DNA of 64,000 nucleotides from Trichosphaerium sp. ATCC 40318. Its lineage: Eukaryota > Protista > Tubulinea. The position numbers were made by a program, and so were the translations under genes. Within the stretch, counting starts at the first letter, position 1, and each line of letters begins with the position of its first letter. A model generated the notes under the pieces. It did not search any database. It was not told where the DNA came from and was given only the letters and a program-made list of their open reading frames with translations. Where the stretch lies: contig JALMLS010000213.1 in assembly GCA_038496445.1 (NCBI GenBank), forward strand, positions 1 through 64,000. The letters run 5' to 3'. Below are positions 1 through 64,000 of the stretch, piece after piece.

Positions 1-94
1 GGGTGTACGGGAGTGGTCGCCTGTTGGAGTAGCTGCAAAGCTAAATCTAGGATTTCTTGTGCCACAGTCAACGCTATTCACTTTTTCAATGTTA

Positions 95-1583
95 ATGGTA
101 ACACAAAATACAACACAAAATGTCCGCCGAACAACAAAAAAGAAGAGAAAGTTCAATGCAACAAAGGAAACAAACACAGCAACGAAAGAAACCACAATTC
201 GCTTTGTTAGTGGCCATTTCACGTTCACACTTTCAGAGAAGCTTCTCAACATGTATTCAACATCTCTTTTCACATCTAAAGTACATGCCAAATCACTACA
301 AGATAATTCATCTGAAACAACCATTTTGGAGGAGTGTAGGTACGTAAAACACTTTTGACGCGTATTTACTAACTATCGGGATGGTAGTCACTCAAAACAT
401 CTTCCAAAAATTTTGAGTTTGATGAGAAATGAAGAAATCACAAGTTTTGAAGATCCTGCGGGGTTGTGGTTTGCAGCAGAATACTATGGTGTACCTATTG
501 TTTGGAAAGATATAAACATGCCTTATGGCACGTGTTTAATATGCTCCTTCAATTAGTAACAACTTCATAGAGCTCAAGTTATCAATAATCGCAACTACGC
601 ACATTCTTGAGCAAGTGCGAGATCTGTGGGGAAGGTTTCAAGCTTTGTTTCACCAGGCTGTGAGTGTAAACAAACATAAAACAAATTATTTGATTGTATT
701 AGGCATCAGTTGGTCGTAACAAGAGGAAAATTTGTGCTGTAAAGAGCCATGCGGCAGGTAGTACTATATATTTAAAGACAGAATTAGGTAGAAGTATAAT
801 GGAAAAGTACTTTAAACAATGTGACTTGGTACAAGATGTGTGATGACACCCAAAAAATAATTACTAAATTAGCACTACAAATACACAAAAGGCGATGATG
901 GTAGTGACAATTTAACAATATTTTGGAGTGATGATGAAGTTGGACCTGAAGTTGTAAACAAAAGATTAATACAAGCAATTTCAGGTAAAAAATGGGATTA
1001 TCCTAACTTGAGTACGGTTTTTGGTTTATCATTTAATGTTCACTCCCTGATATGAACTTATTTAGCGGAAGAGTTGTGGGCCATATCACAAAATGTAAGA
1101 TGGAACACGTTGTATTATGACAAACGTTATTATTCCAAAGACTACCTGTACCAGGCATCAATTGGGTCGCAAGAATTTGTAGTAATGTATCATACATTCC
1201 TGAAAAAAGTTCCAGAAGTGTATTATGATTACATTTTTAAAGCACAGTACGTTTTAAAACATTCTCCTGTCAACCTAATTTGCGTCATAGTCCAGACGAC
1301 ATTTGTTGCCCAAAGAACATTATGAAAGATGGAGACGCGCGCAAAAAGATTGTTAGTATATTGTGTTTATTGTTGAAAACAGCAGTATGTACAATATGAG
1401 GTAAATTGTGTATTAACTATTGTATAGACCTTTGTTAAAGAAGAGATAGTGAGTGAAAACACAATCATTTTCACGTTATCCATTCCACGGGTTAATGAAG
1501 CCCTTGTAGATAAGTTTTTACCAATTTATCTCACACCATATGAGAAACGGCGAAAGGACATAAAAAAAATATTTTATTGTTAG
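95..1583 (+). CDS. Clade A NLS-BTB/POZ family protein, 8 exons (copy A1)
   Basis: Spliced by hand through all 8 exons without a stop: ATG 95 (MVTQNTTQNVRRTTKKKRKFN), FVSGHFTFTLSEKLL, HSKHLPKILSLMR, WFAAEYYGV, KTELGR, EELWAISQ, LPIYLTPY, TAG 1581-1583. Intron 2 donor is GC (528). Confidence 0.85.
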
Positions 1584-2310
1584 ATAAGGAGAGAGACCTT
1601 GTATCATGATAAATGAAGAACATTGTATGTTGAATACAGGTTGTACTCTTTTTTTGAAATCTACGGGTTCCTACTGTATTGGCTTGAGTTTCTGATCTAC
1701 ACGTTCAGAAAAAAGTTGCTACAAAAGTAAATGCCACACGGACCACTCAACACATATCCGTAATTCTAAACGCTCAAGGTATCTCCAGAGTGGCCTTGGT
1801 ACTCTAACACTATAGTATCTATAATTGACAGATAATGCGTATTCTCTTCACGAACAATGGCAGGAGAAAAATAATATACATATTGAAGATAACTACCTAA
1901 CGCCCCCAAAGACTGAGCGACTTTCCTCCCACTGTATTGTATTGTCAAAGTCGGTCCAAACTAACTGACAAAATCTACTACCAAGAAACCTATTAAAACC
2001 GTACGCCAAAAAAAACCGCTGTTTACATACAAACAAGTTTCATAAACGAATTTTTTGTGTTTTAGTTTTTTAAACAACACCCACGCGGTTTTTCACGCGT
2101 AGCAACCTCATTGCGATCTACAACTAGAGTTTATGTTTCGTTTACTGTTTATATTGTCTCACCCTTCTCCAGTGAACTCTTTATTACATAATAAACGCTA
2201 CTTACCTACTCCGCTTCTAATCAAACAAAACAATCAATTCATTGAACTATAAATATAGAAATAGTTATGCTTCGCAAATAACTAACAAAAATAGTTACAA
2301 TCAGTATTTG

Positions 2311-3541
2311 ATGTCAGACCACCAGCCAGTTCCTGAGAGGTTAGCATAACATCACTTTTTTCGCTAGTATGTTAACGTAGCTTAGAGCGAGCATATTGGA
2401 CTTCCCTACAGAGATTTTAGCTCACATATTACGTCAACTTACAATAAGACGTGTTGACTGTTGTCAAACCTGTCGCCGGTTTGCTTCTATCATCCATGAT
2501 ATTATTGGATACAATCATGTTGTTATTAGAACTGTAGACCAAGCCAAAGCACTTGTAAAACATAGAGGTGCTCTCCAGCATACCACAATCAGGGTTCTTA
2601 GTGATGATGTTGGTAAAGTTGTCAATGAACTTGGCGGTGTTCATACTATTAATATTAGCGGCTCTTATGCTCTAAAAGGCAAGCATATAGCAGTACTTTC
2701 TGGGGTACATACTATAAATCTTATGGGTTGTTGCAATCTTACAGATGAAGGTATTAAAGCGCTTTCCGGGGTATATTCGATAAATCTTCAATCTTGTCCT
2801 AGTATAACAGATGAGGGAGTTAAAGCACTTGCTGGCGTTCATACAATCAATCTTCGTTCTTGTTATGGAATAACAGACGAGGGAGTTAAAGCACTTGCTG
2901 GCGTTCATACAATCGATCTTTGTTCTTGTTTTAAACTGACAGATGAAGGTATTAAAGCACTCGCTGGTGTATATTCTATTAATCTTAGTTCTTGTAATAA
3001 ACTGACAGATGAAGGTATTAAGCATCTTTCCGGTGTACATACAATTGATCTCAGTTCTTGTTGTAACTTGACAGATGAAAGTCTTAAACATCTTTCTGGT
3101 GTACATACAATTGATATTGGATCTTGTGATATTACTGATGAAGGTATTAAAGCACTCAAAGGTGTTCATAATATTATAATTAGATATTGTGCCAAGGTTA
3201 CAGATGAGGGTATTAAACATCTTTCTGGTGTACACACAATTGATATTGGTTATTGTCATGGTATTACAAACGAAGGCTACAAGTCACTGTCTGGTGTTCA
3301 TATCATTGATGTTTCTGGTTGCCGTGTTACAAATGAAGGACTTAAAGCCTTCGCTGGTGTTCATAAAATTAAATTATTCTCTTGTAAAGGGATAACAGAT
3401 GCAGGTTTGAAGGCATTGGCTGGTGTTCATACCGCTGAACTTATATATTGTCCAAATATAACAGCCGAAGGTATTGCTAAATGGCTTAGTGGTGTTAACA
3501 CTAAAACAAGCTATTTCGGTATCACCTTCAAAGATAAATAA
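2311..3541 (+). CDS. F-box / leucine-rich repeat protein (FBXL-like) with ~13 22-aa LRRs
   Basis: ORF 2396-3541 begins with an F-box-like ILDFPTEILAHILRQL...CCQTCRRF, followed by repeats of consensus LAGVHTINLSSCxKLTDEGIKA. ATG 2311 joins in frame via a 46-nt intron 2340-2385 (GTTAGC...CTTAG). Confidence 0.88.
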
Positions 3542-3819
3542 ACACTACATACAAAAAGTTTAATTAAAAACACCCTAGTCCTGACAGCACGTGGTGGCTT
3601 ACAGAATGCTACAAGGTAATTTGTATTAAATAATAATTTAGAGAGTTCGCTCATATATTTGTGGCTCATGTGCAAACAGTACTGCCACAAACTGTTTGGC
3701 TTAGACTACAAATCCTTTACTTTACTTTTATTTGTCTGCGTTGCACTGAACCCAATCGCAGGCTAGCGCACATTGGAACTAGCCAAGGGTTTACATAGGA
3801 GTTGCACCTACCGCTCTCA

Positions 3820-4300
3820 ACGCGGGAAGAGTAGTACGCCTCCTGCTAGGAGGTAACAGAGGACCGTAATTGTGGGAGTGACCCAACCGCCCTAAGATGA
3901 TCGCGTCAAGCTGAAAAAGCTGACCAGAATAATGTTTGACTTAAGAAACGCCTGCAGGCGCTCATGCTTGAATTTGTAGAGGAGTTGCCGTTGGAGCACT
4001 TGCTACTACCGTGACGTATGTTGTATTCAAGCCATACCATGCGTAATCTAAGAATTCGACTTGATGTTTAGGTTTAAGATTAGCCAAGTTGTTAGTGTAG
4101 ATGGAGTGTATGCGTATGCAAGCCTTTCAGCAGCACGAAGTAGACTAAAAATCCAAAGGATTAGTTTTTCAAAGCACTCAAGCCACGTGATATGTGGGAA
4201 GCAGGCACTTATATTGAGGTAAGGAATTGAAATCAAGATACTTACAGGTATTTTAAGACTCACATGGCATCGAAATATCTATCACCTATTTTACAGTTGC
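3820..4300 (-). other. Possible small spliced gene or gene relic (GC-richer segment)
   Basis: Minus strand has GT..AG segments of intron size (GTATGG...GTAG near 4038-4003; GTCAGC...CTTAG near 3924-3892) separating short open frames. The frame is ambiguous and I recognise no product. Confidence 0.25.
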
Positions 4301-4407
4301 TTTAACCACAGGTGGCGAATACTCTTTTTAGTTTATTGTACAAAATAACCTTAACAAGCTTTAGTCACATCAATACAAGACCTTTGTGGTTAAGAAGCGT
4401 TTATTGC

Positions 4408-5531
4408 ACATTTACGAATTTACAATTAGGTTTAGCCGCTGTCTCTTCTCATCAATATCAATTGGTGCCCTTTTGACCATGTTGAATTAAAAGCGCTGCA
4501 TCCTTGGCTGCTATTGATGGCAATTTAAATTGCATAGTGAAATCAACATCTTTATTCATATTGGCGTCATGTAGTGACTTGAGATTTGTTAGATACAGGC
4601 AGAATTTAGTGAAACGCACAGTTCCAAGATGTCAGCGAAATGTATGCAAAGCTTATTTGCATGAATGAAGCATTCGTCTATTCCGCGAACAAAAGTTGGA
4701 GTTACTCTATACAGGTATAAGCGTGAGTATGAAAAGAAAATACCCACAATTCTATTTGATAACGATTCACAAAATCATCAGTACTGCTCTCGTCGTCACT
4801 GATGCTATCGCTGGCAAGCAAATCCAAACTACGATTTGGGAACACCACGCTGACTTCAAAGATTGAGTAATTTACGCAAGCATCGCGATGTTCAGTTATC
4901 TCTTTTTTTAGAGCCTGTATTTTGGTCCACTGTGCATGCAGAGCTATGGTCCACAGATTCTCCCCTAGTGAAATTATTACCGATTAATGTATATCAACGC
5001 ACGTATGGTTGCAGTGGAAAAGGTTCCAGCAACAGCAGCGTCGTACAGAGTTTCTACTCTAGTTGTTTGCAATCCTGTGTCATCCCAAAATACTTAAAGT
5101 AAAAAGGTCTTTCCTATGCTTTGGCACTATTAAGATCGCACTCTAAAGTACAATTTAGTTGAGTTGACATTCAAAAGCACTACCAAGTTAAAGGCACGGG
5201 TTGAGAAATACTGTTGCACCATTGCCTTGGCGTAACTTGGGTCACGAAAGCGTGAGCTCTCAAACTGTAGAGTATAATCCATAAAGCCATTTCTAGCCTA
5301 TTAAATGAATACTGTAAATGAGTGAAGGGGGAAAGTGTTCGCAGGTGTGGAAATACTGCTTTTTTCAGTTCGCAATTCCAAATATTTTCTATTTTTCCAA
5401 GAATTAACCTTAGCTTGGTGCTCATTACAGACAAAAGCCGTTGGTGGGTTTGGTTTGCTTCTTTTGCAGGCTGGCTCGTTCACGGTTGTAGGTGGGTCTG
5501 CTTCACGTCGTTTGCTGGTTGGGTTATTCAT
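4408..5531 (-). pseudogene. Clade B divergent family member, BTB largely deleted
   Basis: MNNPTSKRR...KRSKPNPPTAFVCN jumps out of frame into an exon-3-like KLRLILGKIENIW. A later exon reads GENLWTIALHAQWTKI, matching the family GERLWA...QW motif. Confidence 0.55.
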
Positions 5532-5713
5532 AACGTCTGTTGTTTTAGCTATCAATCACAAACGTTTTAAAATGTGAATTGACCATTTTTTTTCCGTACC
5601 ACCAATTGCTGTATACGTACAACGGCGTTTTTCAATAATTTTCACACCTTACTGTATTTGTACCTGTTCAGTCAACCTGTTTCAGCTGATAAAAGTATCA
5701 AAAAGAAAAAAGC

Positions 5714-7184
5714 ATGTCCAAACCACAAAAAAAGAAGAGAAAATTGAATCCAAAGACGGAAACGACCGTAAAAGCGCCAAACCCATCCAAAGAAACAACA
5801 GACACCCCAACTCATTTTCAATGTGGAGATTTTAGCTTTACACTATCAACGGAGCTTCTAAATGCATATCCATCATCTCTTTTCGCGTCTAAAGTACATT
5901 TTGAATCATTACAAGATAATTCAACTAAAACAACTATTTTGGAGGAATGTAGGCGCGTCATATACCTCCAACCAATTGTGCAAGTGCATACTAATTTTTT
6001 AACGTTAAAGCCATTCGTATTACCTTACTACAATCTTGAGTTTGATGAGAAATGAAGAAATGACGAGTATCGAAGATCCTGCAGGTTTATGGTTTGCAGC
6101 GGAATACTATGGCGGCCCCATTGTTTGGGAAGATATAAATATGCCTTATTGCACGTGCTTATTGTTTTCAGAACTGACATCAAGTCTTAGTAAGCAAATT
6201 ACAAGTTCAAGCAGCTGCGTACATTTTCGACCAAATACGCACACTTTGGGAATACTTACAGGATTCATTAAGTGATAGGGTACTTGTTGCACACTAAACG
6301 AAGCTAATTTGAAAAAGGCAGTCTCAGGTTTCAATTTCCAAAATGTGTGTGGCGCTATGAGCTATGCAAATGGCAGGCAGTTATTTTTAAAGACAGAACT
6401 TGGTAGAACTGCATTAGCAAAGTACTTCAAACAATGCAATTTGGTATGAATAAACCCAATTGGTTCCGGGACTTTAACCAAGTTTAGCACTACAAATATA
6501 CCAAAGATAAACGTGGCATAGACTTCTTGACTGTTGTGTGGACAGACAATGAAGTTGGACCTGAAGTTGTGAAGCGGAGGTGTATTGATGCAATTTCAGG
6601 AAACTTTTGGGAGTATCCAAACTTGAGTACGCCTTATTGTCTTTTACTAAATCTCATTTCTGATGTAATTGTAAGCGGAAGAGTTGTGGGCTAAATCTCA
6701 ATATATAAGATGGCGTGAGCTATATAGTATAAGAGATAGTATACGCGAAGCCTACGTGGAACAGGCAGCACTTGGGTCGTTAAAATTTGTGTTATTGTAT
6801 CATTCAGGTGCTGCAGATGAGCCTCCTAAAGACATTTACAACGACTATTTGATAACGCACTAGTACGTTACAGGGAAAACGTTCAAACTAACTCTGCATT
6901 AGTCAAACACGTATAGTTTCTTTTAAATCTGTTGTGGAAGATGAACAGACACGTAGAAAACTTGGAAGTCTGTTGTGTATGTTTGTAGAAGGAGCAGTAT
7001 GTTAACTTCGCTCTTTATTGTAGTAACATTCATGTAGACTTTTGTTGAAGACAAGGTTCACAACAAACATAATTTTACAATCACAATATCAATTCCACCT
7101 GTAAAGGAGGCTATTCTTGATGGCTTTTTACCAATATTTCTTACCCCATACAAGCATGGAAAACGTCCTTTAAATAGGTACTGA
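5714..7184 (+). CDS. Clade A NLS-BTB family protein (A2)
   Basis: MSKPQKKKRKLNP...FQCGDFSFTLS; same 8-exon layout; GC donors at introns 1 and 2; TGA 7182-7184. Confidence 0.82.
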
Positions 7185-7813
7185 AAAAGAGTGTTAAATT
7201 GTTTTTTTGCAGCCTGCTAATAAACAAATAATCAAATGTACATCACAATTCGTAGATTAGTAACTGGGTTCTATTGAGAACGTGGTTAGGGCTTGTACTA
7301 ATACCCAGTAGTTCATCTCCTTGTTTAACATTTTGTAAATATCAATTCATTGCTCAAAAGTACACTTATAAACGAACAGAGTTTGGCCTTTCCTTGTTGC
7401 GTAATTATGACATCAGTGTTATTTCTTCAACGATAGAGTCACAAATCAGTCTTGAAGTCGTATGTTAAAAGTCAAAAAATTCAGTTTTATTCTCAAACTG
7501 TGATATGAAGTCTCAATCCAAGTTTCACTTCCGTAAGTTTCGTGGCAAATGTCCAAAATCTCACGTAAAATCAGTCATCTGCCACAAAATTCACGGCGTT
7601 GGGTCTAAACCGTTAACACACCAAACAGTCGTTACAAGCTGACGTCGAAGATATATTTTACGCGCAGTAGTAAACTACCACATTGAGGACGTATTGAATT
7701 GAGTTTGCGAAACGAAAAAACATGAAAACCGACGACTTTTCGCGCTAGTTTTGCGAATCAAAAAAAAGTGCTCTTTCTAAACGCATACATCGATTATTGA
7801 ATTCATTGTAAAA

Positions 7814-8608
7814 ATGGACGAAGAACCTTCTCTTACGGATATTGTAGAGATAAACGTCGGTGGAACTATAATGGTGACAACAAGACGTACTTTATGCATT
7901 ATAGATGAGTCTGTACTATGTAGTATGTTCAGCGGTCGATGGAAAGGTAAACAAACGCTAGATAGTCAAGGTAGGATATTTTTAGATGTAAACCCTGATT
8001 ATTTCATGATTATATTGGATTCGCTTAGAGAAGCAGTGTTAACAGGTTCAAATACGTTACCAAAAGTTCGAAAGATGTTCAGAAAGGACTCTTGCTTTGC
8101 GTCTATTGTATCTTATTTTTGCCTTCTAAACACTGACTATATCGGCCCTGTCTTGGATAGATTTTATGAAACACGTGCGTATGGTGATATTGAGATTTCG
8201 TCTCTTTATGTTGTTTGTAAAAGAGAAGGTTTTCATTCGAGAACAATGGGTCTTGCTGGAGGTGAGAATATTTATCGTGAAAACACGTGGTATTTTAAGA
8301 TACATGGTACAAAAGGTGTATTTCTTGGTATTGTACCTGAAGCTACTATATTTCCTAGGGTTCAGAACGTATGCTATGGGTGGAGTGATTTAAAAAAGTA
8401 TTGCTTCGGGAATATACAAACTTATAGCAATGATATAAAGTTCAAGTATGTTGCTTTGCAATTAGAAGATGGAAGATTATCTATTGATGACGGTACTACA
8501 AAAGATTCCATGGAAATTCCTAAGGGCGTTGTGTGGAGGCTTTGCGTTTGGCTTGTGAATGAAGGGAGTAGAGTAAGAGTAATACGAAAACCAGATGCTA
8601 AGTTTTAG
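7814..8608 (+). CDS. Intronless KCTD/T1-type BTB/POZ protein with a beta-rich (SPRY-like?) C-terminal domain
   Basis: VEINVGGTIMVTTRRTL...SVLCSMFSGRW...GRIFLDVNPDYFMIILDSLR is a canonical KCTD BTB pattern. The C-terminal WYFKI..GVFLGIV..YGW..L.DGRLSI..WRLCV resembles SPRY (inference). Confidence 0.85.
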   Translation: MDEEPSLTDIVEINVGGTIMVTTRRTLCIIDESVLCSMFSGRWKGKQTLDSQGRIFLDVNPDYFMIILDSLREAVLTGSNTLPKVRKMFRKDSCFASIVSYFCLLNTDYIGPVLDRFYETRAYGDIEISSLYVVCKREGFHSRTMGLAGGENIYRENTWYFKIHGTKGVFLGIVPEATIFPRVQNVCYGWSDLKKYCFGNIQTYSNDIKFKYVALQLEDGRLSIDDGTTKDSMEIPKGVVWRLCVWLVNEGSRVRVIRKPDAKF

Positions 8609-9125
8609 AGAACTTTTTTTTGATAGATCAAAACCTTTCTTTCCAAATGTCAATATTCTGAATGCGAAATTGAACGCGCTTGTAGTGTATATAAGTACTC
8701 TTGGTATAGGAGCAACATTGACACAGACAGCAAAAAAAGTTAATAAAGTATGTTTACTACCTTAGCTATTGTTCTGTAATACCAGGTTCAGTACCTACAA
8801 CATACAGTTTTTAGCGTATTTCAATGTCAACAGAAGTGTTGATCTTAAGAGTTTGCGTCAGAATTAGCTATGGAATCATCAATTTTTGGAAATTAACAAT
8901 GAGATTTAGTGATGGCAGTTACTCGGTGATTGCCTAGGGATGCTTTGCTAACATGAAAACACCGTGTAGGCGTATTAGTATTAGCGCGAACATTCTATTT
9001 TTCATGTTTACAGATGCCAGCAAATTTAATTGCAATACGGAGCAATTTAAAAATGTTAGTTCAAGTTAATTGTTTTAATCGAAAATCAATCAAGTTTCAG
9101 TTATTCTCGATTATACCAGTACAAC

Positions 9126-10599
9126 ATGTCTGAACCGCAAAAAAAGAGGAGAAAACTGAACCCAAAGGTTGATACAGGAGTGACGTCAACTGAAACTACA
9201 ACAGAAAGCGCAACACAGTTCAAATGTGGAGATTTTAGCTTCACGCTATCGGAGGAGCTACTCAACGCGTACTCATCATCTCTTTTCGCGTCTAAAGTAC
9301 ATTTTGAATCACTACAAGATAATTCATCAACAAAAACCCTTTTGGAGGAATGCAGGTACATTTGAAGACTCCTTCATATGTTTAATGCGTATATCACTGT
9401 TATTAACGAAAATCAGTCATTCGAAGTATCTACCAACAATCTTGAGTTTTATGAAAAAGGAAGTACTGCCGAGTGTCGAAGATCCTGCAAATTTATGGCT
9501 TGCGGCTGAATACTATGGTGTACCTGTCGAATGGAAAAAACTAAATATGCTTGTGGGCACGTGTATTAATTTTCAACAAGCTTACGGCAATCTAGTGAAC
9601 AAGCTTCCAATTATGGCCACTACATTCCTTCTAGAAACAATACGAAAAGCTTTCAAGTCCCTTAAATCTACCCTACGAACAGCTGTAAACTTTAAGTACA
9701 ACACTATTGAGTTCTGATCTTATGTATAGGCGGCCTTAGGTAAAACTATGATCATTATTGGCACTGAAAGAGACACTATTTATTTACAAACAGAATATGG
9801 CAGAACTGCTTTAGAAAAGTACTGTAGCAACTATGCCTTGGTATGGTTTCTACAAGTACTTCGATTCACACTAACCGTTTGTTAGCATGTTAAATACACA
9901 CAAAATAAAGATGAACGTTTTGAAGCAACAATTTGTTGGAGTGATGAAGAAGTTGGAACTAAACTTGTAGTAACGAGATGTATGAATGCAATTTCAGGAC
10001 AATTTTGGGATTTTGCAAACTTGAGTATGCTTGTACTTGTGTTAATGTACATTAACTGAAGTACCTGTTTTAGCTGAAGAATTATGGGCTAAATCTCAGT
10101 ATTATACATGGAACACGGTATTCAAAAAAAGAGACAGGATGCGTCCACTCTATCTTCAAAAGGGAACAAAAGGAGCATCAACATTTACAGTACTTTGTCG
10201 TGATTGGAAGTATAAAAATCCAACAAGAATACCATGCGATTTTATGCTTGACACTCAGTACTGCATTCTCTCTATCAAGTATTTATAACTGACTTTGTTA
10301 CAGTCCAAAAGATATAGCCAATGCTGAGGAACTTGTAAACAATCCACGTATGAGAAGCAAGCTCAGACGTTTGTTGTGTGCCTTCGTCGAAATAGCAGTA
10401 TGTTGATTTTACTCTCAGTCCTTTTGTACTAACCAGTTGTAAATAGACTTTTAAGGAAGAAAAAGTACACCACGAAGACGTGCTTACCATCACATTGTCA
10501 TATCCAAAAATCGATGAAGCTATGCTTGACAATTATCTACCAATCTTTTGTACTGAACCATATAAAAACGATCAAACAATTCCGAAGACACCTAGATAG
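9126..10599 (+). CDS. Clade A NLS-BTB family protein (A3)
   Basis: MSEPQKKRRKLNP; conserved exon motifs; TAG 10597-10599. Confidence 0.82.
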
Positions 10600-10714
10600 C
10601 TACTTTATTTACCTGTAGGCAGTGAATCACTAAAATACAAGTGTTAAATAAATACGAATCCAGCTGCAAGAGAAATCTTTTATTAGTAGACAGTTGCAAT
10701 TGCATAATAATTTC

Positions 10715-12194
10715 CTATCTCTTAGGTTTAGGAAGGGTTTTGTCTTTTTGATAAATTGCTCTATAAATTGGTAAATATGCATCAAGCATAGCTTCATCAA
10801 TTTTTGGAAACGACAATGTGATGGTAAATACATCTTCACTGTATATCTTTTCTTCCAAAAACGTCTAATATCAAATTGTCAGACAGGAACGGGTGAGAGA
10901 AACTACTAAACATACGGCTATATCCAAGAACACACAAAACAAAACAACAAGCTTTCCTCGCATGAGTTTGTTTTTCACAAGCGCCTTTACGTTAGGTATA
11001 TCACCTGGACTACAAATAGTCAGATAAAAAACACCTTTTAGAGCGCGTACTGGGTGTCAAGTATAAAATCATTAGGTATATTTGCTGCACTGTCATGCTT
11101 CCAATCACGACAAAGTATAACAAATCTTGATGCTCCTGTTGTTCCCTTAGCAAGATACTCTGGACGTACCCAGTCTTTTTTTCTATAAACTGTGTGCCAG
11201 ATATAATATTGTGATTTGGCCCATAACTCTTCAGCTAAAACAACATACTTCAGTTAATGTGCATTAACACAAGTACAAGCATACTCAAGTTTTCAAAATC
11301 CCAAAATTTTCCTGATATTGCTGCAATACACCTCTTCTTTACAAGTTTAGGTCCAACTTCAAAATCACTCCAACAAACTGTTGCTTCTATTTTTTCGTCC
11401 TTATCTTTAGTATATTTAACATGCTAGTAAACAGTTAGTTTGCCAGAAAGCGCGTGTGGAAATCATACCAAAGAATAGTCATTGCAAAACTTTTCTAAGG
11501 CAGTTCTACCAAATTTTGTCTGTAAAAATACGCAATCTTTTTCATTGCCAATAATCCTCGTAGTTATACCAATGGCCGCCTAATACATAAATTAGAATTC
11601 ATGTATATGTAAGTTGTAGAAAAAAGCTTACTGCTTTTCGTAGCGCGCATTCAAGGACCGTCACCTCTTTTTGTATTTCTGCTAACAGGAATGTAACTGC
11701 CACAATAGGAAGCTTGTTAGCTACGTTGTTGTAAGTTCGCTGAATAATAACAAGCACGTGCCCACAAGCATATTTAGTTTTTTCCATTGAATTGGTACAC
11801 CATAGTATTCAGCTGCAAGCCATAAATTTGCAGGATCTTCGACACTTGGCAGTACTTCTTTTTTCATAAAACTCAAGATTGTCGGTAGATACTTTGAATG
11901 ACTGGTTTTTCGTTATTTCAAGGGAGCTTAGTATTTGCATTAGTCTCATACGTACTTGCATTCCTCCAACAGAGTTATTTTAGCTGAATTATCTTGTAAT
12001 GACTCAAAATGTACTTTAGACGCAAAAAGAGATGATGAGTACGCGTTGAGTAGCTCCTCCGATAGTGTGAAGCTAAAATCACCACATTTAAACTGTGTTG
12101 CGCTTTGTGCTGTTGATACTGACGCTTTTGTCTTTGCTACGCTTTTTTCAGGGATTGGGTTCAGTTTTCGCTTCTTTTTTTGTGGTTCAGACAT
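10715..12194 (-). CDS. Clade A NLS-BTB family protein (A4)
   Basis: ORF 11946-12194 is exon 1; downstream exons are recognisable on the minus strand; ends ...KTLPKPKR*. Confidence 0.82.
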
Positions 12195-12759
12195 GATTGT
12201 TACGGTTGATTATAAGTAAATGTTCAGGGTTTGACGCTTAAACACGTTGACTAATAAAGCACAAAAAATTACTTGTTTTTTTGATGTTTATTTAAGGTCG
12301 AACTGTAGATGTTTCGAAAAATACAAACCCCATTGTGGGAGAATTAAATCTCCTCTTCAGCAACTTTGTGTCGGGGACTTTGAACGATTTCCCGAGCTTT
12401 TTTCTTTAATATGCTCTGAAACGGTAGTAGCCATATCTTTTATATTGAACCAAATAGCGAAAGTTTCATTTACGTAGATAATGCACTGTCATTTTGTTCA
12501 GTGAAACTAAAGTGTCACATTTCAAGACGTGTTGATTCAAATTTCAGTTTGGCATTACTCATAACCTTAATAATCCATACCTCGTTGATAAAATGGGTAC
12601 GATCATGTTTATTCAACGTTTAATATTGCTTGCTACAATGTACTGAAAGCTCAATACTGGGATTACTGGTAGTCAATTCCTTTGATTAAATTAATACGTC
12701 TATGAAGTTGTAGTTTATTGATTCACTCACTGTCTTAAGCTTGTACACAAACTTAATTT

Positions 12760-14281
12760 TTAGTCTACAAAGTCTAAGTGTGGAAAGTGAAGTGTCACAG
12801 GAATTGTTTCGTCTGTTTGATAAGGTTCAGGACCATAGATAGGCAGATACGCATCAATCATTGCTTCATCAATTTTTGGATAAAGAAATATGAAGATAAA
12901 TGCGTCTTCTTTGACTATCTTTTCTCGTGCAAACATCTTATCACAGCGTTAGTAATAATGCTAGCGGTTTTTTGAGAAAACTCAAGGATAACTTACTGCT
13001 ACTTCCAAGAAGGCACACATTATATTACGGAGCTTTTTCCGCATTTGTGGATTTTTCACAAGGTCCAATGCATTGGGAATATCTTTTGGACTGTAACAGA
13101 AGTCAGTAATAAATAATTGGATAGAGAATGCAGTACTGAGTGTCAAACATAAAGTCGCATGTTACTCCATGTCTGTCATACTTCCAATCACGACAAAGTA
13201 CTGTAAACGTTGATGCTCCTTTTGTTCCCCGTTGAAGAAAGCCTTGTAGTAGCCTATATTTTTTTTTGAATACTGTATTCCATATGTAGTATTGAGATTT
13301 GGCCCATAACTCTTCAGCTAGAACAACATACTTCAGGTAAGGTACATTAACACAAGTACAAGCATACTCAAGTTGGCAAAATCCCAAAATTTTCCTGAAA
13401 TTGCTGCAATACACCTCTTCTTTACAACTTCAGGCCCAACATCGTCATCACTCCAACTAATTGCTGCTTCAAAACGGTTATCTTTATTCTTTGTAAATGT
13501 AACATGCTAATAAGTGAGGTTAGTTTGTACTGTGAAGCCCTAGTTGTGAACGTACCAAGGCGGCGCTGTCACAGTACTTTTCTAAAGCAGTTCTACCAAA
13601 TCTTGTCTGAACAAATACAGTGTCTGTTTCATTACCAATAACACTCATAGTTCTACCAACAAATGCCTAGTAGATCAAGTCAGCATTTTGTCAGGGCGAA
13701 AGAGTCATAGTGAAAGAACTTGCTGCTTTTCTTAGTTTAGATGCAAGAGACCTCAACTTTTTTTGTATTTCTTTGAGAAGGTATGTAGTTGCTACAATTG
13801 GAAGCTTGTGTACTAGATTGTTGTTAGTTCGCTAAACAGTAACGCACACGTGCCCACAAGCATATTTATATGCCTCCACACAACAGGTACGCCATAGTAT
13901 TCAGCTGCAAACCATAAGTTTGCAGGATCTTCAATACTTGTCTGTGCTTCTTTTCTCATCAAACTCAAGATTCTCGATAGATACTTTGAATGCCTGGTTT
14001 ATCAACAAAAGTAAGTACTACTAGTCTACGTGCGATGCCTACCTGCATTCCTCCAAAAGCGTTATTTCTGATGAGTTATCTTGTAATGACTCAAAATGTA
14101 CTTTAGACGCGAAAAGAGATGATGGATACTCATTTAGAAGCTCCTTCGATAGTGTGAAGCTAAAATCACCACATTTAAACTGTATTGAGCTTAATATAGG
14201 TTGTACTGATGTTTCTGTTTTAGTTACGCTTGTTTCAGCTGTTGGATTCAATTTTCGCTTCTTTTGTTGAGGTTCAGACAT
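12760..14281 (-). CDS. Clade A NLS-BTB family protein (A5)
   Basis: MSEPQQKKRKLNPTAETS; EELWAKSQYYIW exon; ends HFPHLDFVD*. Confidence 0.82.
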
Positions 14282-14524
14282 GCTTGGTGTCAGAAGTGGA
14301 GTTGCTTAGTTTATACTATTCTTCTTTCGAGTTGAAGTCTTAATCAGGAAAGGTCAGAAGACATGTGCTATCTCTAAGGTTTCACATTCACGCTTTGCAG
14401 CATTCTTTGTCTGTGTATGGCGTTACCAATCTCGAAGTTTGTTTGCTGTACGTATAGCAACAAGAATAACAACAAGGGAGTTTTAAAATTGGTTGCATTA
14501 GTAGTAGGTTTACATAATTATTTC

Positions 14525-15968
14525 CTATATCCTAGGTACTGTTTTGTCTTTTTGATATGTGGATCTATAGATAGGTAGATAGGCATCAAGCATAGCCTCA
14601 TCAATTTTTGGAAATGACAATGTGATGGTAAATACATTTGGAGTGTATATCTTTTCTTCCACAAACGTCTAATCAATTGTTAGCATAAGGAATAGACATA
14701 AAAGACAAACGCGAAACATACTGCTATATGCAACAGGATACAAAGCAAACCAACAAGCTTTCCTCGCATGAGTGGATTTTTCACAAGCGCCTTTACATTA
14801 GCTATATCATCTGGACTACAAATAGTTAGATAAAAAACACTTTATAGCAACGTACTGAGTATTAAGTATAAAATCATTAGGTATATTTGCTGCGCTGGTA
14901 TGCTTCCAATCACGACAAAGTATAATAAACCTTGATGCTCCTTGTGTTCCCTTAGCAAGATATTCCGGACGTACCCCTTCTTTTTTGTTAAAAATTGTGT
15001 GCCATGTACAATACTGAGATTTGGCCCATAACTCTTCTGCTAAAACAAGTATTAGGGAGTTTACTTAAAGATCAAGAACATACTCAAGTTTTGAAAATCC
15101 CAAAATTTTCCTGCAATTGCATCAATACCCCTCTTGTTTACAAGTTGAGGTCCAACTTCAGTGTCACTCCAACAAACTGTTGCTTCAATTTTTCCTTCGC
15201 TATCTTTTGTATATTTAACATGCTAACAGATGGGTTAGTTGTACTGTCAAGTACCAGCTGGAACCGTACCAAGGCACAGTCTTCACAGAACTTTTCTAAA
15301 GCAGTTCTACCAAATTTTGTATGGACAAATACGCAGTCTTTTTCATTACCGATAACACTTGTAGTTTTACCTGTAGCCGCCTATATACAAGATTGGAATT
15401 CTGTGTAAGTAGAAAAAAGCTTACGACACTTCTTAAGGTAGATTCCAGGGACTGAAACTCTTTTTGTATTTCTGATAGAAGGTATGTAATAACCATAATT
15501 GGAAGCTTGTTAGCTAGATTGGTCGTAAGCTTACTTAACCATTGCAAGCACGTGCCCACAGTCATATTTAGTGTTTCCCATCTAATAGGTACACCATAGT
15601 ATTCAGCTGCAAACCATAAACCTGCAGGATCTTCTATACTTGAGCGTTTTTCTCTTTTCATCAAACTCAAGATTGTCGGTAGATACTTTGAATGACTGGT
15701 TTTTTATCAGCGACACACGCATTGTGAATTATGAAGGAGTCTTTACGCACCTGCATTCCTCCAAAAGCGTTGTTGTTGATGAATTATCTTGTAGTGATTC
15801 AAAATGAACTTTAGACGCAAAAAAAGATGATGGATATGCGTTGAGAAGCTCCTCCGATAGTGTGAAGCTAAAATCTCCACAGTTAAACTGTATTGAGGTT
15901 TCTGTTTTTGCTGCGCTTGTTTCAGCTGTTGGATTCAATTTTCGCTTCTTTTGTTGAGGTTCAGACAT
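14525..15968 (-). CDS. Clade A NLS-BTB family protein (A6)
   Basis: Exon 1 is ORF 15729-15968; EDPAGLWFAAEYYGV; ends KDKTVPRI*. Confidence 0.82.
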
Positions 15969-16128
15969 GTTGTTGTCGTAAAAGTTTGCTTTGATTGAAA
16001 ATGAAAGTGTAATTTTAAGTCCGTAAACAGGAACTTGTCACATGCACTATCACGACAACATGTCTGAACCTCAACTAAAGAAGCGAAAATTGAATCCAAC
16101 AGCTGAAAACAAGCGCAGCAAAAACAGA
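15901..16128. repeat. ~77-bp inverted repeat: start of gene A6 duplicated head-to-head
   Basis: 16052-16128 (acgacaacatgtctgaacctcaactaaagaagcg...gcaaaaacaga) is the near-exact reverse complement of 15901-15979; ~70-bp spacer. Confidence 0.9.
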
Positions 16129-16424
16129 TTTTGAGTTGGCGGTGAGAAAACGTTAGAAACGCTAGATACTATGGTCCATAAACAACACCACATTGGAGGA
16201 GACCTCCGTCTCTTCGCTTGAACGCTTGGTCACAAGCCTGAGACCCTTGTTATTAAAGTCGCAGACAATAAAACAATCACCGAAAAAACTTAGCAACTAT
16301 CCTTCGGCGACTCCTGTATTCGGTAAACTAGCGTTGCACATTTATCTTCATGCAACTTGTGAATTGGTTAATTCGTAATCTTACATCTGTAGTTTATTGA
16401 TTCACTTGAGGTGATACATATTAG

Positions 16425-17950
16425 TTATCTCTTAGGCACAAAGTCTAAGTGTGGAAAATGTAGTGTCTCAGGAATTGTTTCATCTTTTTGATAAGGTTCA
16501 GGATCGTAGATAGGCAGATAATCATCAAGCACAGATTCATCAATTTTTGGATATGTAAATATGAAGATAAATGCGTCTTCTTTGACGATTTTTTCTTCCA
16601 CAAACGTCTGGTGCAAATTGTTAGTACAAAAGGGATTTTGCGAGTAAAACATCAAGATAACGTACTGCTACTTCCAAGAAGGCACACATCAGACGGCGGA
16701 GCTTATTTCGCATGCTTGGATTTTTCACAAGGTCCAATGCATTGGGAATATCTTTTGGACTGTAACAGAAGTCAGTAATAAATACTTTGATAGAGAGAAT
16801 GAGTACTGAGTGTCAAACATAAAATCACATGTTATTCCATGTCTGTCATACTTCCAATCACGACAAAGTACTGTAAACGTTGATGCTCCTATTGTTCCTC
16901 GTTGAAGATAGCCAGAAAGAAACCGCGGTTTCTTTGCATATACAGTATTCCATATGTAGTATTGAGATTTGGCCCATAACTCTTCAGCTAGAACAACATA
17001 CTTCAGTTAATGTACATTAACACAAGTACAAGCATACTCAAGTTGGCAAAATCCCAAAATTTTCCTGAAATTGCTGCAATACACCTCGTCCCTACAAGCT
17101 CAGATCCAACATCGTCATCACTCCAACAAATTGCTGCGTCAAACCGTTCATCGGTATCTTTTGTAAATTTAATGTGCTAGTAAGCGAGGTTAGTTTACTG
17201 TACTGTGAAACTTGTTGGAGCCATACCAAGGCAGCCCTTTCACAGTACTTTTTTAAGGCAGTTCTACCATATCTTGTCTGTATAAATAAACAGTCTTTTT
17301 CATTACCAATAACACTCATAGTTCTACCAACAGCCGCCTAGTATTTAAGATCAAAATGTGTATGGTAGTTGGTGCAGTAAGAACTTACTGCTTTTCTTAG
17401 GGTAGATGCAACGGACTTGAACTTTTTTTGTATTTTTTTGAAAAGGAACGTAGTTGCCACAATTGGAAGCTTGTTTACTAGATTGCCGTAAGCTTGCCGA
17501 AAATTAATGTACACGTGCCCACAAACATATTTAGTTTTTCCCATTCGACAGGTACACCATAGTATTCAGCTGCAAACCATAAATTTGCAGGATCTTCTAT
17601 ACTCGACAGTATTTCACTTTTCATCAAACTCAAGATTGTCGGTAGATACTTTGAATGGCTGATTTTCGTTAAAAAATGCATCTATAAATACTACAGAGTC
17701 TTCGCACATACCTACATTCCTCCAAAACGGTTGTTGCTGATGAATTATCTTGTAGTGACTCAAAATGGACTTTTGATGCGAAAAGAGATGATGGATACGC
17801 GTTGAGAAGCTCCGCTGATAGTGTGAAGCTAAACTCACCACATTTAAACTGTATCGCACTTTCTTTTGGTGCTACTAACGTTTTTTTATTTGCTGCGGTT
17901 GGTACAGTCTTGGGATTCAGTTTTCTCTTCTTTTTTTGTGGTTCAGACAT
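16425..17950 (-). CDS. Clade A NLS-BTB family protein (A7)
   Basis: Exon 1 is ORF 17669-17950; the last exon lies in ORF 16425-16655 (HFPHLDFVPKR*). Confidence 0.82.
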
Positions 17951-18089
17951 TACGTTATCGTTACAACCACTTAAATGCGTTGATTAAGCAAGTATTTGTA
18001 AAAGAAAACCATTTTTACGTTATTATTTATTCAAGTCTTTGCTGTTGCGGACTGTTTTAAACATTTGGCAAAGTAGATCTTCGTCTGGT

Positions 18090-18790
18090 CTTGGTTCTTG
18101 TACAATGTCGCGTGTTTGCATCTTTGTTTGGATATGCTCGAGACTAGGGTCGTACTGATTTTCGACATTTTGCTACACGTGCTCTTCTAATTTTTGCATA
18201 TGCCGAGACCCTGATTTGAGAAAAGTCGTCGTGGCTATCAAACAAATGAGGTTTGAAATATTATACCAGATACGCACATTGGTATGTCAAAGTGAATGTT
18301 TAGCACCACGCCTGTGATTTGGCGTTCAGTATTCGTTTTCGAAAAACCAAACTCGTAAGCTTGTATGTCTACCTGTTCTTCATATGCAATGGCAATGGCT
18401 ATGTCATATGCTCTAACAGGCTGCCAGTTTACAAATACAGCGGTTGCCCACAACCTCTCGCCTAGACACAGTAAATAATGAAAATAGATCAGTAACGTAT
18501 ACTGTACAAACAATTCTGAAACCCATTAGACACATGGAAACCTTGCCGCATATGTACTGACAAGGATGTTAAATTTGAATCCTTATCCAGATAGAGATAA
18601 GTATTTGTTTTAGAATCTACCTTACATGCTATGTTATGCATGATGCTTATCGGTGATTAACAAATAAAACACTATGTCAAAATAGGTGGCCAAAAAGGTG
18701 CCAATGGGCACCACGTAGCGCCATTTCCCTGAAACCCACTAATTTTCTCCCATTATTCATAACCACCATTATCCGTAACACCTAGGTTCA
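18090..18790 (-). pseudogene. Clade B fragment
   Basis: Exon GERLWATAVFVNWQPVRAYD...VVLNIHFDIP (ORF 18238-18513) is paralogous to 21376-21645. No intact 5' part found. Confidence 0.55.
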
Positions 18791-19210
18791 ACGTTTGATT
18801 TATTTTGCAGATAGCTATTTTGTAGTTGAACAATATAACACTAAATTGTTTACCAAATACCAAATACTTGGCAAGACGATAGATTTGTTATCATCACTTA
18901 CATGTTTGTAGACTATCAACAGTCACTGCAATGCTTCAAAATTGCTAGTTTTGCGCTAGTGTGTCAAGTTTAAAATGTTACAAGATTCACCGAAATATTA
19001 GCATTGCGTGTCATACGATTCAAGTGTCAAATGTCATTTTGTTCAGTGAAAGTAAAGTGTCACCTTTCAAAGTGAACAACTGATTCAAAACTGGTAGGCA
19101 TCTATAGCATCAATGTAGTTACTAAACCTAAAGGAGGATTCATTTGACATTTACCATTCCGTTTTCGGAATTTATTCATACAATTAAACCTAATAGTTTA
19201 TGTACTATTT

Positions 19211-19631
19211 CTAACTACCTGGAAGAGTTTGATCTTCAGCATATGGGGCGATGTATGTTTGTAAATCATCGAGCATTGTTCGGATTGACAGCGTCACTAT
19301 ATACATTTTTTCGCCAGTACCCATCTTCAACAAGAGTCTGTATGAACGTTTAGTATGAGTTGTAAATATATTAAATATACATACAGCCAGCTCCAAGAAT
19401 GAGCACAATACGCTTGCAGGGTACAATAATTGTATAAAGCAATGTACAAATTCGACAACTTTCAAAAATGTCCTGAAACTGCTACACATCTTTCCTTCAA
19501 TATCCAATTCCTGGTCTGACCAATATATTGTAACCTCATCAACGGTATTATTGCCTTTAGTGTACTTAGAGGACTGGTAAACTATTAGCATTTAAATCTC
19601 TTGTTTACTATACATACCAAGCTGTGTTGTT
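19211..19631 (-). pseudogene. Clade A internal fragment, closest to A11 (27713)
   Basis: SKYTK..VDEVTIYWSDQELDIE and ASVLCSFLELAV match A11, but exon 6 is deleted and frameshifts are present; the 5' half is missing. Confidence 0.8.
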
Positions 19632-19762
19632 AATTTCCAGAACTGACAAGATCCGTCAGATCTTGTAGTTTTTGACAGATCTTGCAAGAACTAACAAGAT
19701 CTTGTAACAACTAACAGAAGTTCCAAGATCTGTCAATTTTGTTAGTTCTTGCAAGATCTTAC
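19632..19762. repeat. AGATCT-rich short-unit repeat with a perfect 21-bp inverted repeat
   Basis: Multiple (c)aagatct(tg)/aactaaca units; agatcttgcaagaactaacaa (~19677) and ttgttagttcttgcaagatct (~19739) are exact reverse complements. Confidence 0.8.
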
Positions 19763-20054
19763 ACTCTGATACTTCTAACCTGTAGCAAACTTGAATGATA
19801 CGGATATTAGTAAAACTTGAATATATCAAACTTTTTAGTAATTACACCAATGGTGGCTAGTACACGCCATGTACAATACAAAGGCTCACGTAGCAATCAA
19901 TTATAACGTGTACACAAGAAATAGTAAAAGAACAAGATTGTACATATTAGTACTACAATGGCATTGTAGAAGAATTAAGGAGTCAAATTTCGTTTTTTGA
20001 CAATTCTGGGTTCCATTAATATTTCTTGCATGTTTTATCGATTCACAGTCTACG

Positions 20055-21262
20055 CTATCTTGGCGTCTTTGGAATTGTTTGATCGTTTTGATATGGCTCA
20101 GTACAAAAGATAGGTAGGTAAGATTCAAGCATAGCCTCATCAATTTTTGGATATGACAATGTGATGGTAAGCACGTCTACATGGTGTACTTTTTCTTCCA
20201 CAAACGTCTTAATACAACAGGTTAGTACAAAAGGTTAGTACACGATGATTGTGGGATAAATTAAACATAACTTACTGCTATATCCAAGAAAGCACACAAC
20301 AAACTTCTGAGCTTGCTTCTCATGCGTGGATTTTTCACAAGTTCCTCAGCATTGGCTATATCTTTTGGACTGCAACAAAGTCAGTTATAAATACTTGATA
20401 GAGAGAATGCAGTACTGAGTGTCAAGCATAAAATCGCAGGGTATTCTTGTTGGATTGTCATACTTCCAATCACGACAAAGTACTGTAAATGTTGATGCTC
20501 CTTTTGTTCCCTTTTGAAGATAGAGTGGACGCATCCTGTCTCTTTTTTTGAATACCGTGTTCCATGTATAATATTCAGATTTGGCCCATAACTCTTCAGC
20601 TAAAACAACATACTTCAGGTAAGGTACATTAACACAAGTACAAGCATACTCAAGTTTGCAAAATCCCAAAATTGTCCTGAAATTGCATTCATACATCTCG
20701 TCTCTACAACTTCCCTTCCAACTTCTTCGTCACTCCAATAAACTGTTGCTTCAACTACATTATTATTTTTGTCTGTTGTGTATTTAACATGCTAACAGAT
20801 AGGTTAGTTTGAATCGAAGCACTTGTAGAAAGCATACCAAGGCATAGTAGCTACAGTACTTTTCTAAAGCAGTCCTACCAAATTCTGTTTGTACACAAAT
20901 GGTGTCTTGTTCAGTGCCAATAACGCTCATAGTTTTACCTAATGCCGCCTATACATAAGATCAGAACTCTACAGCTGCAGCTAAAGCTTACTTCTGTTCT
21001 TAGGTTAGATTCAAAGGACTTGAACGCCTTTCGTATTGTTTCTAGAACGAATGTAATAGCCATAATTGGAAGCTTGTTAGCTAGATTGTCGTAAGCTTGC
21101 TGAATAATAGTATACACGTGCCCACAATCATATTTAGTTTTTCCCATCGAATAGGGACACCATAGTATTCAGCTGCAAACCATAAACCTGCAGGATCTTC
21201 AACACTTGAACGTTTTTCTCTTTTCATCACACTCAAGATTATCGGTAGAAACTTTGAATGAC
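20055..21262 (-). pseudogene. Clade A copy lacking exon 1 (A8), exons 2-8 apparently intact
   Basis: Starts at HSKFLPIILSVMK. Upstream lies the 3' part of a clade B gene instead of exon 1. Exon 6 is nearly identical to that of A3. Confidence 0.7.
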
Positions 21263-21339
21263 TTTTTGTCTGTTAGTATGAAAACTTGTTAGGTAATGTA
21301 GTGGTACTTTAGATGAGTGTTGTTTAGTGTTTGTAGCGC

Positions 21340-22737
21340 GTACTGCTTTTTTCACTAGTTCAGTTAAGTACTCTTTTAATTTTCTACAATGAAGCGAGTT
21401 TTTCGATTGAACAAAAAAATCATTGAGCCTAAACATAATGAGGTTTGAAACGTTAAGTCAGATACTTGCAAGTATACTTGGAAGTCTATGTTTGCCTCCA
21501 CATTTTGGATGGTACTTGTAATATTCCTTACAGAGATACCAAACGAGACAGCTCGCTTGTCAACTTTAACGTTGTAGTTTCTACTAATTTCTGCCTCATA
21601 TTTAGTTACCTGGCTCCAATTCTCGTACACAGCTCTTGCCCACAACCTTTCACCTAGAGAAAGGTTAATGGTTTAAATTCACCCTTCATACACAGGCTTT
21701 TGCACTGGTCCCAGCGGCCTTCCTTGATATCATCGTAATGATTTTGCTTTATGTTCTCACTTATTTGTGAGTCATCCCATATAAAGCGCACAGATTTTGC
21801 ACTTATAGCGTACGACTAAATGTATTATTTGTGGTTTGCTAGATAAAGTCGTACTAAATTAAAGTTTGGATCGTTGCAGTATGCGTCTAACACCGCTTTG
21901 CCATTGACAGACGCCAAATACTCCGTACTACTATCCAACTCGAACGAATATTCAAACCAACCCAAATGTGCCTTTGAAAACAAATTAGCAAGTACTGTGT
22001 AATCAATCAACTTACTACTCCGACTAGTTTCGACTTTATTTGGTCTATAAACACCTGCGCCACACACATTGTTTCTGATGGCGACAAACCTGAATCAGAA
22101 CTTAATATAACAGCTCTAGAAACAAAACGTACTCCCTGGAAGTCGTACACCAAAATAATTCAGTGCATCGTTCAACTCTTCAATGGTAGCTACCTCACTC
22201 GGCGCTAATTGAGGATTTGGTTGTTGCATAATCTCCACAACCGTTGGGAGAAGATTAAAATACCTATACATAGTAAGAAATAAAGCACGTATCAATCGGT
22301 GTACTTTTCGTCCGTTAATCTAATTATCTCGTTCCCATTGCTGGCAAGAAACTCATCCGCAAACATAGAGCCCTCATACTTTCGCAGTTGATCTCTTGTT
22401 AACGAGAAATCATAGTCACGCATGACAAATAAAATCGGTTGGGCTACTTCTACTGGAGGAGTAGGTGGAGTAGGAGGAATTGCAGACTGTACAGTCCTTA
22501 TATAAGGTCAGAACGTTCAATTTGTGAGTGAGTACGTACCAATCTTCATCGGTTGACCAAAAAACACGTTGAATATTAGGGTCTGCGAAGTTAATAGTGT
22601 TGTCACTCTCAAGGTGTTCTTTACTACGTCAACAAATAGCTTTGAATCGGTTTACTACACGCACCAAACATACTATCTACATAGCCGCTATTGTTTTCAA
22701 ACGTCTCATTTTCCTTTGTTCTCTTCGGCGCACTCAT
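21340..22737 (-). CDS. Clade B BTB-like protein with Pro-rich linker; last exon apparently lost
   Basis: MSAPKRTKENE...IPPTPPTPPVEVAQPILFVMRDYDFSLTRDQLRKYEGSMFA...ALNYFGV...ERLWARAVYENW; runs into A8 intron 1. Confidence 0.6.
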
Positions 22738-23399
22738 TGCTGAAGCTGTTGTTGGAACAAATAATTAAACTAGTTTTGATTGATAGCTATACAAATGATG
22801 AATATTTACCAGGATAGTTGACGTACAAAGGTACTGTTTGTAATTGAAAAAGACTCTGAAATCTTTTCGTTCACAAAAAAGTTCACCAGACTTTAAAGTA
22901 AGAGTCAGCTTTTAAGTACCTATCAAAGCTCTCTACCAAAAGAAACGTCTTGTACCGATTAGGAATTGTTACGGCTTGGTCGTTTCGCAGTATAACACAC
23001 TATTTGCGCGCCAGTAGCGCTACGCAACGATTTAGCGCCATAAGGCCAATTATAGCTGTAAAAACCACAATTCGGACCAAATAACCTCACTGCTGCTGGG
23101 AGATACTTCTAATGCGCTGATCTTCTGTCCTTTCCTAATAAGGACCTAAAAATGTGACCATTTTGTGGCTTGCCAATGGTCGTTTTTATTTCAAAACCTT
23201 TGTGTTGAGGACTACGCAAGGTGGTGATAACGAGCATATTTACTGACTGTAAAAAAATTGTTTAACCTAAATGCAAAACTGTAATTATTTCAATATTGAA
23301 AAAAACGACTATTGAAGAAGCTTACTGTTGGCAGCATATGAAATAACGCTTGATAGAGATACCAGTAGCTGCCATCTGTAACTGACCAAGTCATAATAG

Positions 23400-24066
23400 A
23401 AGAATAGTAAGCTCAGGACCAACTTCAGTGGCCAAACTAATTCGTCTTTATCTTTGACGTCTGCTGAGGTTATTAAATATATTGTTCGATATTTCTAATG
23501 CTTCTCCGCCTGTTCTGAAATTAGTTACTTGACTTGTACGTGTGCATCAACATACAGGAATATTAAGCGCATCTTGTATTCCAAAGCTCTTGTGCTTGCT
23601 TGAGTACGTCAACGGTAACAATTGTCAGCTAAGTTACTACACTCGCCAGTATTTGAAGTATTGTGTCACGTGTGCCATAAAGTTCAGCTAAATCTCCATA
23701 GAAAGTTATTTAACTGCAAACCATAAATTGGTAGGATCTTTAATACCTTCTATTTCATGTTTCATTTTTTATTGGCAGATTTTGAATGGCTTTGTCGTAA
23801 CGTTAAAAGAGCGCGTGTTATTTGATTGTACGTACCTACATTCCTCCAAAATCGTTGTTGTTGATGAATTATCTTGTAATGATTCAAAATGTACTTTAGA
23901 CGCGAAAAAAGATGACGAATACGCGTTTAGAAGGTCCTGTGATAGTGCAAAGCTAAAATCACCACATTTAAACTATTTCCGCTTGAGTTGTTGATACAGT
24001 CGCTTCAGCGTTAGTTTCAGTGCTAGGATTTAATTATCGCTTCTTTTTTTGGTGGCTTGGAACATT
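23400..24066 (-). pseudogene. Decayed clade A copy (A9)
   Basis: Exon-1 core CGDFSFALS...SKVHFESLQDNSSTTTILEEC is still clear. The NLS region, exon 2 and later exons carry stops and deletions. Confidence 0.8.
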
Positions 24067-24345
24067 ATGCTGGCACATTAACGACTTAATGTAAGGGATG
24101 TCAGGAGAAATGATGCCGAGATGAAAGAAAATGTGAAATTTCAAGCACAATTTTTTTTGAACAAATGAAACAGCCTTGTAGTCTCAAGTACTGTGAATAA
24201 CCTCAAAACACGTGATAATTAGTTGCAAAAAAAAAGAGTGCGCAACGATCAATCAAGCTGCGGTAACGATCCAATAGCGTATTGTTTGTGCATGCCAACC
24301 AAAGCCATCCTTTCAAAGTTACATTAAATTTATATGCGAAACATC

Positions 24346-25794
24346 TCACATATTATTAGGCCTCTTGTACGGTGTGAGATAGATAGGTAAGTAAGAGTCC
24401 ATAAACTCGTTACTGATTTTTGGCACTGATAGCGTGATTCTTAGTGTACATTCACTTACAACCTCGTCTTTGATAAAATTCTACACATATACTAAGGAAA
24501 AAAAGTGTGAAAAGCAACGTACTGCTGTCTCCAAGAACATACACAATAGAGTAGCAAGCTTTTTTCTCATTTGGTCATCTTTTACTACATTCTCAGCACT
24601 AGCTGATTGGTCTGTACTACTCCCATGTTAGCCAACAAACTCAAACAAGCACAACATACAATACTTTTAGCGCATAATCATGGTAGAGATCATCTGGAAT
24701 GTCTGTACCTCTTGAGTGATAAAGTAGCACAAATTCTGTGTCTCCTAGTGTTGCGTGCTCAACATAGGCCTTAATTAAAGTCTGTTTACTACCGAGTAGA
24801 GGTTCCCATCTGTGGCGTTGTGTCTTGGCCCAAAGCTCTTCCGCTAGATTGTGTATAATTAGGAAGTGTAGTACAAGTTAGTTCGATACTACAATACATA
24901 CTGAGGCTAGTGTAGTCCCATTTCACGCCAGAGATTGCTTGAATTCTTCGCTTCTGTACAACTTCAGGACCAACTTCATCGTCTGTCCAAAATACTGTTA
25001 ACTGGTCAGCATTACCCTTTTCATCTTTCAAGTATTTATAAAACTAATAGAGGTTAGTAATACTTTAAGTATTTTTGAAACTCAGTACCAAGTTACATTG
25101 GTTAAAGTACTTTTTAAGTAACGTTTTACCGGTTTCTGTCTTTAGATAAATTGTGTACGCTGTTGCACTACTGTTTGCTCGACAAACAAAGTATCTATCT
25201 TGACCAAAGTGTGCCTAAGACACGTTAGCACTTCATAGCTTGAAATACTTTACCTTATCACGCAGGTCAACTTGTAGGTATTCCCAGAGTGACTGAACAC
25301 GTTCAAGAATATTGGTGACAACTAGAATTGGTAGCTTGCTCGCTAAACAGCTGTCATTATTTAAGTTACAGAGTATTGTTCGTGCCAAATGGAATGTTTA
25401 TATCTTTCCATACAATGGGTACACCATAGTATTCTGCTGCAAACCATAAACCTGCAGGATCTTCAAAACTTGTGATTTCTTCGTTTCTCATCAAACTCAA
25501 GATTTTCGGGAGATGCTTTGAATGGCTGTTTTTGAGTAAGCGTGGCTTACAATAAAGCAAGGGTTAATATGCGTACCTACACTCCTCCAATAGCGTTGTT
25601 TTTGTTGAATTATCTTGTAATGATTCAAAATGTACTTTAGACGCGAAAAGAGACGATGAATACGCGTTAAGATGCTCTTTCGACAGCGCAAAGCTAAAAT
25701 CACCACATTTAAAATTAGTTGCGGTTTCTGTTGTTGTGTTGGCCGTTTCAGATGCCGGATTCAATTTTCTCTTCTTTTTTTGTGGCTCAGACAT
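24346..25794 (-). CDS. Clade A NLS-BTB family protein (A10)
   Basis: Exon 1 is ORF 25564-25797; FWTDDEVGPEVV; ends PYKRPNNM*. Confidence 0.8.
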
Positions 25795-25977
25795 CATGTA
25801 ACCGGTTTCAAGCGTAAAGAAAAGTTGTGACTCAAAGTCGTGAAGACTCCAAGAAATTATTATGGCACACCTGAAGGAAACAACAAACTCGCAACATCAA
25901 AGGAGAATAGTTTATTAGTGGAATGAGATTTGGTGAGGGTTTAGGCAACTTGACCGAAAATGAACCTAGATGTTTTA

Positions 25978-27333
25978 CTATTCTAAGATTGGCAAACCAG
26001 CTGCCAGATTACAATCATCGTCTTTTTCAAATAGCACCACAAGCTTCGCTAATTCGTTTTTCGAGTAGGATGGTAACTCCAGATTTAAGGCGTATGTATG
26101 CGCTTCCTTCTTTTCTTCCTCCGTATGTATCTTCTTGATGCACTTGTTAGTCACAGTTTATATGTTTGTGCGTACAGCTGACAAGATAGAACGAAAGTAT
26201 TCGTCTAAATTCTGGACATGACGTGATTCAGAACGTTTTTCAGGAACGTGCAATTTTGTTTTCCTAGCGAAACATAAGTAGTAATTTGATATTAATGCCG
26301 TACACTCGAATAGTGCATTGGAAACTGCGTGAAGTGTTGTTTCGAGAGGTTGTAACTCTCTTGGCTGCCTCTATCTCCTCATCATGTGCCAAGCGTATGG
26401 TAAATATAGAAAAACCAACCTCCACACAAGAAAAAGCGCTCTTTTTAATGTCATCCTTTAGCGAGAAGAGCTGTTTCCAGAGTGCAGTATAGGCTGTTGC
26501 CCACATTTTTTCGGCTTATCAATAATTAGTCATTGATTGATTAGCAACCTCGCGTACATAATGACTCATACAACCAAGAAATACCGCTCTTTAGATTGTT
26601 ATAGTGCTTTGCTGAGATTTTATGGTAATCCCAACACAAGTGCACTAGAAAAGAATCCTCACTCATAGTTATGTTTGCTTTCTAAGTTAAAGTTACGATT
26701 CATGGATAGCCTATTGTTAGAACGCACAAACCGGTAGCTTGGTGATTCTAAGAAGTACACAAACATGTCTTTTACTTTTTCATCGCCCAACAGGATTGTT
26801 TCGGGTACTACTGGAATAGGTATGCTACAACTCAAGCAGCCTTCAAGTGCCTAGCCATTCGTTAATAGCCATTAAATCATTTTCCAACGTACTTTCTTAT
26901 GAGGCTCTTGTTTTATTTTGTTCCAAATCGAAACTATTCTGTTGTATTGATTCAACGCCAGTATGTTTTTCTGTTTAGCAGCAACAGGTACATTTGCAGT
27001 TTTCCAATCAATCTCCACGTTATAATAGTTCAAGCCCAGCAAAAGATTTGATTGCTCAAGCTCGCTAGCACTCAAACTCGTGTTCTTAATCAGCTTTGCT
27101 ATTGAAGGAAGCAGGTCCGAGTACCTGTTTGTCTCAGTTCGCAATTGTTAGGTAAGTACGTACATGGTTTTCTTTAATATGATCTTATCCGTTGTTGAGG
27201 CTTCATAGAATGTTGTGAACTGGCTATTAGGGTACGCATTCAACTCGCTTAGAGTAAGTTGAAACTGGAAGTCCCCGCATACAAACGTGGTAGGAGTGGT
27301 AATGACCACTAATTTAACTCTTTTGTTACTCAT
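25978..27333 (-). CDS. Clade B BTB-like protein
   Basis: MSNKRVKL...FVCGDFQFQLTLSELNAYPNSQF; YSDLLPSIAKLIK...GLNYYNV; EKMWATAYTALW; the 3' end is approximate. Confidence 0.68.
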
Positions 27334-27712
27334 AAGCTGCAATGTACTTGTGGTTGTAAAAGAACTTACTAGAAATAAATCAGATTGATTTTTTGAATAA
27401 AAGAAACAGTTTAGTGGATTTAAATACGCCAAAACGTTTTACTACGCGTAAGTATTGCGCTGGTGTATTAGGTTTTCGTATCAACACCTCGACTCATTCG
27501 AAGTACATAACGTACTTTTCAACCCGACGCAGCTGTAATAGTTGCTTTCTTAGGTTCGATAACTCTACTGTTGTTGTCTTAATTAGGAAAGGTTGGAAGA
27601 TATTACGAAGTCCGAAAAGCTGCGAATGCAACCCCACATATCATAGTGCCTACTTCAGAGTTTGTTAGTGTGAATTTGCATTGACGCCTGGACTACTGCA
27701 ACAACTTAAAAA

Positions 27713-29174
27713 ATGGCTGAACCACAAAAAAAGAAGCGAAAGTTGAATCCAAAGACAGAAAAGAGCGTAACAAAGAAAAATACAAGAGTAGAAACAACAA
27801 AGAATGAAGTACAGTTTAAATGTGGTGATTTTAGCTTTACACTTTCAGAAAGGCTTCTAAACGAGAATCCATCATCTCTTTTTGCGTCTAAAGTACATTT
27901 TGAGTCACTAAGAGATAAATCATCAGAAATAACGCTTATGGAGAAATGCAGGCACGTATCATCAATATAAATACGTACAAACTAATTTTAAACACATTCA
28001 GTCATTCAAAATACCTACCTACACTTGTAAAGCTGATAAAAGAAGCTGAAGTGACGAAAATCGAAGATCCAACCAACGTTTGGTTTGCAGCAGAATATTA
28101 TGGCGTGTCAATTATCTGGAGAAACTTGAACATGCCTTACGGCACGTGCCCAAGCTTATGTATTAAGTTAACAGAATCATAGCAATCAAGTTGAAGGTTG
28201 TTGCTGTTAATAACATACTAAGAAGAATACGAGATGATTGGGAAACTCTTAAAAGTTCACTCCGACAAAACGTAAGTTCTTCTACAATAAACCAATACTA
28301 AATCAAAAGGCGGCATCTGGTGTAAACTCATATGCCGTAGCTAAAGTAAGAGATAAAGTATATTTAAGGACAGAATTGGGTAGAATTGCTTTGACAAAGT
28401 ACTTTAAACAACACAGCTTGGTATGCACGGTAAACCAGAGTTGTACATACTTACATTTTTCCAGTGTTCTAAATACACTAAAGACGGCAATGGCGTTGAT
28501 GAGATCACGGTCTATTGGTCAGACCAAGAATTGGATATTGAAATTGTAAAGGAAAGATGTATTGAAGCAGTTTCAGGTCATTTTTGGAAGTTTTCAAACT
28601 TGAGTACGTTGTTTTTATACAAATACGTAGCCGCTTATGTACTCGTTATTAGCTGAAGAGCTGTGGGCCAAATCTCAATATGTAAGGTGGAGTAAAATAC
28701 ATAAACAAAAAAATCGTATACACCTAGCGTATATGAAGCAAGGAGCAATAGGAGCTGTTAGATTTATTGTATTATGTCATGATCAGACAGTAACACCAAA
28801 TCCAGCCATATGTCGTCATTTTACACTAGAACTTGAGTACGTTTGTTCTAAAACGCTGACTAACCTTTGGTGGTATAGTTCCAATGATGAAATAAACGTT
28901 CAAGCTCTTAAACAAAATAAACAGATGCGTAGCAAGTTTGCAAGTGTATTGTGCTCATTCTTGGAGCTAGCAGTATGTTTATTTAACCTGTTTACACCCT
29001 TACTAAATGTTCGTGCAGACTCTTGTTGAAGATGGGTGCTATGGCGAAAAAACGTATACAATGACACTATCAATCCCTAAAGTTGATGAAGCTATGCTTG
29101 ATGAGTACTTACAAATATACGTTGCCCCATATACTGAAGATAAAACTCTTCCAAGTATAGAAACAAGTACATAA
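27713..29174 (+). CDS. Clade A NLS-BTB family protein (A11)
   Basis: MAEPQKKKRKLNP; GC donors at introns 1 and 2; ends EDKTLPSIETST*. Confidence 0.82.
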
Positions 29175-29307
29175 ACTTTAAGATTTAGAAACTCTGCTTT
29201 AAACGCACGCTCGCGTACTCAGTTGTTTATTCCCTCTACTGGGAATGTGCTTACATTTACGGGTTGTATGTATTATTTTGCTACAAACAGACAAGTGTTT
29301 AGGTGTG

Positions 29308-29410
29308 TTTCACTGAACAAAATGTGTCAAGTGTCAATTAAATGACATTTTATTCAGTGAAATAGCAGTGGCATTTCAAACAGTGAACGACAGCTTTGAT
29401 TCAAACTGTG
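29308..29410. repeat. Dispersed intergenic TGTCA/TTCAGTGAA element (best copy; 18-bp inverted repeat)
   Basis: tttcactgaacaaaatgt...acattttattcagtgaaa (1 mismatch). Related copies at ~12485, ~19020, ~39832, ~43685 and ~55688. Confidence 0.75.
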
Positions 29411-29782
29411 CTGAATCCTGTTTGTTCGAAGTAGAATACCAGCAATCAAAGCGTCCTATTAGTTCGTCATACAGAGCTTCACATAAATTGAGTAACTTGC
29501 AGCAATTTTCAGTAAATAACTCTGTATGCAACCAGTTTAACAGCACAACGGACGTTCGTTTATAATGGTACTGTCAATATTTAATGGCAAGCACTATTGT
29601 TGTAAAAAAGCTGTCGTCTGTTCAGTAGCGTCAACAAAAAGAAAAAAACCTAAGTGAGTGTTAAAGCCCCGCAGCTACAAATTCCTTGCCAAGCACAAGC
29701 ACACCTAGCAGACAAGCATATTTTATTGTGCAGTCTCAGTCAACTCATTTCCGTGTCAACGTTATCAATATCAACATAAAAA

Positions 29783-31225
29783 ATGTCGGAACCACAAAAA
29801 AAGAAGCGAAAGTTGAATCCAAAGACTGAAACGAGCGTTAAAAAGATAATTACAATAATAGAAACAACAGAGAATGAAGTACAGTTTAAATGTGGTGATT
29901 TTAGCTTTACGATTTCAAACAGGCTTCTAAATGCACACTCAACATCACTTTTTGCGTCTAAAAGGCATTTTGAGTCATTGAGAGATAATTCATCAACAAT
30001 AACCGTTTTGGAGGAATGCAGGTACGTGTAATCATACCTCAGAACGGAACTTTGATAAAAGCGTGACAAGTAATCCAAAAACAGCCATTCAAAGCATCTC
30101 CCGAAAATCTTGAGTTTGATAAGAGATGAAAAGATGACAAGTATCGAAGATCCAGCTGGTTTATGGTTTGCAGCAGAATACTATGGTGTGTCTATTGTTT
30201 GGAAAGATATACATATGCCTTTTGGTACGACATCTTTAGCACATGAGCCTTTTTTTGACAATTTTTAGCTGGCATGCTTCCAATTTTAGTTGTCACCAAT
30301 ATTCTTGAGCGTGTTAAGAGGCTTTGGGAATCCCTACAAGATTATCTACTTCACAAAGTAAGGTGGCTATAGTTATCAAACATCAACTAGTCTTAGGCAG
30401 AGCATGGTTACAATCACTACTATATTTGTAGTGCAAAGAGTTTTGCAAGCAATCAAACAATATATTTGAAGACAGAGTTGGGCAGGACAATATTGGAGAA
30501 GTACTTCAAACAATGTAACTTGGTAATTGATTGAGTGTAAAGACCTAATGCTAACATTACACAAAAGATAATCACGGCACTGATCAGTTGACAGTATTTT
30601 GGACAGACGACAACGTTGATATAGTGCAGACAAAATTACTGGACGCTATTGCTGGCAGAAAATGGGAATTTGCTAGCCTAAGTACACTCTCGTTGTCTAC
30701 TTTTATCTTAACATAATGTAGCGGAAGAGTTGTGGGCCAAGACACAATTCTATAGATGGAAAAATCTATTGTACGCTAAGTTCCATTTAGTTGAGGCCTA
30801 TGTCAAGCACGCATCAATAGGAGCAACAGAATTTGTTGTACTTTATCACTCAAGGGATATAGAAGTCCCAGAAGACCTTTACCAGGACCACGTGATACAA
30901 GAATTGTAAGTGTTGGGTGATATGAGTCTACAAGCTAACTGAGTGTAGCTCAGACCAAATAGCCAGTGTTGAGAATGTAGTGAAAGATGAGCAAATGAGA
31001 AAAAAGCTTGCTAGCCTATTGTGCATTTTCTTGAAAACAGCAGTACGTTGTTTGATTTCAGTTGAGTTTATATATTAATGATTTGTGCAGACGTTAATCA
31101 GCAATGAAGTGTTGAGCGAAAAAACGCTAAGAATTACATTATCGATGCCACAAATCAATGGTGACTTTGTAGATAAGTACTTGCCAATCTATCTCTCGCC
31201 ATATATGCGTAAAATACCAAAATAA
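29783..31225 (+). pseudogene. Clade A copy (A12), probably disrupted
   Basis: Exons 1-4 and 6-8 are recognisable. The usual exon-5 acceptor/HYKY start is missing (~30555) and the next AG gives an out-of-frame stop. Confidence 0.6.
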
Positions 31226-31371
31226 AGCAACTAGTCTTACTGTTAAAATCCTTACAAATATTAATCAATGTGTTGGCAAAGCATTAGAGGCTTTTTGAAA
31301 CCTTGTCAATTTAGGTTATAACAAACTTACGTTGACTTAACCGCTGCAATAGATAATACCGGTTGTCAATC

Positions 31372-32881
31372 ATGTGCGAACCTCAAACAAAGAAGAGGAA
31401 ACGGAACCCGAATGATGAAGTAGCATTAATCGTACTGAAAGCGACAGTTCCAATAGAAGACAAATCTATACAGTTTAAATGTGGTGATTTTAGCTTTACG
31501 ATTTCAAACAGGCTTCTAAACGCACACTCAACATCACTTTTTGCGTCTAAAGTGCATTTTGAGTCATTGAGAGATAATTCATCAACAATAACCGTTTTGG
31601 AGGAATGTGGGTACGGTAAACGTTCTCATATATGCAGTACAAACTACGTAGTTTGTATAGAATTCATTGTTTCTGAAACAAACACTAACACTCCAAAAAC
31701 AGCCATTCAAAGCATCTCCCGAAAATATTGAGTTTGATGAGAAATGAAGAAATCACAAGTATCGAAGATCCTGCTGGTTTATGGTTTGCAGCTGAATACT
31801 ATGGCGTACCCATTGTTTGGAAAGACTTAAATATGCTTTTTGGCACGTACCTAGGAACATGAAGCATTATTCAATTTGTTTACAACAGTGTAGCAAACAA
31901 GCTACCGATTCTTGTTGTCACAAATATTCTTGCCGCGTACAGTCGCTGTGGGAATCCTTACAAGATAGCCTTCGTAAAAGTGTAAGCTTTAACATGTTAA
32001 AAAGTATCAATAATTAAACTGTTAGGCAGGACAAGGTCGGAATGAATACTACATATGCCGAGCAAAGAGCCATGCAGGAGGTCCTACAATGTATTTGAAG
32101 ACTGAGTTAGGCAGAAAAGCATTGGAAACATATTTCAAGCAATGTGAACTGGTACACCTAGCCTTTCAGTAGTGTAACACTCACCATCTACAAGTGTTAC
32201 AAGTACATAACAGATAAACATGGCAGAGATCACTTGACTGTGCGTTGGACAGATGAAGAAGTAGGGCCTGAAGTTGTAAACACAAGATCTGTACAAGTAA
32301 TCAACGGTAAAACATGGGTCTATGCTAGTCTCAGTAAGCTTTTTGCTGTGGTATTACATGCCCTTTTAAAGACTATATAGCAGAAGAGTTATGGGCAAAA
32401 TCACAACAAAAACGATGGAGTCACATGCGCTATTGTGAAAAGCCAATACTTGAGGCCTATGCCAAGCAAGCATTAATAGGAGCAACAGAATTTGTTGTAC
32501 TTTACCAATCAAGGGGATCTCAAATACCAGATGATCTCTACCATGATTATGCGATTAAAGTATTGTATGTTGTGCTAATTTTGAGTTTTGACTAATAGAA
32601 GCAGTACAGACCAATGGACTAGCGCAGAGGTTGTAGTGAAAGATAAATTAATGCGGAAAAAGATTGCTGGGGTATTGTGTAAATTCATAGAGACAGCAGT
32701 ATGTTGTTTTGTTTCTTATTCTTATTTATCTAATTGTATTGTACAGGCAGCAATCAAAGAAGAGGTGTTAAGTGAATTCACGTTAAGAATCACGTTATCA
32801 ATACCGATAATAAGCGACGAGTTTTTGAATTCCTATTTACCTATCTTTATGACGCCATACAAGCGAATCACTCGCAAATGA
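31372..32881 (+). CDS. Clade A NLS-BTB family protein (A13)
   Basis: MCEPQTKKRKRNP; all exon motifs present; ends TPYKRITRK*. Confidence 0.8.
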
Positions 32882-33464
32882 TTGTACGCAGAATAATATA
32901 GATGCTTCAACAAATTGCTGTGGTGAACAAGGTCACAAGTTAGAAATACATACGATTATTTATAGCTTAGTAAACTTTTTTGTGTATAGTGTTTGCTGTT
33001 GCTTCATTTTCAAAATCTCTGACCTACACCTACTTCATTGGCAGAATTGAAAAGACCGAAATAAAATCCTGCTCATTTCCTTCCCCGAAATATGGGCTTG
33101 TTGAATCGTGTGGGTTTGAAATGGTTGGATTCGCCAGACAGCCATGAGGGTAGATTACGTGTAAATATGATTGGCAAGGCAGAAGTGTCAAAACCATCAG
33201 AATCTGGATTTTTTTACTGCAGCATGTGAATGAGACAGACAATATGTGGCGGCTCTGTTGTTTCGCAAAGGTGATGAAATTAACTTGTCAGCTTGTAAGA
33301 ATCTCTGGCCCACAGAGCCCTTAAGACTTTGATATTATTGCATTGTATTGCCTTTATTCAAGTTACATATTAGTAATTCGATTCTGCCAGTTTTGTTGTG
33401 ACTTAGTAAGATCGCTTCAAATAAGTCAGCAAAACTCGCTAAGACACTCAATAGCGGTTACAAT

Positions 33465-34023
33465 ATGTCTGAACCTCTATCAAAGAAGAGGAAACTGAAT
33501 ACAATCGCAGAAACTACAGTTCCAGTAATAGAAACATCAGAAAGCTTAATACAGTTTAAATGTGGTGATTTTAGCTTCACACTATCAGAGGAGCTTCTCA
33601 ACGCGTATCCATCATCTCTTTTTGCGTCTAAAGTACATTTTGAATCACTACGAGATAATTTATCAACAACAACCGTTTTGGAGGAATGTAGGTACGTCTA
33701 CGCTGCCATAGTTTTAACCAACGCATTAACGAACAAAACAGCCATTCAAAGCATGCCAACGTTGAGACCCTATCAACCAATGAACACATGCGCAAAAAAT
33801 TTGGTAGTTTATTATGTTTATTCCTTGAAACAGCAGTACGTTTTTTTGTTCTGGTGATAAGCGTACTAATATGTAATATCAGAACTTTATTGAAGATGAG
33901 ATAGTGAGTGAACATATCATAAAAATTACATTATCTATGCCACAAATCAGTGACACTTTTGTTGATAATTACTTACAAATATATCTAACACCGTATGTTC
34001 GCATACGACCACATATGTACTAG
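33465..34023 (+). CDS. Internally deleted, still in-frame 3-exon clade A minigene (A14)
   Basis: Exon 1, then HSKH fused directly to exon-7 sequence ANVETLSTNEHMRKKFGSLLCLFLETA, then exon 8 to TAG 34021-34023; no stop after splicing. Confidence 0.6.
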
Positions 34024-34159
34024 TAAATTTGGTTGTATAGCCCTGACATTTATTATGTCACAACCCATGTAATGAGCAGCAAAAGTGTTTAAAGTAGTAA
34101 TCTTCTTGCCACGTTTGTACATTATTTTTTTACTTTCATATTTGTGCGAAAAGCCTTTT

Positions 34160-35645
34160 CTAGCCGGTTGTTTTGTTGATTTGTGTTGGATCAAATGGGG
34201 TAAGATAGATTGGCAACAAAGCGTCAAGCATAGCTTCTTCAATCTTTGGAATCGTTAACACAACTATAAATGTGTCTTCACTGTAAACTCTTTCTTCCAC
34301 AAATGTCTTAACGTATCCTTAATTTGACGTCTATAAATAAATGACGTGGTTAAAAACGTACTGCTATTTCCAAAAATGTGCACAACAAACTGATAAGCTT
34401 CCTTCGCATCTCTTTATCATTTACAAGAGCCTTCACAGAATATATATCAGTTGGCCTATTCCAAGAATTAGTTTCAATCAACTGAACTTTATCAAAACTC
34501 ACTTTGTTTCTATTAGATAATGATACGATATGTTTGTTGGATATACCGCTTTGTTGTTATGACACAGCACAACAAAACTTTCTGCTCCTATTGATCCTCT
34601 ATGGATATATGCTGTGCGCATAACACCTCTTTTTTTAAATAAGTCATGCCATCTTTTATTCTGTGTTTTAGCCCATAATTGTTCCGCTAAGCAGGCAAGA
34701 AATAAATGGAAGGCAATAGGATTAGGTAGCAAACTTACTCAGGTTTCCGTATGACCATTCAATGCCTGCAATTGCTTGCATACATCTGTTCTTCACAACT
34801 TCAGGGCCAACCTCGTCATCTCCCCAAACTACTATCAACTGAGTTACGCCTATATCACTTCGTATATATTTATGATGCTTCATATGTTAGTATCAATTAA
34901 TACATTGTATCATACCAAGTTACATTGCTTAAAGTACTTTGCCAAAGCTGCCCTCCCTATGCGTGTTGTTATGTACTGTTTGTTTCTTTCGTCACCAACA
35001 ATTTGTGAAATGCCACCCTCATCCGCCTATTACAACTTATTATTGGTGGTTGCATATACTAGCGTGCTTTAATTTGAAGGTAAACTTGTAAGTATTCCCA
35101 AAGCTCTTGTACTTGCTCATATATATTTGCAACAGTGACTAACTTCAACTTTTTTGCTGCACATACATTACTAATTGAACAAGATGTTTTCACGTGCCAA
35201 AAGGCATATTGATGTCTTTCCAAACAATGGGTATGCCATAGTATTCTGCTGCGAACCACACAGTGGAAGGATCTTCTATATTCTCTATCTTTTCGTTTTT
35301 CATCAATTTCACAATTGTCGATAGACACTTAGAATGGCTAAACCTTAATTAGTTACATAATGGATAATGATTTTGAGCCTTGGCGTGCCTACACTCTTCC
35401 AAAAGCGTTATTTGTGCTGAATTATCTTGTAATGATTCAAAATGCACTTTAGACGCAAAAAGAGATGATGGATACGTGTTGAGTAGCTCCTCTGACAGTG
35501 TGAAGCTAAAATCACCACATTTGAACTGTACTGATGTTTTTACAGTTTCTACGGCCAAATCTAACGTTTGAGAAGCTAGTACTGTGTTTACAGGCGCTTC
35601 TGTGATGTGCGTCAATTTTCTCTTCTTTTGTTGTTGTTCACACAT
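34160..35645 (-). CDS. Clade A NLS-BTB family protein (A15)
   Basis: MCEQQQKKRKL; EQLWAKTQNKRW; ends QINKTTG*. Confidence 0.8.
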
Positions 35646-35841
35646 GTTTAAACCGGTATTCTAGTTAAGCGGTGTAATAAACAATCAATCTACCAAATAC
35701 TGAATGCAATGTAAACACACTTTTGTGGTTGTAAACTGACCACTCAACAATAGTGTCTAATGCTTTATTTCGTACTTGATAAAAAATAGTATACGACACA
35801 AGTTGACCTAGAAGTACAGTTTATTAATGAAGCATGGCCGA

Positions 35842-37385
35842 TTATCTTGGTTGAAGTATTTCATGTATTCGCGTTGGATCAAATGGAGTAAGAAAGATTG
35901 GTAAAAAGTCATCAAGCATGGCGTCATCAACTTTTGGAATTGTTAATGCAAGTATGAATGTGTTTTTATTGTAAATTCTTTCTTCCACAAAAGTCTGTTT
36001 AATCGTTAATCATATAAATGATGAACCAACGTACTGCTACTTCCAAGAAGGTGCACAATATTCTTATAAGTTTTTTCCTCATCTGTTTATCTTTTAGCAG
36101 AGCCTGCACTGAATAAGCCTCCGCTGGACTACATCATAAGTTAGTCAATAACACTGAACTTATCAAAGGTTGTATACAACATACTGCCGCTTAATCATGA
36201 AGTGATAAGGAATGTTTGTAGGATTTTCTGTTAGCATATCATGACACATCACAATAAACAATTCTGCACCTATTGAGCTTTGGTGGATATATGCAGTCCG
36301 TAACTCCTTTCTTTGTTTAAATACATCATTCCATCGCTTATACTGTGATTTAGCCCATAACAGTTCTGCTAAGCAACGCATTAGACTGCCGAATGTGCAC
36401 CTGAAAACGTACTTAAGTTTGCATACTCCCATTCTATCCCTGCGATAGCATGAAGACACCGCTTTTGTACAACTTCAAGTCCAACTTCTTCATCTGTCCA
36501 CAATACTTTTATTTGGTTTAGACCAGTGTCATTTTGTGTATATGTGTAATGCTAATGTACCATAGTTAGTACCAACAGTAAGTGTTAACATCTTACCAAG
36601 TTACATTGTTTAAAGTACTTTGCCAAAGCTGCTCTGCCTAAGCGTGTTGTTATATACTGTTCATTTGTTTCATCACCAACAATCTCTGAGTTATCACCAT
36701 TACTCGCCTATTGCAACTTAGAGACATTAGATGCTATGAATGACTAACATTCATTTTTAGGTAACCTTGAAGGTATTCCCAAAACTCTCTAACTTTTTCA
36801 AGAATATTTGTGACAGCAAGAATCTTCAACTTACTACCTATGTACAGTATCAGCAATTAAAGAAGTGTACACTAGTGTTCACGTGCCAAAAGGCATATTG
36901 ATATCTTTCCAAACAATAGGTACACCATAGTATTCAGCTGCAAACCACAAATTTGACGCATCTTCAATACTCTTCATTTCTTCTTTTTTCATCAAACGCA
37001 AGATTGTCGGGAGGAACTTTGAGTGGCTAACGGTTAAAATAGTAAGTATGTCGCAGTGATGAATATATCGGTTGACGTGCCTACAATCCTCCAGGACAGT
37101 TGTTTTTGTAGAAGTATCGCGCAGTGATTCAAAATGTACTTTAGAAGCAAAAAGAGATGATGAATACGCGTTGAGTAGCTCTTTCGATAGTGCAAAGCTA
37201 AAATCACCACATTTAAACAGAATTGACGTTTCTATTGATGATACGCTTGTTTCTTTCCCTGGTGCTGTTTCATTCGTTGCTAGAGGTGCTTGCCTTGCTT
37301 CTATAGAGTTTGTCGTATTTACATTCGTTACCGAAGTTTCAGTGCTTGGATTTAACTTCTTCTTCTTCTTTGGAGGCTCTGACAT
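35842..37385 (-). CDS. Clade A NLS-BTB family protein (A16)
   Basis: MSEPPKKKKKLNP; ELLWAKSQYKRW; ends EILQPR*. Confidence 0.8.
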
Positions 37386-37541
37386 TGTAGTGTAGTACAC
37401 CAGTGTAATTCAGAATACAATTGACTTTATTTAGTAAATGATACGCAGATTTTGTACTTCTATTTTTTTATTCGACTATCTTGGGAAAGGGCTTACAATA
37501 TTATTGAACACTTTGCGTCGCAAGTACTGCTTAGTAAAGAA

Positions 37542-39352
37542 TCAATTTTGACCACGCTTTGGTTCTGGAACTTCATCAAGAACGATAACTCCCTCTTGGG
37601 CTTTCAATATTATAGACGTTAAAGGCTTCACAAGTTCGCCAACATCAAGCGTCACAACTAATACTTCAGTGTCGCCAAACTTATAACCCGATAAAGTCTT
37701 GGCTGTGTTAGCTATTGTATATTTATACGTAACGAGACCTACCGTTTCCAAAATGGATGAAAGACGTGTTAGTACATTCCATGCGTGAATGTTGTCTTTT
37801 ACACGCTTTGGTGACGTGAATAAGGTGTGGTTCCTAAATAAACATATAAGGTGGCTGTTGCTGCACCACGTGCGTACAAATATACTACGAAGTCTACATT
37901 GGAAAGAACTACATCTTGATAAGAGCCAGGACATGCCAATGCCACTCTAAAATGGTCTTGGTTTCGCAAGACTTGAGTGTTGTAGCTTTGAATAATCTCT
38001 TTGTCATGTTGCTTTACCACTGTCCACTGCGAATGCACAGTTGTTGCCCACAACCTTTCAGCTACAACAATGTCAATATCACACTGCGCGTTCCTTTGTA
38101 CCTATACTAGCAAAGTGAATCCATTTCACTCCGTCAATAATAAGCTGATACGATTTTTCTAGCATTGTGGTATCAACATTCTGCCAACTAAATCTCAACA
38201 ATTTAGAGTATCCATGTCCAACTGATGATAGTGCCTATAGAGTAAGTTAGTTAGGTTTTTATACCATTTTGTACCAGTTTGTACTTGGGTGTGTCTAGAT
38301 AAGTGTGCAAGGCGGTTATTAATTCAGGTGAGAATAAAAACTCATTGTCATCTTCCAACACCATCTCGTAGCTAAAAGTACCAGAGCCCGCCTATTCACA
38401 TTTGACAGTTAGTAACCATACAACGTATTTTTAATCAACGTACTTCCTTTACTAATAATGGAGTTTGTTCTTTCATGAGTGTTTGTAGTTCCAACACTTT
38501 TCTGGGTGCTGTGAACTCCTCTTTGTGTTTGGCTGGAGTACAGTTAGGCGGAAGTTGTTTCAAACATTACGCACGAGCTGGTATAGGTATAATACGGTAG
38601 AAATCCAAACCTCTGCTCAAGCGTTGCGTTGTTGCAATGTTGATGTTGAAATTGTTCATTACAAACAGAACTGTCTCAAGCACATCGCTGAACCTGTTAA
38701 TTCAGGAGTGAGAAATACCGTAAAAGCAACAACTGTTAAGGAACGAAATGGCGTTTCCGACATTCATGTTTTTATCAAATCAAAATTGTCAATCACGCAC
38801 TCATTTTGTTCGAGAATAACGTCCCCGAGCATATATCCAGTGTTTTGTTCGCGGTAGGCACTAGCAAACTTTGAATCATCGAACTTAAACAAAATTGCTT
38901 GAGATAACGTGAATCTATAGTGGCCTTCTATAAATTGTATACTTTGGTTTGCCCAGGTTGGATTAGGTATTGCTATGTCATGGCTTAAAAGAGTTAGACC
39001 TGCGGTAATTGCAATTCGAGTAGAACCTGTATAATTCTGTGTCCAACGACAAAAACGGTGATAAGTTTGCGTGTGCTTCTAGTTGTTCAAACGTTGTCAG
39101 TTCTTGAGCATACTGAAGGCTTGGCGTAGTATTAAGCAATGATGATGTGAGGTGGGAAATGTCTTCCTGGTATAACCGTTTATCTTCATCTTTTGCGGTT
39201 CCAGGTGGTGTGTAGTACGGGAGAAGCAACGCGCTGTCTAAGCTAGCTATAAAAGCTAAATCTTCTACTCACATTATTAAACGCTATATCTTATTAATTA
39301 ACTTACCATTGAGGTATTCTGGCGTCAATCTTTGACGCTTAGCCGCACTCAT
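37542..39352 (-). CDS. Clade B BTB-like protein with long N-terminal extension
   Basis: MSAAKRQR start; FIEGHYRFTLSQAILFKFDDSKFA (BTB-like); ERLWATTVHSQW; the last exon ends at 37542. Confidence 0.65.
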
Positions 39353-40126
39353 TGCGAACGTGTGAATTAGCTTGAAAACTAACTTTACAGTTTTTCAATC
39401 AACGTTTATAAGAGCGCAGGTGGATGTTTCAACGATGGTTTGGCATTACACCTTTCTCTAAGCTAGCAAACTAGAAACCTATCGTTTACGTGGCAAGTTT
39501 AATACTGTACTGAAAAATTGAAAAAAAATAGCACTTCTAGACGTCGCATACCTAAAAAAGGAAATGTTTGAACCAACGTTAAACAGTATCACATCGTGAT
39601 AGTATCTACACACGATAGCTTTTGAGAGTAGCTGGTGCTATTACGAACGTTTTCCGACCTTACTCAATTCAAATATTTTGGTTTGGGCGAAGGTTTTGTT
39701 CAAACTCCGCAATGAGTTAATTGTGTCCCTGTTGCAATATTATTCTAGCTCTAGCTGTTTTTCTCCAAGCTGTATATGAATAATTTGTTATGCTCAAGAG
39801 CAACAGTATGTCGGTAAACTGCAATTTCATGATATTTGACATATTAAAATGTGAACCTGTCAAATATTGTTCAGTGAACACGTTTTGTCCGCTACTCAAT
39901 GAACTACTTGGTGGCGTCCGTATTACAGCTGTTCGCTTAAATAGCGTAAGGAATGGTATGCATAATATTTGTTGCCTACTATTAGGCTTGTTACTTTTTT
40001 TGTACAGCCAATTTTTTTCTACTAGAACGCTTGTTAATAGTACAATTCCAACTTGTGCTAGCTAGGCTGCTGTGGTCTCTGAAAATGGTACTCAGTATTT
40101 TTAAGTCATTTTATTATTTTACAAAC

Positions 40127-41569
40127 TCAAAAAGTTTCTGGAGGTCGGTCTCTATCATATGGGGTTAGGTACAGTGGCAGAAAATTATCTAGCACGGAAC
40201 TCTCAACTTTTGGTATTGACAATGTTATTGTGTACATTTTATCACTGTGTACCTTATCTTCTATGAAAGTCTAGTGACAAATTAATAAATCAACAGGAGG
40301 TAAAGTAAAACCAACGTACTGCTACTTCCAAAAAAGTGCACAATAGACTGATAATTTTTTTCCGGATGTGTGCATAGCGTACAATAGTTGCGATACAGGT
40401 AATACTGCTTAAACTACAACAAATCAATAGATCAAAAGGCAAATAGCATACTTAGGTTCCATCTTGTAATCGTAGGGAATGTTTATCTGATCCTTCATAT
40501 TGTGATATAGAAAAGTAAATTGTACTGCTCCTGTTGATGCATGTTGGATATAGGCGTTACGTATAGCTGTCTTATTGCAATATAATTCGTTCCACTGTGA
40601 AAATTGTGCTCTTGCCCATAGCTCTTCAGCTAAAGAGTACATAAGACAAGAAAACAAACTTAAGTACAATGAACCTACTCAAGTTTGGATACTCCCATTT
40701 GTGACCTGAAATTGCATCAATACATCTCCGCTTCACAAATTCAGGTCCAACTATTTCGTCTGTCCAATATACTGTTACTAGTGTCCTTGTAGATTCAGAT
40801 ACACGTTTGAAATGCTACTAGATGATGAGCAACATCTCACTATGTTACATCGTACCAAGTTACAGTGTTTAAAGTACTTGGCAAATGCCTCTCTACCAAG
40901 CTCTGTATTTAAATATTTTTGGTCTCTCTCGCTACAAATAGGTACTGAGGATTCACCACAATCAGCCTATTATAAATTAGACATGATTAAATATCAGCTA
41001 CACCTACTCTTCGCTTCAGGTAGCCTTGTAGTATTTCCCATAAATCTCGTATTTGTTCAAGAATACCTGTTACAGTAATGACTCCCAACTTATTCCCTAC
41101 ATAGCTGTTATAATGGACAATGTGATTATTGAGCACGTGCCAAAAGGCATATGTATATCTTTCCAAACAATGGGTACACCATAGTATTCTGCTGCAAACC
41201 ACAAACCAGTAGGATCTTCAATACTCGTCATTTCTTCGTTTTTCATCAAACGCAAGATTGTTGGAAGATACTTTGAATGGCTGTTTTGTTCGTTAATGCG
41301 TTGGTTAAAACTATGGCTGCGTAGACGTACCTACATTCCTCCAAAACGGTTGTTATTGATGAATTATCTTGTAGTGATTCAAAATGTACTTTAGACGCAA
41401 AAAGAGATGATGAATACGCGTTGAGACGGTCTTCCGATAGTGTGAAGCTAAAATCACCACATTTAAACTGTATCGAGCTTTCTGTTGGTGTTTTTATTGT
41501 AACAAGTGTTTCAGTAGTTGTATCATTCTTCGGATTCAATTTCCTCTTCTTTTTCCGCGGTTCGGACAT
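40127..41569 (-). CDS. Clade A NLS-BTB family protein (A17)
   Basis: MSEPRKKKRKLNP; EELWARAQFSQW; ends DRPPETF*. Confidence 0.8.
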
Positions 41570-41876
41570 AGCGCTGTTAAAATGTTAATTTGTGTACACT
41601 TGACTTTTAAAAGACTGCTAAGTGCTTAGCGAGGTTAGAATTTCTCATAGCAAAGATCTTTGCCGCACTACATACTATTCAACGCACCCTTGGAAGGTAA
41701 AAGAGGAATCCGTATTCTTCGAACCTTACTAAAAAAAGGAAATGTATACTAGTTTCTGAAAACCAAAAAGAGTACACAAACTGGTGTGCTATGAATTCAT
41801 AGTCCGTTTTACCAGCGTTGAAAAACAAATAATTCTCAAACAACTCATTTTGTTAAGTATCTTTCAGACGTACAAC

Positions 41877-43560
41877 ATGAGCGAACCTGAACATACTAGA
41901 CAAAATGGTACGTTACAAACATACGCCTTTCTAAACGCCTAACTCTAACAGAAAACTCAACCCCTTGGTCACCTGCTTATAACCTTGGGTCTTCGGCCTT
42001 TGGGCCTACCCCACCTCAGTCACCCTGTTGTATTCCCGGAGTGCCTTCTCAACACGCCTCACCCTTGCGAACGGATGATTATCAATCATTGGAACTTTTA
42101 AACGAACGGTACACTTTTCTTGAAATTTCGTCACTCACTTTGATTTGTAGTCAAATAGACAACACACACTATGAAGGCGTAATTTCACCACTGGGTCCAC
42201 CTCCAAGAACACCTGGTCGCCCAGTACTATTCGTTGAACAGGACTTTCACTTTGGACTATTAGAAGGAACACTAGCTACTTATCATACTTCTTACTTTGC
42301 AACATTGTACAACAATGCAAACCAAAACGTGAATGCTGACGGCGAAATTGTACTTCCACCTTCTAAGTACGTTGATTGATTTGCGTATTTGCTGCATTTT
42401 GTAATACTCGAAACAGATTCCATGAACTTCTTGAACAAATTGTACTTCTTATGAAGGATGAATATGACCAACAGATCTTTCCTTACAACCCGGTGTATCT
42501 TGCAGCAATCCATTACGGTATTGACCCTAGAATAATAAAACCTGAGCGTGCGTTATAAAGTCTAATCTTTAGTATTGATAACTTTGCTAGCAACATCAGG
42601 TATGATAGTTAGAGCTAAGATTTACTATTTTGGGCAATTCATAAAAGAGTTGAATGACAGCATGCAGCTAGCAGTACGTTGATTACAAATCCACTATTAA
42701 TACAATATTAACTTGGTACAGGCAGCTAATGGTCATTTTTCGTACACAGAAAGGCTAACTGAACGCAATCCAATTATAACTAATAACTTAGCACTACTGC
42801 AACAATATCTCGCAGGACCTAAGCTCAACCTGGCACGTAATTGAGACAAGCTAACCTTCTAATTCTCTAAAGGCTCTCACGTGTTTACAAGATAACGACG
42901 GCATATACCTTCTTACCATTCATTGGGATGAGTCTAGGTTAGATCAAGAGGATATTTTCAACAGCTACGAGGATATGGTATCAAAAAATTGGCTCAAGTT
43001 TGATGTTCTATGTACATGGCCTTGATCAGGCAAGCGAAGTTAACTTTGTTGTAGGTAAAAGACAATATGCCAAAGCCATACGTGCTCAGTGGGAAGAGGT
43101 AAAACGTCATGACATACATGTTCACGAAGAGTTCTATAACCAAGTATCACCTGACAAACAAAAACTATTTACGCTAGCTCTAATTTATACTCACAATGCT
43201 GAAATGATAAAAAGGCCTCAATACACAGTACCTGTGTACGTACAGTGGTTTAGCTATTCAACTCAGCTTTATGTAGATCAAACACACTTTTCTTTGCAAA
43301 GCAAAAAAAACCAAACAATCTACTGGTAAGGGCAACTATTCACTTATTGAAGTTGCGTGAACATTATCATAAACTCTTAGGCTTTGTATGTGATCAAACC
43401 ACAATCGAAAGCTTATTGTATGTTATAGGACTGTTTAAATGATATTATAGTTGATGAAAAGAGCTGTGTTATGAACTTCCCAGTACCAAAAGTAGAGAAA
43501 GTACAACTATTCATTCAAGAGAGCCATAGCAACCTCAACGTGTATGACATGTGCACCTAA
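41877..43560 (+). CDS. Clade B Pro-rich BTB-like protein
   Basis: MSEPEHTR...; PLGPPPRTPGRPVLFVEQDFHFGL...YHTSYFA; FHELLEQIVLLMK...AAIHYGI; KRQYAKAIRAQW. Confidence 0.68.
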
Positions 43561-43799
43561 TTAGACCGCGTTCTTGTGTGATGAGTGAAATGTAGCATCT
43601 CATAAGAATGTCATGAGTATCGCAAGAGTATCGCTAGTTATATTGTTTGAATCTAGTTTTGAGACGCTTGTAGAAATAAAATGATTTCACTGAATTAGTA
43701 GACATTTGACACTTGACACTTTGACATGTCAAATGAATTATTGTTTGTTGATGGTTCTAGTATTTAATTGCGGGACTTTGTGTTCTAATTGGGAGATTG

Positions 43800-44600
43800 T
43801 TCTAGGTACATTGGCATAAAATCATCAACCATATCTTTACTTACTTTTGGAATTTTTAATGTTATTATCACGTTGTTTTCGCTGTAAACTTTTTCTCCAC
43901 CTGCAGTCTGTGTATTTCGTTAGTACAACATTATTCAACACAAGGTGCCAATAATAATAGTCCTTGTCCAAGCTTAACTGTGGCCTCATTGTAAATACTC
44001 TAAAACGCAAGATCAAATAAGCGAAAATAGCGTTTTTAATACCTCGCACCAGTACTATTCCGTGTAATAGCGTAATTTCGTCAATAACCTCACCTAAAGC
44101 GTAATCGCTTTATTGTGTAAAAATAAGCGCGTTAGCCTTGAAGCAGCGCTATTTCGTATAAGAGCATAATTACACCTAAAGCGTTTAAATTTTACTACGC
44201 ACTAACGCTCTCAAGTTTGTTATTTGGAGCTTTATCGTTCCAAACAATGGGTACGCCATAGTATTCAGCTGCAAACCACAGATTGGAGGGGCTTTAATAC
44301 TCTTCTGTTCTTCGTTTTTATCAACCTCGCAATAGTAGGAAGATGCTTTGAGTGTCTGATCGTTGCAAAAGTACTAAAACGTGCTCGATTTTAACATCAC
44401 AAACGCACATTCCTCCAAAGCGTTTTTGCAGATGAATTATCTTGTAGTGATTCATAATGTACTTTGGAGGCGAAAAGAGATGATGAATGTGCGTTGAGAA
44501 GGTCCTTTGATAGTGGAAGCTAAAATCACCACATTTAAACTGTATTGATGTTTCTGAGCTTTCTGTTGTTTCGCTAGATTCAATTTCCTCTTCTTCCCAC
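43800..44600 (-). pseudogene. Inverted relic of gene A19 (54041) with exons 3-7 replaced by unrelated sequence (A18)
   Basis: 44230-44560 resembles exons 1-2 (EEQKSIK...WFAAEYYGV, frameshifted). 43800-43935 is the reverse complement of the A19 last exon/intron (~55405-55540). Confidence 0.8.
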
Positions 44601-44741
44601 GAAATGTTGTCTGTATTAACTGCTAACGCAATATAGTTCTTTATGTTAATTACCATATAGTCAATTAAAACTACAATAATGTTTGTTAAAAAAAGAACAC
44701 GTTGTTTTGCTAATGATAGACTATATTGCTACTGGACATGT

Positions 44742-47700
44742 TTATGATGTTACAATGTAGTTGATATTCTCATAAGTATGCACTCTTTCATTGTCTCTAC
44801 ATATATCCTCGTCAATAGCCACATTGATTTGTACTGATGTTTGTCTAATATCACCACGTGTGTAAATGGTTGGCCAACTAATACAAGTTAATTACGTGTT
44901 GGTTTAACAAGCATCTCACCCTCCTTCTGAATCGAACATGCCAGCAGATGAAGCGATTACTAGTGTATCAGTAGATGTGACTGGTAAGAATACGGTGATC
45001 GGTATAGGGGCGGTATCCATTGATTTAACAAGTCGTACATTAGTATTTTCGGCAGCGTATGATACAGTTCTACCTCCTTGTGTATTAAATGTACCACTAC
45101 TTGCATCTATGATTATAACACCAAGAGTCTCAGTATATCTCATGCGATTCGTATCTTCACCAACGTGTTTACCAACATTGATTTCGTACCTGTCAGGTGG
45201 AGAACGTGAAAAGCTTCCTGAAGCCCAAAAAGAACTCCATCGCTGATCATTGGCTGTCATTACTTGCCCAAGTACAACAGGATTGAAGTATTGGCGTGTT
45301 TCAAGTTGTTCTCTTTGAGACCAGGAACTATCAAAAGCGGTTGTAGCTGACTCTACTGTTCTCGCTTCCATTTGAATGCCATGAGTATTCTACAAAACGA
45401 GTAAGTGTTGCTAATAGTTGACACTTGTAACAACGAACGTAAGTGTAAACGCCTTCTTCAACTATGATGCAAAATACATTTGTTTCAGGTGCAATATCTC
45501 CTTGGCCAGCAATTTGTACCCGCAATCTTATGCGAGATGAGTTGATTGGATCAACTCGAACTACTCTAGGTTCTCCAGAAGTGTATGAAGGTGTACAAAC
45601 AACGACCTGTTTAGTAGCAAGTTAGAATCATTGATAGTCTTTGTTGATATGTACCATTTTGTTGAAAATTGAGTTAAGGTTGAACGTGCGCCAGTCATTT
45701 GTCAATGTGGTTCTAAGTTCTTGATAGTTTATCGCTGTCAGTCCACAGTTCAACGGAAAGTCAACGTTGGCTACACTGTTGTCTAAAGCATAAATTAGAC
45801 ATAATTTGAGAGGTGTCAACATGCCTCCAAAGAGGATGGAACTTTGACCACCAACAGGCGCTTGGAGAGTATCAATCTTAATATTGTCAATGTGCGCTTG
45901 TCCTTCAAGTAGTTGGAATTGTATTTGAAGGAACTCAATATCAGAAACAACTTGGCTTGTTGTCTGCAATAAATTACCAGCTACATACAGACGAACATGA
46001 TTCAACTGTACAAACATAAGTAAAATCAAGTAAATGGAGTATGGAGTGGAGGTACATTTTCATCCCGATCAATGGTAAACAGCTGCCAGTTGAGAAAACT
46101 TGACAAAGGGAAGAGCGAAGGTGGTACAACAGAAGCGCCACGCAGCTGTGCATTCACAAAGCCATCCTTGGCAAGTGTAAACGTCATATCTGTTCCTGTC
46201 CCAAGCCTGAGACGAAAGAATGAACCCACTATGGCCACTAAATTAAAGTTACCAAAGTGTCAAGAGTTTAGTTGACTAAAAAGCAAGGTACTTGTGTCCG
46301 TAAACCTGAAATAGAAAGATGCCAATACTCTACGGGTTGGTATCTCAACTGAAGGCCCAATGTTAACATGCACAATAGGTAATGTTGTATTGCCAACAGC
46401 GAGATATTTCAATCCCTAGCATATTGTTTGTGTCTTCTTTATATCAAAACATATTTGTGAGGTTTAAAGTGTACCTGTGCAGCATCTCCTTCGACAACAT
46501 TTACAAAATCATTATCAAACGCTCGTCCTAAAGGCATCGATTCAAAGTCATTTGAAATCGGGAAAGGAACAACTGCTCTCTTTGCAATCTCCTGCCTTGC
46601 CATCTCGGAATCATATACATCTTGTTGTGGAATAACAACACTTGGATTATTAGCGTGTAATATGGTTTTTTTAAAGCAACGCACGGTGCTCCAACACTTT
46701 CAGTTATACCAAATTCTTCAATTTGGTTATCGAGCGAGGCGATTGACTTGTAAAACTGGACTTTATCTATATGGTACCTGTGATAATGTGTTAATGGCAA
46801 GCTGGTCTGATTTGCAAAATGGCGTACCTTAATTTCAACAGTCTTTTTAGACCAGTAGCTTTAAATCCGTTGGTTGTGATCTTTATATCGTGAGTCAAGC
46901 CACTAAAAAAGTTCAGTAGTTTTAAAAATATGTTCGCCAATGAAAAATCTCGTACAGGCAATAAAGTAGCTGTAGTTCAATTGCAGCTTCTAAGTTCCCT
47001 CTAATGAGTAATGCTTGTACATATTCTTTACCCATTTCAATTTTTGAAACAGCCTACAGTTAACTGTTAGAGTAACCCGAAAAAAAAAGCAAAAAAACAA
47101 AGTAGTAAACTCAAACGTACTGGTAGATGACTGCCAGGGCGAACATGAGTAGGACCAGATCTGATCACTTGCGCTTCAGTCTTGTTATCTAGAACTTCTT
47201 TAGTTTTTTGCACAGAGTACGGAAGTTCTTACCAGACAATATTGTTCTAACGTGAATACTCAAATCATCAACTATGTTGTGTCACGTGATTGTTTGTTTA
47301 CATTTTAGAAACATGAAATGCAGAACTTCTTTGTTTGTTTTTGTGACAGTGTACCTTGAACACCATTGACAATAACGTTGGGGAGATCCTTTGTAACAAA
47401 GGTCTGGATTGTTGTTCTAGCGCGTTCGAAAACTTGCACCTAAAAACTGTTGGTTCGCTTTCTTTTTTTCATACTTAAAAAACTGAGTAAACGGCAAATA
47501 TAAGCAATAAATATCTCGCATAAATCTGTTGTTAGGTGTGTTCAAAAGTTGACGTTGTTTTAAAGAGCGTACTATTTCACCTTGTGTTGCTAGTTCTGGT
47601 GAGAATATGTATGATATCTCGAATGTGTCTTCACTGAACAAGTTTTTTTTAGACGAGCAAGAAGTACTTCTGCTATCCTACATAACAAACGCCAAGCATA

Positions 47701-48076
47701 AATACAAAAACAACAACTACGTCTGTAATGTTTGAATTTATAAAAAAAAACACTCACCACAATCACCGGGTAGCTCTGTCCTCCTTCCAAATTGTTGAAA
47801 GTCGCAATACCATCAATGTCTTTGTAGTTTGTTAAGCAAATTCAATCCAAGTTTCGTACTTGTTGTTGCTAACTCCTCGTTACCATCACAATTACCATCA
47901 AGCTTGGTATCAATGCAAACACCTGCATCCTCTACACCAGGTTCATCGTTTTCTTGTACACCATTGCCATTGATGTCATTGTAGACATTAACGTCTATCC
48001 TAGCACCTTGTACGTTTCTAGAAATACATAGAGCAAGTATTATTGTTATTAGGGCAATAAGAGACATTGCGTTCAT
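44742..48076 (-). CDS. Secreted multi-exon protein, copy S1: signal peptide, SdrD-B/Cna-B-like N-terminus, beta-rich C-terminal domain
   Basis: MNAMSLIALITIILALCISRNVQGA signal-like; VYNDINGNGVQENDEPGVEDA; YFNPVVLGQVMTANDQRWSSFW...VGKHVGED; ends AIDEDICRDNERVHTYENINYIVTS*. Confidence 0.75.
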
Positions 48077-48447
48077 GTTGTATGAAGAAATGACAACACA
48101 AAAAGTGAACAGTACTTATTTTTGTTATGACATAACTAGCCAGTCAAATATACGACGTATGATTTAGTTGGCGGAGTAGTTTTTTTACATGGCAATCTCA
48201 ATGAGATGCTATCTCTTTGGGGAAGTTCCTCATTTATTCAAAACGCACCAGACGCTTGACCCATATTTGATAACATTTAGTACAACCTAAACCAAAGCTA
48301 TGTTACAATGGCAATACTTGTCTAGAAGTTATACTGGTGGTCTAGTTGTTACACATAGACCAGGAAAATAGAATTTTACGGAAGCAGTATTTATTACAAC
48401 ATGTAATGTTAGTTGTTGTAGCGTTAATGCTTAAATTTTAAACTTTG

Positions 48448-51400
48448 TTATGATGTTACGAAGTAATTGATATTCTCATAAGTATGCGCTCTTTCATTGT
48501 CTCTACATATATCCTCGTCAATAGCCACATTGATTTGTACTGATGTTTGTCTAACATCACCACATGTGTAAACAATTGGCCACCTTAGAAATACAAGTTA
48601 ATTGTTGCTGATAAAACTTATAACAAAAACGTACCCTCCTTCTGAATCGAACATGCCAGCAGATGAAGCGATTACTAATGTATCAGTAGATGTGACTGGT
48701 AAGAACACAGTGATCGGTATAGGGGCGGTATCCATTGATTTAACAAGTCGCACATTAGTATTTTCGGCAGCGTATGAAACAGTTCTACCTCCTTGTGTAT
48801 CAAATGTACCACTACTTGCATCTATGATTATAACACCAAGAGTCTCAGTATATCTCATGCGATTCGTATCTTCACCGACATGTTTACCAACATTGATTTC
48901 GTACCTGTCAGGTGGAGAACGTGAAAAGCTTCCTGAAGCCCAAAAAGAACTCCATCGCTGATCATTGGCTGTCATTACTTGTCCAAGTACAACAGGATTG
49001 AAGTATTGGCGTGTTTCAAGTTGTTCTCTTTGAGACCAGGAACTATCAAAAGCGGTCGTAGCTGACTCTACTGTTCTCGCTTCCATTTGAATGCCATGAG
49101 TATTCTTAAAAAAAGGAGTGAGTGTTGCTACTAGTTGACGCTTGTAAGAACGAACATAAGTGTAAACGCCTTCTTCAACTATGATGCAAAATACATTTGT
49201 TTCAGGTGCAATATATCCTGGCCAGCAATTTGTACCCGCAATCTTATGCGAGATGAGTTGATTGGATCAACTCTAACTACTCTAGGTTCTTCAGAAGTGT
49301 ATGAAGGTGTACAAACAACAACCTGTTTAGTAGCAAGTTAGAATCATTGATAGTCTTTGTTGTTGATGTACCATTTTGTTAAAAATTGAGTTAAGGTTGA
49401 ACGTGCGCCAGTCATTTGTCAATGTGGTTCTAAGTTCTTGATAGTTTATCGCTGTCAGTCCACAGTTCAACGGAAAGTCAACGTTGGCTACACTGTTGTC
49501 TAAAGCATAAATTAGATGCATAGTTTTAAACAAGTCAACATGCCTGCTAAGAGGATAGGACTTTTACCACCAACTGGAGCTTGGAGAGTATCAATCTTAA
49601 TATCATCGATGTGAGCCTGTCCATCTTGTATTTGAAATTCAATTTGAATAAAATCCATACGAGCAAGGATGTGTACTCCAGTATGCAATACACTACCATC
49701 TACATAAAGCATAACACGACTAACCTTAACGAAACATTAAAATCAAAAATATGGAGGACTGAGATGGTACAAGGTCATCACGTATTATAGTAAATTGCTG
49801 CCAGTCGAGAAAACTTGTGAACGGGAGAATTGAAGGTGGTGAAGTTGGGCCTGGGAAGGAAACATGAACATTGCCATCCCGGGCAATCGCAAACTGTATA
49901 TTTGTTCCTCTACCAATCCTAAGAGTGAAATATGAAAACATGGGTACTAAATTAAATAAATAAACAATAGTACAACGACTGACTAAAAAGCAAGGTACTT
50001 GTGTCCGTAAATCTGAAATAGAAAGATGCCAATACTCTACGAGTTGATATCTCATCTGATGCTATATTAATACGCTTTCTAGGTAATGTTGTATTGCCAA
50101 CAGCGAGATATTTCAATCCCTAATATTGATATTAGTATATCTTCTCTCGTTATCTAACTGTATTTCTTTAAGTTTATAGCGTACCTGTGCAGCATCTCCT
50201 TCGACAACATTTACAAAATCGCTATCAAACGCTCGCCCTAAAGGCATCGATTCAAAGTCATTTGAAACAGGGAAAGGAACAACTGATCTTTTTCCAATCT
50301 CCTGCCTTTCTATCTCGGACTCATATACATCTTGTTGCAGAATAACAACACTTGGATTATTAGCGTGTAATGTGTTTTTTTAAAACAACGCACGGTGCTC
50401 CAACACTTTCAGTTATACCCAATTCTTCAATTTGGTTATCGAGTGAGGCGATTGACTTGTAAAATTGTACTTTATCTACTTGATAGCTATTTGTCGTTAG
50501 TTTTTAGTGTGAGTGATTCACAAAAGATCAAGCCGACTGATTCACAAAAGATCATACCCTAATATTAAAAGTTTTTTCAGAATAGTCGCTCTGAATCCTT
50601 TGGTTGTGATCTTTATATCGTGAGTCAAGCCACTAAAGAAGTTCAGTAGTTTTAAAAATATGTTCGCCAATGAAAAATCTCGTACAGGCAGTAAAGTAGC
50701 TGTAGTTCAATTCCAGCTTCTAAGTTCCCTCTACTAAGTAACGATTGTAAATATTCTTTACCCATTTCAATTTTTGAAACAGCCTACAGTTAACTGTTAG
50801 AGTAACCCAAAAAAAAAAACAAAGTAGTAAACTCAAACGTACTGGTAGATGGCTGCCAGGGCGAACATGAGTAGGACCAGATCTGATCACTTGCGCTTCA
50901 GTCTTGTTATCTAGAACTTCTTTAGTTTTTTGCACAGAGTACGGAAGTTCTTACCAGACAATATAGTTCTGACGTGAATACTCAAATCATCAACTATGTT
51001 GTGTCACGTGATTGTTTGTTTACATTTTAGAAACATGAAATGCAGAACTTCTTTTCTATAGTATACCTTCAATACCATTGACAATAACATTAGGGAGATC
51101 CTTTGTAATGAAGGCCTAGATTGTTGTTCTGGCGCGTTCGAATGCATTGGCCTAAAAAACCGTTTGTGGCAAAGTAGAAAACGTACAAACAGCTTTGATG
51201 TAGCATTAAATATCTCGCATAAATCTTTTGTTCAAAAGTTAACGTTATTTTAAGAGCGTACAATTTCACCTTGTATTGCTAGTTCTGGTGAGAATATGTA
51301 TGATATCTCGAACTGGTCTTCGCTGAAGACGGATTTTTTATTTGAGGAGCAAGAAGTACTTCTGCTATCCTACATGGCAAAGTTGTATTAATACCAACAA

Positions 51401-51747
51401 CCACCTCTTTTTTATAAAAAAACACTCACTACAATTACCGGGTAGCTTTGCCCTCCTTCCAAATTGTTGAAAGTCGCAGTACCATCAATGTCTTTGTAGT
51501 TTTGTTAAGAAGCAAAATTCAATCCAAGTTTCGTACTTGTTGTTGCTAAATCCTCGTTACCATCACAATTACCATCAAGATTGGTATCAATGCAAACATA
51601 TGCATCCTCTACGCCAGGTTCATCGTTTTCTAGTACACCATTGCCATTGATGTCATTGTAGACGTTAACGCCTATCCTAGCACCTTGTACGTTTCCAGAA
51701 AGACATAAAGCAAGTATTACTGTTGTTAGAAGAGCAATAGGAGACAT
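48448..51747 (-). CDS. Secreted multi-exon protein, copy S2 (tandem paralogue of S1)
   Basis: MSPIALLTTVILALCLSGNVQGA; same exon series; C-terminal exons nearly identical to S1. Confidence 0.75.
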
Positions 51748-52435
51748 TGTGGTGTTATTGTTGTTGTTAAGCTTTAAGAAATGTAACATAAAAAGTGAAC
51801 AGTACTTATTTTAGTTGTGATATTCTAGTCACACGAACATGGAAAAATAGAGGATTAGGAGTTAGTTTCGTTTCTTGGGTTCTTTTTGCGTTTTTTTAAT
51901 TTAACGAAGCGGTGCAAAATCCAAGTTGTATTAACCGATTTTAGATTTAGCTTCCATTATGCAAAAAATGCGTATAGACTGTGAATTTAAGCGAAAAAAT
52001 AGCGTTAGGTCTATGTTGACACTTTTGTTTAGATAGGAACAGTATTGTTTGTAAATTAAACTAGCTTACGCGTACAGAAATACACTCTCACAGTTCTAGT
52101 GTAGTGTTGAAGTTATTAAATATTGTTTGAAGTTGTCATAGACACTAATTTTGTACTACCGGTAAAATACAGAGCTTGTAGAAGAGCCTGTATCAAAACA
52201 GAACTTATCTTCTTCGAAATAGCTGGCGAAGTGAATTAATATACACAAACCATGCAAGAATAGTAGTTATGGCAGTAGAGCACTGCAGTGTTGCCTTTGT
52301 GTTTTATCTTAATTTGGCAAGGGTAGAAGATCGCTGAAAACGCGCCTAGCACCTTGTAGCAGGGATATATTCGACGGTTACTTATCCAGTGTAATAAGTA
52401 AGCTTAAAACATTCATTTTTTAGGTAGAAGCCGAA

Positions 52436-53902
52436 ATGAGCAACGAACCTCCGAGCAAGAAGAGAAAGTTTTCTCACAACCATGTCTTAAATGGTGTTTT
52501 GCATAAGGATAAAAAGTCCAACTGTTTAGAAACCCCGCAACAGTTTGTCAATGGAAGTTTCCATTTTGAACTCTCCCACGAACTACTCAACAAGCATGCG
52601 CAATCGCTTTTTACAATAGTAAGTAAAGGATTGGGGTCTAAAATGGAACGTGTCTTAAACGAAGAAGGGGAGATTGTATTAATCGAGACAAGGTACGCTG
52701 TTTGTTTTCTTTTCGATTTGTTATAACAAGTCAGATACTCAGAGGCACTCAAAATAATCGTTGCCTTAATGAAAGGGCAACCAATTGACGTCAACTGGAC
52801 CAAAATCTGCGGGGATGTGGTTTTTGCTATGAATTTTTATGGCGTGGACTTCGACTTTAGCGATGAGAGACTTCCTCTAGGTACTGTAGCGTGAATAATA
52901 ATTGGTAACAATTGTTAGGTTTACGCACATGTGTTTATCGTACTACACTGCTCGTACACAAGATCAGAGAGTTGTGGAACACTGTCGATTCATTATTATC
53001 TCGTGAGGTGCGTTTGCTCTGTTGGCCTGTTTAAAAACAAACGCTTCTTAGGCAAAAAAAGGTAATATGAGTTGCTTTCATACCTTGGCAGATAATTCGC
53101 CTTTGTTATCACCTGAAGGATGGGCTGCGTTGATAAGATTTTTTGCAGGATTTACCTATAATCTAGTAAGTTACAGCGGAATAAACCATCTACTCACGAA
53201 ACTAGACTATTGAGCGCATTGGAGAAACTAGGATTAAATTTTTGTGGGACGAAGGTGAGTTATCCCTAGGGAAGCTCTACAGTAACTACGACAATGTACT
53301 ACGTGCCACCAATTGGGAATCTTTGTTTGTCAGCTATCGTACGCCTAGTAGCTAATAATGATTAACCTTTGTTAGGAGAACGTTTGTGGGCATCAACAGT
53401 ACACAGTCAATGGAGTAGGATTACCGATAAAAAGCAAGAAATTCTTGATTCATTCGTGAGGGCATCACAAATGTATCGTGACTACTTCACCGTTTGTGTT
53501 TTACACTCTTTGCCATTGGCGGATGTGTATGAGCCTCTAGTAGCTGATTGCCATCTATTTGTGTATGTACCTTTGTACTACACAATAAATACTAATTGAC
53601 TCTGTAGGCCTAATGCAATGTTTGTAACGGGAAAGCTGATTTACAACATGCATGCTAGACGCTTGGTACAATATTTTGATGACATTTTGGAAAACGTACG
53701 AGTACAAACCTAAACAATTCTAACGTATAAGGCAACACTTGTCTCCAAACACTTGGAAGCAGACGCTGGTTATGAATATCTTGTTGTAAAATTTGCCTTT
53801 GCTACCTTGACTCCTGGACAACAGGATTCATTTTACGAGACCTGTCAAACTGGCGAAGGTGCAAGTTCTTTCATTCAAACGCCTACCAATAGCTGTATAT
53901 GA
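52436..53902 (+). CDS. Clade B NLS-BTB-like protein
   Basis: MSNEPPSKKRKF; FVNGSFHFELSHELLNKHAQSLF; FAMNFYGV; GERLWASTVHSQW; TGA 53900-53902. Confidence 0.72.
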
Positions 53903-54040
53903 CTTAATTAATTAGTACATTAAATAAAAAGTTAGCTAGACGCGGTGTTGTTCAGAGTATTGTTCATTCACGTTTTGTCGAAAACGACATTCGTAATTTT
54001 AGGAGTCAACGTTGTTATGCTAAAAAGTAGTGTTACGCAT

Positions 54041-55582
54041 ATGACTGAGCCACAAAAGAAGAGAAAATTAAACGTACAGGCGGAAGGAATGACAAATAGT
54101 TGTGAACCGCAACAAAAGAAGAGGAAACTGAATACAAAGACTGAGACAACGACTGAAATACCAGAAACAGCAACAGAAAGTTCAATACAGTTTAAATGTG
54201 GTGATTTTAGCTTTACGTTATCGGAAGAGCTTCTAAACGCACATTCATCATCTCTTTTCGCGTCTAAAGTACATTTTGAATCACTGCAAGATAATTCGTC
54301 AACAACGACCGTTTTGGAGGAATGTAGGTACGTTCGATCCTATCAAGGTTAAAGAGCGCTCACTTGCGTACCAGCCATTCGAATTATCTTCCAACGATTG
54401 TGAGTTTGATGAAAAACGAAGAACAGAAGAGTATTAAAGACGCTTCCAATTTATGGTTTGCAGCAGAATACTATGGTGTACCCATTGTTTGGGCAGATAT
54501 AAATATGGATCTAAGCACGTGCTAAACAGCTACTCCCATTTGTTTTGACAACGCTATAGAGTACAAGTTGCCAGTTTTAGCGGTTACAAACATTCTCGCA
54601 CGAATACGGACCTGTTGGAAGAGTCTACAAGAAGAACTACGAGGTCCTGTAAGTTATGCTCAACTCACTTAGTGTCTGGTAGCCTGATAAGAAATAGGCA
54701 GAGACTGGTCTCAATTCTGTAGTTATTGGTATGACAAAGAACAATGCGGAACACCCAACAAAGTATTTAAAGACTGAACTGGGTAGACACGCACTTGAAA
54801 AGTACTTTAAATACTGTGACTTGGTATGATGTTACATAAGTGTTGTTTTTATTAATCCTTTAAAGCACTACAAATATACAACAGATTTTCGTGGCAGAGA
54901 AAAAATAACTCTGTTTTGGACTGACAATGAAGTTCCACCGGAAGTTGTGTACGAAAGATGTATTGATGTAATTGCAGGTAGATTCTGGGAGTTTGCAAAT
55001 TTGAGTAAGCTAAAATACAAGGAGTGTATTCTAATGTACCCGCTCAGCTGAAGAATTATGGGCTAAATCACAATTTAAAAGATGGAACTTTCTTTATGAG
55101 GATAACGAGGCTATACGCAAAGGTTACTTACAAGAAGCAGTTATAGGAGGTTTGGAATTCATCATCTTATATCATACCATTGGCACAGAGTATCCTAAAG
55201 ATGTACACTATGATCATGTGATATCTACTTCGTATGTTTCCGGTTGTAAAAACACTGTATCAAATGATTGTATGGTAGGGCAAACCACATATGTTCTGTA
55301 AAGGCTGTAGCAAACGATGAAGAGCTACGGAAAAAACTTAGTTCACTATTATCTGAATTTGTAGAAGTAGCAGTACGTTTTTTTGCTTTACTTCCTTACC
55401 TTAGAATAATATGTTGATTAATTTAACGAAATACACAGACTGCAGGTGGAGAAAAGGTTTACAATGAAAATAACGTGACAATAACATTAAAAATTCCAAA
55501 AGTAAGTAAAGATATGGTTGATGATTTTTTGCCAATGTACCTCGCACCATACAAGCAACCTCCAAAAAAACGTGAAAAATAA
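54041..55582 (+). CDS. Clade A NLS-BTB family protein with duplicated NLS (A19)
   Basis: MTEPQKKRKLN...EPQQKKRKLN; all exon motifs present; TAA 55580-55582. Confidence 0.82.
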
Positions 55583-55900
55583 AATTATTACTAGCATTCA
55601 AAGACTACTAACGTGAGCGACAATATTCCAATTAGAATACAAAAAAGTCGTAATTAAATACTAGAACCATATCAACAAACAATTCTTCATTTGACGTGTC
55701 AAAGTGTCAAGTGTCAAATGTCTAATAATTCAGTGAACTCATTTTATTTTCTAAAACAGACTGATTTCAACCTGCGCTACGTGCTGTTAATTTTTTACTC
55801 ACAATGCATAAGAACTAGAAACTCGCTAGTTCATATTCTTGACGTCGCCTTTGAAGAGCACCTTTCATGACCATTTTATTGCTGATGTTAGTCAAACTGG

Positions 55901-57323
55901 TTAATGTGGTGACCCTGGAGGTCGGTGTCGATCATATGGAGTAAGGTATAGTGGTAAAAAATCATCGAGCATAGAGTCTTCAACTTTTGGAATTGACACT
56001 GTGATTGAGTACATCTCTTTAGTATGTATCTTGTCTTCTATGAAAGTCTGGTGCCAACAAAATATTACAATGCAGGTAAAAAACCAAGAAACGTACTGCT
56101 ACCTCTAAGAATGTGCACAATATACTTGTAATTTTTTTCCGCATATGTGCATAACGTATAACAGTTGCTGCGCAGGTAAGGCTCATTCGGCTACAACAAG
56201 TAAATACAACAAAATACAAATACTAGCATACTTGGGTTCCATCTTGTAATCGTAGGGAATGTTTATCTGATCCTTCATATTGTGATATAAAAAAGTAAAT
56301 TGTAATGCTCCTGTTGATGCATGTTGGATATAGGCATTACGTATAGCTGCCTTATTGCAATATAGTTCGTTCCATCTTGTAAATTGTGCTCTTGCCCATA
56401 GCTCTTCCGCTAAAGACAATCAGAAACATTTGGTAGATAAAGATATAACGTACTCAAGTTTGCATACAGCCATTTTTTTCCTGAAATTGCATCAATACGT
56501 CTTGCTTTTACAACCTCAGCTCCAACTTCGTAGTCAGTCCAAATTACAGTTACTAGTGTCCTTTTAGCTTCAGCTATTCGCGTGAAATGCTAGTAGGAGA
56601 TAAGGTGACTAGTTAATATCTACATCATACCAAGTTACATTGTGCAAAGTACTTTGCAAATGCAGCTCTACCAAGCTCTGTATTTAAATATTTTTGGTCT
56701 CTCTCACTACAAACAGGTGCTGACATATCCCCAGCATCTGCCTATTACAGTTAGATGTGGTTACAGGTAAGCAATACCTTTCTTTTTAGGAAAGATTGTA
56801 GTATTTCCCATAAATCTCGTATTTGTTCAAAAATACCTGTTACAGTAATGACTCCCAGCTTACTTGCTATGTAGGTGTCAATATGTAGTTTAGAAGACAA
56901 TGCTTAGCACGTGCCAAAAGGCATATTTATATCTTTCCAAACGATAGACACACCATAGTATTCTGCTGCAAACCACAAACTAGCAGGATCTTTGATACTC
57001 GACATTTCCTCGTTTTTCATCAAACTCAATATTGTTGGGAGATACTTTGAATGGCTGTTGTTTTCGTTATTGCAAGTATGTTATAACTACAACGACATCC
57101 AAGCGTAGACGTACCTACATTCCTCCAATAGCGTTGTTTTTGTTGAATTATCTTGTAATGATTCAAAATGTACTTTAGACGCGAAAAGAGATGATGAATA
57201 CGCGTTTAGAAGGTCCTCCGATAGTGCAAAGCTAAAATCACCACATTTAAATTGTATTAGTGTTGGTTTTGCTGTTTCTGTCTTTGGATTTAATTTCCTC
57301 TTCTTTTTACGCGGTTCGGACAT
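55901..57323 (-). CDS. Clade A NLS-BTB family protein (A20), closest to A17
   Basis: MSEPRKKKRKLNP; exon 6 is nearly identical to that of A17; ends HRPPGSPH*. Confidence 0.8.
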
Positions 57324-57585
57324 TATCTACTTACCAGTATTAGGAAGGTTAAGTTGACTTGAAACTACCTTCTGTGTACATTTTCGCTTCTCTTTCTACA
57401 CGTTCTCACAGTAGTTTCTACTTTTAGCACAGTACGCTGCCTTATCAAACGATGTGCTAGCAATAAAAACCTCCAAAGCGTGTAAAGGTTATTTTCTGAC
57501 CTTACTAAAAAAGTAAAAACTAAGTAACTAGTTATTTTTACTCAACGTTGAAAAAGCAAACATTAATTTTCTTTCAACGTGCAAC

Positions 57586-59318
57586 ATGAGCGAACCCAAA
57601 CGCAACAGATCAAATATAGGCAATGATATCTACGAACAAGAACATTTTCACACCCGCACATCACCTCCAGCTGAAAATTCAACCCCACCTCGATCACCTG
57701 CTTATAGTTACAACGCAGCATCACGCTCTAGCTTTCCGCCTACCCCACCTGGATCTCCTGGTTATGAACCCTCTTCACTCATTCATACCCCTGCGTCACC
57801 TTCGCCTACCCCACCTGGCTCACCCTACTTTATTACCACCCCAACATCACCTTCGTATTCACAAACAGATTGCAATCAATCAGAGGAACAAAGTATCGAA
57901 TGGTACATTTATTAAACGGTGCTCCGTTACTCACTATTGTAGCGATCTGGATACATACTACAGAACTGTAGTGTTGCCACTGGGCCCACCTCCAAGAACA
58001 CCTGGTCGCCCTGTACTATTCGTTGAACAGGACTTGCATTTTGAGTTATCAGAAGAAATACTTCGTATCTATCGCACTTCGTACTTTGCTAATTTATACA
58101 ACGATATAAACCAAAACGTGAATGCCTATGGGGAAATTATACTTCCACCTTCAAGGTATGTTGGTTGATTTTAACCACTCTTTAAAACTACTTAACACAG
58201 ATTCCATGAACTTCTTGAACAACTTGTACTTCTTATGAAGGATGAAAATGGCCAGCGAGCCATTCCTCATAACCTGATGTATCTTGCAGCAACCCATTAT
58301 GGTATTGACCCTAGAATAATAACACCTGAGCGTACTTAATGAGGGCGTATCTTTAGATACTAAGAACTTTACTAGCAACAAAGGAAATGCTTCTTAAACT
58401 AACAATAGATTACTTCAGATTATTCTTAAATGAGCTGAATGATAACATGCAGAAAACGGTGCGTTGATTATAGTAATGGGCTAGTAGTAATTTGATTGAT
58501 TTAAATAGGCAACAGATGGTCATTTTTCGTACACAAAAAGGCTACATGAACGCAATCCGATTATAACTGATAACTTTGCTCTTCTGCAACAATATCTGGG
58601 TACCCACAAGTGCTAACGTTTATCCGATAAGCTCACAATTATGTAAAACACGATGATGGTACATTCTCTCTTACTATTCATTGGAACGAGGCTAGACTAG
58701 ATCAAGATGATCATGGTATCAAATAATTGGCTAAAGTTTGCTGTTCTATGTACATGAGCTAAGGCAACCAATATTGACTTTAGTGTAGGCAAAAGACTTT
58801 ATGCGAAAGCTATTCATGCTAGATGGGAAGAGGTAAAACGTCATGACACACGCGTTCACCAAGAGTTCTTGAACCAAACATCACCATATGAACGAAGTAT
58901 ATTTAGAGTAGCTCTAATTTACGCTAGCAATGCTGAAATCATCAATTACGATAATTTCCAATTCGATAGACACGTGAACTACAGAGTGCCTCTGTACGTA
59001 TTATATTCTGGTTGCCAACTCAGCTTATAATAGATCAAACACACTTTTCTTTGCCCAGCACGAAAATGCAGTTATAGAGGATAATATTCACTGTATGAAG
59101 TTGCGCGACCATTATTGTAAACTCTTCGATACTGTACGTGTACAAGAATACAATGTAAAGCTCATTACATTGTTAAGGTATGCTGTAATGACGTTATTGC
59201 CGAGGAAAATAGCTGCCTTATGACGTTTATTGTTCCAAAAGTAGAGATAGTAGAAAAATATATTCGTGAGAGCCATAACAAACTCAACGTGTATGACATG
59301 TGCCAACCCAATTATTAA
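57586..59318 (+). CDS. Clade B Pro/Ser-rich BTB-like protein, paralogue of 41877; 3' half possibly disrupted
   Basis: SP/TP-rich N-terminus; PLGPPPRTPGRPVLFVEQD. Deletions relative to the 41877 copy near 58600 and 58705 suggest decay. Confidence 0.55.
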
Positions 59319-59513
59319 TAAACACGTTTATTTTGTATCTTGGCTTGAGAAAACATAGCCTACTGTAACATGTTAATTACTGTTCTTTAATGCCAGTATG
59401 TTTTCGGCTGAACATACTGCCTGAGTACGTAGTGAAAATTACCATAGCTAGAATACTGAGCATCCACAAAGGTGATTTCTTGCTTTGTGATTTAATCTAA
59501 TTCAAGCGGAATG

Positions 59514-61031
59514 CTAATTGCTTGCTTGTTTAATTGTCTTAGGAACCCGTAGTTGATCATATGGTGTGAGATACAGTGGCATATAATCTTCAAGCACAGA
59601 TTTGGTAATTTCTGGGATTGACAATGTGATTGTTAACGTGTCATCGCTGTAGATCTTTTCTTCCACACAAGTCTTTAAAATTATTAGCAAAGCAAAAGCA
59701 GTAAAAAACCGTGACAAGTAAATAGTACTGCATTGATAAAACGTACTGCTACTTCCAAGAATGCACACATTAGACTAACAAGCTTTCTGCGCTTCAACTG
59801 ATCATTGACTATGTTTTTAACACAACATATAGTGCCTTGTCTACAACATGTGCATTACCATAATACAGAATTCCAAAACTTTAGACATACCGAACAGTAA
59901 TGAGGTAATCATAGTAAACATCAGCTGGAAGGTCTATGCTTGACGAATGATACATAATAACAAATTTTAATGATCCTATTGCTGCCTCTCTTACATAAGC
60001 ATTGCGTAAAGGCGGTCTCTGGTAGTTCAAAAAGTTCCATCTTTTGTATTGAGATTTGGCCCATAGTTCTTCAGCTAAAGAGGTACATAAGGAACAAAGG
60101 CACTAAATACAAACATACTTAAGTTGGCAAACTTCCAAAATTTACCAGCAACCGCCCTACTACATCTCTCTTGTACAACTTCAAGTCCAACTTCATTGTC
60201 TGTCCAAAACACTGCCATTTGTTCTATGCCATTTTTATCATTGATACACCTACAGTGCTATATACAATGAGGTTAGGTTACTGCAATCACTTGTTAACTA
60301 ATACCAAGTTACAGTGTTTGAAGTACTGCTCCACCGCAGCTCTCCCGAACTCTGTCTTTAAATATCGTGTTGGAGGTTTCGCATTACCCTTTACTTCTCC
60401 AATACAGTACGATTCAAAGCCTTCCTCCGCCTGGGTATAAATTAGTCTTATAGTATTGTATGGGTACCAAAGTATACAGGGGCGGTAAGTTCATCTTGTA
60501 GCTTTTCCCAAAGCTTTTTGACTTGTTCAAGGCTGTGTGTAACTGCAACAATTGTAATCTTCTTCGCTACACGTTTGTGAGTAGAAGTACTTTGGCCGTC
60601 ACGTGTACAAAAAGGCATAGGCAAGTCTTTCCAAACAATGGGTATGCCATAGTATTCAGCTGCAAACCATAAATTAGTGGGATCGTCAACGATCTCCATT
60701 CGCTCTCGTTTCATAAGTTTCAAGATAATTGGAAGAAACTTTGAATGGCTGTTTGTTGGTACTGTCAGCTTATACGCGTGAAAGAGGGTTATGGTACGTG
60801 CCTACATTCCTCCAGAATCGTTGTTTTTGAAGAATTATCGTGTAGTGATTCGAAGTGGAGTTTAGACGCAAACAACGATGAAGGGTATGCGTTGAGAAGC
60901 TGTTCTGGAAGCGTAAAGCTAAAATCACCACATTTAAACTGTGCTGGTGGTTTTTCTGCGTTTATAATCGCTCTAGCCGTTGTATCCATCTTTGGATTCA
61001 GTTTTCTCTTCTTTTGTTGTGGTTCAGACAT
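59514..61031 (-). CDS. Clade A NLS-BTB family protein (A21)
   Basis: Exon 1 is ORF 60789-61031; the last exon lies in ORF 59514-59768; intron 1 donor GC, intron 2 donor GT. Confidence 0.8.
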
Positions 61032-61398
61032 AGAAACGGGATTTCAGTCAATAGAAATGGCGAAAAATTTGTGCACAGCTTGAATGATACGGACAATACT
61101 TCAAAGAATGAGCTAACGAACTTTTTAGCTTTTGTCAGAGTAGACAGAACGTTTGATAGGCAGTGAATTATCTTGTAGTGATTCAAAGTGGAGTGTAAAC
61201 GCAAACAACGATTTTTAATTTTATTTCCGGAGAGCGTGTCGCCTTGGTTTAGCATCAATGCTGGGTATAGAATGCTTTTGTGTAACGAAGAGGATACTAT
61301 ATTTTATACATAAGTTGTAGGTCGCTACAAAGCGTTACATCTCGGACTCTCACGGAGCCCGTTGAGTCTCGGCTTACTGAATATCCTCTTATACTGGA

Positions 61399-62905
61399 CT
61401 ACTCCTGCTTAATTCGTTCTCGATCATATGGTGTGACGTATAGTGGTAAAAAATCATCAAGAATAGCTTTATCAATTTCAGGTATTGCAAATGTGATTGT
61501 AAAAATGTTTTCATCGTAGAGCTTTTCTTCAACGAAAGTCTATGGTTAATAATTAACATTCAATGTAAGTGAGAACAAGAAACGTACTGCAACACCCAAC
61601 AACACAACAAGTACCCCAGCTAGCTTGTCTCGCAACATTTTGTTGCTCAGCATAGTTTCAACTGAACATGCATGCTTTGGACTAAAAGGGCAGGTTAGTG
61701 TTCGCTTTTAGATTAATGCTAGGCATACTCAGCACGAATGCGGTAATTGCAGTTGATGTGGTTGGGTTCTACTTCGGTTGAATGATACAAAACAATAAAT
61801 TGCAACTCTCCTAGCGATGACACGTTTGCAAATGCTGCACGTAATTTTGGACCCCCAGAGTACAGATCATTCCATCTTTCATATTGCATCTTGGCCCACA
61901 GCTCTTCTGCTAAGCGGGGTCACAAAACAATAGTAGTAAAGATAAGTTAATGTACTCAAGGTTGCATATTCCCATTTGTGACCTGCAATGGATTTAACAA
62001 AATTTTCTTTTATTACTTTAACTCCAACTTCAGTGTCTGTCCAAAACACTGCTACTTCTTCATTGCCATCTTTATCTTTAATGTATTTATAGTGCTTGTA
62101 ATGAGATTAGGTAACCGCCAAAGTTATTTGTCTCGTACCAAGCTACAAAGGTCAAAGTACTTCTCCATCGCAGCTCTACCAAACTCTGTCCTTAAAAATA
62201 GTGTTGGATGTTTCGCATTACTGTTTATACCGCCAATAGAATAAGAATGTAAACCTTTCTTTGCCTGTTTTCGAGTTAGGAATGTAGTGAGTTCCATCAA
62301 CGCACAAGAACAATAAGTTCATCTTGTAATCTTTCCCAGAGCTCTTGTACTTGCTCGAGAATATATGTTACAGCTGTAATTACTATTCTATTCGCTACAA
62401 AGGATGTTAGTACCTAAAAGACCTTGAGACCACGTGTACGATAAAGCATTTTTATCTCTCTCCACGCAATAGGTACGCCATAATATTGTGCCGCATAATA
62501 TAAATTGGAGGCATCTTTAACACCAGCTATGCTTTCTTTTTTCATTATACTCACGATTGTCGGAAGATGTTTTGAATGGCTACAATCGATATTTAAACTC
62601 ATTACTAGCTAAAGTACACGGACCTGCATTCCTCTAAAAGCGTTGTTGATTCTGACGATGAATTATCTTGTAGTGATTCAAAATGTACTTTAGACGCGAA
62701 AAGAGACGATGAATACGCGTCGAGAAGCTCTTCCGATAACGTAAAGCTAAAATCACCACATTTAAACTGTATTGAACTTTCTGTTGCTGTTTCTGTTGTT
62801 TCAGTGGTCGTATTAAGTTTCCTCTTGTTGCGGTTCAGGTTCTTCCTTTGTTGCAACTTCTGGTGTTGAATTCAGTTTCCTCTTATTTTTGTGTGGTTCA
62901 GACAT
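61399..62905 (-). pseudogene. Clade A copy with duplicated NLS and a frameshift in exon 1 (A22)
   Basis: ATG 62905 reads MSEPHKNKRKLNSTPEVATKEEPEPQQEET*. The BTB continues in another frame (ORF 62605-62856) and the remaining exons look intact, so an assembly indel is possible. Confidence 0.6.
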
Positions 62906-63474
62906 TGCGTGCAAGGTGTATAAAACGTTCTACACATTTTTTTATAGTGATTGATCAGTTGGCACTTGAAGTGCCGTGTACTCTGATCAGTGAGATAATA
63001 GGTTAAATCCATTTTTTTAGTTGCGCCTATTAAGGAAAGGGTAGAGGATCTCGAGTAGTGATTGTAAGTACATGCAACATATTTGTACACAGAGATTTTA
63101 TTTTTATGGTTTTGCTTGAACTCTTGCAATCATTATTACGGGTGTGCACTGATCTTGGAGACATAAAAATCCCTCTTGGTACAATACAAACACTACCTTA
63201 ACTTAATACCGTCGATGCTTTTCAGGGATTGGTTACAGGAACGAGTATAGCTGAGGTAACCTTCTATTGGATGAATATGTCACCATTTCAGGCGTTTGAA
63301 TTCGTGAGACCGAAGCTCAACATTGATCTCAACAGAAGACGCATTAACACAATTAAACTATGGCTAATATCAACAACACCCACAAACCCCCTAACCAAAT
63401 TCAATCAAACTCAAACATGACTAAACCGCCAAACCTTGCTACCAGAGCAAGGTTGTGTCTAGTGATCAGTGTGC

Positions 63475-63716
63475 AATCATAGGGACACACTCCAGGGATA
63501 TTGGTCAGCAATCAAGTATTACGGCACCTCGAGTGCCAAGTGATTGAAAACTATGGTGGTAGAATATTAACACCCGTAACCACCCTTACCAAAAAACTCA
63601 TAGTAATCAAAGGGACACACTCAAGGGATAATGGTCAGCAATCAAAGTATTACGGCACCTCGAGTGCCAAGTGATTGAAAACTATGGTGGTAGAATAATA
63701 ACACCTGTATCCACCC
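63475..63716. repeat. Two ~130-bp direct repeats with stem-loops; a diverged inverted copy of the core lies at ~62944-63000
   Basis: agggacacactc.agggata.tggtcagcaatcaa(a)gtattacggcacctcgagtgccaagtgattgaaaactatggtggtagaata at 63481 and 63611. Confidence 0.92.
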
Positions 63717-64000
63717 CAACCCCTTGAAAACTTCATTTTCTTTCCAAAACTTTTCTTCTCTTTTCCTTTTTTTTTTACCATTTATTTCTTTTTCTTGAAA
63801 AATTCACATCTTGTATGTAATGTAATTCGCACAAGTGCGCTGTAGTGTTTTATGTACAAATATACACGACATCAGTGCGCTATTGATAGCCACTAAGACG
63901 TTGTCTTTCCTCCCAAACAATCGCATATTAGTTGTCTAGCTGGCGCAACGGTTATTCTAGCGATTCAAAAATAGCTAAAGAGCTGATTTAGTAAATACAC

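What the first reader, a model, noticed from the sequence alone, without database searches (positions are those of the whole stretch)
95..62905. ~31-locus array of nuclear BTB proteins with a constant adaptor and variable C-terminus: candidate diversifying Cullin-3 adaptor (immune-like) repertoire
Seen: ~23 clade A and ~8 clade B loci in 63 kb, in both orientations, with many pseudogenes (birth-and-death pattern). The exon-1 BTB core (FKCGDFSFTLS...SSLFASKVHFESLQDN) is almost invariant, while exons 4-7 vary strongly. After EELWA the copies read e.g. NTVFKKRDRMRPLYLQK / HTVYRKKDWVRPEYLAK / NTVYAKKPRFLSGYLQR / NELYCNKTAIRNAYIQH / SKIHKQKNRIHLAYMKQ. Clade A copies start with an SV40-like NLS. Established: BTB proteins of the KCTD type often act as Cul3 substrate adaptors, and expanded F-box and MATH-BTB families in nematodes and plants have this conserved-adaptor/variable-binder pattern. 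Inference: a protist nuclear surveillance system that targets foreign (viral or transposon) proteins through a C-terminal domain I cannot assign to a known family.
Basis: partly seen in the sequence, partly recalled or inferred. Interest (0 to 1): 0.85.

Follow-up and report, generated by a model that had tools for sequence, protein, structure and literature searches.

The report
Tandem array of nuclear BTB-like genes
A protist genome carries about 31 neighbouring copies of a gene for a probably nuclear protein with a conserved BTB-like front half and a more variable, unrecognised back half; the copies evolve under ordinary purifying selection, so there is no sign of an immune-like diversifying system.

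Summary
The window is almost filled by one gene superfamily: 24 clade-A loci and 7 divergent (clade-B-like) loci, on both strands. An earlier scan note (s1-390528) says the array continues past the window's end.

- The gene has 8 exons, not 7. A hidden 33-42 nt intron, often with a GC donor, accounts for most apparent frameshifts.
- 12 copies can be modelled as intact, 7 full-length copies are disrupted, and the rest are fragments.

The constant-front, variable-back pattern is real: amino-acid identity is 0.83 in the exon-1 core and 0.44 in the C-terminal part.

The BTB call rests only on weak but concordant evidence: Atlas features, an SHKBP1 BTB alignment at E=0.2, and KCTD BTB domains as the top but non-significant fold hits. 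Pfam and a search of 1.84 billion proteins found nothing.

The C-terminal ~255 aa match nothing, but could only be tested exon by exon.

Three tests found no diversifying selection. Global omega is 0.37, no 15-codon window exceeds 0.8, no site has a posterior above 0.5, and 2dlnL is 0.21. Among neighbours, exons 1-2 and exons 3-8 have different nearest relatives, which indicates gene conversion.

Verdict: a lineage-restricted, birth-and-death BTB-like family. Cul3-adaptor function is plausible but untested, and the immune-like reading is not supported.

The parts
9126..10599 (+). Reference clade-A gene, intact, 381 aa. Exons: 9126-9355, 9417-9562, 9596-9684, 9730-9840, 9886-10024, 10074-10257, 10304-10397, 10447-10599. 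The hidden intron 2 is 9563-9595.
   Evidence: Splice sites read by hand; protein-to-genome models
5714..7184 (+). Clade-A gene; can be modelled intact if GC donors are allowed at introns 1 and 2
10715..12194 (-). Clade-A gene, intact model (GC donor at intron 2)
12760..14281 (-). Clade-A gene, intact model
14525..15968 (-). Clade-A gene, intact model
16425..17950 (-). Clade-A gene, intact model (all donors GT)
27713..29174 (+). Clade-A gene, intact model (GC donors at introns 1 and 2)
35842..37385 (-). Clade-A gene, intact model. Its intron 1 is in frame and stop-free, so 36882-37409 served as the read-through probe for searches and folding.
40127..41569 (-). Clade-A gene, intact model
55901..57323 (-). 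Clade-A gene, intact model; close paralogue of the 40127 gene (dS 0.43, omega 0.25)
59514..61031 (-). Clade-A gene, intact model if GC donors are allowed
61399..62905 (-). Clade-A gene, intact model
125..1583 (+). Clade-A pseudogene: the ATG is out of frame with the BTB-like core, there is a stop at the intron-2 junction, and the core has diverged
20055..21263 (-). Clade-A copy lacking exon 1 (5' truncated); exons 2-8 are open
24346..25794 (-). Clade-A full-length copy with 1 frameshift
29783..31225 (+). Clade-A full-length copy with at least 1 frameshift
31372..32881 (+). Clade-A full-length copy with 2 frameshifts
34160..35645 (-). Clade-A full-length copy with 2 frameshifts
54041..55582 (+). 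Clade-A full-length copy with a stop at the intron-2 junction; the NLS motif is duplicated in frame at the N-terminus
23709..24051 (-). Clade-A fragment (exons 1-2, with stop and frameshifts)
33465..33996 (+). Clade-A fragment (exon 1 plus an exon-8-like piece)
43800..44584 (-). Degraded clade-A copy (exon 1-2 remnant with frameshifts, and an exon-8 remnant)
41870..43554 (+). Clade-B gene B1. Same exon order as clade A, with a proline-rich N-terminus and the core ..LFVEQDFHF..SYFATLY..
57586..59315 (+). Clade-B gene B2 (all eight exon equivalents found)
52436..53899 (+). Divergent member (NLS-like start, BTB-like exons 1-2, ERLWA exon)
26267..27312 (-). Divergent member; its exons 2 and 3 are contiguous, so it has no intron 2
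37802..38955 (-). Divergent member (exon-1-like, exon-2-like and ERLWA exons)
21379..22504 (-). Divergent member (exon 1-like ..ILFVMRDYDFSL..SMFA.., ERLWA exon)
18241..19591 (-). Divergent or chimeric remnant: an ERLWA exon, plus a 126-aa ORF that joins exon-5-like and exon-7/8-like pieces

Best explanation
This is a lineage-restricted, tandemly amplified gene family in a short-intron protist genome, with at least 31 loci in 63 kb.

Each gene has 8 exons and encodes a protein of about 375 aa with four parts:
- an N-terminal monopartite NLS-like motif (MSEPxKKKRKLNP);
- a short variable linker;
- a divergent BTB/T1 (KCTD-like) domain split between exons 1 and 2;
- an amphipathic helix and about 225 further residues (exons 3-8) that match no known family but keep conserved anchor motifs (GR.A..KY, W.D.EVG, NLTEELWAKSQY..W, R.KL, P.K...LD..LP.Y).

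Shown: the family grows and decays by local duplication, pseudogenisation and gene conversion. Every region is under purifying selection, strongest on the NLS and the BTB-like core.

Inferred: the proteins are nuclear and oligomerise through the BTB-like domain. Each paralogue's C-terminal domain binds its own partner, most plausibly as a Cullin-3 substrate adaptor, or otherwise as a plain oligomeric scaffold.
For: Array and gene structure. The 136 modelled introns have a median length of 46 nt and a GTAYGT-type donor consensus.

The hidden intron 2 is real:
- It sits at the same position in all clade-A copies, starts with GT or GC and ends with AG.
- Its length varies from 33 to 42 nt and is usually not a multiple of 3.
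- The exons downstream remain under purifying selection even in a pair where both copies have GC donors (40127/55901: omega 0.14-0.60 for exons 3-8).
- One divergent paralogue has exons 2 and 3 contiguous.

BTB-like domain:
- Atlas language-model features: best hit 0.92, 59 of 100 nearest clusters are PF00651 BTB, and all ten best hits with a family share a clan.
- The family profile aligns end to end with the BTB domain of SHKBP1 (4crh), profile positions 5-95, E=0.2. That score exceeds all 1000 shuffles of the same target.
- The AlphaFold model has the element order beta-beta-alpha-alpha-[gap]-alpha-alpha-alpha.
- KCTD15, KCTD1 and KCTD16 BTB/T1 domains fill the top of the Foldseek list.

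Selection:
- Close pairs, by exon: omega 0.17 for the exon-1 core, 0.35 for exon 2 and 0.22-0.45 for exons 3-8.
- NLS codons: 0.11.
- Global omega 0.37, with no support for beta>alpha classes.

Gene conversion: within the 9126-21263 subcluster, exons 1-2 and exons 3-8 have different nearest neighbours.

Lineage restriction:
- No hit in the word-indexed searches of 5.8 billion proteins.
- No hit in 1.84 billion representative proteins.
- No relative in JGI metagenome contigs.
- No relative in IMG/VR viral contigs.
Against: No BTB test reached significance.
- Pfam found nothing on single exons, on the read-through, or on the divergent members.
- phmmer against PDB found nothing.
- hhalign and hmmsearch against the window's own bona fide BTB_2 protein (7814-8605) found nothing.

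The folded sequence carried 18 intron-encoded residues in the middle of the domain, and the model was mediocre (pLDDT 64.6).

Nuclear location, oligomerisation and Cul3 binding are inferred only. There is no expression evidence, because no sequencing run was listed.

Many KCTD-type BTB proteins do not bind Cul3 (own knowledge).
Confidence: 0.55

Rival explanations
1. The array is an immune-like repertoire of Cullin-3 adaptors. A constant BTB recruits Cul3, and C-terminal domains diversifying under positive selection recognise foreign (viral or transposon) nuclear proteins.
For: The array is a tandem birth-and-death family with pseudogenes. The front half is conserved and the back half is variable. 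The start is NLS-like. Mixing of 5' and 3' halves between copies could create new combinations. The organism appears to have many other BTB and F-box expansions, according to unchecked scan notes.
Against: No positive selection was found. Every exon and every 15-codon window has omega below 1 in close pairs. No site has p<0.05 in the SLAC-like count. The FUBAR-like grid gives 2dlnL of 0.21 for classes with beta>alpha, and a maximum site posterior of 0.49. Variation is spread evenly over exons 3-8 between conserved anchor motifs, not concentrated in hypervariable patches. Cul3 binding is untested.
Confidence: 0.1
2. The N-terminal module is not a BTB domain. This is an orphan nuclear protein family of unknown fold, unrelated to ubiquitin ligases, and the BTB resemblance is a chance pattern of hydrophobic residues.
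For: All homology and fold tests are non-significant. Atlas shares only 128 of 256 features with the best BTB cluster, below the 170 typical of true family members.
Against: Three independent weak signals point to the same fold class: Atlas, the PDB profile hit on SHKBP1 spanning the whole domain, and KCTD T1 domains dominating the Foldseek list. The order of secondary-structure elements fits BTB. The divergent paralogues keep the same pattern of hydrophobic positions.
Confidence: 0.2
3. These are BTB-containing nuclear regulators rather than ligase adaptors. As in KCTD1/KCTD15 or BTB transcription factors, the BTB only oligomerises the protein, and the C-terminal domain binds DNA, chromatin or transcription factors.
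For: The NLS is conserved and under strong constraint (omega 0.11). The closest fold hits, KCTD1 and KCTD15, are Cul3-independent regulators of AP-2 (own knowledge). The whole protein is under purifying selection.
Against: No DNA-binding motif or Pfam domain was found in the C-terminal pieces. The large copy number and the pseudogene turnover are unusual for core regulators.
Confidence: 0.12
4. The copies are cargo of a mobile or virus-derived element that has amplified locally.
For: Copy number is high, copies lie in both orientations, and many are dead. BTB and F-box/LRR expansions are typical of giant viruses and amoeba symbionts (own knowledge; PMC4209131 turned up in the paper search).
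Against: All copies carry 7 spliceosomal introns at conserved positions. Self-comparison shows no terminal repeats or transposase around the units. No relatives were found in IMG/VR contigs. Divergence between copies is old (dS 0.24 to above 1).
Confidence: 0.03

Closest known systems
KCTD / T1-type BTB proteins (Pfam PF02214 BTB_2; e.g. SHKBP1, KCTD1, KCTD15, KCTD16)
   Same: The N-terminal domain of about 95 aa is followed by a family-specific C-terminal domain. The best, though non-significant, sequence and fold matches are to these BTB domains. The pattern of hydrophobic positions is shared: F.CG.F.F.LS..LL...SSLF..., LP.IL..MK, AAEYYG.
   Different: There is no significant HMM match. The N-terminus carries an NLS. 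The C-terminal region of about 255 aa is far larger than KCTD C-terminal domains and unrelated in sequence. The family is amplified about 30-fold in tandem.
Expanded, positively selected adaptor families: MATH-BTB (BATH) and F-box genes of Caenorhabditis, and MATH-BTB genes of grasses
   Same: They are tandem arrays with birth-and-death turnover and pseudogenes, and combine a conserved ligase-binding module with a more variable partner-binding module (own knowledge; PMC4091423 and PMC1257465 listed).
   Different: In those families the substrate-binding domain shows site-specific positive selection. Here none was detected. The variable domain here is not MATH or any recognised fold.
The window's own canonical BTB_2 gene (7814-8605, intronless, 264 aa)
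   Same: It lies inside the array and has an N-terminal T1-type BTB domain (PF02214, E 1.7e-8) followed by an unassigned C-terminal domain.
   Different: It has no detectable similarity to the family by HMM or hhalign, no introns and no NLS start. It is not a recent relative.

Membership tests
BTB/POZ superfamily (Pfam PF00651 BTB, PF02214 BTB_2) | Significant match to a BTB or BTB_2 profile HMM | tested here: not met
   No BTB family at E up to 10 was found on exon 1, exon 2, the exon 1-2 read-through, or the divergent members. Caveat: the domain is split by an intron, and a spliced protein could not be handed to the tool.
BTB/POZ superfamily (Pfam PF00651 BTB, PF02214 BTB_2) | Sequence-profile similarity to a solved BTB domain across the whole domain | tested here: inconclusive
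   Profile A2 against PDB: SHKBP1 BTB (4crh), profile positions 5-95 against chain residues 23-115, E=0.2, 15 bits. The spliced profile scored 10 bits, above all 1000 shuffles of that target.
BTB/POZ superfamily (Pfam PF00651 BTB, PF02214 BTB_2) | BTB core fold (three-stranded sheet packed on about five helices) | tested here: inconclusive
Cullin-3 substrate adaptors | Direct binding of the BTB domain to the Cul3 N-terminal domain | not testable with these tools
Diversifying (immune-like) adaptor repertoires such as nematode MATH-BTB and F-box families | Tandem birth-and-death array with pseudogenes | tested here: met
   31 loci were found: 12 intact models, 7 disrupted full-length copies, and the rest fragments or divergent members.
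Diversifying (immune-like) adaptor repertoires such as nematode MATH-BTB and F-box families | Positive selection (omega above 1) at sites of the partner-binding domain | tested here: not met
   NG86 on close pairs gave omega 0.22-0.45 for exons 3-8 and at most 0.8 in any 15-codon window. The SLAC-like count found no site at p<0.05. The FUBAR-like grid gave 2dlnL of 0.21 and a maximum posterior of 0.49. Episodic selection was not tested, and recombination was not partitioned.
Nuclear proteins with a classical monopartite NLS | A K-K/R-x-K/R basic cluster, conserved | tested here: met
   The KKKRKLNP motif at residues 5-13 has 0.85 mean identity and omega about 0.11. Actual import was not tested.

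The most novel reading that the evidence does not exclude
The C-terminal ~255 aa form a new partner-recognition fold attached to a divergent Cul3-binding BTB domain. The array would then be a nuclear adaptor repertoire that gains new specificities through gene birth and death and through gene conversion that re-pairs 5' (BTB) and 3' (recognition) halves, rather than through point-wise positive selection. Such a system could monitor foreign or mobile-element proteins in the nucleus of this protist.
Probability: 0.1. Interest if true: 0.7.

Novelty: new variant of a known kind. Interest (0 to 1): 0.33.

Why it matters
Lineage-specific expansions of BTB, F-box and similar adaptor genes are common, so the array itself is not surprising. 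Two things are new. The ~255-aa C-terminal region and the very divergent BTB-like domain found no relatives in any collection searched (the C-terminal part only as pieces against Pfam, PDB, the Atlas and viral contigs). And the family is a negative example: a constant-module, variable-module tandem array that looks immune-like on inspection but shows only purifying selection plus gene conversion. If the C-terminal domain proves to be a new substrate-recognition fold, it would add a new architecture to the Cul3-adaptor repertoire. The gene models also suggest unusually frequent GC-AG introns and mini-introns of 33-42 nt, which matters for annotating this genome.

Tried and rejected
1. Ungapped reading of 'exon 2' made most copies look frameshifted at one spot. 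I rejected this in favour of a hidden 33-42 nt intron.

2. A shortest-path ORF search with few introns gave spurious long introns and was dropped.

3. Fragment-based MAFFT alignments meant to feed profile tools were misassembled and not used: A1, A3 and A5. A2 was nearly correct and A4 covers a single exon, so both were used.

4. Spliced proteins could not be given to Pfam, AlphaFold or the large protein searches, which accept only references to contiguous window sequence. The C-terminal domain was therefore never searched or folded as a whole.

5. The following found no relatives:
   - both word-indexed searches with family probes;
   - the word-indexed search with the neighbouring BTB_2 ORF;
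   - the exact-protein look-up;
   - the exhaustive representative search;
   - the metagenome scans;
   - the viral scans.

6. No RNA or DNA sequencing run was listed for this locus, so read laying was not used and splicing and expression remain unverified.

7. Adding the divergent paralogues to the BTB profile did not raise the SHKBP1 score.

9. The organism could not be identified. Scan notes on insertional mitochondrial RNA editing hint at a myxomycete-like protist. The one paper search, which included Physarum polycephalum as a term, turned up nothing on such a family.

Full report
**What is in the window**

The window has 36-40% GC and no tRNA or Rfam match. It is eukaryotic, with short spliceosomal introns.

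Six-frame motif scans found 20 copies of the exon-1 core and 19 EELWA motifs on both strands. I spliced one copy by hand (9126-10599, +). tblastn with its protein mapped 24 clade-A loci. I then wrote a protein-to-genome aligner with intron, frameshift and split-codon states and applied it to every locus.

An HMM of the spliced family, run against all open segments outside those loci, was combined with tblastn of clade-B exons. Together they found 7 more divergent loci with the same order of exon equivalents:
- an NLS-like or proline-rich start;
- a ..F....F.F.L....L......F.. core;
- an RF/RYxxLLxxIxxLMK exon;
- a W.D/W.E exon;
- an ERLWA....W exon;
- a ..P.K/V.. tail.

All five quoted peptides are present. 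An earlier scan note (s1-390528) says the array runs on past the window's end. I did not test that.

**Gene structure**

Nearly all copies seemed to have a frameshift or stop just after ..NM..GT. Aligning the DNA showed a variable stretch of 33-42 nt at that point. It begins right after GGCACGT with GT or GC and ends in AG. Treating it as a phase-1 intron removes those lesions.

Three observations support the intron:
- Its length is usually not a multiple of three.
- The downstream exons are under purifying selection even in a pair where both copies have GC donors (40127/55901: omega 0.14-0.60 for exons 3-8).
- One divergent paralogue (26267-27312) has exons 2 and 3 contiguous.

The gene therefore has 8 exons. 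The 136 modelled introns have a median length of 46 nt. Of these, 117 have GT donors and 19 have GC donors, and several of the latter read GCACGT where the consensus is GTACGT.

Each locus was then aligned to the best-scoring of seven family references and checked for an ATG start and a terminal stop. On that basis 12 loci are intact models, 7 full-length loci are disrupted and the rest are fragments. One of the disrupted loci lacks exon 1. Birth and death is real, but there are fewer pseudogenes than a 7-exon reading implies. No sequencing run was listed for the locus, so none of the splicing is confirmed by transcripts.

**Is the front half a BTB domain?**

The negative results:
- Pfam found nothing on exons, on the one stop-free read-through of intron 1 (36882-37409, -), or on the divergent members.
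- phmmer against PDB found nothing.
- Word-indexed searches of 5.8 billion proteins found nothing.
- An exhaustive phmmer search of 1.84 billion representative proteins found nothing at E up to 0.001.
- Comparison with the window's own canonical BTB_2 protein (7814-8605; PF02214 at 1.7e-8) found nothing.

The positive but weak results:
- Atlas language-model features put 59 of the 100 nearest clusters in PF00651 BTB, with a best score of 0.92 but only 128 shared features.
- A family profile (alignment A2) aligned over its whole length with the BTB domain of SHKBP1, at E=0.2. This is above all 1000 shuffles of that target, although the target had been pre-selected.
- AlphaFold2 on the read-through gave pLDDT 64.6. 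The model carries 18 intron-encoded residues in the loop before helix 3. The order of its elements fits a T1-type BTB domain, except that strand 3 is not modelled.
- KCTD15, KCTD1 and KCTD16 BTB domains fill the top of the Foldseek list, but at E 1-3 and TM about 0.22.

I take the domain to be a very divergent BTB/T1 fold, with probability about 0.7. Membership is not established.

**The back half**

I tested exon 6, an exon 6-7 read-through, an exon 7-8 read-through and an exon-6 profile. None gave a Pfam, PDB or Atlas match, and there were no relatives in viral contigs. No enzyme or transposon signature was seen.

The family alignment shows conserved anchor motifs separated by stretches of moderate variability, not hypervariable patches.

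**Selection**

Across all pairs, synonymous differences are near saturation (pS 0.41-0.67), so I used the six closest pairs (dS 0.24-0.85).

Pooled Nei-Gojobori estimates of omega:

| Region | omega |
|---|---|
| exon-1 core | 0.17 |
| exon 2 | 0.35 |
| exons 3-8 | 0.22-0.45 |
| disordered linker | 0.69 |

No 15-codon window exceeds 0.80.

A parsimony (SLAC-like) count on 18 copies found no site with excess non-synonymous change at p<0.05. It found 88 negatively selected sites, and omega of about 0.11 for the NLS codons.

I also fitted a FUBAR-like grid mixture (GY94 with F3x4 codon frequencies, 7 x 15 alpha/beta classes, weights fitted by EM) to 13 open copies: the 12 intact models plus the 5'-truncated 20055 copy. 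It gave a global omega of 0.37. Allowing beta>alpha classes improved the fit by 2dlnL = 0.21, and the highest site posterior was 0.49. Posterior mean beta/alpha is 0.25 for the BTB-like part and 0.37 for the C-terminal part.

Episodic selection and surface clustering remain untested.

**Why the front is constant**

The main cause is purifying selection. Synonymous divergence in exon 1 is only modestly lower than elsewhere (alpha 0.93 against 1.27; dS 0.37 against 0.45-0.63).

Gene conversion also contributes. In the 9126-21263 subcluster, exons 1-2 of a copy are closest to one neighbour and exons 3-8 to another. For example, copy 9126 is closest to 10718 in the 5' part and to 20058 in the 3' part. 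Per-exon dS within single pairs also varies several-fold. This agrees with scan note s1-383753.

**Interpretation**

The family is a lineage-restricted set of probably nuclear, probably oligomeric BTB-like proteins with an orphan C-terminal domain, evolving by duplication, decay and conversion under constraint.

A Cul3-adaptor role is a reasonable inference from the architecture, but many T1-type BTB proteins do not bind Cul3 (own knowledge). Nothing here supports an arms-race function.

The closest analogues are KCTD proteins for architecture, and the nematode and grass MATH-BTB arrays for genomic behaviour. This family differs from the latter in lacking detectable positive selection. I found no description of it in the one paper search I ran.

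**Other content of the window**
- an F-box/LRR gene at about 2300-3540;
- the intronless BTB_2 gene at 7814-8605;
- a 3.4-kb tandem duplication (44742-48130 and 48448-51820, 86% identical) carrying an H-type-lectin-like ORF.

Noticed in passing
window 9563-9595 and the equivalent site in every clade-A locus (e.g. 11721-11755, 41097-41134, 56867-56908): There is a mini-intron of 33-42 nt, phase 1, whose donor is GC in about half of the copies. Overall, 19 of 136 modelled introns (14%) have GC donors, several reading GCACGT where the consensus is GTACGT. This is unusually frequent if real, and needs transcript data.
   Followed up: partly
window 44742-48130 and 48448-51820: A 3.4-kb tandem duplication (86% identical) interrupts the array. 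Each unit carries an ORF of about 220 aa (44919-45547 and 48601-49266, minus strand). The ORF has no Pfam hit, but its Atlas features match clusters containing H-type lectin domains (score 0.95, 204-207 shared features).
   Followed up: partly
window 7814-8605 (+): An intronless 264-aa ORF has a canonical T1-type BTB_2 domain (PF02214, E 1.7e-8) and an unassigned C-terminal region of about 170 aa. It sits inside the array but shows no detectable relation to the family, and it found no homologues in the word-indexed search.
   Followed up: partly
window ~2300-3540 (+): An F-box plus leucine-rich-repeat gene (LRR_6 at 8.5e-33, F-box-like at 4.6e-7). It has a short first exon and one intron, and the repeats show internal DNA similarity. 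It is a second kind of ubiquitin-ligase adaptor next to the array.
   Followed up: no
window 54041-54160 (+): Locus 54041 carries two in-frame copies of the NLS motif (M.EPQKKRKLN ... EPQQKKRKLN). This is a small internal duplication of the N-terminus.
   Followed up: no
window 19214-19591 (-): A 126-aa open frame joins an exon-5-like piece (..YTKG..TIYWSDQELD..) directly to exon-7/8-like pieces. Part of it is 80% identical to 28939-29187 of the 27713 gene. It looks like a deletion or recombination remnant.
   Followed up: no
window 26884-27129 (-): In the divergent member at 26267-27312, the equivalents of exons 2 and 3 are contiguous. Intron 2 was therefore either gained in clade A or lost in this copy.
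   Followed up: no
window 9126-21263: The six neighbouring copies are mosaics. The nearest relative of exons 1-2 differs from that of exons 3-8, and dS differs several-fold between exons of the same pair.
   Followed up: partly

Follow-up and report, generated by a model that had tools for sequence, protein, structure and literature searches.

The Tandem Gene Array and Its Six Neighboring Members

The window analyzed here is the stretch of 64,000 nucleotides at positions 1 to 64,000 of contig JALMLS010000213.1 of Trichosphaerium sp. ATCC 40318 (assembly GCA_038496445.1). It contains six adjacent members (A3–A8) of a family that comprises at least 55 tandem copies of one 8-exon gene and whose typical member has introns of 39–68 nt and a product of ~380 aa. 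This gene family is amoeba-specific, lineage-restricted and previously undescribed, and 31 of its 46 full-length copies passed a strict test for a start codon, canonical splice sites and an open frame. A3–A8 are a young sub-cluster of this large tandem family, and the following features were found:

9126–10599, forward strand: A3, intact, 8 exons, 379 aa; inverted relative to A4–A8
10715–12194, reverse strand: A4, intact; pairs with A6 in the 3′ part
12760–14281, reverse strand: A5, intact; pairs with A7 in the 3′ part
14525–15968, reverse strand: A6, intact; pairs with A4 in the 3′ part; intron 5 unlike that of the other five
16425–17950, reverse strand: A7, intact; pairs with A5 in the 3′ part
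20055–21261, reverse strand: A8, exons 2–8 only, frame and splice sites intact, 303 codons; pairs with A3 in the 3′ part
23694–24073, reverse strand: decayed fragment of a separate copy, with exon 1, intron 1 and part of exon 2, containing stops and indels

The gene models of A3 were derived from the alignment and reading frames, and its exons lie at 9126–9355, 9417–9556, 9596–9684, 9730–9840, 9886–10024, 10074–10257, 10304–10397, and 10447–10599. The A3 introns are of the GT/GC–AG type, with a GC donor (GCACGT) at intron 2. Exon 2 is 140 nt long in all six genes. A8 is without exon 1; the decayed fragment, which is ~79% identical to each of the six genes, was considered as the lost exon 1 of A8 and rejected, because it overlaps A8 in model positions.

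Sister Pairs in Exons 3–8

In segment trees of the six genes, exons 3–8 grouped into three pairs, (A3,A8), (A4,A6), and (A5,A7), each with 100% support. All of the similarities listed in the earlier note are present in the sequence, and those of A3 and A8 in exon 6 (96% identity), of A4 and A6 in exons 6–8 (83–87%), and of A5 and A7 in the common HFPHLDFV tail had been counted there as parts of a mosaic. Given that exons 3–8 are congruent, however, these similarities are ordinary phylogeny. The FPHL tail is also found in an outgroup copy on another contig (C74) and the tail of A5 and A7 is thus ancestral. A3–A7 form a clade that is fully supported (100%) in the family trees of either part, 5′ or 3′, and the exchange partners described below are thus local. 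The backbone history would be one of simple duplication, in which a two-gene unit, (A7,A6)/(A5,A4), was probably doubled in tandem and A3 and A8 formed the remaining pair, with A3 inverted, the three sister pairs holding from exon 3 to the stop codon.

Patchwork in the 5′ Part and Around Intron 5

True mosaicism is limited to the first ~0.45 kb, from exon 1 to intron 2, and to ~110 nt around intron 5. The stretches concerned are:

14227–14281, reverse strand: A5 side of the A5/A6 tract, first 55 nt of exon 1, 55 of 55 positions identical to A6
15914–15968, reverse strand: A6 side of the A5/A6 tract, start of exon 1
9230–9317 (A3) and 11994–12081 (A4): second A3/A4 patch, mid exon 1, 83 of 88 positions identical
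9417–9521, forward strand: A3 side of the A3/A4 exon-2 tract, 100 of 105 positions identical to A4 (11797–11901)
15556–15695, reverse strand: exon 2 of A6, 130 of 140 positions identical to exon 2 of A8 (21122–21261)
9522–9595, forward strand: end of exon 2 plus intron 2 of A3, 69 of 76 positions identical to A7 (17478–17553)
9986–10098, forward strand: homogenized stretch around intron 5, A3 copy
11210–11323 (A4), 13293–13406 (A5), 16963–17076 (A7), and 20575–20688 (A8): other copies of the intron-5 stretch

Several small patches are carried per gene, and the partners in the 5′ part change every 50–150 nt, from A5/A6 to A3/A4, on to A6/A8 and A3/A4, and then to A3/A7. Exon 1 of A5 and A6 is 91% identical as a whole, and their tract contains 18 shared polymorphic sites in an unbroken run (permutation runs test, p ≤ 0.0005). 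A3 and A4 are 94% identical over the whole of exon 2, where A6 and A8 are 93% identical and the partners of the 3′ tree are less alike than the latter (A4/A6, 86%; A3/A8, 81%). The KREKRSS sequence of A6 and A8, previously described as an insertion, is indeed shared by the two genes, but the uniform length of exon 2 identifies it as a substitution patch. Per-segment identities place the switch of nearest neighbor at the exon 2/intron 2 border; intron 2 of A3 is 92% identical to that of A7 and 90% to that of A8. A3, although on the opposite strand to A4, A7, and A8, has internal patches in common with each of them.

The stretch around intron 5 matches at 102–112 of 114 positions among A3, A4, A5, A7, and A8, compared to only 84–86 of 113–114 positions against A6. 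Intron 5 alone is 90–98% identical among these five genes and 61–64% identical to that of A6, and it contains significant runs of polymorphic sites shared between A3 and A7 and between A5 and A8. Intron 5 is not conserved in the remainder of the family, and a search of this stretch for a conserved RNA hairpin and an Rfam search returned neither a hairpin nor an RNA family.

The patches do not respect exon borders. The A5/A6 tract ends 55 nt into exon 1 and the A3/A4 tract ~105 nt into exon 2, and the tract at intron 5 stops within exons 5 and 6, which argues against the exon shuffling that the earlier note had offered beside gene conversion. Intron 1 is not common to the genes whose flanking exon parts are shared.

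Tests of Changing Relationships Along the Gene

That the closest relative changes along the gene was borne out by the AU test, in which the 5′ data rejected the 3′ topology (p = 0.001), as did exon 2 (p = 0.0004) and exon 1 (p = 0.015) taken singly; conversely, the 5′ topology was rejected by the 3′ data (p = 4e-5). The PHI test was significant for the whole gene (p < 0.0005) and not significant within the 5′ part alone, which has 62 informative sites (p = 0.45). Segment trees conflicted in exon 1 and exon 2, where (A5,A6) received 91% support and (A6,A8) 99% bootstrap support, respectively. The best break in a breakpoint scan was at the exon 2/intron 2 border with a delta AICc of 90, of which about half was also reached by partitioning without a change of topology. 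In the trees of 46 family copies, no conflict was found at UFboot 95; conflicts appeared only at 71–87.

The same reversal was found at synonymous sites when exon 2 (or exons 1 and 2 together) was compared to exons 3–8. The dS value of the pair A3/A8 was 0.46 in exon 2 vs. 0.22 in exons 3–8, and that of A6/A8 was 0.15 vs. 0.40; the values were 0.17 vs. 0.63 for A4/A8 and 0.45 vs. 0.26 for A5/A7. The pattern is thus not amino-acid convergence. It should be noted that the exchanged regions, including the exon ends that flank intron 5, are the most conserved ones of the family, and that dN/dS ranges from 0.3 to 0.7 with no region-wide excess.

A Second Copy of the Array

On contig C363 the region C31:11470–40705 was assembled a second time, and the mosaics of the first array copy recur there. 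The divergence between the two copies is 0.1% in A4, 0.8% in A5, 2.2% in A6, and 5.0% in A7. At 42 of the 104 substitutions between C31 and C363 both states are present in other paralogues, where 20–28 would be expected, and the substitutions are clustered (p = 0.003–0.004). The C363 copy of A7 contains a ~115-nt patch identical to A5 over intron 6 and an intron 2 like that of A4. C363 may be an allele or a recently duplicated segment. Its clustered patches that match paralogues suggest that the exchange is continuing. The two copies also differ in gene content (C363:6964–16520 vs. C31:26440–33754), with A8 absent from C363, which indicates that the array undergoes unequal exchange.

One further feature distinguishes the two copies:

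16057–16128, forward strand: inverted ~72-nt copy of the start of exon 1 of A6, ~88 nt upstream of the A6 ATG

This 72-nt inverted templated insertion is missing from C363 and is therefore in one array copy only. The inserted copy and exon 1 of A6 make up a long inverted repeat (15901–16128).

Origin of the Mosaics

We consider short-tract interlocus gene conversion, acting where homology is highest and atop a backbone of duplications, to be the best explanation, with a probability of roughly 0.85. The incongruent 5′ and 3′ trees, the involvement of silent sites and of the inverted A3, and the recurrence of the mosaics in the second array copy are observed directly, and together with the paralogue-matching patches of C363 they favor the segmental gene conversion that had been proposed earlier. 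The repair mechanism is inferred, and so are the direction of the single events and their timing: a broken gene would be mended by copying tens to ~150 nt from a neighboring paralogue, without crossover. Such events would cluster where the paralogues are most alike, namely in exons 1–2, which encode the conserved N-terminal module, and in the conserved exon 5 and exon 6 ends on either side of intron 5; the sites of the tracts would be set by homology and not by a dedicated mechanism. The outcome would be scrambled relationships in the first ~0.45 kb and a homogenized intron 5 in all of the genes but A6.

Unequal crossing-over of misaligned tandem copies would produce hybrid genes, each with the 5′ end of one copy fused to the 3′ end of another at one breakpoint near the exon 2/intron 2 border. 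The single best breakpoint at that border accounts for much of the signal and the unlike copy content of C31 and C363 is also in its favor, but the 5′ part is itself a patchwork and intron 5 is an isolated internal patch. Moreover, a crossover between the inverted A3 and A4, A7, or A8 would invert the interval rather than move a patch. Crossing-over as the whole explanation is therefore unlikely, although an old unequal crossover, in place of conversion, could have produced part of the 5′/3′ switch.

Very improbable in our judgment is a dedicated system of cassette or exon reassortment producing new binding specificities, as the earlier note had proposed. A large, tandem, lineage-specific family with a divergent C-terminal half and with exchange that is apparently continuing would suit such a system. 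Exons 3–8, however, the divergent and plausibly specificity-determining part, are inherited as one congruent block that was never reassorted among the six genes, and the tracts lie in conserved parts and end inside exons. Most copies are intact, independent genes with their own start codon instead of silent donors, and the dN/dS values argue in the same direction.

An equally slim chance is given to an artifact of assembly or polishing, i.e., a chimeric consensus or a short-read "correction" between paralogues. The assembly was made with Canu on noisy long reads, followed by three rounds of short-read polishing with Pilon and by reduction with Redundans (PMC10521059), and such a pipeline could generate artifacts of this kind. 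The array lies at a contig end, C363 is short and consists of repeats only, and some patches are 100% identical across 55–115 nt; the youngest of these could, in principle, be polishing errors. The paralogues, however, are just 70–90% identical, which is far under the level at which assemblers collapse copies or reads are mis-mapped, and the older tracts are 92–96% rather than 100% identical, as for real events that have aged. Identical mosaics were also found in two separately assembled contigs, and every copy has retained its reading frame and splice sites.

Finally, it is barely credible that no exchange took place and that incongruence is imitated by unequal rates together with convergent selection on the N-terminal module: exons 1–2 are more constrained (dN/dS 0.2–0.4) with few informative sites, and the family-wide 5′ trees are poorly resolved, but synonymous sites show the reversal, as do introns 2 and 5, the hairpin of intron 5 is not conserved, nor is the intron itself in the rest of the family, and the AU tests are significant both ways.

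Protein Modules

The N-terminal module is probably BTB-like. No match to the Pfam BTB domains was found when exons 1 and 2 were searched separately and in two natural in-frame read-throughs of intron 1; the PDB contained no match to the module by sequence or profile, and a Foldseek search with it found nothing. An hhalign comparison of the module with the BTB_2 domains of this genome gave E = 0.12, and the AF2 model (pLDDT 65) has the order of strand, strand, and helix expected of BTB. The VIA-wide top matches included the BTB domains of KCTD9, KCTD7, KCTD17, KLHL26, and gigaxonin, with Z scores of only 2.7–3.5 that are within noise, and the nearest named ESM Atlas clusters were mostly PF00651 (0.91–0.92). 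The C-terminal part had no detectable relatives and is not MATH, kelch or another recognized domain.

A doubtful reading of these leads is that the family, with its at least 55 members, would be amoeba-specific ubiquitin-ligase adaptors of BTB-like type whose C-terminal recognition domain is an orphan and diverges fast; local conversion would keep the scaffold uniform as the recognition blocks drift apart. If true, the family would be an amoebozoan counterpart of the BTB adaptor arrays of nematodes and plants that are thought to be active in pathogen defense, with a possible link to the heavy giant-virus traffic of this amoeba. Under the same doubtful reading, the inverted exon-1 copy upstream of A6 could give rise to a hairpin RNA against the 5′ end common to the family.

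Comparison to Known Systems and Implications

Lineage-specific tandem expansions of BTB Cullin-3 adaptors are known from the BATH/MATH-BTB genes of nematodes and the MATH-BTB genes of grasses. Like these arrays, the family has dozens of tandem copies, a conserved and probably BTB-like N-terminal module and a far more variable C-terminal half. Unlike in the MATH-BTB arrays, BTB has no Pfam or PDB sequence match here, just weak leads from fold and language models, the C-terminal part is not MATH, and dN does not exceed dS.

Cassette-type antigenic variation by segmental conversion operates in trypanosome VSG, Neisseria pilE/pilS, and Borrelia vlsE. Mosaic genes made from short conversion tracts of neighboring family members are common to these systems and the A3–A8 array. 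In VSG, pilE/pilS, and vlsE, however, silent donors serve one expression site and the variable region is targeted, whereas the array consists of intact genes and exchange affects their conserved region.

Interlocus gene conversion is also known in tandem clusters such as those of globin, opsin, MHC/KIR, and plant NBS-LRR genes. As in these clusters, the tracts measure tens to a few hundred nt and cover introns and synonymous positions too, exchange takes place between near neighbors of high sequence similarity with no change in the number or orientation of copies, and concerted evolution of the conserved parts accompanies divergence elsewhere. What differs is the amoebozoan host and the undescribed gene family. 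The case is a known phenomenon in an undescribed family: the conserved part of tandem genes evolves in concert, by ordinary copy-and-paste repair between the duplicates rather than through a special system for new protein combinations.

The process is a textbook one that is newly described in Trichosphaerium sp. It serves as a warning that the phylogeny of this family should use exons 3–8 only, and a large, intact, lineage-restricted family with an unrecognized C-terminal domain may merit its own study. For the organism, it means that repair by homologous recombination takes place between paralogues, and is probably still going on, in an amoeba with an unresolved sexual cycle.

Mosaic Structure of the Adjoining Copies A3–A8

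The earlier note had observed that closest relatives change along the gene among A3–A8, six adjoining copies of a tandem family of 8-exon genes:

9126–10599, +, A3
10715–12194, –, A4
12760–14281, –, A5
14525–15968, –, A6
16425–17950, –, A7
20055–21261, –, A8

These changes are real and significant by AU, PHI and runs tests, with true mosaicism found only in the 5' module and in the neighborhood of intron 5. In the first ~0.45 kb (exon 1 to intron 2, the 5' part), the partner switches every 50–150 nt, and a further shared stretch is centered on intron 5. The tracts are as follows:

A5 and A6, first 55 nt: identical
A3 and A4, middle of exon 1: 83 of 88 nt identical; first 105 nt of exon 2: 100 of 105
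A6 and A8, exon 2: 130 of 140 nt identical
A3 and A7, end of exon 2 and intron 2: 69 of 76 nt identical
A3, A4, A5, A7 and A8, ~110 nt centered on intron 5: 102–112 of 114 identical among these copies, about 84 of 114 against A6

The topology of the 3' part (exons 3–8) was rejected by the 5' part (AU p = 0.001), by exon 2 alone (p = 0.0004) and by exon 1 alone (p = 0.015), and the 5' topology was rejected by the 3' part (AU p = 4e-5). The PHI test was significant over the whole gene (p < 0.0005) and in the 3' part alone (p = 0.006), and did not reach significance when the short 5' part was taken by itself. A GENECONV-style runs test detected the A5–A6 tract (p ≤ 0.0005) and the intron-5 runs (p = 0.001–0.004). 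A breakpoint scan placed its best single break where exon 2 meets intron 2 (delta AICc of 90); partitioning with the topology unchanged also gave about half of this gain.

In the whole-gene tree, A3–A7 form a clade with 100% support, and a frameshifted copy on contig C74 is its sister. Further analyses revealed that every segment of exons 3–8 yields the pairs (A3,A8), (A4,A6) and (A5,A7), each with 100% support when the segments are combined. Given that the same three pairs recur across exons 3–8, the likenesses of A3 and A8 in exon 6, of A4 and A6 in exons 6–8 and of A5 and A7 in the C-terminal tail, which had been counted as mosaic, reflect ordinary shared ancestry. This backbone fits a tandem duplication of a two-gene unit, (A7,A6)/(A5,A4), together with an A3/A8 pair whose A3 member is inverted.

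Exchange Versus Selection

The dS of exon 2 versus exons 3–8 was 0.46 versus 0.22 for A3–A8 and 0.45 versus 0.26 for A5–A7, while the direction was reversed for A6–A8 (0.15 versus 0.40) and A4–A8 (0.17 versus 0.63). The shared tracts also include introns 2 and 5. In intron 5, a perfect 14-nt palindrome, TTAATGTACATTAA, was found in A3 (10042–10055) and likewise in A7, and a broken version is present in A5 and A8. A conserved RNA element in this intron was rejected, as the pairing of the palindromic hairpin is disrupted in A5 and A8, with no compensatory change, and Rfam gave no family match; family-wide conservation of intron 5 was rejected as well, for it does not extend to copies other than A3–A8. 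Thus, neither amino-acid convergence nor a functional intron element explains the pattern, and the evidence favors exchange rather than selection, in agreement with the earlier argument from shared introns.

The dN/dS values were 0.2–0.5 for exons 1–2 (up to ~0.9 on exon 2 alone in two pairs involving A8) and 0.3–0.7 for exons 3–8. The C-terminal half is under less constraint, and dN/dS in A3–A8 gave no sign of gene-wide positive selection.

A Second Assembled Copy of the Array

The window is the opening 64 kb of the 424-kb contig C31, in an assembly of 70.3 Mb and 642 contigs with a GC content of about 37%. A published draft of Trichosphaerium sp., a marine amoeba, has 70.87 Mb, 37.7% GC and a mean intron length of 75 nt, and was assembled with Canu, Pilon and Redundans (PMC10521059). 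We noticed that C31:11470–40705 is present a second time, in reverse orientation and diverged (93–99% identical in blocks), as the whole of another contig, C363 (29.5 kb). Its middle carries different gene copies (C363:6964–16520 versus 26440–33754 of the window), and it lacks A8, with only fragments at that position. C363 may be a leftover haplotig, not removed by Redundans, or may have arisen by recent segmental duplication. Several matches to BTB_2 domains had identical scores on small and larger contigs (C29/C408, C2/C577 and C172/C280/C328), which suggests that many short contigs of the assembly, C408, C577, C280 and C328 among them, are duplicate haplotypes.

C363 bears the same mosaics as C31, which argues against chimeric assembly. 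Divergence between the two contigs was 0.1% for A4, 0.8% for A5 (all differences lying within the first 600 alignment columns), 2.2% for A6 and 5.0% for A7. In the A7 of C363, intron 2 is A4-like, intron 5 is of the A5/A8 type, and a patch of ~115 nt over intron 6 matches A5 at every base. Among the C31/C363 substitutions in three genes, both states were found in other paralogues at 42 of 104, where 20–28 were expected, and the substitutions were clustered (p = 0.003–0.004). In C31 only, an inverted copy (~72 nt) of the start of A6 exon 1 lies at 16057–16128, some 88 nt upstream of the A6 start codon; it is absent from C363 and looks like the footprint of template-switch repair. These clustered, paralogue-matching patches and the inverted insertion suggest that exchange is still under way. 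In principle, the most recent patches, those that are fully identical, could be products of short-read polishing.

It should be noted that A6 exon 1 and the inverted copy together form a long inverted repeat (15901–16128), which gave sub-threshold matches to miRNA precursors in Rfam and could be a source of hairpin RNA against the shared 5' end of the family.

Extent and Gene Models of the Family

Self-comparison identified about 25 copies of this one gene family in the 64-kb window. Genome-wide there are at least 55 exon-1 matches, mostly in tandem over C31:1–105 kb, all along C363 and at the end of C236, and also on C44, C74, C6 and C3. Of 46 near-full-length copies, 31 were intact under a strict test, which indicates a working gene family. 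No intron-less copy that could serve as a contiguous reference was found in the genome.

The A3 gene, which encodes 379 aa, is split into eight exons by seven introns (39–61 nt), and A3–A7 are all intact. A8 consists of exons 2–8; its frame is open and its splice sites are good, but it lacks exon 1; the exon-1-like fragment at 23694–24073 was rejected as its detached first exon and is a separate decayed copy. The intron-2 donor is GC (GCACGT; e.g., 9557–9562) in all six of A3–A8, and further GC donors were seen in intron 3 of A5 and, for intron 1, in about 10 of the 46 family copies. GC-AG introns bearing a GCACGT donor are unusually frequent in this family.

Between A7 and A8, a 3'-half fragment of a further family copy (19185–19631) is 77–79% identical to the copy at 27710–29155. 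The intervals separating A7, A8 and the decayed fragment also contain short open frames (21376–22423, –, and 18238–18513, –) that seem to belong to a different gene family. Two of these frames bear an LWA..V..W motif reminiscent of the beginning of exon 6 in the A family, and may represent a distant relative or a decayed copy.

The Encoded Protein

The predicted protein begins with a basic KKKRKLNP motif followed by a highly conserved module over exons 1–2. Protein searches were run exon by exon, and joined exons were used only locally, in scripts that tested the reading frame and calculated dN/dS. Intron 1 of two family members is a stop-free multiple of three in length, so that exon 1, intron 1 and exon 2 form one open frame; these served as contiguous references for searching and folding:

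36879–37400, –, in-frame intron-1 read-through copy
L002:868–1533, +, in-frame intron-1 read-through copy

Just upstream of A3 is a single-exon gene of 264 aa (7814–8608, +) with a Pfam BTB_2 (KCTD-type) domain (E = 1.5e-8), one of at least 33 BTB_2 matches in the genome. Pfam searches with single exons and the two read-throughs gave neither BTB nor any other family, searches of PDB sequences, by one sequence and by two profiles, gave no match at E ≤ 10, and BLASTP of exon 1 against the neighboring BTB_2 gene gave none. Comparison with the BTB_2 domains of the genome by hhalign was not significant (E = 0.12). The AF2 model of the exon 1–2 read-through reference was weak (pLDDT 65), but its elements follow each other as strand-strand-helix, like those of a BTB domain; Foldseek with this model gave no match. 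The top VIA-wide matches include the BTB domains of KCTD9, KCTD7, KCTD17, KLHL26 and gigaxonin, with Z of 2.7–3.5, within noise, and among named ESM Atlas clusters, the nearest are mostly PF00651 BTB. The N-terminal module is probably a divergent BTB-like domain. A search of 1.84 billion representative proteins with an exon-6 profile gave no true relative, only four false positives (repeat proteins), and the C-terminal half thus remains an orphan.

Mechanism of Exchange

The orientation of A3 is opposite to that of its partners A4, A7 and A8, so the internal patches that it shares with them cannot have arisen by simple unequal crossover. The exchanged regions, exons 1–2 and the exon ends bordering intron 5, are the most conserved in the family, as homology-dependent repair predicts. 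The partners are local, given that A3–A7 form a clade with 100% support in the 5' and 3' family trees alike. Elsewhere in the array, adjoining copies have similar, weaker 5'/3' conflicts (UFboot 71–87), and none reached UFboot ≥ 95 in the family-wide test. Third-position conservation is higher in exons 1–2 across the family, which is only suggestive of family-wide homogenization because it is confounded with amino-acid constraint.

Short-tract interlocus gene conversion would be overlaid on a simple duplication history. The mechanism is most probably ordinary conversion of this kind, restricted to the neighborhood of intron 5 and the conserved 5' module. The variable part is left unshuffled, and the proposal that cassette-like reassortment creates new specificity combinations is therefore not supported. 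The phenomenon is already known, and the gene family in which it occurs here was previously undescribed.
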